Notes: a model not told the origin generated them from the sequence alone. 64,000 nucleotides of DNA from Phoronis australis (GCA_002633005.1 NMRA01000151.1:662400-726399); one strand, 5' to 3'; positions 1 to 64,000 are shown, counted from the stretch's first letter. Translations and numbers: made by a program.

Positions 1-2304
1 TGGGAGCTTTATGCCAATAGTTTTACGGTCAGCATAAATGTGTATGAAAAATAATTAAATCCCACGTGCGCAAAAATCCAAAAGCTGTAAGAATATACAA
101 ATGTCAGTTATTGATATCATTGTTGCTAATGAATTCTTGACTGTGATGTGACCAAAATTTTTGGGCTAAACTTTTTCAGCCATTGTCACACCAAATTTCT
201 GTTTAAAATCACTTCAGGAAACAAACCCCCAACATTAGGACGGCAACTGACCTAAATAAAAAACCGACTAGAGGCTGGTTCATATTGGCTTTAAACTGAA
301 TATTTAAAAGATGAATTCAGTAACACCTGCAGTATTCATGCTGACTGATCAGTATATGGGAACGTCAAACTCTGAATATTTTCTCCACAGCAAGACACAT
401 CGTAGTAGGATCCACATTTTGTCAGAAAACTCAACACACTAAGACAATAATATCCAGAATGGTTACGCTGTTGATAAGGAGAGAATATTTGAATTTTCTG
501 TGCAGACATTTCAAATCTCCATTAAACCGTCCATGTACAGTAGTATACAGTTTCACTACATTTTAGATATTTATTAAATTAATTGAAGAATAGTGATTGT
601 TTCTTTTTAAAAAGCCTTCGACATTTAACACGATAAAATATTAATCTTGGTTCGTTCCCTCATTTGTTGTATCATAAAGGAAAATGTTAGTTTAACCTCA
701 AGTGACTCAGGCCAATTACCTCTTTAAAACATCATTTTTCATTGGTCGACGGAACGTTTATATTTCGCCATAAGAATATAAATCACTGTTGTGCAGTAAG
801 ATGGCGCACGATAAACGCGGTTTGAAAGTGGATGTTATACAAATAGAAGCTTCGCCGAGATTGTTTTTGACGTGAACGACACTTTTTCTTCAAATTACTA
901 TTCAGTCCGTTTTTCAAATTACAGCTCTTGGTGTGGACTTTAAAATCGGTTACAGAGGCAGTAACCGTGATGGTGCATGGTCTACCGAGCAGTTGCAATA
1001 GTTATAACCAAGATACACATTCAATGGGTCTAATCTCCGGCCACTAAATGGAACTTGAGGGTTTAAATTACCTCTGGTTTCTTGAGATCACCCCTAATAT
1101 GAAATCGAACTCACACGCTCAGCGGTCGCACTCCAACACTTTATAGGCGAAGATACACTTCGCTCGAACGATGTCAGAGTGATTTCAGTGCAGGGCTGTC
1201 TGACAACGGGGTACGGAATTGATGATTTGTAATAAAACCCTAGAAACAATGGATTTCATTTGATAGCTCAAACTGGTCAAAGCAAATGACTTCAGGACTC
1301 CTATCCCTTGAAAAATAATACTAAACTTGAAATTTTCCGGGTAGTAAATCCGATTGTCTCCATTTTGCAGGTTTTACCGATAGCTTAAACTTTCGGTGTG
1401 AACACTAACTATTAAATAATCATTGCGCCTGCGGAAAAGTTACAACTTGGTTGAGTTGATATGAATTCAAGCGCCTTAGATAAATCCCTGTGCAAAAGAA
1501 TTAAAACACGGGATTATTTTTTTATAATACGGAGGTCGGTGATCAAAGTCTCTAAAACTTTACACGAGTTTGCGACAACTACGTCGTGGTATTGGATACG
1601 TGGCTCGGCTACTATGGAAATCTACCTATGTCACAGATAATACGAGTTGTACTTTGGAGTCGAACACTGCATAGAGTCCCTAAAACCAATTGGTTTGTTC
1701 ACGTGCAGTAAAAGTTGGGTGAAATTGGGAACGGAAAACGAGCTGTGAACAAAGTTGTTTACTTATTGTCAACAGATAAAATTCGAATATTTGAAAGTGG
1801 GCGGATTTATGCGAAACGTTGCGTAACTACTTCAGTACTGAGGCAGAACAAATAAGACGCTACTGAACGCTACCCAGGCTTTGATTTGCTCTTGCGTAAC
1901 GAAATGCAAAGTTAATGGCCTCGGAAATAAACATGTGAAGTGAAACAGGCATGTGTATTAATTGATAAGATTTTTTAAATCATGTCGTGGACAGAGCCAT
2001 GAAACAAACGGAAATCTGCTAATTCTTCAGTTAGGGTTTACTTAGCTGCATGCACTTCGATGAAAATATTATTTAACCTTGCGTGTGTGCTATGCACAAA
2101 CCGGCCTGCGCAGGCATACAAAACTGACAACCGCAGGCCAGATACAGTCAAACTTCCAACCGTTTAATTAAGAACCCGGTCACAGAATTCAGAAAACTAA
2201 CACACATCAGCGTCGATAGCTACATTAAAAGCTTAGTCGTCATGAATAGGCATTCAGTACACATTAGGCCCGCGGCCAGACCACGATAATATAAATCGAC
2301 TTAC

Positions 2305-2485
2305 TCAGTTCTGTCAAGGTAAGGTGGATTCTACCCGAGTCTGTGAAAAGATGAAGATTTCCGATCACTGGCAAAGGAAATGGTCCTGGGGGCAGAGTGT
2401 TTGTCAGTCTCATGTAAAACCATTTGGCCGAATATATTGCTACCACAACAAAACACAGAAATATTGCTAAAGCTCCCAGCACCAT
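2305..2485 (-). CDS. Cytochrome P450 (CYP2-clan-like), first coding exon; remaining exons not identified (probably left of the window)
   Basis: Hydrophobic N-terminal anchor MVLGALAIFLCFVVVAIYS is followed by the P450 proline hinge LPPGPFPLPVIGNLHL and ...IHLTLTELS; GTAAGT donor at 2304-2299. Confidence 0.85.
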
Positions 2486-2537
2486 GCCTGTCCAGTACGT
2501 TGCCCAGTAAGAGGTGACCTTTCTTCTCGAGGTCGTG

Positions 2538-2565
2538 TTATAATTACGTTGTTAAACGTCATTGG
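2538..2565 (-). promoter_or_regulatory. Candidate TATA and CCAAT boxes for the P450 gene
   Basis: TTATAA at 2538-2543 and CCAAT on the minus strand (ATTGG at 2561-2565), 55-80 bp upstream of the ATG; motif match only. Confidence 0.35.
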
Positions 2566-3166
2566 TTGCTCTGGGGGCAGAGCCGGGAACATCGGGTAGC
2601 CTGCAACGACCGGCGCAGTGACAAATCAGTATCAATATTTTCACAAAATTTTAGATTTTAACTCGGTTAACGTATATATTTTCTGGTGGTAAAAAATGAA
2701 GGGTTTGATATTTAATTTTTTATATTTTTATTAATCTGTCGCTAATTTGGCTAAATGAATAAGTCAGCCGTTGGTCACAAGAACGGAGAACGAATTTTAA
2801 ACCAAAAAAAGCGTTGACCTCACCTTCTCCAAATCTAATAACACTTTCTTCTTTGTTGACACATCTTATGCTCTTAAACTTAATGATGAAATAATTCCTA
2901 GAAAATGGTAGCACAGACATCTTGGTATACTGTTACATGATAAACTCTCGTTCACACTTCCCGTTCGGGAGCTCGTACAAACAACTCAGAAACTAATTAA
3001 TCCACTTATGTGCCTCTCATCATCTGAATTCTACACATTTAGAACTCCTGTTCAAATCCATTACACTTCCACACGTCGGTTGTTGTGATTTTATATATCA
3101 GTCTGCCAGCACTGGTGGCCTCTAGCATTTGGAGAAATTACAGTATCAAGCTGTCTTACTCATATC

Positions 3167-4015
3167 GGATTGTTCTGATACCCCCTCGACCCACGACCCC
3201 CACAACCCCCTCGACCCATGACCTTTGGCTGTAGAGGTATCTGTGCGTTTTTTACAAATTTCATAATCTTTCTACGTCGCTGGGTGACTTTCCCATAAGA
3301 CATACCTACACGCACCGAGTCTACTCTGGCTGAAGTCTGATGATTAAAAACCGAAAGTGGCGTGAGAACGCCAGTGGTCTTGAATAGCGCATTGTGAGCG
3401 CGCTATCGTTGTCACGGAAATAGGGAGAGAGTACGTTAACGTGAATGTGCATAATTTTTATTATTTGCTTCATATTGCATACTCGTTTACAATATACTCC
3501 ATATAACGTTGAAATCTTTTTAGTTAACAGTTTGTTTTTTTAAACTGTATTTACTGGTGAAATTACAGTTTTGTCGGTTCCTCACACTCTGCAATTCATT
3601 GAAGACGAGACGATTACACTCTGTCAGGAACAACATTTGTAAGGTTGGTACGTGTAGGTCTTTGATGATTTGATTTGGTCGTGTTGTTTTTTTCTGTTCT
3701 TGGCTTTCAAACTTGCCGAATCTACAGCCTTAATTGCAAAAAAGGGCAAAGCCAGCCTTTTTTCTGTTTTTGGCTTTCAAACTTGCCGAATCAACTGCTT
3801 TAATTGCAAAAAACTGGGAAAAGCCAGCCGAGCTCACGGCCCAACTCACTGGTCCTACAAGTCAGCGCTTGCTATATGTTCACAAATGGATTCGAGCTTG
3901 TGTATAGACTGGACCGAGGGCGTTGTGGGTCGTGGGTCGAGGGGGTTGTGGGTTGCGGGAGTCGTGGGTCAAGGGGTCGAGGGATGTGGGGGTCGAGGGG
4001 GTTTCAGAGCAATCC
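3167..4015. mobile_element. Non-autonomous TIR element with 9-bp TSD (Mutator/MULE-like MITE)
   Basis: TIRs GGATTGTTCTGATACCCCCTCGACCC / GGGTCGAGGGGGTTTCAGAGCAATCC; flanks ACTCATATC (3158-3166) and ACTCCTATC (4016-4024); subterminal CCCCTCGACCC repeats; internal ~70-bp tandem duplication at about 3690-3830. Confidence 0.75.
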
Positions 4016-4599
4016 ACTCCTATCTGGAGCTTACCGGGTATCCAATATTGTTAAGGTTTTGGATAGTCTCGAGTGGTCCTAACTGTCAACTCGACGCAAT
4101 CTTCACATGACCATATTTACTTTCAAAGTATTAAACAATGTCAACAATGTCTCTGTCAAAAATGATTTGATCTGTATACTAGACAAGGCCATCGTGCTGT
4201 TTTGATATCCTCCGCCCCATATGCAATTTCTCCGTCGTTCAGCCAGGCATTTAGAGGGTATACAGTCTCTGTTAAGGAAAGCAACTCTTCACGAGTATAA
4301 AAAATTGGAACTGTTTTTTCATAATTTTGACAGCTCTATAGCCCTGACACAATTCTTGCTTCCTCGCGAAAACGAAGAGCATTGTACCGATCGAAATACA
4401 GTCTTTTTCTCAACTCCGACAATTTTAGGCACAACTTTAGTAATGTCACTCTAAACTGTAAATGTGGTGACCATCAATCTTATTCCCATGTTTTCTTCAA
4501 ATGTCCCCTAATCGAATACCTGAGAAACACATTCTTTCGTGCACTCAGTGAAAACCAATTAATTTCAAATGCTTCCAGTTCTTGTTATAATATCCCTAT

Positions 4600-4923
4600 T
4601 AATAATATCCTCGTCGTATTTGGAAGTATGACATCTTTTTACACGGAAGTAATTGTTGCGAGTAAAGAGGACTTTTTGAATCAACCTTTGTGGATTAATA
4701 GTAACTTGGCGATCGGAGGCACAAGGGGTTTTTATAAGCCTTGGTTTGTAAAAGGCTTAAGATTTATTAGAGATATGTATACCTCTTATGGTGATTTCGT
4801 TAGTTTGAACCATATGAAAAATGGGTTCGATGTAAAAACCAACTTTGTAGACTATAATGGTGTTGTTTCTGTTCTAAGAAGGTTTCAAAAAAGTCTATTT
4901 CAAAGTAAATTTAAAAGTGTAAA
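4600..4923 (+). mobile_element. L1/Tx1-like non-LTR retrotransposon ORF2 remnant, part 5' of the Kolobok insertion
   Basis: FLNQPLWINSNL...FYKPWFVKGLRFIRDM...KTNFVDYNG resembles the post-RT region of L1/Tx1 ORF2. Confidence 0.65.
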
Positions 4924-6643
4924 AGGAGAATGCCACCCAAAAACAATCTATTTTGTATCAATTTAGATCGAGTAGTTCTACTCGATAATGGCACGTTCGG
5001 TTGCGTTACCTGACACCTGACGGAAGACGGAGGTGTTGAAATTATCCAATGACGTCATTGGTTTCACATGCAGTCTGTTTAGCAGTTCACAACACCGGGT
5101 TACTGGTCTCAGCTTATCGCTTGAATTCATCGTTTAACACCAATAAATCATCATCAAACTTCGATGTAAAACTCTTAAAAATACACTGAGCTCTTGTTTT
5201 ATTTCGCTGTTACGGATTTATTGGTATTTGGGCACACCGTAGCCTACGTTTTTGTACAAAGTTCGGCAGGCCAATTTATCAAGGTCCGTAGCAGGAGTTT
5301 GGGGTCTGTTCGGAGATAAATTCGAAGTATACTTCGGTGAAATACAGACAGGAGAACCTAGATATTTGTTGTTTAGACTTGTGATTTTTTGAGTTCTAAA
5401 CACACAAAACGCTTGTTATCCCGGCCAGTGGTTCGGAACCCGATCAGGCCCGTCGCGGCCGGACTGACTCGTTATCCCGGCCAGTGGCTAGGAACCTGAT
5501 CAGGCCCGTCGCAGCCGCCGGGACTGGCACGAACATAAACCAGCTTGAGTTGGAAACTAAACCTCCAGTCACGAAAAAACTTTAATTGTGAGCCAAAGAA
5601 ATAATGTGCACGTAATTATTTATGTGAATTAGCAACTGAAAATCTGCTTAAAGTACTTGTCGGGGGCTGCGAAGTCGGGTTCCCCTTCCACAGACCGTCA
5701 GGGCAAAGATTGTACACTAACAATGATATAATAATATATTTGTATTTCTAAATAAACATTCCCCTAACATGTGACCATAGCATATAAAATCGAGTAATTG
5801 TTTCACAACAGCTTTCTGTCAGCAAACACTGAATTAGCATGCGCTCACACGGCCTCGGTGCCCGGTAATATTACCTTTGTCAGTTGCCGGCATCAAAACC
5901 CGGTAACGCAGTGGTTTATTCATTGCTGACTTCTCAACGTTTTCGCTCACGAATACTGCAAAGGCACTACAAATTGTATTTAATGAGACAGACTTTGTTT
6001 CAGTTTTATATGTGCATTGGTTAGGATGAGAATAATTCATTTTGAAACAGAACGCAGAATAATAAACGTCTACATGGCAACTTGCCCGGCACCAATCCCG
6101 ACTTAGTCAAGAGCTCATCCGCGACGAAGACTTCACAGGTTGGATCGTTAGGTTTCACAGGCTACCAATTAGAACTGGAATACACTAATCAAGAAATACT
6201 ATAGAGGCGCCGTGAGCATGCACAGGCAACGGAACGTATTTATAGTTCTTTGGTAATTCGTCAGAGAAATCACTGTCGACGAAATGCCGGCCACAGACAC
6301 GGAGATGTTTCACGGCCTCATACTTGCTATTAACAGCGCACCTTTCATTCTTCACTACCACGAGCCACTTCCTAAGCATTTCGGGTTCTCGAGGAAGTCG
6401 AAAATACGATATGACCGCTTTCTTCGCAGCTTCATAGGTCGAACAAGCGGGAACCCGATGCACCGCAATATAGCGGCGTTCACTCTGCAGACGAACCACT
6501 GACATCTCTGCGTCGTTTCTCCCCCTCCTCTCAGGTTAACGCGACACCTCTCGGCAAGGTGAGGTTGACCGTATAAGAGGCGATGTGGATATAGACCGAT
6601 TAAGACGGTAAAAAAGACTAATTAAAACGGGTGGCATTCTCCT
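4924..6643 (-). mobile_element. Kolobok-like non-autonomous DNA transposon carrying a THAP remnant
   Basis: Perfect 15-bp TIR AGGAGAATGCCACCC (4924-4938 / 6629-6643); flanks TAAA and TTAA; THAP-like ORF inside; ~55-bp tandem duplication at about 5415-5526. Confidence 0.8.
6185..6505 (-). pseudogene. THAP zinc-finger domain remnant of a transposase
   Basis: VPACST...SYFRLPREPEMLRKWL...LRVCGRHFVDSDF matches the THAP C2CH pattern, with the first Cys degenerate. Confidence 0.8.
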
Positions 6644-6647
6644 TTAA

Positions 6648-7230
6648 TGTCTACTCTCCTTGCATGCCTTTAGCAATTACTCATTTGAAGGGTTGTAGGC
6701 ATATTTGTTCAGTCTTTAATGACGTTAAGAAACCTTCTAAGTGTAAATGGGAAACAGAGTTAGGAGATAGTTTAGATTGGAAGAAACTATACGCATTGCC
6801 TTATGAAATTACAAAAAGATCCCAACATTAGATGGTTCCAGGATTATTGCAACAAATATCTTTTTAGACAAAATCCGCGTTCGGGATTCTAATTTATGTT
6901 CCTTTTGTAATAAAGCTCCAGAGACGCTGTCACACCTTTTTTGGAAATGTCGCCTTGTACATGTACAAGATTTCTGGAAGGGATTCGGAAAGCTACTTCA
7001 AAAGTGTCTCGTTCAGCTTCCCAACTGTCTCTCTTACGAACGTGTCATTCTTGGACTTTATGAGACGCACGATTTTCTAGCAAAACAGTAGGTTAACAAG
7101 GAAAGATGTCACAAATATAATTATACCTAATTTTCACATGTTTGTTACATATACTTATGAGTACTGAAAAGTTAATTGCATATAAAAACTTTGCATGACA
7201 GCTTCTCTGCGAAATGGGAAAATTTTATTG
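6648..7230 (+). mobile_element. L1/Tx1-like ORF2 3' remnant (zf-RVT region), continuation after the insertion
   Basis: KWETELGDSLDWKKLY..., IIATNIFLDKIRVRDSNLCSFCNKAPETLSHLFWKC (CxxC...H...C); contains stops and frameshifts. Confidence 0.75.
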
Positions 7231-7884
7231 TTCATGTTAACTCCTTGTAACAGTTGTTTACTTTATACGAGATACGAGAATGGTCTCTCCAGAGTTTTTT
7301 TTTTGTTTTTTGTACTTGTTTATAAATGATAATAAATACCTGAAAAAATATCCATACTAAAATTACATTATTATTAAATGGTAGGCTAAACTTTGACCAT
7401 TTTCTCAATGAATTCCTCATATGCAATGTTAGCAAATGTTTATGTATTGTTTATGAATCTTGTTGCTTCTGATTTCCATATCTCTACGTATTTTTGATTT
7501 TAATATGTTCGCCATAGCATATCTAAATATTTGAATACTTATATTAGATACTAATTTCATGTACACAGTTCTATGTATACTACTTTCATCTATGTACTGT
7601 CTACAACCAAGACATGAAGGCCTTGCGATTTCTGGGTTTGTCATTATTTCCTTCTTAAATACATTTATATATCACCTTAAAAATCATGACGGACATACAA
7701 ATACCCAATAGATGCCAACGAGTAGGATACATACAGTAGCTGGGTCGACTTCAATGGAAAATAGGGGGCGTACTTATGCTTTGTTGTAAATGCTTGAGAA
7801 ATATTGATTCGACGTTTCGGTTTATTCACTTTGTTTACTTACGCGCAAATTTTAAAGTTCGTGCTTTTGTTACAATTACTCCAA

Positions 7885-8940
7885 AGTCGAGGTGAACTGA
7901 GCCTGGCGATCGGGAAATCCAATGATCGACAAGGGCCCCCACACAGGACGAATCGGGGCGTCAGGAAGAGGTGTGGCCTTTGGCTACCAGGTGAAACGGC
8001 CAATGACCATGAAGAGATAGGCCATGCCTTAACTCACCCTGAGAGCCAACAAGATCCCAGTGTAGACTACCACCGCCGTATATATCATTCCATACCACGC
8101 CAGACAAAACGCCGAGTTGAGTAGGGGAGCATGAGCAGCGTGAGGCAGCACGTGGATACGATCAAAAACAGTACGAGTCCAAGGGGAGGACACCACTGGT
8201 CGGGGCGTGCCAGTGGACGTATCACAAAGCAGGGTCGAGGTGCTAAACGGAATATCTTGTAGACCAACGCCTGTAGTAGCGGTGAGATACTCTGCCATAT
8301 CCGTAGACTGGTCTTGGGCTTCGGTCGGTTAGCTGAAGTTACCAACAGAAAACATGCAAGGGTCACAAGCCACAGGCGGGTTTAGTGAGGGGCTAGCCCC
8401 CCCACCCCCTTGGCTGCCGCAAGGAAAATGAAACAGCAAGAGCGTGAGGAAAAATTGACGGTAGGGAATGAGAGGGGGCTCAGACCCTAGATGGCGGCGG
8501 AATCGTGTTCCCGTTATTTTTTTCATTCCACTGACAGATTTTCCGACCAGAAGGTTCACAGCCCCGACCCGCGCCACTTTCGGGCGCCTGTGCACATACA
8601 CTCGCGCTTTGCCCAATTCCTCGAGGCAAGATGTTGGCCCCCCTCATGGTATCCTAGATAAGATGCTCATGTCGAAACCGGATAGTGTGTCACCCAACAC
8701 GTTAAACTTGCCCTTGAGGTATCATAGGATGTACGTAGTGAACTCGGCTACAAAAGCGAGGTGCCGCGACGAACATGGGAAACGCTCTCTACCGCTGATC
8801 AGTGATGACACCAGAGGCTTGTGGTCAGTGTATAACGCAAAATGTCAGCCTTCTGAAACGTGCCTGAAGCCTTTTGTATGCTGTAGGCTGCCAGGAGCTC
8901 ACGGTCGAAAGCGCTGTACTTCTGCTCATTTTCTGAAAGC
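7885..8940 (-). mobile_element. Degenerate Ty3/gypsy pol fragment (RNase H then integrase), interrupted at about 8370-8650
   Basis: FALYTDHKPL...RHLAFVAEFTT...KGKFNV (RNase H end); LLCDTSTGTPRPVV...TVFDRIH and DLVG/WISR (integrase). Confidence 0.75.
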
Positions 8941-9071
8941 TTGCGCGAGAAAAAAACAAGAGGTAGCTAAGCACCGTCCTGAAGTTGCGCCACGTGAGCA
9001 CCGATGGCTGTGTTAGACCAATGAGCTAGATAGTATTTAGCTTATTGGTTCAATTTTGGCGTAGTTTAGCC

Positions 9072-9290
9072 ATGGTACATCGCTTTGTGTGCGCCAACTG
9101 CTCAGACACCAGCCAGGTGGAAAGCGTGAATCTCTTTAGATTCTCAAGAGACAAGCATCTGGCCGTGTTTTCGTGTGCACTGCTCGTCATTGGAAAGTGA
9201 TTGTCGAGTCAACCATGTCTGCCTGAGCAGAAATATGCCCCGCCCATTTCGAGAAGGGGTGCTTCGACAACATGCAAACCATGAAGTTTT
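9072..9290 (+). pseudogene. THAP-domain remnant from a DNA transposon
   Basis: MVHRFVCANCSDT...VNLFRFSRDKHLA followed by EICPAHFEKGCFD; frame disrupted. Confidence 0.6.
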
Positions 9291-9713
9291 AAGCTGGTCT
9301 AGTAAAAACCTGGTGAGTTACCTTGATAATTGCGGAGACTGAGAATGCGTACCGATTTCGCTGTACCTGGATAATAACAACCTTTCTTCACAATCCTCTA
9401 CGTAACTCTCTGTCACTCTGAGTTAGCTGGTGAGTGTTCAATGGCAGATGCGTATGGGAAGTTGCCCAGTAGTTCGGGAGCCAGTTGTATATAACCAGCC
9501 TAATTCGACTCTCGTTGAACGTAATGCTCTCTCATTTTGAGAATCAATTTGATTTGCTGATGGTTCTCAAACGGTCAGAGCCCACTATGTCAGTTGGTAT
9601 TAATGGTGTCAGATTTTGGAAATCGGTTTCCTCTGCCAAATAAACACCTGGTTCACTTTTGAATATCAGAGGCTACTGTATTTGAGCATTAGTAGGTTCT
9701 GTGTGCGGTTTTC

Positions 9714-11688
9714 CAAGGCTCGACGTTATGAAAATCGTCAGCTCGCATTTTGAAAATCCAGCTCGCAGTCATAAATGCCAGGTCGCAAAATTTTCCCGCA
9801 ATATTTACAAGTCAAAACTAATTTTTAGATCATCGAGAAAATGCTTAGATTATGCTCTTACCTGCGGCGTTAAATGCTCACAAATTTCAGGTCACAAAAT
9901 TGAATTCTTACATACATGTACGGCGTTATTGTTCTTTACGACCACCATTGAAAGGCTCTAGAGTGCAAGGTTAGTTGCCGACGTGAATGAAGTTGAATCG
10001 GTGCTCTCAAACCGACACGTGCATTCGAATAGCTAAGTTTGCATTGTGAAAAGGGAGACTTGCTATATCACTGTTATCAAAGTCGTAATTATTCAAACTA
10101 ACTCTGAGTGCAATCTCCCTCCATTTTTTGTTCGCTGCCCAAACTGTGCAACTTAACTCGACGTTTGAAAAACAACCTGTTGAAAAAAATTCGTGAAACG
10201 TTGTCCTAGCCAAATGACGTATTCGGATGCGAGGGAACAATTCAGTACAAATTTCACTAAAAATTGTGGTACTTATTCTGTTTACGTACTCAACACTTAG
10301 TTTTCCATGAAACGAAAAGTCTCCATGCAGATTTCTATCGAGCATTACAAGCTTGCTCCTCAATACCTTCCATGTATAGAAAAAATAGGTGAGTCACAAA
10401 ACGACATTCATGTCACCAGTGTAACTTTCTTTCGAAGATATAAAAAAGTTGGGGTTTGGTCTTAACATATTGAAAAAGGACGATTTTTGAAAACTGGACT
10501 TGTTGTTCTGTAAAATGAGAGTAACTCACTAGCAAGCTGCGTGTTAATTTCAAACTCCGCGCACGGTCGATTGTAGTGCCCTATGATGGGCGCTAGTCTG
10601 AACTGTGGGCGCTTAATTTGAAATTCTCAAAATTTGAGGGGCAACGCTTAGGTGCATTGAGCGCTTACTATGAAACACTTCAAGGGTAGGGAGTAGGCGC
10701 ATGCGTGAGTATAGTTGTTAACCTGAGTGTTTGCGGTAATAAGATACTGAAAGACTGCAATAGTAACAAATGTTGTTATAATATGATTTTGCATGGCAAA
10801 CTCCATCTAGTAGGGGTGACTTTCTGGCTATCGTTCCTTTTTAGCCACCCGCAATAATTTTGTTTTAATTGCATGCTTCAACCGGTACAAGATTATTTCT
10901 ATTGGAGTTTGAAAATTTATTTTACTCCGTGGTCCGGGGAACGAAAAATTGGGAGAGAGCGTATGAAGAGAAGAAAACAAGTTCGCTAACCACAATTTCG
11001 CTTTTCTAGATTTAGTTGCCGAATAGCTGTCTATGGACATAGAATATCGACCCCAGGAACAACGGAACAGGCTGTCGTGTGACGATTAATAGGGCGGCCA
11101 TTTTCACGTTTGCAGTCTTTTGCGATAAAAGTGCGAGAAGTTGAGACGCACATTTCCAAATCACGACCGTCTGCCGCGGGACCGCTTGTGCGCTAACAAC
11201 GGGATCGACCAGTGTCTCACTGCATAAAATCATGGATGTTGTCGTGGATATTTGATAATAAATAGAAATATAAATGGAATCAGTAAAACCACCGCTGTTT
11301 TGTACCGTTTTATTACATGTTTTGCCGTGGTCCCAAACTTTCTTCGGCGCATCCAGAATGCCTAAGTAGCAGAAAATGTTAGCCAATGAAACGCGTCAAA
11401 GATCGATTCTGCATTATCCCAAGTCAGTTCCCGCGACATGAGTTGACAAGTCATCGGGAGGGCTGTTCTCGGTTAGAGTTCTTTTGAACTGGATTTGGCA
11501 TCAACCGGATTTACACGAATTGTTTTATATTTGCCGGGTATCTGCCGAGAAGTGTGAGAACTCAGCTCGCATACGTTAGAAATTCCAGGTCGCATTTTGC
11601 TACTTGATACGAGCAGGCAAAAATCTCGGCTCGCATTTCCAAATTTCAGGTCGCAAATGCGACCTGCAGCTCGTTATATCGAGCCCTG
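9714..11688. mobile_element. Non-autonomous TIR transposon with 5-bp TSD (hAT5-like)
   Basis: Termini CAAGGCTCGA...TCGAGCCCTG; TTTTC on both flanks; clustered subterminal CAG(C/G)TCGCA repeats at both ends. Confidence 0.6.
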
Positions 11689-11924
11689 TTTTCTTGACTC
11701 AGTGTTAGATGGTGGTGTACAACAAGAACTTTACTGCTCTTATCGTACTGTTCATAGTAAAGGATTATATGCCCCCAAAGGGAGAATTTGCCTCACACTG
11801 TGACCCTGATGTAGGATTCAAAGAGTCTTTTTCACCACAGTAATAGACGTTATTGGCTAAAATGTTTCCTACAGTAGATGATTTTTTGTCAGTGCATTAA
11901 GTGGTAAGAACGGACATTTTGCCT

Positions 11925-12191
11925 GTTATTCAAGCTTGGATAATAATAGCTGAGTTATTCAAGCTTGGATAATAATAGCTGAGTTATTCAAGCTTGGATA
12001 ATAATAGCTGAGTTATTCAAACTTGGATAATAATAGCTGAGTTATTCAAACTTGGATAATAATAGCTGAGTTATTCAAACTTGGATAATAATAGCTGAGT
12101 TATTCAAACTTGGATAATAATAGCTGAGTTATTCAAACTTGGATAATAATAGCTGAGTTATTCAAGCTTGGATAATAATAGCTGAGTTATT
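11925..12191. repeat. 29-bp minisatellite, 9 full copies
   Basis: Unit GTTATTCAA(G/A)CTTGGATAATAATAGCTGA, head-to-tail with no spacers. Confidence 0.97.
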
Positions 12192-15100
12192 AAAGTTGGT
12201 GGTCATTTCATTGTAATGAGACAATGGACTCTTGTTTTAACTTAATCTGAAGCTGTACATTTTTATTCGAATGTATTATTACTTTAATGTTACATTAAAG
12301 GCGTTAAAGTTGTAATGTTTGTTAATTTCCTGTTTCTCTTTCTTGATTGGTGAGCAAGACTTATCTGTGACATTGTAAGCTATAGGCACAGGTGTTTGTA
12401 CTACTAGACTACCTTAAGTTTTATATTAAATTGAGGTGTATTTTGTACAGTTGTATATGTAGTCTTATCAGTTGTGGGGTTTTTTTGGCTGCTTTTTTTC
12501 TTTATGCTTCGTTAATTTCAGAACAATGAAGTTACAGGCTCCTACCACATGAAGCTAGAATGATTCAAAAGGTGCCGAGAGAAGCTGTTGGACCATGCGG
12601 CGCCGCAGAGGCTGACAATCATGACAGGTCACCTACCTTCAGTCATCAATTGGATTGTAAATTACCGGGTTGTTGTTAAACACTTCGATATTTGGAATGT
12701 AGCTAATGGTAGGGTGATATACAAAAAAGTTTACGAAATGTTTCTCGTTGAAAATTTACAATTTCTGGTGGATTGCCATTATTTTTGTCTGACTTCCATT
12801 CAAAGTTTTCGGTTTAACTTAATGAAGCTATTCAAATTTGGCAAGATTCATCAACTGTTTTTGATAACTACTGTAACCACACTTTATATGAGGTGTGCCG
12901 CAGTAAATTTTCAAGCGAGGGGGCGGTATTCGAAATGTTCAACAGTACGTTTGTTATTAACACTCATGGTACCTTTAGCTGAAATACTCTGTTGCGTTCA
13001 TCAGCACGGAACACAATTGTCTTGGCTTGTAGCATGCACGCACCCAGTGGAGGGTCGAGCGAGCCCCCCCCCCCTCCCCTCCCATTTGGCGAAGTGGGCA
13101 AAAAGGTCCGCCTCAGAGAAACAAAAAAACGAAAAAGTAGAAACCAGAAAAAAATCCACTAAAAAGGCAGGAACTGCCAAAATTCGGCGAATGTACAATT
13201 CATAGCTCTGAAAGTATCCCGTTTTCTTAGTGAAAGGTCCACATTCTGAAAAATTCGAGCCCCCCCCCCATTTTTAGCAGGTGTAGCTGTGTAGAATATG
13301 CAGCACGCAGTTACATCTTTACTAAAATAAAATAGATCCGAATTACTACATGTATAATGTAACCCAACGTAAACCCTTGCTTAAAAAGAGGGGTTTTCTT
13401 GAAAGTAGGCTACCTGGTCAAACGGTTCTCTTATAAGCCAGCCTGAGAAGTATTGTTAGATATCTGTACTGGTCCAGACCACAAATTTCATGCTGAAGAA
13501 ACTGCCCTGAGAATTTATGCTGGTTAAAAAATAAGCTTAGTCCCTGTTTTGTTTTACGATGAAGTCTTGTATGTTTTTTGCTGTGACACTTTTAAGAACA
13601 AGCAATGCTAGCATAATTCCAGACAATACCCAGATCAAATATGACTAGACTGGCTGCTCCGTCATTAGACAGCGCTTCCATTTCTTTGATTTCATGAGTA
13701 AAGAAATACATCACATGTTTGACTGTCATTACCAATGTTTTAGACTATATTTTTGAGAGGTGTAGAGATAGCAATGCCAGAGTGTTCGGAGTCCCAGTAC
13801 TGAAAATTGGTGAAAGGCTTTTGTGTATGGCATTTTGGTTATCAGATTTATAAAGATGATTAACCCTATGATGTACTTAGTTCTTATATTGAAGCTTTGT
13901 AACATGTTTTCAATCCAACGACTACATGTATGAACATTGTTACGTTGCTTTTCTCATAATATATTTGACTTCCAGTAAAACTGTTGCTGTCCATAGAAAG
14001 CATCAGTGTGAGAAGACTCTCTTTAGAGGGGGATAGAAGGTACCTGTATGGGTCGTCAGTCTATTCGCACCCCAATATTGTCCAAATTGTAAGAATTCCA
14101 ACACTACTCTCGAACTTTTACACTTTACATTTTCTTGGCATTTTTTGTGTGAGTGAAGCAAGCACTCCCTCCCCATTGCCCACTTCCTACACTTGTGCAG
14201 ACCACCAGTGCTTACTTTTTGCATTTTATATACCATGTCATGAACATCCAAAGCTATTGAATACTGGAGCTTTTGCGTTGAGACTCAGTATGTTGCTATG
14301 TCGTGCTACAGTTGATGACTCGCTGAATTGCAGTAGAAATCGCTAAATCGGATCCACTGGCACCGAGAGATTTCGACCAAGTCGGCGACATCTGACTTAT
14401 TTGAAGGCATTACGAAGGAATAACTGCAAAACGTTTTACGAAACTTTGTCCGGTTTTTGGTGATATAGCTGTGGATGCCTAACGGACATACGCAAGGTGG
14501 ATGCACGGGGATGAGGGCAGAATGTGTGTGTTCGTGTGTGTTTTTGTGTCTGTGTGCGTGCGTGCGAGCTTGTTGGGTGTTTGCATCTGACGTGAAATCT
14601 GAATGGGTTAGAAATCTTTAACGGAATCCACGTCTTGAAATCTAAAAACGTTGGTGCAACGACTAATTAACACGGCCCTTTGTATTCGTCTGGCTCTAAT
14701 GTAGCCAGTAACTTTGAGTTTTAGTGAGATAGCGTAGGGAACATCGGGTGACCAATTGTTGTTGCAAGCAGGAGAATTCCACTGACTATATTTACTATGT
14801 ACTTGTCGGACTATGCAACTGTAATTGTGGTAGGGGTAACCGAATTGTGTTCGTCAAACTTAATACGCGCAGGAACGGTAGGAAGGAGAAATACTGCAAC
14901 ATGAGGCTGAGGATAACTGCACTCACTTATATTTATTGTTATACTACTGTCCACAACAAGGCTATTTCATCTTATTGTTGATTTGGAGCGAAATCAAGGT
15001 GATCTGTCAAATATTCTTGAAGAAAAGAGGTATTTTCTAAAGTAGATTATTCGGGGTCATTTTTTTAAACTTACATCAGAAGAACTGCACAACTGATGAT

Positions 15101-16394
15101 CGAGTTCAGTAGAATTTCAACACACTCCAAAGTTAAAAAGCTTTTATTTACGTTTTAAAACAGACCACCTCAATAAAAAGCCGGTTAAAATCGCAGGTGA
15201 ATCACAACACACACTCGAATGCCCACACACATGTTGAAAACATTACAACGAAAGGACAAAAGGTAGACATGTGATTTCCTTTTAAGATAATGAAGTTACA
15301 TTTCAAGCCCCATACAGCGCCAAACACTCTAAATACAAAATGGCGTCTCGGACGCGCCATACAACTGTGTGTATTATGCAATACTGGAAATAGAACACGA
15401 GTGTTCAGAAAGCGTCACCTTGGTGTTCACAATACCATACGTGTGTTCTGGTTGCACGACATGAGTTCTACTCATAAAGCTAGAATATAATTAGCAAGAT
15501 ACAATGGCAACATAATTTGCCAACATTGGAACGTTTTCTGCCGATAAAAATACACATACGCGATTGATATCACATTCATTTCCAAATAAATTTAAACGAA
15601 GTGTTAGTATCCCAGTACTCCCGTACACACTAGATATTGATATAAAAATGGTGTAGCCTGCCTATTAATTTATTGTTTATTGCATCAAATACGTACAAAA
15701 ACATGCTTTTACGGGAAGATTCAACGCCGCTAATTTAACTTATTTCCGTGAAACCGATGTGTAAGTATTCCAACAACTTCGTGCCTGTAGACATGGGGAG
15801 GTGTCACGGATGTAATCCCAACCTTCACTGGCATTTGAGAATTTTCAACTGACGTAAATTGTCGCGTTCGACATGTCAAATTATATCTAACTGGTTTACC
15901 TGCGTTTTCATCTTCACCACACGCGTAGACGGGGAAGGAACCGTGGGTAGGGGGAAGAGTTGGTGATGAGGAACAGAATAACCGATTACGATTGAGGAAG
16001 AACTGTTAACGTGGAGAGGTCGTTGAAGAGCAAGCAACAGGTCTATTAATCATAAGTGTTGCATCCCCGTTTCACTAGCTGGTTGCAGGTCTGACTACCT
16101 CAGGTGTGCATGTATGTCTACATGGGCTTTGATTTAAAGGTCGCGTCAAATAGTCTACTTAAAAAAGTGCAAGAACATTTAGAAGCTATACTCATTGAGG
16201 AGAACTTCAAAAACTTACTCGTACAAGAACCAAGGCAAAAAAAGTAATAACAGCAGAGAGCTTCAAAATTGATTCACTTCCTTTTAGTAATTGCCAAACA
16301 GTTACCAGTGAAAACTTGACAAAGTTGAAACTTATTTTCGTGAACATCAAAATAAAACGTTAAAGTGAAGGCCTTTAGATGAGAGAAATGGAGA

Positions 16395-16727
16395 TTAAGC
16401 AGGATTCATTCTTTTATCAACCCATTCCAGTTCCCAATTAAGAATAGCTTTTCGTTGTTCCACATCCTTCGCCTCTTGTGCGAGCACCGTTTTTGGTTTC
16501 ACCTCCTCCAGGTCTTTCGGATCTCCCAATTCGTACGGCGTGAGAGCAGGCCTTGCCTTTTTAGGACAAACAGTACCAGCCCAGATCTCAGCAGAGTTGA
16601 CGATGGAGCTCATGATCATGTTCACTTTGATCTCGTATGCTCTTTTGTTTGTCGACTTCATCTTAGAAATCGTGGGAGATAAGTAGATCTTGATCACGTC
16701 GACATTTTTATTGTAGGTCATCATAAT
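16395..16727 (-). CDS. Multi-Hedge-domain gene, terminal coding exon (visible exon 13)
   Basis: atttcaatttcag acceptor, phase 0; IMMTYNKNVDVIKIYL...WVDKRMNPA*; 333 nt ending in TAA. Confidence 0.75.
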   Translation of the reverse strand: MMMTYNKNVDVIKIYLSPTISKMKSTNKRAYEIKVNMIMSSIVNSAEIWAGTVCPKKARPALTPYELGDPKDLEEVKPKTVLAQEAKDVEQRKAILNWELEWVDKRMNPA

Positions 16728-17578
16728 CTGAAATTGAAATTTTTATATTTTTGTGCCATTAGTATTTTGTTTCTGATAAAGTACTGAACTGCAGTGAAAA
16801 GTTGAATCATTCATTCAACTCAGTACCGTCGTTACTACAGGGCCCACTAGGGCACGTGCCCGGGAGCTCCATGACTACAGGGCACCCACGCCGATCTACG
16901 CTATAGTAAAAAAGTCAAATAATACCAGTCTTATGGGCTGTGTGAAGTACTGTATGTTCTACCTCAGTATTGCTTTTCATGAATTCCCAAGCCTATTGTC
17001 GGATTATGTTATGAAAAATGTAGTGTTTTGAAATTGAAACATATAAAAGGGCAAAAATCGTCCGTGCTCTAAATTTCATAAATAAATCAAGAAAATTCAA
17101 GTTTAGTTTGGATTTCATGTTTCTTTAATTAATAACATCACGCGTCTAGATCATTTTCGTGATTGAGTCGAATTCTTACCCTATGCTATTCAGAAGATTG
17201 TGGCTCTCAAGAGTGCATTTAAAAACACAAAGACTTCTCTATAATGATCGTGCCAAAGTCGAACCTATGTTCCATGCGTTTCCCTTTTTTCAATTTTCAT
17301 GTACGTTTTCAGCCGTTGTTCGTTCTCTAACCTATTTCATTTGCGTTTTGCTACTGACAAAATGCGGTTAGATTCTTGATTAAATGTCACCGACATAACC
17401 GTCTGTTTGTATTTCTTGTACAATCTCATCTCATGAGTCGGTGATGGTTGCATCACCTTCGTATTGATCTATCTGAAATGCGCTCTCTGTTTCGCATAAC
17501 GAAACAAAAAACAAATCAAAAGTGGCAAGAGTTTTGTCAACAACTCACCAAATGTGACGGTTTCCAGCCTCAACTTAC

Positions 17579-17766
17579 CTTTAACAGCTTTTTCATGATC
17601 CCCAGGTCTCCGTACTTTTCAATAAATACAGTCACGTTTCCTTTAGCATTCACGGCTAACATTTGATTTATCATTTCCAGAAGTGGCGACGGGTTTTTCT
17701 CACCGAACAGTTCAACCTCAACACTCCTATCCTTATCCGGCTTGTACCGCCCACGGACACTTGGAG
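17579..17766 (-). CDS. Multi-Hedge-domain gene, visible exon 12 (ADP-ribosyl-cyclase-like region)
   Basis: aaatttcag / gtaagt, phase 1 to 0; APSVRGRYKP...NPSPLLEMINQMLAVNAKGNVTVFIEKYGDLGIMKKLLK. Confidence 0.75.
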
Positions 17767-18559
17767 CTGAAATTTGGTAACAAGTTAAGCTGAACACATC
17801 TCATTTTGCATGAGTATCATCTGAAGGAAAGGGGGACTTTAAAAACAGACTGTAAATGACACTTTTATGGTTTTGTTATATTTTGGCTACAAAAAAGTAT
17901 TGTGGATAATTCTCCCTAGTTTACTTCTTGACCATATTCGGAATTCAGTTATAGTCAGACTCCAAAATCAAAACGCGAGTGTCGCTGACACTATACACGA
18001 GTCTACACGATTTCATCCATCATCTTGATATCGATTTTCACAAATTCGCTTTCTTTCTGATACAACGTATGCTCAATTTTAGTGCACGTTTGGGAATGCC
18101 GATGATACATCTAAAAATTCCCAAGAACTTAACAGCATAATCTCAGCGAGTAATAATTTCAACCACAGCATCGTGTTCATATGCGTCCACCGTGCGCAGC
18201 GGGTTCAGGGCAGATACAGAGGATAGTCGTTATTATAAATATTCCTATTAAATGGAGTAAGGTTAGTTGACTTGATAGCCTCTAGAGAGTGAAACAGTAG
18301 TCAGAAATACTCTTCTTAACAGGAACACGCCTTCAATATGTCATCGTCATTCTTTGGGGACACGGAAACAGACGACAAAGAATATATAAAGGAAAGACAA
18401 AAACTCCACTAGGAAACGCAGCTTAAGCAAACAGGGCAGATGTTGTCGGCTACGTGATTTTGACTTATTTTCCAACATTCATGATCAGCCATCAAAGAAC
18501 TTGAAAGACATCAAGATAATACGAAAAAAATTGCAACTAGGGGACTCAACAGCATCAGG

Positions 18560-19340
18560 ATCTGTCTCAAAATCCCTGTCATGTAGGCCTACTTATCCTT
18601 GATAAAAAACGCACACAAATTCAATATCGAGTCATCGAGGATTGGAACGTATTTGGCAAACTTTCAGGAAAGTCAGTCAAATAATAAGCAGAAAATAAAA
18701 TTGACACTGAGGTGCACAATTGATATCGGATTAGTCCGAAAGTCGTCTTCACCCGTTGTCACGTTCATGAGAGTACACTTGCCGATTCAACAAAGATCCT
18801 GAAAAGGGTGTAGGAGATAAAGCCAGGGACGTAAGTGGCGCCACAATAGTTGTAGCCGTGCCCAAACCATTGTCGGCTGAGCTAATCACGGTTCAGAGAA
18901 ACACACAATGCGCCAATTTCCGTGATGTTACTTGCTTTGAGGTTTGGCCGGTAAAGAGGTGGACGCCAAAAAAATTGACTCGAAAACAGCAAAAAGGCCA
19001 CAATGTCAAGCACAATCCGTTGAATCCATTCGAAAACGGGAGCGAGTGCCGTCTCCTTAATAGGTACCTATTTCCTAAATTCCATGAAAATCCGTCAAAG
19101 AGCTCCGAAGATACAGAAACAAATGTAAAAATTGCCACTAGGGGAGTAGTTGTCTTATCCGCACAAAAATTTGCTGATGACGTCCTATCTATGATAAAAA
19201 CATGTTAAAAGATTTTCATGAAAATCCATCATCCATCCAGGGGCTTCGGAGATACCCAATCGGAAGCCCGGAGAAGGAGGAATGAGCGCCGGATGGACTG
19301 GTAAACGTACGCACAGGGGTGATGGAACAATGTGCCCACA
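18560..19340. mobile_element. Probable HINE/Helentron-type (pearl-like) non-autonomous element with decayed core repeats
   Basis: Repeated (T)CATGAAAATCC(G/A)TC...GAGATAC cores at about 19080 and 19215; a similar motif recurs at about 62910; boundaries uncertain. Confidence 0.35.
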
Positions 19341-19594
19341 TAAATATATTGTGGATGTATAACAATCGGTTCGTGATTGATAATTTTCAATTTTCACCTT
19401 GAAATTCCATGAGAGCTGTAGATATTCCTAGATTTGCACTTGCAGTAGAATAGGCATGGAATGTCAACTCCCACACGTGACCCATGCATACTAGTGTTAG
19501 AGCATGCTACATTCATATTTCACAGGATTGACCGCGAGAGTTTTACCGTCAATTTCCGGTTGTCAGCTCGACTGAAATTTGATGGTAATCAGAA

Positions 19595-21320
19595 ACTGCC
19601 TACACGTGTCGTTGCATCATGAAGGACTGTGACAAGCACGTACAGTGTAAGCTTGAAGATCGACCAACACGACTGTCATCCAAGAACGAATGTCGAGTCC
19701 TAGGTTTTGGATACCAGATAAGACGTTTGATTATTTATGATTAATAGACAGAAGTTATCCTTACAGAGGGCGCTATCGTAGTTACTCTTCATTATTGTTA
19801 GTGAATCGCAAAGCATAGATGTTTTTTATACTGAACGCACAGTCAACTTCTGACGAAGGGTTTCATTATTCTGCACTTTGGTAACACTCAATGTTTTTTG
19901 GATTAAAAAGTATTTAGTATTTTGAAGCCAGTCAGATATGTAAAATGATCATTATTTATGAATTAAATGATTTATCATTTTCTTCTAGTTTAAAAAACAA
20001 CATCAAGAGCTGATTTAGGGTTTTTAATGATATGAAACTTACGGCAACGGATGAGTTTTGTAACGTCTCAAGTGACAATAACGAAGTTGGCTATTGTTAA
20101 AATATGTATTCGTTTTTGTTGTCCCAGGTACACGATTTTTGAATCGTATTAGAACTTAGGTGGTGCTTGATCATATTGATGTATTTTTAGGAAACTATTT
20201 TAATGCGTCTAGATGGCTTCCCGAGTCGCGAAATCGCAAGCAGGTGATCCTCCGTTTGACAATACTTGGGTCCATTAGTCCGTAAGATATTTCAGAAAAG
20301 TAGATCAAATTTATTCGGAATACGTTTTCAGTGATCACATTTCTAAACTTTTCTTTCAATTGGTGTTTTTGCTCAACTTTCATGCCCACTTAAGATTAGT
20401 GTGTATTCTATGCTCGAGTACACAATGGCTTGCGTAAATAACTCTAATCCTATTTTGTACTTAATGACCCAGGCATTAACGCTAAAAGTTCGAGTATGAA
20501 CTCGAAATTTTAAGATTTTGCTTGAAATGTCGAGTTTTACTCGAGTTTGTAGCTCAAATCTAAATCATTCATATACATGAGCCATAATGTGCTCGACCAC
20601 AAACTAAGACTCACTTAATACCTCGAGTTCGCATGAAATTGGAACAGAAAATGCCAAAAATAATATCGAGTTCCAGAGTGGGATCCAGAATTTTGAGAAA
20701 GTGGGGAGGCAGGCCACAGTATTAGCCAGGATTTTGCCCGTCAAACACTCGCACCCCCGAACTGCCAAATGGAATCTGGGCGAATTTTATGGGCCCATGG
20801 CTCCCTTTCCCCCCNCCCCCCCCCCCACAATCTGTCACTGAGTTCATATGCAAACAACTTCCACGCTCGCGCCGTGCAATCTCAGTTGCGCGAGATCAAA
20901 ATTGGCATTTCAGTTCTACAGTTCTGTGCTACACAGATGTATATACATGTATCGCTAATGTCAGATGATTGACTGTGGGTTTGTTTAAAAGGTAGCTATG
21001 CTTTGAGATTGTGCGTAGATGGAGAGTGAATAATCAAATCCAGTAATTAATTTAATATATGATAACCCGTAATTAGACAAATGAAACCTATTGTTAATTA
21101 AGTAATCAACTACAAAGAGTACTACGCTAGCGCCCTCTTTAAAGATTACTTTAATCAAACAACCAAAACGATCAAATGTCTTATCTGCTATCCAAGCTAG
21201 GACTCTCCACTTGTTGGATGTCTGTCCTGTTGGTGAATCTTCGAACTACACACACTGTATAGCGACAGTGTACTTGCTGGTCACCGTCTCTGGTGATGCA
21301 ACACTTGCAGGCAATTTCTT
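19595..21320. repeat. Pair of diverged ~200-bp inverted repeat copies (about 19595-19790 and 21115-21320)
   Basis: GAGTCCTAGGTTTTGGATACCAGATAAGACGTTTGAT...AGAGGGCGCTATCGTAGTTACTCTT is the reverse complement of AAGAGTACTACGCTAGCGCCCTCT...ATCAAATGTCTTATCTGCTATCCAAGCTAGGACTC. Confidence 0.7.
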
Positions 21321-23356
21321 CTACCCGCGATTCTTCTTGCTGGTCACAGTCTCTTGCTGATGACCCAACACTGCAGGTAGTATCTTACTACCCACAATGC
21401 AAGTGACAAGCTCTTAGTTAACTTCCTGTTCGTTAAGGTGGCACTGAATAGTTAGGTTGTGGCCGCGGTCAATTTGCACTGCCAAAATGTTAAAATCTAG
21501 GACTAGGCCAGACTTGGGGGCATTTTTAGTTAGGTATTGTGTGTAGGCCAAGTGAATGTTTTTTTTTTGTATTTGTGGACATCCTGGGAATGAAAAAAGG
21601 CCAGTTTCTTGGCAGTAGCTGCACTTTTCTTCAAGATGGTGGCCCCCTGTTGCAGTTGTGCATTGCTGTGTAGCAACTGAGAAATTGGCCGCGATTTCAG
21701 GTAGCCCTCAAACAAGCCAGATTTGCAAAAAAAAAGTAGTTGGTTGACAGTATTTTTGGATCACATTTTTGGAATCGGTAGGAAATTTGCTTTCGGAATC
21801 TAATGTTGGCTTTAGTCGAGCATCGGCAGGAAAGTGGTGATTTTGGGGTGAAACGTGCCGATTTTGCATTTTTTTTTGCCCTCATTTTTCTTAGTTCAGC
21901 TTGGTTTCCACTGGGAGTGAATGGTCAAAAATACAAGAGAGAATAAAGTTTCTGTGCTCATCTGTAGGGCTTGTGATGCGAAATGACTCAAAACATTTCC
22001 TTATTTGCATGTAGTTTTTGACAAAGTGAAGAAAGGGTGAAGAGTGCATTGACGTGTGTTCTGACAGGCAAACCCCTGTGAGAACTGTTCTGTGCCTACT
22101 TAACCCTTGCCCTTGCTTAGATCCTTTCTAGAATCTTCCACGAGATGGCTCTGTCGTACAATTGCTTCTGTACACCGTAGCAAGTCTTTATGCTTCAACT
22201 ACTATAGCGCATCTAATTATCTTGTTGATTACAGCCCATAATATAACATTCTACTTATTTAGTGATTGGCTAATAAAAACCACATGATCATATCCACTCG
22301 TATTATTGGCTGTTACAATTTGTTCTCAGAATATTCTAGAATCTCTAGAGTACTTTGACCCCAGAACCCAAAGTTGTAAACACCATCTGAAAATAGATTT
22401 TGACGTTAAAATACATGTAAACAAGTCTGACCCCATGATTCAAAAGTACATATGCACAAAGTTTTGGGCAACTTTAAATGGATCTATTCTTACTAATTAC
22501 TTAATCAATATTTATTCTGACAGCTAGGTTGTGCCTCGAATTTATTTTCAAGGTCGGACGACCCAGTAATCTGCCTTAGTTACCCACGTTTTCGCTATGT
22601 CCGCCTCAGATTCATCTGTCATACAGTCAGGCAGCCCTCGATACAGGGAAAAGTACCAGCCTTAACGGGTCATGTAGCACGGCCTTTGAGAACCATCGGT
22701 TTAGTTGATGCTTTGGGATGGAATCATTTGTTTTTTTTTCTTTAATAGGCCTACAGCTGACGCCCCTCGGGCGATAATTCTCCAAAATCCAATCGGGTTC
22801 TAGATAACGGGAGATAACGACTTCGCCATGTAATAATCTATATAAATTACACATGACAAAACCATGGGCGGTCTGAAATTCAATGACAACGGGAAAAAAC
22901 TCCTCCGTTGGTTCCATTTTTGCAGTTTGTAGTTTGCAATTTCGGTTTGACCTACATGGTATAACGCATCGTGGGCTTCATGTAAATTGCAAATTATCAC
23001 TATAATCGGAACACCGAAGCCAATATCAGCTAACTTCATGAATATTATGAAAGTTTCCGTATTCAAACTACCCACCACTATTCACCGATGACATAAATTC
23101 ATAATGAAGCGGTGTTTTTGCAATCTACTTGCTATTTTAAAAGTAACCTGCATGTTTTCAAATAATACGACGAAAAAAGCCCACGCGTTCCTTAACTTTG
23201 TTCGCAGCACTCTCGTAGGCAAGAATGCAACTTGTTTATCAGGCAATACAAACGATGACAATGCAAGAAAAAATAGATTTCTAATATTACTTCGACCTAA
23301 TCGCTTTCCTGCGAATCTACACTGCACACGTTTGAGTTAAAAAAGTATTAACTTAC

Positions 23357-23560
23357 CGAAAATGCCAAACAATTCTGTTTTTTCCACACACAGGAATTTT
23401 TTGTCGTCACAGGCAAACGAACTGACACTGTCGATGGCTGATTCAGTATTCATGTTGTATATGCTCAACTTGTCTAGATTCCCGAATGGGTTGCCAGAGT
23501 TGTTCTTGTAAAAGTTCAAGACGGTCATACAGTTCTCTACTTTCCTTGTCCAAACTGGCC
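23357..23560 (-). CDS. Multi-Hedge-domain gene, visible exon 11
   Basis: catcattccag / gtaagt, phase 1 to 1; PVWTRKVENCMTVLNFY...DKLSIYN...FACDDKKFLCVEKTELFGIF. Confidence 0.75.
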
Positions 23561-25917
23561 CTGGAATGATGTAAATATAACAATGATAACAGTATTTCAG
23601 TATTAGGATAGCTTATTGTTAAAACTGGACGCCGTTATGAGACACCCGTTCCCAGTGGTGTTCAACTTCCAATTCAAAAGTCATTCCGCATAAATTATGC
23701 AAGTAAATAAATGATTTAAAGGATATGCAGGACCTTAATTTTTAATTTTACAATGGTTTACATAGTGTTGAAAGATGCAGCGGAGAACAGACATAAGCTA
23801 GTTTTGATACTGAGGGAGTTGTGTGCCTGCAAACATACGACCGCTGGTGACGAATGCACCGAGTCGTCGCAAGGCACCTTGCACTTGTTCACGAACACGG
23901 CAAGCTGTGAAAAACAGCTAAATCCTCAACCAAATTCATCGGTAATTTGACATTTGACTGTTTCGGTCGTGCTCACGGCGTGCTTTAACTACAGACTTCA
24001 TTTATATTGTCCACAAGGTAGTTAGTTTCTTGATATCAGTCTCCTCGGCGTGTGGTTCATGCGTTGTGTATCACAATGAACTGTTGACTACCTGTTGGCT
24101 CCGCCTCTGAGATAGTTTGATTAGATGCATTAAAACTAGACTTACAAAACTAGTGATAACTACATGTAAGTTAATAACGAACTGAAACTTCAGTTGTTAT
24201 TGCAATGAATGTTGAAATAATGACCATGCTTATGGCGGGTGTTCAACATAACAAGTTTTCATCGAATAATTAAGCGATAGCTTTGAGATTTTGACAACTC
24301 GTTACGTTTTCAGCTTTTTCTCGGCTTCCGCACATTTAGGACCTACATTCGGCAAACCGACCTACTTGAACCTTAGGAACGCGATTTCACTGAAACTTAT
24401 TTATTTACCTCAAAAACTCTGTTGGGATTTTTAAACGCCTAGTATTATTGTACCGTGCCGTAGACGAATACCTTACGTTTTGCAAGTTAATTTGGCCTAG
24501 GAACTAAGCTAAATGAGTAATCTAAATTATTATCAGGATTTTTGAGAGGTATCGGCGAGTTTTCATTTAAATAAGGTTTCATTAAACCGACTAAGGTGGT
24601 GTAGAGCTATAAATGTGGCCACGTTACAGTAACAAAGACACTTAAGTATCAAGCGTATAACCCTGTTCTTTCTTCTTTCAGAAAATATCAACTTTTACTA
24701 GTTGAAACAGACTAGTTTTCTGCTAATTGACTTTGAATCGACGCTTTTCATTAAGGCCCTACATAACCTTAACGACAAAATTTAATGATGAATGGTGTCA
24801 ATTAAATTATTTAGGTACATAATTTGCTCAAGTAAATAACTATTTTACGCCTTTAATAGTAATCATTAATAAGAAACGTCACCGTGGTAATGATCATGTC
24901 TTGCATTCAACAATGCAACACACCTTAATACCAGTGACCAATACAATAAAGAGTTACGAATGTTCCATTGCCAGGCATATAGTGGTTGTCTCAGGGTTGA
25001 AGAACAACATGGGTTTTTATGTCACTCGAGCCATATATTTCATTCCATTGACTTGACACATGAGCACAAAGTATGGCTTCTTATTATCTGTTATGCGTTT
25101 TATTTTTCTAAGACTCGTCGTTTTCAGTGATTTTCAGACGACCGTTGTTGCATTGACCGATCATTTCTCGCTTTCAGTTCATGTCGATTGACCCCAGTCT
25201 CAGACCAATGCTACTCACATGTGCTGGCTTTTCTTACAATTTTTCCAAACGGCGGCTTTCAAAAAAAATTGACGAAATATGGAATGAGCGAACGTCATGA
25301 TAGTTTCAAACATTGCTGGGTTATAAAACAATCATCCTCTGTTCTGTTCATTTTTCCAGCAGAAGAATTAGCAACCCAAAATTTGTCGATAAAAAGTCAA
25401 CCTTCAAAACGGAGACTTCGACGTCTGTTTCCCCTTCCGCTAGGTTAAGATCTCGAGGGTCGGTCTCGTTTCGAAATCAACCAATGGTATTCAAGTACAA
25501 AATAGGTCATTAGGCTAACAGTGGACATCTTTTCACAAATTACGATATCAACTTATGGCAGTAAACTCAGCCACAGGATGGCGTCGAAAACAAGGCATGT
25601 GTGTGGAAAATGTTGGAAACTTTGCATATACTGCCGACTTTTTTCTTCAAATGGCTCTTTCTGTTTTGGTGAGGAACTGATACTGTATTTTGCTTCATTC
25701 AGATCTTGCAATTTGCAATATTTGGGCTAAATTGTGTTCCACGGTTGAACGTGTTCAATTGGCCCCAGTTGTGCAAGCTTTTGTTTCTTTATCGATTTCA
25801 ATTCGTCACAAACGTTTGAGAAAGAGAGATTAAGTAATATGTTTATTAACTAATATAACAAATTAGTGATCGAAATATATAATAAAAGAAAACGCATTAG
25901 GATACCCCACGCACATA

Positions 25918-26047
25918 GGAATATTACTGTCATATCCTATCGAGAATTCATTTCATCTGGGAATGTCCCAACCAGACCGAAGGTGGAGTTGAGACATCCC
26001 CATGTGAAATGAATTCACAATGCTACGGGGAATATGAGTAGTATTGT
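25918..26047. repeat. Imperfect hairpin (palindromic MITE-like) with central ACCGAAGGT
   Basis: GAATTCATTTCATCTGGGAATGTCCCAAC...GTTGAGACATCCCCATGTGAAATGAATTC. Confidence 0.65.
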
Positions 26048-26309
26048 TTGGAATCTTTATTTTAACTTTATTCCAATGATTGCAAAACGTAAAAATGACG
26101 TTATATAAAACCATCGCTATTTGATCGGGCTACGAAACTTGTGAACTGCATTTCAACAAGAGAGTGTAAAAAGTGAGAGTAAAAATGGGTGGAAAATTTG
26201 TTGCGAAACGTAGAAAGAGACGGCACATCTTGGAACTTGCGTTAGGCGAGAGGTTCAACTAAAATTGTAAGTCCCATTTGGGAAGTGAGGTCAATCAGCC
26301 TGGCGTGTC

Positions 26310-29304
26310 TTAATACGCCGTAAACTGTGACAAAGCCGTAAAATGTAACAACCATTACATTTTACATTTTACGTTGCTTCTCCTGATTATTAAGTGTCTA
26401 TTTTGTGAATATTGACTATCCCTTAGTCCAGTTGGTTGTGGCTCACATATGCCTGCAGCGTTTTTTGTGCAAGTGGGTAGAGTTCATACGGCCTCAAAGC
26501 CGACGAAAGTTCGCTAAATGGGAAATCAAATTCATTGTCTGATTCTTCAAGTACCTGAGTGTGATGCCCGTATCCACTCTCTTCTCTGTCTGCATAAAAA
26601 GTGCTTATTTCGTTAAGTTTTATGATATTCGTTTCATATTAGCTAACTGAAACTTCAAAAACTAAAAAAATTCATGATGGGAACTCTTTAAATGTAACAA
26701 TTTATAACTTGAAAAGAGATAACAAATATAAAAGCAGCGGTAGCTGCGCAATGAACTTGTAACATCTCCTGAAAATAGTTAAATAACAACAATATTTCGT
26801 GGTGTAGTTGCCGAGGAATCGGCACCTGAGTTGCAGACGATATAATATTTAGCAATTGAAAACTGAGCCAGAACTGTCATACAATAAACAGTCCTGTTCC
26901 AGATGTTACAATTGGGACCTGACTGCATGTTGCGTGTTATTTACACTGTTGTAACTGTATTACTTTGAACTATTTTCCGAAAGTTTGATGATCGAACCCG
27001 CTAACGACGTCTAGTCGACATTGACCTACCTTTTGAACTTACCATGTCAGAGGTCACTGTTGAAGTAGTGCGGGAGGTGAATCCGGAAAACAATATTACA
27101 TGGGGTATTTAACTCGACTGATTCAACGCGTATGGGATAAAAAAATTATATCAAATGCACATGCAAAAAATGTACCATCCTTACATTTTACGAAAGCGAA
27201 GCGAGTTTGATGGTACTTGCCACACGGGGGGGAAACGGTTCAACCACTTAACGGCTTTTTTCTCGGATTGTTTGAATGAAATTATGTCAAATGCGCCAAC
27301 TCGAATTTATAGATGTGTCTCCATGGGCTTTTCCTAGTTTTTTAACATGGATAGCTTATTGGTAGAGTCAAAAATATAACCTGTACAATTTCAACTCCAG
27401 ATGAAAGGAGTTCCTAGGATCAGGTTTGTTATTGTTAAATCGTTCTTGCAATCTTTCATTGGCGCTCACAGGTGATAATCAATTGTGTGTCTGGTATTAC
27501 AGTAAGCACACGTCCTTTGGTAACCACACCAGAAACAATGAAATCATATTTTGGCTATCACTTATCGTATTTCTTGGGGAAAAAACTACAACATAAGTTT
27601 TCACGGACACTTCAATTCCAAAAGTCTCTTTGGAAAAAATCACCCGTTTCAGTCCACGATAGTTTGATTTATTTCAGTCCATGTTTTACTGCCTTGAAAT
27701 CATTGCTAATGCGGTAATTGCGCTGCTCAACATAAAAGGGCGAGGTCAAAGTTTCTGCTATTGACGGGTTCCGTCTTGCACGTAAGTTGTAAAAATCTAT
27801 TGACAAAGTACATCTCACTGCTGTACGGGCCAAATTTCGTATGAAGTAGCACACACGTAATTTGCTGGTTGTGGTTCACGATTCGGAAAACAAACGCAGC
27901 TTGCTGCAGTTTGGTCCAGTTCACATAATTCAAAAAAGGTCGCAAATCAGCACATGTAGTACACATGCGCACGAGGTTTAGTTAAAATGATAAAGAAATT
28001 CCCAATTCTTGTTTGTGGATGGAATTCCACAGGATGGCTCATTCCTTTCGGACGCATCAGTGCCGAGGTGACCTGTTGCATTCAGGATCGGTTTTATTTA
28101 ATTTCAGTGTAGCTCGAACTTCAGCATATTGGTGTACTGGTCCTACTTTAACTTTTGACATTGCACAATTTAAGTACGGCAATTTATTGTGCATTTTTGA
28201 CACTTTAACACTTGTTTGGGATTCAATTAGTTGAGTTGAAGAACTTGACGCGATTTCATTGTTTTAGCTTAGACATCCCCGTGGAACGAAATTAATAGGA
28301 ACGTTTTCAACAAGAGAAAAAAATATAACACAGGGGGTATCCTCACGTTTAGACGTTGTAAGTAAAAGATTATAGTCTGAATTCAGATCTGCGTGGCAAA
28401 CTCCAGAAGGGTATAATTTTACCTCAAACAATACCGCGCTTGCCGATAGTTCAGAAATAATCAATTCCTGAAGTTGGCGCGCGAATAACCAAGATCTTAA
28501 ATCTCAATCTTCTCGTTTCCAAAAAGTAGGCATACTCTGCATCCAAAGTTGTTAAGACGTTTCTCACAATATCATTAAGGTTGAAGCTAGGAACCCCTAT
28601 CAAATGCTTTTGAAGCAGCATTGGCTGTCCATTATGGGAAGCCCTGTGAAAACGTTGAGATGACTTTAAAATCTTTGAGAAACATGATGTATTAGCACTT
28701 TGCTAAGCGTGTATTGTGTATATTGCACAATGTTCTTGTTAAATGAGTTCAATAATAACGACAGCGACAATGACAATAATAACAAGTAATAGTAATAATG
28801 ATAAAGGTCATGCCATGTCAGGCCGAAGGGTATTCCTATAGAGTGCAACCAAAAAAGGGTGTTTTTTCACAGCAAAAAAATACTCTCCAAATTTTTCGAG
28901 AAAATACTATCTAACAGGGTGCCTGTCCTGAATTTCTGGAACAGAACTTTGTGAAAATGCATTTTTGCACTCTTTAAATGGGTCACTTGTCTGTCCGAAC
29001 CCATTCTTTAAATGAGTAAGTAGCCAAAATTTTGAGCGGCACTCCTCGTCCAAAAATGCTCGAGTATCCCCGCCCGTGTCAGATACCACTTGTTCGTGAT
29101 TTTGGCCATTTACTTTGCGATATGATGTTGGTTTCGAAACAATCGTACATTTCTCGCATGCGCATTGGACGTAAAATGTAACAATCACGTAAAACGTAAC
29201 AACTTGTTACATTTTAGGAGAGACTCAGTAACGTAAAATGTAACAATGACGCAAAATGTAACAGTTGTTACATTTTACGAAATTATTACATTTTACGGCG
29301 TGTC
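26310..29304. mobile_element. Possible ~3-kb TIR element with GTAAAATGTAAC subterminal repeats
   Basis: Left end ACGCCGTAAACTGTGAC/CCGTAAAATGTAAC mirrors right end TTACATTTTACGGCGT; repeat clusters at 26315-26375 and 29170-29300; no clear TSD. Confidence 0.45.
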
Positions 29305-29691
29305 AGTGCCTCCCAAGAGGCGAGGATCTCGGAGAAAACTCATAACTTCGCCATGTTTACAAGCAAAACACGTCGTCACACAAGCTTCGTTAGTGAGATT
29401 CTTGTGTCTACAAAACTCTACACAGAAGTCGTCACCAGCAATCGTCGGCCGCTGCACGGAAACCCTCGGCTTATGCTCATATCGAAAAGCCCTAATTGAC
29501 TGAAAATTAATTGAAATTTCTTGTATCGTCTAAAATATTCTGACCATCGGTCTTGACTGTGTCATCCTTCATAGAATTTTATTCAAGCATCTATGTACTC
29601 AAGTTCACTTGATGCTATATCGATCAATAACGAATGTCAGCGAAGCTTTTAATCTTACATGCATTTCGTAAAATATACTTCAGCATCTCAC

Positions 29692-29894
29692 CTTCGTTAC
29701 ATTCATTGCAATCGTCAATGAAGCATCCCGTTAGTGCCTTTTTCGTTTTTGCGTAGTCTCGGTGACTGGTAGTAAATCGAGCTTTCTTTTTCAACATATC
29801 TTCCACCCTCTGCATTTCCTTCTTCCGGTAAGATTGCGTCTTCTTGCAAAATTCGGGAGAATACTTCTTCTTGGTGCAATCGCGGTCAGCAAAA
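29692..29894 (-). CDS. Multi-Hedge-domain gene, visible exon 10
   Basis: ttcccaacttccag / gtgaga, phase 2 to 1; FADRDCTKKKYSPEFCKK...RDYAKTKKALTGCFIDDCNECNE. Confidence 0.75.
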
Positions 29895-30713
29895 CTGGAA
29901 GTTGGGAATACAAAATCAGGTTTTCATCGAAACAGGCCTATTTAGGGTTAAAATGCTGCTCTGACACGGACGTGAGCATAAAGTCTTAATACCTAGGGCT
30001 AATCTAGTTCAAACTAGAAATACATACACTGCAAAAATGAGTAAATTGCACGTTTAACGAGAAATGTGGCATTCTGAAAGCGTATTTGTCGATTTGGCAA
30101 TTTTTCCTGTGAGGGGATGGTATACTTCCGTTTTAGAATGACTACTGCACGCACTCTGGCTCGTAGTCAAGAAAGTACTCAGTTTATCACGGTAGTGTAA
30201 CCTTTGAACCCACGGGAGTCTACTCTGAAAGCTGGTTAAGACCTCTCTAGTAGATTTTATCAAAAAACATAATTAACAATCCTTCAAACTTCAAGTGCGG
30301 CGCTGTGAACAAGTTGCACGAAGCAAACAGCTGTGTGTACGAGCTGCTGTGTTCTCAACAAGAACGTTTAAATCAAACCTCATCCATCAAAGAACCTCAG
30401 TGGTAGATAGAGGCAGAAGAAAAACAAAATGGACACTGATGAGCTATACTGTAGTTGGACTTGTCCGAAAAATAATGATAATCGTCTTCTCTTCAATTGC
30501 AATACATCTGCCACATGTCATAACGATCCTGGCGAACTTAGATCGAGAGACAGAAGCCTAAAAAACCGACGAGTACAAAATAATATAAGGGCAATGCAAA
30601 ACGTTAATATGCGCACCATGCTTGGAGAAATTTAATATCGCAAAATTGTAACTATGCTTGTTGGTTTTAGATTGCACGTTTTGATACTTTGGACTCTGGT
30701 ACCCGATACTTAC

Positions 30714-30810
30714 AATCCAGCATCGGTCTTAAAGTTGAAATAATAGTTCTCTTCTCCAAACTTGAAGGTACACGCTGTGGCGACATCAAGAGCAGAGATA
30801 GCCGGACCAC
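30714..30810 (-). CDS. Multi-Hedge-domain gene, visible exon 9
   Basis: ccatcttttag / gtaagt, phase 1 to 2; GGPAISALDVATACTFKFGEENYYFNFKTDAG. Confidence 0.7.
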
Positions 30811-32388
30811 CTAAAAGATGGTTATAAATGCAATTTCGTTTAGTATTTTCGTTAACATTGGTAAACAAATCACGCTGTGAAACAAGTGTCCTTACAAAAG
30901 ACGAAAATTCTCTTGCCTTTTTGACGGAAAACCTCGACATATGAGCTTTTGCCAAAATGATGCTTGGCAAGCAAGTGTACCATATAAGCAGAGAACTCCA
31001 ACCCTGGAGTGCCATCTTCGAGTTTGCGCTGCTAGGGTTGCGCCCCGAATGCGTGACATTTGTTTGCATTTATTTGTTCTGGTGTTGGTTATTCCTATGG
31101 AATAAAACTTTTCGGAACTCTGCTGTTTTTGAACCAAATTGCATGAGAATCATGTCATTAGAAAGCCGTTCGTCAGTTCTTGATGGTGTATGATTTTAGC
31201 AGAAGCAAATGATACATACATAAGATAATCCATAAATAACTATCATTTCGTGTGCATGACAGGTTTAAAACGTTTTGTTACCAAAATGCGGAAAATAACA
31301 GAATGTAATAGTAACATAAAAAAGAAAATAAACCAGATAGGTGAAATAAATGACTAATTAAACAGGCGGGGATATAATTTCATTGAATCAAAAGATTTCT
31401 AACCTATTATGAAAAAGATTTTAGAATATGGATCCCTCAAAGTTGCTATGAAGAATTTAGGCATTCATCCAAAATCATACATCTTTGGTGACGTTCGATA
31501 CAGTTCTTCAGAAAAATTTCAGGACTTGGGGACACAAAAATAATGTCATCAACTAATTGCTCCTGACTACCGTTCCGAAATTTGCAGGTAAAGGCCTTCT
31601 GATAGATAAAAAATAAGCAAATATCTATTGTGTAGGTTTGAACTGTACCGCGAGTAGATCATTACATATACACAGGCTGCAGTGTAGGACTTTCCATAGT
31701 AGTTTGCAAATACAGTGTAAGCTCATTTCTTCAGAAAGTAAAAACTGGTGACCCTGATACATGCATTGTGTGCTACCGTAAGCAAGAGACACTGAAACAC
31801 GTTTTTGCGATTGATATGTTATTAAAGAAATTGGACTCTGGAATATAACAATATTCTTGATAAAGAGACAAATGAACATGTGTTCTAAAGCTGTCAATAA
31901 TCGGTAATGAAAAAACGGGACAAATGGATTGAAAAGCCGGACTTCCGGATATAAAGCGGGGCATCTGGGGCTATGCCAAAACGCTAGGGGGAAATGTTTG
32001 CACCAACACACAAAAACGTCCCGACGGTCGAATAGGCAATTGTGAGTTCCTCAAAATTGCGGGTGCCTCAAAAAATAGTCGAACGGGAAAATATTAATTG
32101 CAGTAGTATAGCATAATATGTCAGTGTCGTCGTATGTCAAAAAATGGGACATTTTGATGGTGACGTGGGATGGGAAAAATTCAAAAAACGGGATAGTCCG
32201 TCAAGGGCGGAACAATTGGAAAGTACAATGTATACTGTCAGCAACACACATTATTTGATCGGATTTTTTACAAATATTGCATATAACATTCACTGCTTAA
32301 AAATTGAATTACCAAAAAAGTATTGGTAAACATTGCAAAAATAAATTATTATAGAAACATTTGAAAACAGTAATAATTTATGCAAACA

Positions 32389-32397
32389 AACACACAA

Positions 32398-32433
<36 letters not shown>
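32389..32433. repeat. (CA)n microsatellite
   Basis: Direct inspection. Confidence 0.9.
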
Positions 32434-32435
<2 letters not shown>

Positions 32436-32509
32436 CTATGGAGATAAAAACAAAAACAGAAAAATTCAGGTAAGTAAATGAGCCATAAGGGTCCACCTGC
32501 TCAAAAACT

Positions 32510-33560
32510 TATTGTGATTACAGTTTCTAAGTATGTATTTTTCTACGTCATAGTGAATATTAATTTCCATTTTGGCAGCTTCCGAATTTGATTGAAGGTT
32601 TTTCAGTCTTCTTTTGTATATGTGTAGTTTCGCAAGACAAATTATTAAATTACGTATTTTGGTCCATCAAATTTCCTAAAAAATATTTATGAGCGTTAGT
32701 TCAAAAACTTGACCAGTTTTTGGACAAATCCATTCCCTAAACGACAACCAAAAAGATTCTACAATATCACAAAACCAATACAAATGGAAAAGATCCTGTA
32801 ACTCATTTTTAAAGAAATAGCAATCACCGTTTGGTAAAATTCCAATCTTGTGAAGATATGTATCTGTACTTATAATTTTATGAGTAATTCTGAACTAGAA
32901 ATCACATTTAGGTGTCAGAAGTAAAATTGATTGAACAGCCGGAGGTATTTAGGTATTTAGGGCCTGACCCCACTTCTTTTCTATTTTTATTGTTTTTGTC
33001 GAACTTGGTTATGAATCGATTATGGATTCTTTTGTTTGAATAAGACAGAATGTCCAAGAAAATAGGGGGAGCATGTGGGAGGAAAATCGTGAAAATGAAA
33101 TTTCTCCTAACTTTCAAGTATTTACACATGGCCCTTATAAGACCCTGAAAATTGGTAAATGGTGGAGAAAAGTCATACTTATTACAAAAAAGTTGATAAG
33201 ACATAAGTCGATCATCATCATCATCAAACAAATCATTTACACAAACAATGCCTCTTTCATACCACTGTCTATGCAAATATAGTTATTGTCTATAATGATG
33301 CCTGGATTTTACGACATACCGATAGTTTTCAGTTTCAATTTTGTGACACGACATTAATTCCCCACAAATACACAATGCTTCTTTCCAAAGGGCATTATTT
33401 ACATTATTTACTTTTCTTGAACAAAAACTATTAAAATAGTGTATACCAAAATCTAAGTAGTTACATGCCCTAATCCCCGTCCAAAGTATGTTTCCAGAAC
33501 TCGTCATTTGACGTCATAAACCTTCTGAACCATGAAAGCTTAAGAGATTTAAAGAATGAC
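32510..33560 (-). mobile_element. L1/Tx1-like ORF2 3' remnant
   Basis: WYERGIVCVNDLFDD...LMSYQLFCNKY and FRITHKIISTDTYLHKIGI...HLYWFCDIVESFW; frameshifted. Confidence 0.75.
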
Positions 33561-33597
33561 AAATGTTCATTTTGCACACATACATGTACACGCGCGC

Positions 33598-33606
33598 GTG
33601 TGTGTC

Positions 33607-33657
<51 letters not shown>

Positions 33658-33658
33658 G
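33598..33658. repeat. (GT)n microsatellite
   Basis: Direct inspection. Confidence 0.9.
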
Positions 33659-35480
33659 ACTCCCCGGAAATCGGTCTTGTTCTTACCACTGGTCCACCAG
33701 CAGTCAGTCCAGAACTTTGTGGGCGGGATTAAGCGGACGCATGTTTAGTAATCAGAATTTGTTTGCGCTGGACATTTTCAGTTTTTGGCGCCCTCAGATT
33801 TCGTTTGGCGACCTCAGATTTTACCAGGTTGCCCAATGCGACTTGACATTTAGCTAAGCGTCGAGCACTGCATTGGCTCATCACGTAACCAATGGAACGA
33901 CGGCATTGGTCTGACCGTCGGTTAAAGCGATTTGTTTCCCTTGAATTCTTTTTCACAAGAGAGTACGCAACTGAGAAAAGTGGGAGTAGTTTTTTTAATT
34001 TTTATTTCTTTTCAGGTAAAATAAATATGCAAATAAAGAATTGAGCCGATCTTCCAATTTTCATTTTTTCAGATTGAATGAACAATAAAAAATGAGAACT
34101 TTGTCAATTTTCTATTTTCATTTTTTTTTTCGAAAAATGAAAAGTTTAGAATATTGAAACCTGAGTCATTTCGCTCGTTTTTTTATTTTTCTGCAAAACT
34201 AGAACTATACAAAACTGGAAATTGTTGTAAATTTCTAACTTTCATTTTCCGGAAAAATGAAATATTAAAAAATTGAAAATCGACTCAATTTTCTAATGTT
34301 CACTGAAAAAAGAACAATTAAAGAATCATAAATTAACTGTTCTTTTTAATTTTGAGTTTTGTTTTAAAAGAAAATTTGTTTTGGTCCTTACATACACGGA
34401 CCACTGAGTACTGTAGCCTTTTTGACATTTATCATATACCAGAAACAAGATACTTCGCGCTAAGAGACGAAATATTTCAGTATCTTCGTCTGGTAAGTGG
34501 TTTTTGGATTTCATGTGCTGCGTATTTTAGGCTGTTGCAGTGTCTACTAATGAATAATTAAAAGTCATTGAGGTATGTCATTTTCACGTTGCCTTACACC
34601 CAGTGCAGCAATCAGATAATCTATCACACATCTTCCCAGAGGACTTTGCGTGAAATGAAGGTTATAAATGGCTTTAAATATTTTCCCATTAATTCCATGA
34701 CCTTTAAGAAAGCCGATGAAAGCACAGTTTAACCGTGTATGTTTCGCAGCTAGATTTATGTATTTGATTTTATCGTAAACACTGGATGTTACGATCGTGA
34801 AATAACTATTACCACACCTTGGAATACGTCAGAACTACTTTATCGTATTTTCTCCGGAGAAAAAATCTTTATCATCTCTAGAGAAAATAAGCCTGGCCAA
34901 GCCGTAAGGATAACGACATTTGCCGTGCTAAATCCATAAGAGTTACGGAAGTACTTTTAACTCTGTACTGGTGTTATTGTCACCAGTAATTCAAAAGCAC
35001 CTTACAAATGACAACTGAACCAATTATATAGCACAAATCATAAACATATCCGTCAAATATCATCTAAAATTTTAATTTCAACACACTTGATGAAAATTAA
35101 GGTGAAAACGGTGTTTTAAGTGCGCCAACACGCAACCTAAACGATACAGCGACCTCTTTTGGCCAACTGGGCATGAATGAGTTTTGATGGGGTAAACATA
35201 TTACTACCCCCAAACAGAGCAATCATAACATCCGGGTCCTAACCATGTTGTATTTAGCCAATATAAGCAAATAAAATCGTTACTAGTTATAAGAAGCTTT
35301 CTTTTATGATATTATTTTATTAATTCAATGAAATTTTTTCAAGTGGTTCTCTTCTTTAAAACAACGTGTTGTTCTGATCGTCTGCTAAACCTACTGCCTG
35401 TCCGGTAGTATAAGTAGCTCAGACGGTTCATGTGAATGTGCGTCTTAAAAATAGTTCACTTGATATGTGTGATAAATATG

Positions 35481-35643
35481 TTATACAACGCACGTGATGA
35501 CAACTGTGGGTTATTATATCTCGATACGTGATATTCAAGTATTCAAGCCGATTTAAAATTGGGCTTCGCCCTCGTAGAAATCGGCTTGCAGATCACGTAT
35601 CTCGATATACTAACCCACAGTTATCATCACGCACGATACATAA
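35481..35643. repeat. Hairpin MITE-like palindrome with central GGGCTTCGCCC
   Basis: GTGATGACAACTGTGGGTTATTATATCTCGATACGTGAT...AAGCCGATTT / AAATCGGCTT...ATCACGTATCTCGATATACTAACCCACAGTTATCATCAC. Confidence 0.8.
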
Positions 35644-38238
35644 TGTAGGTGTAGCGCAAAAGCGTCATCTAATGTTGAAAAACCACTCCAAAAGCCAGGT
35701 TGAACATCGCATATTAAATCTTCACTATTAATGAAAATCGTTAACCGGTTATTAATCATGGACGTAAACAGTTCATCAAGGCAGCTTAATAAAGTAACAC
35801 CTCGATAATTATCAGCATTTTCAACGACCCTTTATTCTTAAATATATTTATAAAAACAACCATGAACCAGTCATTGAAAAAATAGCAACTGTGGAGTAAG
35901 TTGAAGAAGTCCCTCGTAATATGATTCATTTTATGAAGGCAATTTTTTTAAGAATTCGTTACTTATTAGATCTAAGCCACCACTAGTCATTTCACGTTTG
36001 CTAAATTATGGTGCTTTTCTGTTATTCTTGGAATAAGATTTCATAATTAGAGAAGTACGAGATTTTTAATCAATGTCAAGCCACAACTTGCCGTGCTCCC
36101 TATTACGTTGTATATTTTTACGGTTTAGCTGTTGTTAACATGCAAAATACCAGCCAATAACAAAGCCCCACTTATAGATTGCGGAAAAAAAAACATTCAT
36201 GTTTTCATGACTGGGATGATTTTGTACGCTGTCAAGTAGCAATGCATGCCGACGCACAGCTCCCTCAGGATCAAAACTACGTTTTGTCTTCAATTTTCTG
36301 CCTCGTGTACACATCGGTGACTCGAAGTTTTGGCGATTCTGTGGATGAAAGGACAGTGTACATCTGGAACTGCTCTATACCTGGCTGGAGGTTCCGAACA
36401 GCCATGTAACTTTCGAGCTCGGATAAGTAGTATAACATGTCCATACTGTTGTAGGTGGTTCTGCTAAATCTGCCTTTCCTCTCTACACGGTATATTTTTC
36501 GTATTTGAATTTCCACGAGAAAGGTTATAAAAGCATTTTGCTAGACACATGTGAAATACTGTAAAAACGCGGCCATATTTTGTGAACAAGATTTTCGATA
36601 ACTTAAGCAATGCTTAACACGCTACCTGTCAACACTAATCCTATTTTATAACCTATGATAGACTGCCTCAAAAGATGTTTTAATGCATTTAATATCAAGT
36701 CAACATGGAAGATGAATGAATTTTAAAATTCAGACAATAATCCTTTGCTGAGCAATAGATACTGTACATAAGGAAAGGTTCACAACGACTTTAGCACTAT
36801 CAACATATCTGATGGCAAAACCATTCTTGGACTTCAACTAGCTGAATTTAGTCACATGTATTTTGCTGATGAATTCGAGTTGCTGCATAAGAGAACAGCA
36901 AATATTTGACAACTTCCCATGCTTTCACTCATTTTGATTGAGTTTCTGATTCATTCCAATACTAGCACATAATTCCAAAACTGCAATATACAGCTATTGT
37001 TTCACCACGTATTGACTCTTGTATTTATAAAACTTTGTAATTTCTTCGCGTAGTCAGTTGATTGAAAAACAGCAAGAAAGGTGTCTATTGTTTTGAGGGT
37101 CATTTTCACTGCTCTGCCAGAATTGTTATCGACAATCCTGCTGGAATCTGATTAACTTTTTCACGTTTCCAGCCATTCTAGTATGGTCTGGGCCACGAGA
37201 CCACTAACTGAAGCGTTATAAGATTATATAGAGCGTCACTATAGAACACAATTTTTAAACGTTCCTATTGAATAAGACTAAGTAAACACATTTTTATGTT
37301 GAGTCTTGATGCCATCTGGTGGTCAAGCAGTACTATGCACTGCACAGGGACGCTAGGCCATTCTACGGGAAACTGCAGGCAACGGTGTTTGTTGGTGTTT
37401 GGGCTTTATCACAAGTTTTAGTGCTGTTTTTGTATACAATAACTGTACGTGGCCCAAGCAAACCATGCGTTATGCCACTTTAAAAAATAGTTGAAGATTG
37501 TATTCATTGATTCGTGGTAAATTAAAGCCTACATAAGGCATTAAGGAGGCCATCTTCATTAAGGCTTTTAATCCATCATTCAACAGACATGGAGGTGGCA
37601 GGTTTGTTTTGTCCACCGCCTGGAGCGTGTACTGTGGATCGTATCTCGCGACAACACAGCAGAAAGTTCCACCTGTCCCGCCAGTCCAACCAATCAACCA
37701 TTCCTTTTGAAAAGAGCGGGGACACTCCCGAGATTTTAAAAGATTTGTTAACGAGTGTGATACAGTCCAGCTGAACAACTTTCCTCAACGTCAACGTCAG
37801 GGAATACAAGGATATAATAGAAACATTCTTCAAGTCATATTTTTCTTTAAAAATTTCCATTTAATAATCTAGCTTTCACTATTTAAAGTGTCAACACGAA
37901 AGATTACCTCTGCATTGTACGGATCTCTGTAAAATAAAGAGTTACCATTCATGGTTTCATTATAATTATTCTATATCACTTATTTTACGACGAGTACTTG
38001 ACTAAATAGTTTAGAATTGAGAATTTCAAATTTGCCAGAACCTCCTTATGAAAATACGAATGAAAGATGCCTCGGATATATCCTCCAAATTGCCTCGTCA
38101 TTTGTATAAAGCGTTTGCCAGTGATCCAAATAAACACTTTCAAGTTGATCAGTTCCATGCTGGGAGACTTCAAACTGCCGTCGAAATTGCCATTAGCCTA
38201 ACAACTCTTCCTGATTAATGGTCGATTAACGTTCTAGA

Positions 38239-39216
38239 TTAGTGTGACGACGATACTGTATGTCTTTGGATTACCATATCCAACACTGTTTTGACGCATT
38301 TCCGTATCTCGGGATAGGAATATGTGTATATAATTGGATTTAATGCCGAATTGAAGTAAGCGATGTTCGCAATGACGTAATCAATGTACTGAACAGTAGG
38401 TGTATAACTCTCCATTATCGGTGAGGTTTTTAGCACAACGACAGGCATCACGCACGCAGTGAAGGTGCCCAGAATTAAGAACGTCCCCTTTGCAATTTTG
38501 ATTTTATTCAACACTGCGTTGTTGGCCGGAGCTACTGCATTTCGCGATCGGCATGCCTTGTAAGCGACATATCCGTGACAAACATAACTGACGGACAATG
38601 TCACGCCACCACAAGTAATGGAAGTTATTATTTTCATCCTTTTTGGCAAGAGGTTGTAGTTACAGGTCTCCGTGAAGGGGTTATAAGGCGAGTCAGTGAT
38701 TGCTGGGATCATGCACGACGCACCAACAACACAGGTACTCAGGAGGCAACCGACAATAACAGCCAAAGTATTTCGTTTAGTACTTGAATCTGCATGGTGA
38801 AAAAGGGGAAAAGCTATGCTGATAACTCGGTCCAGTGAAATTAGCATGATGAAAACGTGGGACCAAATTACCGGTAAAACTGTGATAAAAACGAGGACCA
38901 TGCAACCTGATATAGTTGAATCCACCCCACTCGGCGTTCCACTGTCTGCCCACAACATTTGAACGACAACCTTGCGCCATATGTCAATAGGTATGACTAC
39001 CGCGCCGACCAAAAAGTCAGTTACTGCAAGGCCAACGATGAAAACGTTGTAAGACTTTTTCCAAAGTTTATACTTGAAAATGCAGTAAATCGTCAATCCA
39101 TTGCTGAATGATATGTAAAAAATCCAAATTATCTGCAGTGCAACAAAAGCTCCCTTAAAATACACAGACACTGTGTTGTCAAGAAACCAAATACTTGTAT
39201 TGTCTGACGAATTCAT
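38239..39216 (-). CDS. Intronless rhodopsin-family (class A) GPCR, 325 aa, orphan/divergent; nested in a host intron
   Basis: Seven hydrophobic segments; N-terminal sequons NSS/NTS; SNGLT, LAVTD, SLDRV, FTACVMP and NSALNPIIY motifs; ATG at 39216 in a GCCATG context. Confidence 0.93.
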   Translation of the reverse strand: MNSSDNTSIWFLDNTVSVYFKGAFVALQIIWIFYISFSNGLTIYCIFKYKLWKKSYNVFIVGLAVTDFLVGAVVIPIDIWRKVVVQMLWADSGTPSGVDSTISGCMVLVFITVLPVIWSHVFIMLISLDRVISIAFPLFHHADSSTKRNTLAVIVGCLLSTCVVGASCMIPAITDSPYNPFTETCNYNLLPKRMKIITSITCGGVTLSVSYVCHGYVAYKACRSRNAVAPANNAVLNKIKIAKGTFLILGTFTACVMPVVVLKTSPIMESYTPTVQYIDYVIANIAYFNSALNPIIYTYSYPEIRKCVKTVLDMVIQRHTVSSSH

Positions 39217-39899
39217 GGCTGTTGAAGTAACACACGCTCTTCCTGTACAGAGATTAAAAATGGATGTGCTGCCAAACTGTATCTTTCGCAGATACTTCAA
39301 CCTGTGCGATGATTGTTTTGCTTCTCACTTTCCAACGTAACTGCTACACTGAGTCCAGTTTTTATGCAGTGTCATGAGTGACGTAGTTCACTATGCTGTA
39401 CAGCATTGGATTGCTCTACATGTTGTCTGTATAGCGTTTGAAGAAGTCGTCAACACTGTCCCCGAATCGAACAGTCTTGCATAGTGTGTAAACATAAGAC
39501 GGTGGCATCACACAACCTTAGGCCTTGACAATCGATGCGCTTGACTTGGGTTTGTTGAAAAGATACGTCCAGACCTTTGTCGTTTCATGTAGGGTTAAAA
39601 TGGGTCAAACGACTTTTTAACACATTAAATACGTCAATTGTTGGTCAACACATGCGTGTAATTTCTTCTTTCATCCCTTACATTAACTAATTACGCTAAT
39701 TACTATCAGCTTACCTTACCAGTAACTCCATTTGGCGTCGTCATCTTTTTGACACGAAATTTGCAGGCCTTTGTCACAAGAAAAAATTAAAAAATATTCA
39801 TTTTGCTTTTTGCATAGTTATATGAATACAATTAATAAGACGAGGACGCACAGTCACACACGCGCGCGCGCGCTCGCGCTCACAGGTATATGACAGCTT

Positions 39900-41765
39900 C
39901 ATTAGTAACCTTTATTAAACATATAGTCGTGAGCCAAAAATGACCAGTCAGGTTTCCATTGTTCAGTGTATTCCACAAGCTAACTATTTTGCAGAAAAAT
40001 GGATTTCTGGTATACAGTTCATGTTCTATATGATTGCAAAATGTGTTTATATTTAAAGGGAACTTAATTCTAGAACTGTTAATAAGTTTTTCACACTTCA
40101 ACCGTACCCAGTTTATGACTGTTGTCTTTTTAGCAATAATCCGATAAACATCATGTTTTATTTATAGCTAAATGTAAACTCTTAACCAACAACCAACCAT
40201 TAATAGCAGACAGAAATTGTTAGTCACACTACATTACATTTATTGCTGGCCAAAATCTTACGTAATATTAGGTAATGCAACCATAGTCATGAAGATTCTA
40301 GAGTACATTTCAATGGGATTAAATAACTTTTTCCATGTATTATCATCTATATGTAAACCCTTTCATGTAAAATGTTTTTCTTGGGGTTGGTATTATGTCA
40401 CTTTTACATTTTAATGTTGAGCTATTATTCACAGAATACAAACATGTAGAGGAATGATCGGCCTCATACATTTCTTGAGACTAAATGCTTATAGATGAAG
40501 TTCTAAGGCATCTTTTTACTGCACTTATTAATGACATATAAGTTGTAAAGTTTATATTTTTATTAATTTTCTTTTATAGATTTTCAATTTTTAAAAAATA
40601 TTGTTATCCAATGAGTGATTTACAACCGTACTTATTAATGATATATAACTTCGTTATATACTTACATTGATTTTCTTTTTTAGAATTTCAAAATCAAAAA
40701 ATATTATTGTCATCCAATAAGTTATTTATATAAAATATTCCACTTTCTTCAAAGCATTTTTAATGGATCAATTTATTTCCAATCTGTAAATCACTGTTTA
40801 AACCATAAATGAAGTATTATCCTCGTCATTGTGAAGCTTTAGTTTTTTTAAAAATTCACTCCAATATTTCAAACAATCTCTCCAAAAGTATTATATATCG
40901 GTGCATTGTCTTAGCATATATTTCACCATAATGAAATATATGACTGACATTTGTGTCTCAGCTACAAACACTTTTGTCCGGTAATAAGAACTGTAATTTT
41001 AAAAGGTTTGTTCGATATTTTTATGGTGTCTTAACTTCATGATCTTCTGCTTTTCTGATAAAAACTTTACTTTTTCTTCCGTCAGATGAATATAAAACAT
41101 TATTAAATCCGTTTGGAATAATGCACCAGATATTTGATTATTTTCCAACACAAAAGTCTGTTGTTTCTTCCAATGAATCTATCTTTGACAAAACCAGTTT
41201 GGTCACTTGAAATTCAAAACCGGTTTTATTCGATTTCCAATGCACCCAGATGCCTATTTATCAATACAATTTAGAACTGTTTTTGTCTCCTTTTAAAAAA
41301 TGTTTAGGTGTTCCTGGCTTCGGTATTAATGTAATAATACCATTCCTTTGCGTTGCAGACATTTCCTAGTCCACTTCTCCACGAAAAAAATTAAACATCA
41401 TATAGTAAATCCATCAGCACCTTGACTTTTTCCTTTTTAGCGTTTTTCAAAAGACATCGAACATGTGAGTACGTTATCCTATCTTCCGGTTTTTCACTCT
41501 CGACTTCAAATAACTTTTTAAAGGTTTTTTATCTATACTAACTTTCATAATATTTTTAAGATATATTTTTCATAAAAAGCTTTTGTTTCTTATAAATGTA
41601 TTATGACATCTTGATCTTGTGTCTGCGTTTACAGATTCAAAAGAATACAGCAGTACATAATAAAAGTGCTTCGACATGAAACTTTGGAAACAAATTTGGT
41701 TGGCTGCTCACTGTTTTCCATCCAATTTGCTTCAGAGCAAGTCGCCAATCCCCTTAGCATTATTG
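39900..41765 (-). mobile_element. Highly decayed L1/Tx1-like ORF2 (pre-RT and RT region)
   Basis: SEANWMENSEQPTKF (about 41700-41740) and QRNGIITLIPKPG (about 41315-41355) resemble L1/Tx1 ORF2 motifs; many stops. Confidence 0.55.
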
Positions 41766-41766
41766 T

Positions 41767-42274
41767 AACATACCACACCGCTGGTTCCATTCAAACATTC
41801 CACACTGCTGGTTCCATTTAAACATGCCACACTGCTGATTCAATTTAAACATCCCACATTCCTGGTTTCACTCAAACATTCCACACTGCTGGTTCTATTA
41901 AAACATTCCACATTGCTGGTTCCATTCAAACACTCCACACTGCTGGTTCCATTCAAACATTCCACACTGCTGGTTCCATTCAAATATTCCACACAGCTGG
42001 TTCCATTCAAACATTCCACACTGCTGGTTCCATTCAAATATTCCACACAGCTGGTTCCATTCAAACATTCCACACTGCTGGTTCAATTTAAACATTCCAC
42101 ACTGCTGGTTCCATTTAAACATTCCACACTGCTGGTTCCATTTAAACATTCCACACTGCTGGTTCCATTCAAACATTCCACACTGCTGGTTCTATTCAAA
42201 CATTCCACACTGCTGGTTCCATTTAAACATTCCACACTGCTGGTTCCATTTAAACATTCCACACTGCTGGTTCC
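41767..42274. repeat. 27-bp minisatellite, about 19 copies
   Basis: Unit CCACACTGCTGGTTCCATT(C/T)AAACATT. Confidence 0.97.
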
Positions 42275-42404
42275 TTTTTCTAGCTTCATTTGTTTCATTT
42301 ATTACTCTATTTTCATTAGCAGAATAAATTTGTGTCATTTTTCTTAATTCCATCAATAATTAATCCTTTGCAACAAAATGACGGACCTCAATGGAATGCC
42401 GTTC

Positions 42405-43254
42405 CCACTGAATGGGACCTGAGCACTAAAATCGCTTACATGCCGCCGCGTGACTCCTTTGTCACACACCTGGCCCATTCTAAATAGCCCCAATACTATA
42501 GTCAAGTCCACAATAAACTTATCAAAGTTTGGCTCACCGGCCTGATCACTCGACGACGAACTGTCCTCCTCACTGGGTGTGTCGAAGTGGGCCTCCCACT
42601 ACTCAACATCGTTGGAGGGCTGTTTACTGGCTCTGGGCTGGAGACAACACCAGCGCAGGGCGAATCAGTTTTAGTTCCCGGAATTGCACGCTCTAGGGTA
42701 CGTTCGGAGGCACGGGTGTCAGTAGATGAATGGCCTATATTCACTCTAGACGCCACAGCTCGCGAGATTACTCGCTTCAAAAATACACTTCTCAGGGGTG
42801 GCAATGGAGCACAGCCGAAAAGCAACAGTGAAAGTACGACACCATTCTTCAGGGGTTGCTTTGCAGGTGCCTTCATCAACGACATGTCTCTGTCGTAATC
42901 CGGCGGCAGAAAATGCTTGCCATACACTCTGTAATTCTCAAGAGCTTTTTACGTTGTGTGGACGGGTAACGCTGCGTTCTTCACACGAACGAGCTAAGTA
43001 CGGTGGAGCGTGTCATCTTTCAGAAAGTGATGTAATGGCATACCCAAAGTGCGCGTGAGATGATAATTAGTAAACCCTAGTACGCAGCATTCGTGCGGCA
43101 TGCTGACTGACTTGTAAACAACACGCAAACGACGAATGAACTTATCACAACCGAGGTAAAAGAATGACTGACTCGATAACTCCCACAGTCAAACTATATG
43201 AAAACAAAATGGCGGGAAATTCTTAACCCCAAAACGTCACCTCCGGAGTAAAGG
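42405..43254 (-). mobile_element. Truncated copy of the THAP/Kolobok-like family seen at 59674-60919
   Basis: GKHFLPPDY THAP motif; shared blocks such as CACAACCGAGGTA...AATGACTGACTCGA...CACAGTCA.ACTATATGAAAA and AAGTCCACAATAAACTTATCAAA. Confidence 0.8.
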
Positions 43255-45391
43255 TCGAGGTTCGTGTTATTGAGGCCCGTTAGCTGTTTTGAAAGTGTGG
43301 GGGTCAGTTTTCGACTCCAGGATAACTGTTTTACATCGGGATTCCAAATCGATAGAACACCCCTGAGTACAGTAGATGTAAAATTCTGAAAGGCTCCCAC
43401 ACTCACGCACATACACATGCACACACACACACGCACACGCACACGCACACACGTAGGCACGCACCCTTATACACGAGCAAACGCGAACACGTACACAAAT
43501 TTAGTAATCACTTACACATCAACTATTTGCTTACGGTATTACGTTGTATTCTGTGGGGTGTAGCTATGTGACACCCCTTTATTTTCACTAACGTGTCAGG
43601 TTTATTTATTTATTTGTTGAAGCACGTACGCTATTGGTTCCATATGTGAGACTACTAATCGCATTGTCAAATGTATGAATAGTAAATAAATAATTACAGT
43701 CTCATATTTTCTATTGTATACTTGTATTGTGCTGCGTTGTGTTGTGTTGTGTTGTGTCAATGAAGTGGCATTTGTCTTTGACGATCTCCGGATTATATAC
43801 ATATATAACGATAAATGACGATTCCTGCAACAATTTGTTGATAACTGCTTCTGCGACTGTCATTTTGAAATTGAAGCGAAAGAATGCTGACGTTCATATT
43901 TATAGCGTTTGATTTCTGAGCAAAACACGCGAATTCCCTGTGTTGTGAATGTTGGTTTGTGTGGTCTCGTCTTTCGTGTTGTCTTGTGTGTTCGTGTTGT
44001 CGGTGGGTTTCCGTCAGTGGCCGGATGTTGTAAGTTCTAGTTTTGTCACGTGACTGGGGAATCGAGAGCGCTCTCTTCGTGTGGCTCTGCTGCACGCTGG
44101 ACGTCTGCGTTTGTGGGTCGTCATCTCAAGCGTGTATTCAAGCTTTCATATGAGTAAAGGTAAGCTGCACGAGAACCTGTGTATCAAGTCACAACACCTG
44201 GCAAACAGCGCCAAGAAATGTTAGAGTCACTTGTTATCACCCATTGCCAGATTGCATGAAACAGTCCCTAAATCGTAATCGTTTCGTTCCTTACTCACAG
44301 GTGTGCTATTTTTCTGCCATGTTATCTTTATTATGACCTCTTCTTTGACTATTGACATTTTCTCATAATATAACAAAAAACTCAGTCCTATATTCAGTCA
44401 AAATAATTAAGGACTTAAATTAGGGGTGTTGCATGAAAAGATTCCCGTTTATTTTCAAAATTATTGAGAATTCAACGGAGAGTTCACTCGATCTCGAATT
44501 GTATCAAAGCCAAAACTTGACTTAGTGATGAGAGTCAAACGGCATAAAAGGGACATTCAATGTTTTCACAAGCCCCGGCCGCAACTACGTAGTTGATTTA
44601 GGAAACTTAGTTGAATCCCTATTTGGGACTGTTTTATTCAACTGGGCGCGGTAATCAATCAGCAGAATTTCCCGCGTTTTGCACTTTATCAGTGAAGTTG
44701 TAATCGCTTGGGTGTACAGCGTGCGTATCATTCTGTGCGTGATTGGTGATCTTGGTTTCTCTGTTATCGTGTGGTCACCATGTAATTGGTCGTATTTGCC
44801 GTTGCCTCAGTGGAGACGAAGTCGTATGTATTTGTAAGTTATGTGACTTCAATAGGACGCCAGTAATGATGACTTTATCCCTTAACCTTATCATGAGCTT
44901 GGGATCATTTTTGTACTAACTTACACCTAACGCAAGATCTGACTTCCGCCCATTGAAATAACTGTCAAGACTGTTATATTCAATATACTCGTCGACGTTC
45001 CAATCTCAAAATGGATGCTAGCTGAGAGGAAGCAGAATAAAGTTTGAAAAAATAATGTTACCACTTAGCACTGCATCAATTGGAGCAGGCTTTCACACAG
45101 TGCAGGGCGACGCACCATAGGGGGCTGGGGGGCTATAGCCTCCACTTTTTTCAGTGCTAGGCCGCACATGGTTTATAGGCGGTGCACCACAGGGGGGGCT
45201 GAGGTGGCTTTAGCCCCCCACTTTTTTCAGTGCTGCACCGCCCATGCACACACGTGGCAAGTTTGGGGTAATTTGAAGAGTTGCCACTTGCTTAGAATAC
45301 CCTTGATCACACTCCATGTCTTTTTGGAGACTCATTTGTTTCTTTGTATTTGTTAAATTCTTGTGAAAGTACAAATTCCTTGCAGTTTTAC

Positions 45392-45593
45392 CTTGAACAA
45401 TCTTTAGCCATTTCTCTAGTTCAGTGATGACGTTTGCACTGCCGCCATCGTGAGTCCATATGTTGGCCTGCACCGAGGGAGGCGCGGTCCATGGCTTAGG
45501 GCGGAAGTCGAAATATAACTCGTTTCTGTGGACACCAATTCCCAGCATACGCTGTTGAGGATTAACTTGGTTGCCACAAATTTTAATGACAGC
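45392..45593 (-). CDS. Multi-Hedge-domain gene, visible exon 8 (end of the M15-like domain)
   Basis: gtttatttccag / gtaaaa, phase 0 to 1; AVIKICGNQVNPQQRMLGIGVHRNELYFDFRP...ELEKWLKIVQ. Confidence 0.82.
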
Positions 45594-47496
45594 CTGGAAA
45601 TAAACAACATAAATTCATTCACACAATGTCCAGTGTTATAGGTTGGCAGTAGCAAAACTTAAACTTTTCAAATGCCAATGTGCCGTGTCATCTAATGGAA
45701 TGAAACTCTTACAAAAGTAAATGATGCAAGTACATTAGGTCACGTGATGTGATCAAAAAGATGGCGGATTGAACGGGATAACCTACGCAACATATTCCAC
45801 GCCTCACTGAAAAAGATGATATTTACAAAAGTAAATGAGACACATTTGAATGTGCAGCCTACACAAGTTTAGAAACTTTTCGCAATAAAGACCATGAGCT
45901 CAGTTTTTATTTTTGTTATGATTTTTATAAAACCCTTCAGCGAGTGCGAGTGTCCAAATGGTCACGACGCGGCTATGATGATTTGGACCGGTATTCACAG
46001 ATAAAATGACTAAGTGGCCGAAACCTAAGCAATAACGCTGGTGCGTGGTCAGGAGAGTTCTGCATTTGATTCTTTGATGTTTCACTGAACATCGTTACCG
46101 TGGCAATTTCCTTCCAACGTTCGGGCACGTTACACACTCAACTGCTATTGCAAACCCGATCTTTTCTAGGTGAAGAGCAATGTCGTAACAAAACCTTTAG
46201 AGTAGTTCGACCTGAAAGGTTTTCCGGCTTTACCATCCAACGTGAAGTTGATGGACCTTCCGATAAGAAAGACCGACTGAACAAACGGGAAGGAGAGACA
46301 TAAAATGGAAGACGGGATTGCCATTACTTGAATTATTAGTACGCCATTAAAAATTGCAATGGTTATCAGCTTTTTAAGTGACCACCGTTCTCAATACCAC
46401 AGCAACAGTGTAAAATGGGAGTCGAAACATATATTTCGGAGAGTTGGATTTAACTTCTACAAGACGATTTAATTTTCCATTTTTCCATGTGGACGAACAT
46501 TTTTAGTAACGTGACGGCAATACAAATTTGCTTTTTTAAACCACTTTCATTTTGCCGTCACACTTCATTTGTTAAAACGATTGACAAGCGTTTTGACAAC
46601 GACGGTGCCGTGACTTAGATCGCAAAAGGGCAAATTGACCGGTCCTTTCCGACACAACTCCATCATTTTTCTTGCTCGTCTTCTCATCTGCTTCCGACAG
46701 TCCTTGCTTTAAGGAGAATGATAAGGCTTGATTTTGCAGACTGATTTTAAAATTCTTGTCTCAAAGGGCTTTTCTAGTTCCAAAACTTGAATATACATAC
46801 CAAATTAAATAATATGCGCCATGACATAATGTTTACCTCATTTCTTTATCAAACTAACGCGTTTTTTGAGCACAATTTTGTACCTCGGCCGAGATCTGAA
46901 AATCATCGACTATTCCTGTCTATTTCCATGACCTGAGTTCCTTGTGCATCAGTTGAGGAACGATTCCTGGATGACGGCCATGTTGTCCTTGAAAACGTTT
47001 TGATATGATCGTGAGCGTAAAACCGTTGTTATTTGTTTTGTTTTCGATTCTCATTTTGGTTCTTTTTACACAAATTTGATTATACATTGTCCAAATTTTA
47101 TCTGTTCTTTGCATATGACGAGTGGTATTTAAAGTGTAAATTGCAAGGTCTCAACCAATCTGAACAACAATATGCTCTAAATTCGTGTTTATAATTATTA
47201 TTGCTATATTCTTAACATTAACTGAATTGTACGTCGCTATAAAAAGTTATTTACATATTTGTTGCCGTGGCGTTGTAACGCCATTGTTGTAACGGAAAAT
47301 AGAAACGGCGCCATTTTCCTTCGTTACACATCTGTGACGTGGTGTTGGGGAACACAAAGAAAACAATATGGATCCCAGTGAGTACAGCAGCGTAGATGAA
47401 GAATATTTTGAAAGATACAGGGAGGGTCAGGTGGAGTTTTCAGACGATTCTGACGTTTCGGATGTGGAGGAGGAGGCGACAGACCCCATAGGAACN

Positions 47497-50400
47497 GACT
47501 TTGCCGAGTTGAGAGACCTGTTAGTGCGTGAGCAGTACGTTAACACCTGTACTAAAGACTTGGCCTTGTTCCTGCGAGAGCGGACACCCAAGACTGTTCC
47601 AGAGATGGTGGGCTTAGCAGAGAGGTATATTGAGGCCCATGGAGTGGATATAACGAGCACTCAGTCAAAGAAATCCCAAGAACGACCAGTCAAGACAGAC
47701 AACCAGAGAGTCGATCAGAAGAAAAATGACCTCGCAGAGGAAACTAAAAGGTGTTTCTTCTGTCACAAAGCTGGACACCTGGCTAGAGACTGTCGGAAGC
47801 GGACACAAGGGATGCAATACCAAAAGTCAGCAGCGGTCAACCACCGAGGTTCCCAGAGCAAAGAGGATTCGGTGAAGCGTGCTAATCCTGAACGCGCCTT
47901 CAAAGGAATGCTGCGTCTGAAGGAGGGGTATGTTGGCACGAAGAAGGTCTCAGTGTTGAGAGACACAGGCTGCACAACCATTGTGGTTCGATCTAGTTTA
48001 GTCGAACCAGGAGATATGACCTGCCGGAAGTGGTCATGCGAGTTGGCGGACTCTACCAAGAGATGGCTGCCTGTCGCAAAGATCAACATCAAGACACCGT
48101 ACTACACAGGAGAAGTGTTTGCGATGTGTATGGAGCGTCCAGTGGCCGATTTGATTATCGGGGACGTGCCTAGTGCCTTGGACCCAGGCGATGTTGAGCG
48201 ACAGCAGAGAGCAACAACTGCCAACGGGGACAATACAGGCAATAACCTTGTGGGGGGTCTGAAAGATGACTCTCAAAAGGGTACGACTTCCCAAGAGAAG
48301 AACTCAGTGACCTCAACTCTAGAGGAAGAAGAGGTGGCCGACAAGTCGGTGGAGACAGATCCTGATGAATCCAGCGAGGAAGCGGTAGCGGTGACTACCA
48401 GGGCTCAGGAAGAGCGAGAAAAATCGGACATTAAACCGTTAGCTGTGTCCCCAACCATACAAGAAATGGGACTAAAGCAGTTCAAAGAAGCCCAGCATGA
48501 AGATTCATCAATGAAAAAGTTGTGGGAGCAAGCTGAAGCCAAGGTTAAGCGACAGACCAAAAGCAAGGTGTCATACGTGATGGAGATTCAACGAGGAATA
48601 CTCTATCGCATGCTCAAAAAGAAAGATGGTGACGAGGTGAAAGAAGTTGTCGTGCCGAGTAGTTTACGGAAGTCCGTGATGAGGCTCGCTCATGAGTCTA
48701 TACTCGGTGGACACCTCGGTGTTAGGAAGACAACTGACCGTATCACCACAGCAATTTCTATTGGCCAGGAGTGGCATCAGAAGTGACCCGATTCTGCAGG
48801 TCATGCGACATCTGTCAGAAGACAATCCCGAAAGGTCGAGTGACCAAGGTACCCCTGGGAGAGATGCATTTGATGGAGGAGCCTTTCAAAAGGATCGCGA
48901 TTGATCTGATTGGCCCTATAGCTCCAGTTTCTGAGAAATGAAACTGATACATTCTCACGGTGGTAGATTTGGCTACCAGGTATCCAGAAACAGTGGCGCT
49001 ACCGAAGATTGAGACAGAGCGTGTGGCTGAAGCATTATTAGAAGTCTTCAGTAGAGTACGGTTCCCACGAGAGATCCTGAGTGATCGTGGAACGCAGTTC
49101 ACAGCGGAACTGATGAAGGAGGTCAGCAGGCTTGTGAGTGCAAAGCAGCTGTACACGACCCCTTACAATCCACGCTGTAACGGGCTCTGTGAGAGAATCA
49201 ACGGTGTTCTGAAGGCCATGCTGAAGAAAATGTGTCAAGAAAGACCGGAGGATTTGGGACCGGTATCTGCCAGCTGTCCTATTTGCTTACCGAGAAGTCC
49301 CGCAATCAAGCACAGTATTTTCACCCTTTGAGTTGTTATAGGGCAGGACAATAAAAGGTCCGATGCAAATACTGAGCGAACTCTGGACAGGGGAAGACAG
49401 CAACGACGTCCGTAATACTTACCAGTATGTCTTCGAACTCAGGAACCGCTTAGAGGAGACTTGCGAGTTGGCTAGAAAAAACTTGTATGTGGCACAGGGT
49501 ATTCACAAGCATTACTATGACAAAAAGGAAAGAGATAGGCAGTTTCAAGTGGGACAAAGAGTGTTGGTATTACTTCGCACAGATCATAACAAGCTTACTC
49601 TGCAGTGGAAGGGGCCTCACGAAGTCACAGAAAAAGTCAATCGTATGGACTACACAATCAACATGAACGGCAAGATTAAGATCTTCCATGCCAATCTGTT
49701 GAAGGCGTATCACAAACGCGAAGATGACAACACCACAGGTAAAGATGAAGCGATCGGTGCGGTGTTAATTGAGGAGTGTGTGACTGACGAAGCGACCCTT
49801 CTTGATGAAGGCGGTTTAGAGCTTCGACCGGAAGTTCACAGTGAAACCTACAAGGACGTTAAGCTGTGCGATTCCTTGACGTCAGAACAACGTGAACAGG
49901 TACTACGGCTTCTATATGATTACCGTGGCATTTTTACCAACCAGCCTGGCGAGACCGATTAGGCCAGCCACGTCATCGAGTTGACAACAGAACAACCAGT
50001 GAGAGTGAGACCACGTCAGATGCCATACACCACTCAGGACTTAGTGAAGAAGGAAGTGCAGGAGATGTTATAGATGACCATCATTGAGCCTTCGACTTCA
50101 GCTTACAGCTCTCCTGTAGTGTTGGTGGCTAAAAAGGATGGCACCACAAGATTCTGTGTTGACTATCGACGGCTGAATGCAGTGACCAAGTTTGATAACG
50201 AGCCCATGGGTAACCCAGAAGCTATTATGGTTAATCTGCATGGTCAACGTTTTTTCTCGAAGTTCGACTTCACGAAGGGCTACTGGCAAATTCCCATGGA
50301 TGAGGCTAGCAAAGAGAAGACCGCATTTGTGACTCCAGGAGGTTGTTACCAGTTCTGCAGAATGCCATTTGGCTTGGTGAATTCAGCGGCCACGTTCAAC

Positions 50401-51675
50401 AGGATGATGAGAAAAATGCTAGCAGGCTCAGGTAATATCGAGCAGTATGTCGATGATGTGCTACTCCACACTGTCACCTGGGAGGAACATCTCCATACCC
50501 TGAGGGACTTGTTTCAAAGGGTAAAGCAAGCAGGCTTGACAGTAAAACCGTCAAAGTGCAGTATCGGATATCCAGAGGTGGAGTTCCTTGGACATCAGGT
50601 TGGGACGAACCAGATAGCTATGGATGACCAAAAGCTAATGAAGGTCCAGGATGCACCAACACCATCTACAAAAACTAAGGTACGGTCATTCCTAGGACTT
50701 ACAGGGTACTACCGAAAGTTTGTGCTCAACTACACACAGATAGCCACACCGTTGACGGATTTGCTGAAGAAGGGCCAACCAAAGAAAGTCGTGTGGAGTG
50801 ATATTCATGACCGGGCAATCAGGAAGCTAAAGCAAGCGCTTGGAAGTAGCCCGATCCTACGAGTGCCTGACTTCAGCCAAAGATTTATTGTCAGGACGGA
50901 CGCGTCAAACAATGGTTTAGGGGAAGTCTTACTGCAGGAGTTTGACGATGGGATATTCCCTATTGCATATGCCAGCCGGAAGCTTAAAGAGAGCGAGCGG
51001 CATTACTTTACAGAAGAGAAAGAGTGTTTAGCAATAGTGTTTGCTGTTAAACGTTTTCAGTTTTATCTATACGGGACAGAATTCGTGGTGCAAACAGACC
51101 ACAAACCACTGGTATATATTCAGCGTTGTAAGATTAAAAGTCCCAGGGTTATGCGATGGGCTATAGCGCTGCAGAATTATAAATTCCATGTGGAGGATAT
51201 CCCTGGAAAATGTAACGTCGGTGCAGACTATTTAAGTCGATTAGCAGAGCCTGTAAGTCAAGGAGCACTTTAGCTGCGGATACAGCAGTAGGTTATGTAT
51301 ATATATGCCAGGTGATTTTGTGTTAAAAAATTATAGAGTAATTTTCTCTTTGGCAGGGGTGTGTTGTCAGAATATGGTCTGACAGTATTTTTAGTTGTAT
51401 TGTTTTGTTTTATTCTGTTTGATTGGCATGACCCCTGAGTTAAGTACAGTGATGATGTAATTTGTTTACTACAAAATAGTGTGGAACTTTCTAGAAGACT
51501 GAGGTCAGAACAGTGGTGATGTAATTTGTTTACTACAGTATAGTGTGGAACTTTCTAGAAGACTCTAGCATGACAGTGATTAATGCAGTCTGGAATATTC
51601 TAGAGACTAGTACATGTTTGTAGAATGATTGGGTAGGTTCCAGAAAGTTCTGGTATGTGCTTGAATTGATGAAAN
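47497..51675 (+). mobile_element. Gmr1-type Ty3/gypsy LTR retrotransposon (gag-PR-IN-RT-RH), inactivated; probable 3' LTR from about 51365
   Basis: CCHC knuckle CFFCHKAGHLARDC; protease LRDTGC; integrase HHCC plus IDLIGP/SDRGTQF/NGLCERIN and WKGP; RT YVDD; RNase H TDAS and TDHKPL; several stops and frameshifts; G-rich tract before TGTCAG; bounded by single Ns at 47496 and 51676. Confidence 0.93.
50074..51273 (+). CDS. RT-RNase H portion of the gypsy pol (pseudogenised element)
   Basis: RFCVDYRRLN, DFTKGYWQI, MPFGL, YVDD, TDAS, EKECLAIV, TDHKPL, ADYLSR. Confidence 0.9.
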   Translation: MTIIEPSTSAYSSPVVLVAKKDGTTRFCVDYRRLNAVTKFDNEPMGNPEAIMVNLHGQRFFSKFDFTKGYWQIPMDEASKEKTAFVTPGGCYQFCRMPFGLVNSAATFNRMMRKMLAGSGNIEQYVDDVLLHTVTWEEHLHTLRDLFQRVKQAGLTVKPSKCSIGYPEVEFLGHQVGTNQIAMDDQKLMKVQDAPTPSTKTKVRSFLGLTGYYRKFVLNYTQIATPLTDLLKKGQPKKVVWSDIHDRAIRKLKQALGSSPILRVPDFSQRFIVRTDASNNGLGEVLLQEFDDGIFPIAYASRKLKESERHYFTEEKECLAIVFAVKRFQFYLYGTEFVVQTDHKPLVYIQRCKIKSPRVMRWAIALQNYKFHVEDIPGKCNVGADYLSRLAEPVSQGAL

Positions 51676-53097
51676 CAACCTGCGCCCACCCACACACGGG
51701 GAAAAACGTGACAGTCAAGTTTCAGCAACAGTACCCAATTTGGTAATAAATCAGATAAAAAACCTTTCTAGATCGGCAATTGTGTTTTCTCCATCGCCAC
51801 ATCGTAAAACTGATGCAAAGTATGAGCAATTGCCGTGTGACTACCGACAGTGAGCGCGTTTCGTAACTCCGTGAACAAATCGGCACCGGCTTTACTGGCA
51901 GTTAAAAATGTATTTGAAAAGTGGAAAAAAACATCCACACTCGGCGATGTTTCAACAAACAAAATCAGTTTTGTCTCAAAACAGTGCGCTCCTCACCTGA
52001 ACTGAATAACCCGCACATGTGCTTGATTTTTTCTGGTGCCAGGACGTGGCAACCGGCGAAGTCTCCCCGGCAATATGAGTTGCCATGTGTCTTTGCCGGG
52101 AAAATTTATCACTAGCTGGATTGACATTAATTTTCAATTATGAAACAAAACAATTATTATAAAACGTGAGCAAAATTCACAACCGATATCCCGTTGTCTA
52201 AATTAAAAATTCCGCTACTGAAAACGCAAACCGGATGGTGTAGAGAGCTGTAGTCTATGAGCTGAATGTCGGCGACGGGAAAATAATGTAGTGTTAGGAG
52301 CATGACGCAGTGATTTTTTAATGTTTCGGTCACACACATTTTAGCTATTAAAAGCCCCCCGAAGCTTGCGCCGCGGACCAGTGATGTCCACGACCAGGCG
52401 GTCGGGGTGTGGTAGTAATTTAGCTTATACAATGCTTTGAGCTGAATGAAAATTCTTCCTTTTACTCTGAACTCATTAATATTTATTTTACACTACTTGG
52501 AAACACACCAAGTTTTCTTTCTGAAGTTATTTCGCCACCAGTAAGAAATAGGCCGTCCCTCGTTGTTGACAGTCGTATACCTAACAAAGTCCCTGTCTAA
52601 ATTTGTTTTCAATGTTTACGCGAGTTGTCAGAATAATCTTACTATATGGCAATTTTACTTAATTATTCTGATATTGCATGTTCGTTATGTTTATACTGCT
52701 AACCAGAGTTAATTACTCCCTGTAAAACACGCTCACTAGAACCGACGACCTTGTAATTCAATCGCTTCCTTCATGAATTTTATTTCCGACTTAGCGGCAG
52801 ATCAAAAATGGCGGAGTATCACTCGGCTCCAGGTCCTGACAAGTGAGGATTTTTATGAATTTTTCGCCTGTGGATTTCATTAGGATTAACCTGTAGGTAC
52901 TTATGCATGCTTCGGTATAACGTGTTCTAACCAACTAATAATTGCTAAAAACGTGTGCTTCTAGGTCTTTATGTGCGTAGAACTTACTCAGTAGAAATCA
53001 TGACAACATAGTTGAGTGAATGAGGATGGCTTCAGAATGACAAATGATTCACTTCTAAGAAGTCGTACATAATATTCCAGATATCAAATTAACTAAC

Positions 53098-53707
53098 CTT
53101 TCCAATTGTTATCAATTCAGTTTCGCCTGTCGTTCCCGTGGCCATTTCAACAATTACGGCGTGACCAGACTGGTGACGTATTTTCTCTTCATCGTGCTTT
53201 GTCCCTTGATTTTTATAATTGTCCAACTGATTTCTGTATCCAGCTGTCACCCGGATATTAAGACCGCCTTTCGCTATTAGATTGCCGACGCACTCAACGA
53301 GGTACTGGTCAATCCTAACGAAACGCTCCTCGGTGAAATTTTTAAGTGTTAAGTTGCCGACAAGTTTGGTTTTTTCGTAAATTGACGAATCAAAAAACTG
53401 GCTAATGTACGGTTCCTTTTTAGGATCAATTTTTCCACACCATGGAATGTTCTCATCGCATCTGCCTGGATAGGCGTACTTGCCGTTGACGGCGAAAAAG
53501 CCCGGTCTTGACGCTTGTAATTGCGCCGTTGGGAATGGCACAACAAATGAACGAGGTTTGTTTTCTCTTTTGACGCACACCCAAATGACCTGAGGCTTAG
53601 GAGCAGGAGGATACTCGACGAAGTCAAAGCCGGCACATTGTGCAAGCTGGCCTAACTGAATGAGTTTACCTTTGCCATCATCTCCCGACAAGTCGAACCA
53701 TAGTGCC
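53098..53707 (-). CDS. Multi-Hedge-domain gene, visible exon 7 (end of Hedge repeat 2 and most of the M15A-like domain)
   Basis: ttctgattgtag / gttagt, phase 2 to 0; ALWFDLSG...LGQLAQCAGFDFVEY...IWVCVK, then LVGNLTLKNF...RIDQYLVECV...IRVTAGYR...RHQSGHAV. Confidence 0.88.
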
Positions 53708-54364
53708 CTACAATCAGAAACTCGAAGCTACAGAGTTCCAATTTGACGGGAAATAATTTATGGTGTCTCAATTAACACTTCGCAGGTTTGCATTCGGCAA
53801 AACAGTCGATGAACATAATCAGTGTTCTGCGAGAATAAATGGTTTTCCCATGCAAATTACACATTTTCTCTCGCTGTATATACACCTACAGAATACAACA
53901 CTGATGTCGCATTGCATTACTCAACTGCAATACTCTTCTTACAGAGAAAGCTTGTGAATCGAAGTGACAACTCAGTCGTATTGATGTACATACATTGTCT
54001 GGGCAAAGTGCCGAACGTCCTACACAGGGTTTAGGAGATAACAAAGCGGACGCCGGACACCCCGACCATCCGGATATAGCCAGGTTCGGTCGAAAGTAGC
54101 TACATGTACACCGAATGCGACGCTTCAGCAAACAATTCTCAAACAACACAAACAAGAGGTCTGCACAGTGTACTAGCAGACGGTCGTGGCCATGTAAAAC
54201 TAGTAGACGGCCATGGCCATGTACCGTAAAACTAGCAGACGGCCATGGCCATGTACAACTTCCGTAGTGACTGACTGTGTCTTTAAGAATTAGAGATAAT
54301 GCAATGCCGTGATGTGTTGTTGATCGCGAACAACTCACGCAATACTTCTGAAATGTGTACTTAC

Positions 54365-54511
54365 TGTGCCGTGCGATGGTGAGAAAATTCGTTTTTAAAA
54401 GTTCCCCACTTGAAACCAGCAGTTGCCGTAGGCTCTTCAAACGCAAATTTGACGATCAACTTGTTGGCTCCTCCCCACTTTTCTTCAACGAGTTTTGCCA
54501 AACGACGGAGT
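54365..54511 (-). CDS. Multi-Hedge-domain gene, visible exon 6 (Hedge repeat 2 core; missed by the ORF track)
   Basis: ggtttttag / gtaagt, phase 2 to 2; LRRLAKLVEEKWGGANKLIVKFAFEEPTATAGFKWGTFKNEFSHHRTAQ. Confidence 0.88.
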
Positions 54512-54771
54512 CTAAAAACCGACAACAGTCATGAATGGACATTTACTAGCCATGGAATTATGTGGAGGTAACACAAATCTTCTGCATTCACACTGATTTT
54601 TTGATTATGTATCAAAGGAGTGTTTCCCAACCTAAAAATTTAATAAGCAACTTGAAATTTGCCTAAAACATTCTCATACCAATGATAAAAACGCAAACAA
54701 AAACACAACTGCCAATGGCACTTATGGATTTTTACAATTACCAAGAATGAAGTGGTAGCAAAACAGTCTAC

Positions 54772-54945
54772 CTGAAAGCTAGCCTGTGCGTCATCACACG
54801 ATCTCTACAACGTTTGGCAGGAGGTACATTTGCACTTCCGGTGTGGACTCTACAGTCGATGCAGCTTCTGCCCGCCATCCCGCACCAGGCGTCGTTGCGC
54901 TTTGGGTTTTCGAAGATGACATCGTTATACGGATAGTAATATAAT
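54772..54945 (-). CDS. Multi-Hedge-domain gene, visible exon 5
   Basis: tttctctctcttcag / gtagac, phase 2 to 2; LYYYPYNDVIFENPKRNDAWCG...CIDC...CRDRVMTHRLAFR. Confidence 0.88.
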
Positions 54946-57199
54946 CTGAAGAGAGAGAAATGAATCCTTTTAAGAATGGACATAATGATAGTTTGACGGT
55001 GTGTTGCTTACGGTCATAGTATGATGACGGTGATGACAATAAATTCGAATGCGTTATATGTAATGTCACTGTGCAACGGTGAAAAGAGCGGTGACGCTGC
55101 TTATCTGTTAACCTGTCACGGACAGGATCATTGGGGATATATTGATGCATTAATTCCCTCCCCACACTATACCCGAGACAACAGTGAGCGCAAAACTCGA
55201 GGGCTGACGTTGCTTGGCTCTTGCTGTGACTTTTAGCAGCATGGCGGTGACAATAATGATTGGCATAGAATTACAACGGTACGTGGTGAAAGCATTAAAA
55301 CACTAACTAACAGGTGACAATCACTGCCGTATCTCAGTAACGGGAACATTGTCCAGCACCTACATGTACCCCCTCCTAATCAAAAGAATGTACATAGAAA
55401 CACGAAAAGAATGACGATTGGTTTTATATTTACTGAAGCCCTTCCAAAAGAGGCATTCCTTAACATCAGTTTAGGAATGTATAATTTCACAAAAACAAAT
55501 AAATTGCTGCAGACGATTTCATCAAATGGTGCTCCCACTGAGAGTGGACCCTTTAAGCACAAGCACTCCTTAATCAGTCAATCTACATGACACTAAAATA
55601 GTAGAAGATATACAACAATAAATGGGGCCGCTCAGCAGGCACTTCCGGAACAACTCAAATGAAGGGGTAATTCACATAATCCACTTTATATGCATCCTTC
55701 AAAACGTTCATTGATTAGAATTGTTGACAGCGACACCAATAAACACCATGAGTGCCTCAAGATTTTCCAAATTAACACACGAACACCGCCTGCAATAGCG
55801 TCTTTAAGACCATTTTAAGCTGCGTCAGCCTGGAGACATTAGCCTACACTTGTGGCCTGAAACCTGGTAAATTTTATCTCATCAATGCTATTCCATAATA
55901 CAATGTTCCAGCCATACAGACCAATATGTTTAATGACCACCATCTTGTTAGGTTAGTCGCCATTCACTCGCATTCTTGCAAAAAACGTGGTCTACGGAAG
56001 GCTCCTGTCATTTATACTTCTCTTGTTGTATTTTTAGTTCATGCAATCGTCCAGTGTGTTCCTATCTGTCAAGTTAATTTCTAACTTTGAATCATTGTTA
56101 TAGTTTCTTTAGTTCAAACGTTTTTTGGAATGAACAGACGGAAGTTGGAGGAATTGTTCGGCAAAAATCGGGCAAGATCGGTGAAAAACGCGCCACTAGT
56201 GTATGCGAACGTCTGCGTTAGAATATGTTCGTTCCCTCGTTAATGGGAGAAATTGAGTTGAAGAATGAATGTTACAGTACATTTACGGGGGAGAAATTGA
56301 GGAGCGTCGCATAAGACTCCCAGTATGGAATACAGTACGACTTTTTTTAGTCGACGATTCCAACGCCATATTCGGCAACCTCAGATTTCATTTGGCGACC
56401 TGATATTTGGCGACATGGCGTTCAGCTAAGCGTCAAGCGCTAGTACACTTCCCAATATGAAATTACTCTTACCTTGTTTTTTTATTCAGATTAAATTGAT
56501 TTTGGTGAAGACCACGCTAATAATGCCTTGCCTAAAATCTGAGCTTCAGGCTCTGGGTTTCAGTCAACAACCGTTTCGCACAAAGCTTTAGTATGGACAA
56601 ATTTATAGCATTATTTAAATGGTAACTGCCGTTTATTTAATAACAACGTTTGTCCAAAACTCATAGAACTAATTATCAACATCAGAAGAAGTCCTGATCG
56701 AGTTTTATAGCTAAAAAAGAGGACAGAAACTCGAGGGATAATACCGGCAAAGAAGGACTGGTGTTTACCGGGATGTGGGTCGTTTTGCGTGCTCATATTA
56801 TTATTTGCATGATTGATACATTATAGATACTCTTAAGCAAGACTTGAAACACTATGATTTTTCAAGAGGTGAGTAAAAATAAACTATACCGGATCTTTTT
56901 TGCAAACCACAGTTGGATTTTCTTTTGTGAGCACCAATGGTCCGATTTTCGAAATCAGCACACACCATAACTAATTACGTTTTTTGGGCCTTATAGAGAA
57001 ATTATGACCATTATAATTATGGCTGAGGTGATCTGCAGCATAGGCGACAGAAAACAGGGACGACGACGACGGTAGATTTAACTTAGCAAAACTACAGATG
57101 GAGAATACTTGTCGTGTTTTCTTGAACGATATCGTATTTTCACATGTAGTAAAATAAAAAAGATATTCCAGTATTAGTTTTGCATTTCTTTTCACTTGC

Positions 57200-57359
57200 C
57201 CTTTGAACTGTCGCTTGTGGTAGCGGGTGATGGGGATCCCTATCTTGCCGCAGGCAGTGTCCATTGTTGCTCCTTTAGGCCGTTTCATCCCTCTAAATAG
57301 TTGTGGAAAAAACGTGAAGAATTTGTTGCACTCGGCCAAAGAGACTCCGGATGCGTATG
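57200..57359 (-). CDS. Multi-Hedge-domain gene, visible exon 4 (GC donor; alternative in-frame acceptor at 57383)
   Basis: tttgtctttcag / GCAAGT, phase 1 to 2; ...PKGATMDTACGKIGIPITRYHKRQFKG parallels Hh [17 protein letters not shown]; 5' boundary uncertain. Confidence 0.75.
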
Positions 57360-57947
57360 CTGAAAGACAAATACGCGATTGGACTGGAAATGAGATAAAA
57401 CATATCTGGTTTGAGCGGTACGAGAAATAGTATTGCGCAGCGCCTCCCGTCTCCAGCAGATCTTCGTCAGTCGTCACTCCCTAGCCAAGAACTCTACTAA
57501 AAACCTAATAGAGATTACCCTGTAACACAGGTTTATGCATTTATAAAATGCAGGCAACAGTGAATCAAATAAAAGCGAAACTGTTCTGAATGTATCAGGC
57601 TCCAACTTCTGGTGGACAATTCATGACTAAGAAATGGATGTTTCACCACTCACGGTTCCGGCGTTACATAAACGTCAACAACGAGCAAACAACAAATACA
57701 TGTAGGTAATACACATAATCGGTCATGCATTGAAACAGGTGGGACATAACTCAAATGGCATGGACGCAAGACATTCTGCGCAGTTATACGCTGAGTCCGC
57801 CTACATCTGCTTTCATGACAAAAGCCGTTCCCTGACAGCACGTTTTTTCTAACTAACTCATCAATGAGAGAGGTGGAACGTTTAGCATTGAATAGGCGGC
57901 ACGTAAAGGTTGATGCAGGACCTGCAATTGTATGGTGGCCGTTGAGG

Positions 57948-58145
57948 GGAAGGCGTCGCCGTAAAATTACGCTCGTAATTACGAGCGTAAATTAAATTTG
58001 CATTAGTGTCGCCCAACAATTACGCTCGTAAATTAAATGGGGAAAAGCTTCGATGTAAAATTACAAGCGTAAAATACATTTTAAGGTAACGTAATTTTAC
58101 GTAACGTACATAATTACGCTCGTATTTTTTCGGCGACACTTTCCC
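57948..58145. mobile_element. Small foldback MITE with AATTACGCTCGTAA repeats
   Basis: GGGAAGGCGTCGCCGTAAAATTACG ... CGTATTTTTTCGGCGACACTTTCCC. Confidence 0.7.
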
Positions 58146-58673
58146 CCCACAGGCCAATCATACAATTCACCACTTGACCCTGCTAGTCCAACCATCGGCC
58201 GCGGACAAATACACACGTGATTTCGATACCGGCGTCTAATCTTTGTATTCGAAATTATTTTTGGCCTTTTTCCATTCAACTTAAATATATAATCACACTA
58301 AAAGTCTATTACTCTGTACTTGAGTATATTGTAAATTATTTGGGTGACTTTTTAACCTTACTTTGCACTTGATCACCCTATATTAAAGCTACGTGAGGCG
58401 ATTCTGAACTCGAAATGTCACGTGTTTACTAGAGTTTGTAGTGTCAATCTTGGGGTCGTCACTTGCAAACTTGAACTTTAAATTGATGTGTATAAATCGA
58501 GAACAGAAGAGTAGACACATAAAGTAGAACAGGAAATGTCATAATTTTGATTAGACCCGAAATAGAGACCGATATTGCCACTTGGCGGAATTTCCTGACG
58601 GTTGATACATGTTTGATGTCCCTTTACATAACTGCCGAACAAATTTATGCCTCTAAAGCTTCGACAAACTTAC

Positions 58674-59021
58674 TTGAATTAATCAAAGTTACAAAGTGAG
58701 TGTTCGCCGGGGTCACTCCAGTTATCCACGAACCATGCTTTACACCAACATGCACGTAATCTGCGTAAATCTTGACGTAGTCAAACTCCGCCATGACAGC
58801 CATCTGACCAAGTTTGCGCATTAGTCCTGCATCCTTATCTTCACTCGGCATTGTGGAGAATTTGTAATCCATTTCGTCATCCGTTAGCTTTCTTGAGATG
58901 GCTATCTGGGCGGCTCTACCTTCTTTGTGGATGGAATTCCATGCAAATTTTCCCCAGTTGCTTCCCTGAATTGGGTGCAGCTCAGTCGGCTCGTCAAATG
59001 CGTTAATAACCATCAGCTTCC
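58674..59021 (-). CDS. Multi-Hedge-domain gene, visible exon 3 (Hedge repeat 1, C-half)
   Basis: cttttcaag / gtaagt, phase 1 to 1; KLMVINAFDEP...SIHKEGRAAQI...LGQMAVMAEFDYV...YVHVGVK versus Hh KLRVTEGWDED...SLHYEGRAVDI...LARLAVEAGFDWV...HIHCSVK. Confidence 0.92.
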
Positions 59022-59205
59022 CTTGAAAAGACCATGATGTGAGTGTAAGCGTTTCCTACATTGAGTTGCGCACAAAAATAATTTTGTGCTGAATTAGGGG
59101 GCCATTTACTACTGATATTTATAGCATAAAAAATCAACTCCTTGCAAAGCGTTCCTAATTATGGAAAATATTCGGAGTTAGAGCTGTAAAAGTGTAGCCA
59201 CTTAC

Positions 59206-59426
59206 GGTTTTTCAGTCGAGGGTCTTTTATCACTAGTTCTGCTAGAGATTTGATTGCCTCCGACATGTCTAACGACATGTGACGATCAGCACACATTTTG
59301 GGCTTTGTATACCCGGCGACATCCTTGCGACAGTCCGCACAGGGGTAGTTCAACGATCCACACCATTTCTGTGTATGCTCCTCGTTTTTGAACAGGATCT
59401 TGTTCGATTTCAGTTGGATCATTTTT
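59206..59426 (-). CDS. Multi-Hedge-domain gene, visible exon 2 (Hedge repeat 1, middle)
   Basis: ttttatttcag / gtaagt, phase 2 to 1; ILFKNEE...CADRHMS...IKSLAELV versus Hh IIFKDEE..GADRLMT...LNALAISV. Confidence 0.9.
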
Positions 59427-59646
59427 CTGAAATAAAAATCAGTTTGTTTGCTTGATAATGGTTTGAGAGAGCAGAAACGCCATCAATTATGGCAGTGCCG
59501 CAGAATTACAAGAAATGGAATGCTTTGGTTTGATTTTAAATATACATCTTCACTGGGATTACGGTATTTCAGAAATTATCAGCTACGACTTAGTCAAGTT
59601 TGTACGGCAGCTGGTGGTGAGTATGTCCACTAAGAAATTATCATGC

Positions 59647-61301
59647 TTTGTGTGAACTTGTAATCCTGCTTAAAGGCGAAAGCAACCTTTTTTCATGTCA
59701 CTTTTAGCAAAAATAAGGTTCGGTGATTATCACAGACACATTTTTCACTTTATTACAGCTTTTCGTAATTTGATTAATTTCTCCTCCTCTACTCCGGAAG
59801 TGACGTTTTGGGAGGCAAGAGTTTCGCGCTAATTTCTTTTCATAATAGTCTGACTGTGAGAGCTGTCGAGTCAGTCATTGTTCTACCTCGGTTGTGATAA
59901 GTTTGGTCGTCGTTTGCTTTTGTTTACAAGTCAGTCAACATGCCACGGTGTTGCTGCGTGCCGGGATGTACTAATTATCGTCTCACACGCGCTTTGGGTA
60001 CCTTGCGTCGCTTTCCGTACTTGGCTAGCTCGTTCATGTGAAGAATGCAGCGCTACCCGTCTACATAACGTACACAGCAGTGGAGGGTTACCGAGTGTGT
60101 GGCAAGCATTTTCTGCCGTCAGATTATCGATGACAGATATGCACGCTGAATTGATGAAGGTCCCTGCGAAACAACGCTTGTTGATTCCCGGCAGTGCCCG
60201 TCGCCAACCCCGAGAAGTGCGTTTTTGAAGCGAGAAGCCTCGCGAGCTGTGGCCACTATATATAGTGACTGGAGGCACTTCATCTACTGTCACTCGTGCC
60301 TCCGAACGTACCCCATTGCGTGCAATTCCAGGAAGTAGCAGTGATTGGGCGATGTTGAGTAGTAGGAGTGAATACAGGCCCAGTTCGACACCCAGTGAAG
60401 AAGACAGTTCGTCATCCAATGAACAGATCGGTGAGCCTAAGTTTGATAAGTTTATTGTGGACTTGTATTGGAGCTATTTGGAAGGTGCCAGGTGTGTGGT
60501 GAGGGAGTCACACGACAGGATGTAAGCAGTTTGGGTGCTCAGATCACCCTTCAGTGGTAGTGTGTCGCGGGACACTCGGGCAAGTGGGACAATTCTTCCT
60601 CTGTATGTGAGACGATAATGAGTACACCCCAGTACGCAGCAACAGCGTGGCATGTTGACTAACTCGTAAGCAAAAGCAAACGACGACCGAACTTAGTCAC
60701 AACCGAGGTAGAACAATGACTGACTCGACTGCTCTCACAGTCAGACTATATGAAAAGAAATTGGCACGAAATTCTTGCCTCCCAAAACGTCACTTCCGGA
60801 GTAGACGACGAGTAATTAATTAAATTACGAAAAGCAGTAAATAAGTGAAAAATATGTCTGGGATAATCAACGAACCTTATTTTTGCTAAAAATAACATGA
60901 AAAAAGGTTGTCTTCGCCTTTAATCTCAAGATCGCGTATGCCTGAACTTGGAATTGAATATTTATTTGAGCAATCAGGTGAATTTTTTTGTTCAGCATAA
61001 AGAATTTTGTAATTATTGGCCTCCTGATCACCCATTTTCTCCTTTAGCGTAACTTATGTCAAAGAGTCGGAGGAACATGTGAATGATTAAATCAATTATT
61101 GTTTGGTGAATAAGATCGCCAATAGTTGAAAAGGGTTGGTTAAACTTTATGTTATTTTGTCAACATGTAATTTCATTTAGTGCAGTGCAAATTTTTATAA
61201 ACGTGAACGTGTTTCTTTAAGTGAACTTGTCAAGTTGCCTCGTGTATTCCAAGTTCACGCATACGCGATCTTGAGATTAAGCAAGATTCCAAGTTCACAA
61301 A
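59647..61301. mobile_element. Older ~400-bp MITE whose left TIR is split by the Kolobok insertion
   Basis: Rejoined left arm TGTGAACTTGTAATCCTGC-TTAA-TCTCAAGATCGCGTATGCCTGAACTTGGAAT matches the reverse complement of 61246-61301. Confidence 0.8.
59674..60919. mobile_element. Kolobok-like non-autonomous element with ~310-bp TIRs, TTAA TSD and THAP remnant
   Basis: TTAA|AGGCGAAAGCAACC...GGTTGTCTTCGCCT|TTAA; MPRCCCVPGCTN at 59940 and RVCGKHFLPSDY at about 60092. Confidence 0.88.
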
Positions 61302-61982
61302 CCGTCACGTGCACACGATTCAGCCTCTGCGAAAGACTACGTGTTCAAGACTAACATGGAATATATGCAATACCAGGGTTACGTAAGAGTAATGCCACTG
61401 CCTCCTCAGCATCTTTGCATTGGTCACGCTTTGTCAAAACCGGGTATCCACTGATAATAAAGAACAGCGCCAAACCCTACGTCAGCACTCAAACTAGTTT
61501 TGTCACGTAAAAGATTGTGTTTTGTGGTTAATTTGCCCACGCACGCTTGAATTTATTCAATAGTACTGACGTCTAATTATGTGGTTGAACAAACCAGCAT
61601 CGTGGTTTCCTTTTGTTTTCTTTTCTTTTGCCTAGGTGCTTGGTCCGTCCATTGCAGATGGCCACAAGCTAAATACTGCTCTGTATATTAAGCAAAGTTG
61701 ACAAACGTCAAACTATCAATACTATTAAGACCAACGGTACTAATGAGCACATGTGAGTGCCCATGGGCTGTTATGCTTTAGTTGCCAAATTTTAATTCAT
61801 TCTTATACGGGACGTCTTTAAATACAATCTAAGTGACACTGGGGTTATAGCAGGAATATATTGACGTGAATGACATCTTGTCGTTCAACTGAAACAGTTA
61901 TACGATTTGAACTGCGACTAACTATTTTACGGTTTAATTAAGATTACTGCTTTGTCGATCAGTTCTACACTAGTTTGCTTAC

Positions 61983-62189
61983 GAGAAGAATTCATTGTAG
62001 CTCCTCTCCACCTGTCGGATGATTTTACCGCACGCTTGCTCAGGTGTCTTGTCCGCATTTAACTCTGCGGCACCAGTCAATTGTATAAAGCAACAAGTCG
62101 TCTGGTCCACAGGGTCTTGGCACAACGCAAATTCAGTCTCTGGTCTAAGCTGGGTATTTGTAGCCATAGCAGGGTACAAATTGCCCCAC
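61983..62189 (-). CDS. Multi-Hedge-domain gene, first visible exon (upstream exons lie outside the window)
   Basis: ttcttatccacag / gtaagc, phase 2 to 2; ...DKTPEQACGKIIRQVERSYNEFFS parallels exon 4 and Hh [22 protein letters not shown]. Confidence 0.85.
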
Positions 62190-62714
62190 CTGTGGATAAG
62201 AAATTAAAAATGCAGCCATCAGCACAGCTTATTATTCTTATCAATACCGTGTACTAGGTGAGTGGTGTGGAGGGGAAGCCCGCATTCCCTATTTGAAGTA
62301 CCTACATAAAAATATAATGCCAGAGGCGGATTTATGGGAGGCCAAGGGGTCCTTGCCTCCTCAGTAGGAATGTGTCTGCCACCTTTCATCATGCTTCTTT
62401 TTGGATGACAGGGAGGCAGACTACAAATGACACAAAAATAATAGAAAGATAGAAAGGCCACTAGTTGGCCCAACAGAAGTCAAATCGGCCTATGCTATCT
62501 ACGTGTTAGAAACGCATTTGCCAAATCTCATGTACATGTACATTCGTCAGGAATGTCAAGTCAAAGGCAAAAAAGATACTAGGCAATTCGACAGTAGTCA
62601 GATTTGTCCAAAATCCAAGTCAGCCATAGGGCCTACTCTGCTCAATAGAAACACATGCCACTAAACTTGAGCACTGGAAAAAAATAAAAATCTCAGTACA
62701 AAACGGCGCTACAG

Positions 62715-63774
62715 CAGTTGCACCCGTTCAAAACTCATCGTTGGTGATGCACTTCCCAGAAGGAAAAATATGTCAATTTTCACTATTTGTCGGACAACAC
62801 AAGGGGAAATGACAAAGATTCGAAAATAAAAGTTACCACTATTAGGTATTGTTGAATACAACTTTTGTATACGAAAATGAAAATATCGTCTCTTAACTAG
62901 AAACATATGTGCCAAATTTCGTGAAACTCCGTCAAGTATACAGAAGGAAACATAAAAGATTAAAATCGACATTAAGAGGTTCATATCTTTATCTATTTCT
63001 GTAGATACATGCAGATACAGAAATAGATTCGGGGTGGGAGGATATACATTTTCGGTTCATTGTAGGAGGAATTCCGTTATCTTCGAATCGATTCTTGTTT
63101 GTCATTTTTTTCACATCTCACTTTAAATTTTTCTTCATGAAAATGAGAGTATCAAAATTTTCTAGTGATAACTGAGCTCCTTGAGCATTTATGATGTCCC
63201 CTGCAACGGAAATTGTTAAATCTGACTAGNNNNNNNNNNNNNNNNNNNNNNNNNNNNNNCAGTTGCACCCGTTCAAAACTCATCGTTGGTGATGCACTTC
63301 CCAGAAGGAAAAATATGTCAATTTTCACTATTTGTCGGACAACACAAGGGGAAATGACAAAGATTCGAAAATAAAAATTACCACTATTAGGTATTGTTGA
63401 ATACAACTTTTGTATACGAAAATGAAAACATCGTCTCTTAACTAGAAACATATGTGCCAAATTTCGTGAAACTCCGTCAAGTATACAGAAGGAAACATAA
63501 AAGATTAAAATCGACATTAAGAGGTTCATATCTTTATCTATTTCTATAGATACATGCAGATACAGATATAGATTCGGGGTGGGAGGATATACATTTTCGG
63601 TTCATTGTAGGAGGAATTCCGTTATCTTCGAATCGATTCTTGTTTGTCATTTTTTTCACATCTCACTTTAAATTTTTCTTCATGAAAATGAGAGTATCAA
63701 AATTTTCTAGTGATAACTGAGCTCCTTGAGCATTTATGATGTCCCCTGCAACGGAAATTGTTAAATCTGACTAG
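62715..63774. other. 515-bp direct duplication across a 30-N gap (63230-63259); probable assembly/haplotype artefact
   Basis: 62715-63229 recurs at 63260-63774 with about 4 substitutions; both copies abut the gap exactly. Confidence 0.85.
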
Positions 63775-64000
63775 GTTCTAACTAATGAAATATCTTGAGC
63801 TAAACTTGAGCAAAATTCGACGTACGTGTGGAACCGAAATGGGCCTTGGCATATCGATATCGAAATCGGTCGCTTCCACATTGCACACTTAGTATACATT
63901 TATAAAACGTACCGAGAGTGGCGCAGATGAAGTAACGTCCCTAGAGACATTATTTCGAGTGGCCAGGATGTTATTTCATCTACGCCAATCGAGATATGTT

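Follow-up and report, generated by a model that had tools for sequence, protein, structure and literature searches.

How the Hedgehog signalling domain arose from bacterial cell-wall peptidases, and which ligand its cleft accommodates, are open questions (PMC6027127, PMC8052667). Divergent, Hint-less and non-catalytic Hedgehog-like domains, called Hedglets, have been described from lophotrochozoans, amphioxus and echinoderms (Jägers & Roelink 2021, PMC8052667). They were defined on a segment of about 105 residues, with no architecture given, and are said to lack calcium ligands (PMC8052667); in a literature search, the term was found only in that paper and its preprint.

Here we analyzed a minus-strand gene in a 64,000-nucleotide stretch of DNA (the window), for which the original prediction was a giant Hedgehog-related protein with the order Hedge-Hedge-M15-like-CD38-like and no Hint domain. 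This order is supported by Pfam, by profiles and by the structural model of a relative, such that two Hedgehog-type domains and an M15A-type domain are neighbours in one animal protein. We found no description of the Hedge-Hedge-M15-CD38 order in the literature; the novelty claimed for it is lowered somewhat by the Hedglets, which had already been named in passing. In addition to what was predicted, all four domains apparently lack catalytic residues.

Gene structure and transcription

The window contains the last 1,030 codons of a single real, intact animal gene. Its 13 exons in the window, all on the minus strand, are each preceded by AG and followed by GT, with one GC donor (exon 57200-57359). 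As predicted, they join in compatible phase into 3,094 nt without an internal stop, and the exon ends and frame were confirmed. The result is one open frame of 1,030 residues, including 30 Cys, with its sole stop at 16395-16397; the other two frames contain 67 and 60 stops. Exon 1 in the window (61983..62189; aa 1-69; AG/GT ends) encodes the end of an upstream domain and the start of Hedge repeat 1. It opens at a splice acceptor and thus the gene runs past position 64000; aa 26 of the chain pairs with residue 477 of relative P0005 in a BLAST alignment. One 14.6-kb intron contains another gene.

As an independent control, a profile built from 24 relatives only (see below) was compared with the 1,634 stop-to-stop frames (at least 25 aa) of the window. 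The top 11 matches are 11 of the 13 exons (E 5e-24 to 0.01), 10 of them in profile order; the remaining one, exon 6, matches repeat 1 and not its own repeat. Exons 1 and 4 have chance-level scores (E 1.5 and 7.4), yet lie at the expected profile positions, and no additional family exon is prominent among the 1,634 frames. The joined chain scores 617 bits against the profile and aligns continuously over 922-1,000 residues, spanning the exon 8/9 joint, with 20 of the 24 relatives (E 1e-73 or better). For the remaining relatives, P0038 ends early and three oyster paralogs align as two pieces flanking an insert. Furthermore, among eight single-exon fragments from other genomes, four start at profile position 849-850 and four end at 1104, and in several cases these limits are near the exon-7 acceptor and exon-8 donor of the window.

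RNA was examined above position 45392 by reading 18-19% of three raw runs. Intron 59427-61982, between exons 1 and 2, is spliced (four reads in X1, one in X2), while none of the other six introns of this stretch is among the 15/20 joints listed, so that the predicted junctions are borne out in one case. Bins 53396-54059 and 58708-59371 contain reads in one orientation only, as minus-strand RNA predicts. Depth is low and coverage patchy, exon 6 having none at the 95% cut-off; RNA support consists of strand and the one junction.

It is highly improbable that the chain is an artefact, i.e. two joined genes or a decaying copy. Such an artefact would fit the confinement of junction reads to the part above 45392, the presence of another gene inside the 14.6-kb intron and the long branch of the window copy in the family tree. 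Against it, the relatives are colinear from end to end, the 3,094 nt have neither stop nor frameshift, all ten Cys of the C-terminal domain are retained, and RNA is stranded and spliced, with two of the three listed fixed RNA differences in exon 7 being synonymous. The exons below 45392, which had been considered a possible separate gene, are placed in the same gene by the colinear relatives. Since the chain aligns end to end with 24 full-length proteins, it is one gene.

Relatives, likely secretion and processing

An HMMER scan yielded the 24 full-length relatives, which have 26-31% identity to the window chain. Sixteen species of bivalves and gastropods account for the 20 named ones, and relatives occur in clams, mussels, oysters and snails. 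Their public names are only ‘uncharacterized’, ‘hypothetical’ or ‘Hedgehog N-terminal signalling domain-containing’, and no literature was found for six LOC ids of the family. Two of 13 HMMER matches, P0002 and P0012, were dropped as bacterial repeat proteins with a chance match over 40 residues. Word-seeded homolog searches with exons 7 and 3 gave no match, and exact-pattern scans, of low sensitivity, gave no relative in metagenome and prokaryotic genome contigs. In abalones, two family copies lie on one contig. The window protein diverges more than any other member and has neither the pocket His nor the cleavage site of the tail; its row is a long branch in a quick version of the tree, and its placement was not used. 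A conserved first Trp of the chain was rejected as an alignment artefact.

The relatives carry about 450 upstream residues, namely: a signal-like peptide, a propeptide, a furin-type site and a beta-rich domain. From these, we estimate a full protein of about 1,400-1,500 residues, which is large but not giant. The predicted further Hedge repeats upstream were rejected on the same architecture, as HH_signal occurs once or twice, but never three times, behind the beta-rich domain in all 23 relatives scanned. That domain, which could set the function, has no Pfam or PDB match; a TBP match (E 0.0025, in one of two sequences) was rejected as below the cut-off.

The N-terminus is hydrophobic in 17 of the 24 relatives, 22 of 24 have R-x-[KR]-R after about 150 residues, and a basic site precedes the tail in all 23 that extend that far. 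Many relatives also have convertase sites on both sides of repeat 1, and there is no membrane segment (no 19-residue window above 1.75). These sequence features indicate that the product is likely secreted. A furin-type convertase would remove the propeptide, and the tail would be released; in some relatives, cleavage may also occur between the repeats.

The insert of the three oyster paralogs has T4 gp5 lysozyme as all of its top six PDB matches (E 0.27-1.3, weak and not significant). It lacks the catalytic acids of that enzyme, and Pfam and PHROGs detect nothing in it.

Hedge repeats

The chain contains an internal repeat (aa 33-226 vs. 275-450; z=32), whose score is reached by none of 500 shuffles. 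Repeat 1 continues from exon 1 into exon 2 (59206..59426; aa 70-142; profile E 8e-17), which has the WCG-C-C-C loop of the family and calcium-site residues E84, E85 and D116, and its second half is in exon 3 (58674..59021; aa 143-258), which matches Pfam HH_signal at E 3.6e-4 and 20.7 bits, slightly below the 22.1 cut-off. Exon 4 (57200..57359; aa 259-311), with the GC donor, encodes a linker and the start of repeat 2, as placed by the profile (E 7.4, at the expected position) and by an unbroken BLAST alignment. The Cys loop of repeat 2 is in exon 5 (54772..54945; aa 312-369; profile E 2e-14), its middle in exon 6 (54365..54511; aa 370-418; profile E 6e-4 on the corresponding part of repeat 1), and its end in exon 7 (53098..53707; aa 419-622; HH_signal E 0.094).

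All 23 scanned relatives contain HH_signal (E 4e-9 to 8e-25), and the family profile matches Shh, Ihh, Dhh and fly Hh in the PDB at E 1e-15 to 1e-19; exon 3 by itself matches Desert hedgehog at E 0.67. As judged by these comparisons, the results show two Hedge repeats. Hint gave no match in the 23 relatives (E<=0.1) or the 13 exons (E<=1). Among the expected Pfam families, HH_signal was thus recovered in the relatives and just under the cut-off in exon 3, whereas Peptidase_M15_3 and Rib_hydrolayse were not detected.

In repeat 1 of the window protein, His174 and His233 are retained and Gln181 replaces the zinc-binding Asp; none of the 25 repeat-1 sequences has the complete His/Asp/His set of Hedgehog, which consists of H-x6-D and a second His. 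The last His position of repeat 2 is Trp, Glu or Asp, and the four Cys of its loop are invariant (25/25). The Shh calcium ligands E90, E91, D96, E127 and D130 (numbering from PMC8052667) are Glu or Asp in 18, 17, 17, 23 and 24 of 25 repeat-1 sequences, respectively, and the D132 position is Pro in 19. Most repeat-1 sequences have five of the six acids and the window protein has four, while repeat 2 has lost them. A large Cys loop is inserted within the calcium site of repeat 1, and this repeat may bind calcium.

The main rival explanation builds on this site. The calcium site of Hedgehog binds CDO/BOC, and the protein could be a calcium-dependent modulator of the Hedgehog pathway, with repeat 1 as a secreted decoy for Ihog/CDO/BOC, Hhip, Patched or proteoglycans and the other domains as spacers or anchors. 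Retention of five Shh ligands as acids (17-24 of 25 sequences), the profile matches to Hedgehog proteins and the convertase sites beside repeat 1 are in its favour. However, an internal domain lacks the N-terminal Patched-binding residues and both lipid attachments, D132 is mostly Pro, the Cys loop interrupts the site, repeat 2 has lost the acids, and the conserved M15A and CD38 folds are left unexplained. We consider this reading rather doubtful; if binding to Hedgehog partners is true, the protein would be an unrecognised pathway modulator.

Predicted M15A-fold domain

Exon 7 also encodes most of the M15A-fold domain, as indicated by ESM Atlas and the fold of the relative; the exon has stranded RNA reads. 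The domain ends in exon 8 (45392..45593; aa 623-689; profile E 7e-8) and is followed by a Cys-containing linker in exon 9 (30714..30810; aa 690-721; E 0.01), which matches profile positions 1102-1134, after 1038-1096 for exon 8. The fold is predicted from an AlphaFold model of relative P0005 (pLDDT 89, pTM 0.82, rigid two-domain packing), to which the window protein has mean identities of 27% and 33% in the two modelled domains. Zn DD-peptidase 1LBU ranks fourth among 48,161 chains, with Z 9.5 over 117 aligned residues at rmsd 2.5, while ShhN scores lower (Z 6.7), and models of phage M15 peptidases match at E 1e-6, in agreement with the M15-like assignment first made. With exon 7, ESM Atlas gives Peptidase_M15_3 clusters with a score of 0.92 (PF08291 in 43-47% of members); folded alone, this exon has a pLDDT of 31. 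Sequence profiles reach no M15 peptidase in PDB, Pfam or NCBIfam, and PHROGs give a single endolysin match (E 0.099).

The Tyr-Arg-x4-Asn motif of M15A is retained as Tyr576-Arg577-x4-Asn582 in the window protein and across the family (Tyr 25/25, Arg 23/25, Asn 25/25). The complete zinc His/Asp/His set is found in 0/25 sequences: two ligand positions are Phe or Tyr (23/25 and 25/25), with the third position being Tyr in 25/25 (Tyr649 in exon 8).

A structural scaffold of matrix, mucus or shell would make other use of such folds, as mere building blocks of a disulfide-bonded, calcium-binding polymer. This is consistent with a secreted, Cys-rich product that loses a propeptide at a furin-type site, with the beta-rich N-terminal domain, with the rigid packing of the model and with the adhesive role considered for Hedgling (PMC2362128). 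We find it unlikely, because the invariant polar residues concentrate in former active-site motifs, RNA depth is low, and ‘hedgehog signaling domain’ is absent from the shell-proteome literature among the matches listed.

Predicted CD38-fold domain

The last four exons encode a domain that is entirely missed by standard annotation, namely: exon 10 (29692..29894; aa 722-789; profile E 5e-5) for its helical start; exon 11 (23357..23560; aa 790-857; E 7e-13) for the first strand, with C-x-E-x-T at the TLEDTL position (Glu849); exon 12 (17579..17766; aa 858-920; E 1e-18) for the helix expected to bear the catalytic Glu, which is absent; and exon 13 (16395..16727; aa 921-1030 and stop; E 2e-13) for its end and a conserved W-E-x-x-W tail. 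CD38 leads the 48,161 chains (Z 11.4), followed by Aplysia cyclase (Z 11.2) and CD157 (Z 10.4); in these three, 184-207 residues are aligned at rmsd 3.6-4.5. Over the structure comparisons, Z is 10.4-12.2, and Foldseek matches CD38 at E 7e-6. A CD38 fold is thus predicted, again from the model of the relative. Sequence profiles reach no CD38 in PDB, Pfam, PHROGs or NCBIfam, and ESM Atlas gives no usable match for exon 13.

No Glu is found anywhere in the catalytic helix after N-cap Asp911 (0/24). The CD38 residues were mapped from spacing and secondary structure rather than by superposition; near the catalytic position, Asp occurs in six abalone proteins. The position of CD38 Trp189 is Leu or Ile in 25/25. 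Retained in the pocket are the aromatic residue (25/25), His (23/25) and Glu (24/25), with a His-Glu spacing of 12 as in bovine CD38. The catalytic Glu, which is described as essential and found in all CD38 molecules (PMC6368836), has apparently been lost.

The domain is the best conserved part of the protein (44% median identity), and five columns are acidic in 24-25 of 24-25 rows. Together with the retained half of the substrate pocket, this would suit an active ecto-NADase/cyclase with a relocated nucleophile (invariant acids E874, E907, D911 or E967, or tail E1019) and tail cleavage as a switch. Such activity is distinctly improbable given the missing helix Glu, the replaced stacking Trp and the requirement for the Glu in CD38. 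A predicted complex of the tail with the M15A and CD38 part scored 0.00, and its alignment was not used.

Possible function

Since catalytic residues are apparently absent from all domains, targets are probably bound, not cut. Our preferred reading, with a probability of roughly 0.4, is a secreted, convertase-processed pseudo-enzyme scaffold or receptor that likely binds the bacterial cell wall. The disarmed M15A and Hedge clefts would bind peptidoglycan stem peptides, and the CD38-like domain would bind a nucleotide without turnover. Zinc-less PGRPs, in which a cell-wall hydrolase fold is used as a receptor, are the precedent. A cell-wall target is favoured by the peptidoglycan-peptidase fold of three of the four domains (PMC6027127), by the lysozyme-like insert, albeit weak, of the oyster paralogs and by the two-copy contig of abalones. 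It is weakened since the cleft could be blocked by Phe/Tyr at the M15A zinc positions, function does not follow from a shared fold, and repeat 1 retains Hedgehog calcium ligands, as the modulator explanation expects; the same cleft in Shh is a protein-binding surface. If cell-wall binding is true, the family would form a new class of pattern-recognition proteins in invertebrates.

An undescribed secreted sensor of molluscs and probably other lophotrochozoans, made of four disarmed enzyme domains that have bacterial cousins, with peptidoglycan-gripping Hedgehog and M15A clefts, seems unlikely to us in this full form. Its CD38-fold module, gated by the furin-released tail, would bind or turn over NAD-type nucleotides, and in oysters the disarmed lysozyme would add to the grip. 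If true, an animal Hedgehog-fold protein would act in the ancestral role of the fold, engaging the bacterial cell wall. The family is kept in farmed abalone, oysters, mussels and clams, making these functions directly testable.

Comparison with known systems

As originally predicted, the protein is neither Hedgehog nor Hedgling; Hint/Hog, VWA, cadherin and a membrane segment are all missing from it. With Hedgehog (Shh/Ihh/Dhh; PF01085 + PF01079) it shares homologous signalling-type domains, here two (E 1e-19), and most repeat-1 calcium ligands, but its repeats are not N-terminal, the zinc set is broken and there are three extra domains. Hedgling (Nematostella, sponges, choanoflagellates) is likewise a large extracellular protein with Hedge but no Hog and an incomplete zinc motif; its only Hedge is N-terminal and precedes VWA and cadherin (EGF), whereas here two Hedge repeats are internal and Pfam matches no VWA, cadherin or EGF in 23 relatives.

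The last domain shares with CD38/CD157/Aplysia ADP-ribosyl cyclase (PF02267) a predicted two-lobed fold (Z 10-12 over some 200 residues), a C-x-E-x-T motif where TLEDTL lies, and the pocket aromatic, His and Glu. It differs in its identity (about 12%, with no Pfam match), in the apparent loss of the catalytic Glu and stacking Trp, in its fusion behind three peptidase-fold domains and in its extra C-terminal tail. Peptidase M15A/Zn D-Ala-D-Ala carboxypeptidase (1LBU; phage M15 endolysins) shares the predicted fold and the Tyr-Arg-x4-Asn motif; in contrast, Phe/Tyr replace zinc ligands here, in a secreted animal protein. Non-catalytic PGRPs, with an unrelated amidase-2 fold, are alike by analogy only, in the proposed logic of a hydrolase fold minus zinc ligands as a receptor.

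As in Hedglets, which are from lophotrochozoans and basal deuterostomes, a non-catalytic Hedgehog-like segment without Hint occurs here; the named relatives are molluscs. By eye, both have one Cys ahead of the ADR motif and another ahead of the AG motif, and both have an insertion following WDE. In the seven listed sequences read as Hedglets, however, the segment is at residues ~270-420, compared with ~500-680 for the first repeat here; their C-x-x-R is not directly preceded by the WCG-x6-C-x2-C loop typical of both repeats here, and they are said to lack the calcium ligands largely retained in repeat 1. The listed oyster sequence is also unlike the oyster members of the present family. Hedglets are the nearest named group and, on this comparison of sequences by eye, probably a sister family.

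An intact gene conserved among molluscan relatives

The 13 minus-strand exons originally predicted at 16395..62189 hold at their coordinates: each is preceded by AG, and every donor is GT except for a GC at 57200 (exon 57200-57359). Joined, they give 3,094 nt and a single open frame of 1,030 residues with its stop at 16395. Exon 1 (61983-62189) starts at a splice acceptor without a start codon, so the gene extends past the window. As a control, a profile built from the 24 relatives alone was run over 1,634 frames of the window. Its top 11 matches are 11 of the 13 exons, and no additional frame stands out; exons 1 and 4 score at chance level, yet lie at the expected position.

Of the 13 matches in a HMMER scan with exon 7 (53098-53707), three are full-length proteins and eight are fragments of a single exon; the other two, both bacterial, were set aside as chance. 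A profile of three relatives yielded 22 proteins of 1,056-1,744 residues. Including P0013 and P0014, the set comprises 24 relatives; of these, 20 are named, representing 10 species of bivalves and 6 of gastropods, and four are unnamed. As this search started from mollusc-related words, the distribution need not mean that the family is absent elsewhere. The window chain aligns unbroken with 20 of the 24 across 922-1,000 residues; P0038 ends early, and for three oyster paralogs the alignment is split in two by an insert. This end-to-end alignment places the exons below 45392 in the same gene, as had been proposed. At 26-31% identity to the relatives, whose median among themselves is 37%, the window protein diverges more than any other member of the family. 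Its residue 26 pairs with residue 477 of P0005, the relative used for modelling below; thus, some 450 residues are missing upstream of the window chain.

RNA support for the predicted junctions is partial. In three runs, of which 18-19% each was read, splicing of the first intron is seen in 4 + 1 reads, and exon 2, exon 3 (58674-59021) and part of exon 7 are covered in one orientation only; the remaining six introns of the exon 1-8 stretch are absent among the joints listed (15 of 20; reads compared above 45392 only). We consider it very improbable that the chain is an artefact.

Other elements in the window

An intronless rhodopsin-family GPCR frame (38239-39324, minus strand; 7tm_1 E 7e-22) is nested in the 14.6-kb intron between exons 8 (45392-45593) and 9 (30714-30810), on the same strand as the gene. 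Intron 7 holds a Gypsy-like retrotransposon in several frames (47338-51273, plus strand; RT, RNase H and integrase core), overlain by RNA reads of its family; no LTR pair was seen in the window self-comparison. At 62715-63774, within the intron that precedes exon 1, a 515-bp stretch occurs on both sides of an N gap (99.2% alike), probably an assembly artefact. An interspersed repeat is present twice, at 42405-43259 and 59670-60987 (71-83% alike); the second copy contains a 319-bp inverted repeat and is covered by many RNA reads. A THAP-domain frame (6185-6535, minus strand; E 5e-10) is likely a DNA-transposon remnant. Minisatellites occupy 41767-42274 (27 bp x 18.8) and 11925-12199 (29 bp x 9.5).

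Two Hedge repeats without a complete zinc set

The presence of two Hedge repeats is borne out by the internal repeat of the window chain (z=32), by Pfam HH_signal in 23/23 relatives scanned (P0014 left out), and by a family-profile match to Shh in two stretches (E 1e-19). HH_signal occurs as two stretches in 18 relatives, as one in five and as three in none, and in relatives the upstream region holds other parts; by this architecture, the further repeats once suspected there are not expected. In each of the two repeats, a Cys loop is inserted ahead of the ADR motif. Profile scans give no Hint match, in line with the original prediction, and no VWA or cadherin match either.

Following the Shh numbering in an excerpt of PMC6027127, a complete His/Asp/His zinc set in repeat 1 is found in 0/25 sequences (24 relatives and the window protein), the window positions being His174, Gln181 and His233. 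Five of the six Shh calcium ligands are kept in repeat 1 by most members (18, 17, 17, 23 and 24 of 25), four of six positions in the window protein, and the ligands are lost in repeat 2. That repeat 1 binds partners of Hedgehog in a calcium-dependent manner is conceivable but doubtful.

The oyster-type paralogs P0041, P0042 and P0044 carry an insert of ~300 residues inside repeat 2 (~830-1170 of P0044), consisting of a Cys-rich part and a weakly lysozyme-like part. For a 186-residue part of one insert, the six best PDB matches are all T4 gp5 lysozyme, although weak (E 0.27-1.3) and with the catalytic acids outside the alignment; Pfam and PHROGs return no match for it. The insert may be a disarmed lysozyme, which we offer as a lead rather than a result.

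Predicted M15A-type and CD38-type folds

Since sequence profiles fail beyond the Hedge repeats, the last 550 residues of P0005 were folded from a 31-row alignment (pLDDT 89, pTM 0.82), giving a predicted structure of the relative rather than of the window protein. Compared with 48,161 solved chains, its top three matches are porcine CD38 (Z 11.4), Aplysia ADP-ribosyl cyclase (Z 11.2) and CD157 (Z 10.4), over 184-207 residues at rmsd 3.6-4.5 (model residues ~280-530). Fourth comes 1LBU, a Zn DD-peptidase (Z 9.5 over 117 residues at rmsd 2.5; model 36-227), and then ShhN (Z 6.7). Foldseek gave CD38 at E 7e-6 and phage M15 peptidases at E 1e-6, and a second structural comparison reached Z 12.2. 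Independently of the model, exon 7 of the window protein itself is linked to Peptidase_M15_3 clusters in the ESM Atlas (0.92). In the window chain, the predicted ranges are ~aa 480-680 (M15A-type) and ~aa 745-1000 (CD38-type). The M15-like and CD38-like domains proposed earlier therefore stand as predicted folds of a relative, but not as profile matches.

The M15A-type domain likewise has a complete His/Asp/His zinc set in 0/25 sequences: Phe/Tyr occupies the first ligand position in 23, and Tyr the third in all 25. Tyr-Arg-x4-Asn, which we take to be the M15A motif, is kept (Tyr 25, Arg 23, Asn 25 of 25). CD38 residues, with roles from portions of PMC6368836, PMC2785692 and PMC3329556, were mapped from their spacing and the secondary structure rather than from a superposition. 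So mapped, the Trp125 position is aromatic in 25/25, the pocket His is present in 23/25 (Ser in the window protein), the TLEDTL position is Glu in 24/25, the Trp189 position is Leu/Ile in 25/25, and the helix expected to carry Glu226 has a Glu in 0/24. The catalytic Glu is thus predicted to be missing, and a cryptic NADase appears improbable; six abalone rows have an Asp near that position. These rows are two paralogs from each of three species (P0014/P0027, P0026/P0029 and P0006/P0028), with the Asp six residues past the CD38-helix N-cap in all six; the two members of each pair are on a contig of identical length, two pairs have adjacent or near-adjacent locus numbers, and the pairs are likely tandem duplicates.

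Upstream region, tail and proposed function

By hydropathy alone, 17/24 relatives have a hydrophobic N-terminus. The N-terminal ~150 residues end in R-x-[KR]-R in 22/24, and the upstream ~450 residues also include a domain of beta-rich look with no Pfam or PDB match. No membrane segment was seen in the window chain or the relatives. A basic site precedes the conserved W-E-x-x-W tail in 23/23 relatives reaching it. Two features mark the window protein (aa 941-955 and 991-1005; exon 13, 16395-16727, minus strand): a basic insertion of 13-15 residues in its CD38-like domain, and the absence of the cleavage site that these complete relatives have before the tail. The product would be secreted and trimmed by furin-type convertases. 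A structural matrix role for such a protein is unlikely.

The gene is intact, the domain order is conserved and the zinc sets are broken; the protein probably acts through binding rather than catalysis. We favour the bacterial cell wall as its ligand, with a probability of roughly 0.4, because three of the four domains have, in part by prediction, a peptidoglycan-peptidase fold, the third resembles bacterial enzymes more closely than it does Hedgehog, residues on the binding side persist longer than catalytic ones, and the single lineage-specific addition may resemble a disarmed lysozyme. Zinc-less PGRPs are a precedent for a hydrolase-type fold that binds the cell wall.

Comparison with known families

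The family is real and conserved and its architecture undescribed, while its function is a proposal. No description of this domain order was found in listings of the open-access literature, a scope outside which lie subscription journals and most supplements; proteomic tables could list such proteins as uncharacterized. The available parts of PMC3417536 and PMC3482391, which derive the ADP-ribosyl cyclase domain from bacterial toxin systems, do not mention a comparable fusion. As predicted, the family fits neither Hedgehog, from which it differs in lacking Hint and a complete zinc set, nor Hedgling, as outlined in part of PMC2362128, in lacking VWA, cadherins and an anchor. Lophohog, in excerpts of PMC9695228 and PMC5103448, is the reverse case, with a Hog domain behind a different N-terminus. 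Among groups with a name, the Hedglets come closest. The portion of PMC8052667 consulted gives them only as segments of ~105 residues, Hedgehog-like but divergent and non-catalytic, from lophotrochozoans, amphioxus and echinoderms, with a distribution its authors term enigmatic. In seven sequences read as Hedglets, the segment lies at residues ~270-420 and lacks the Cys loop of the present family; compared by eye, they thus look like a sister family. Hint-less, non-catalytic Hedge proteins are a kind already glimpsed.
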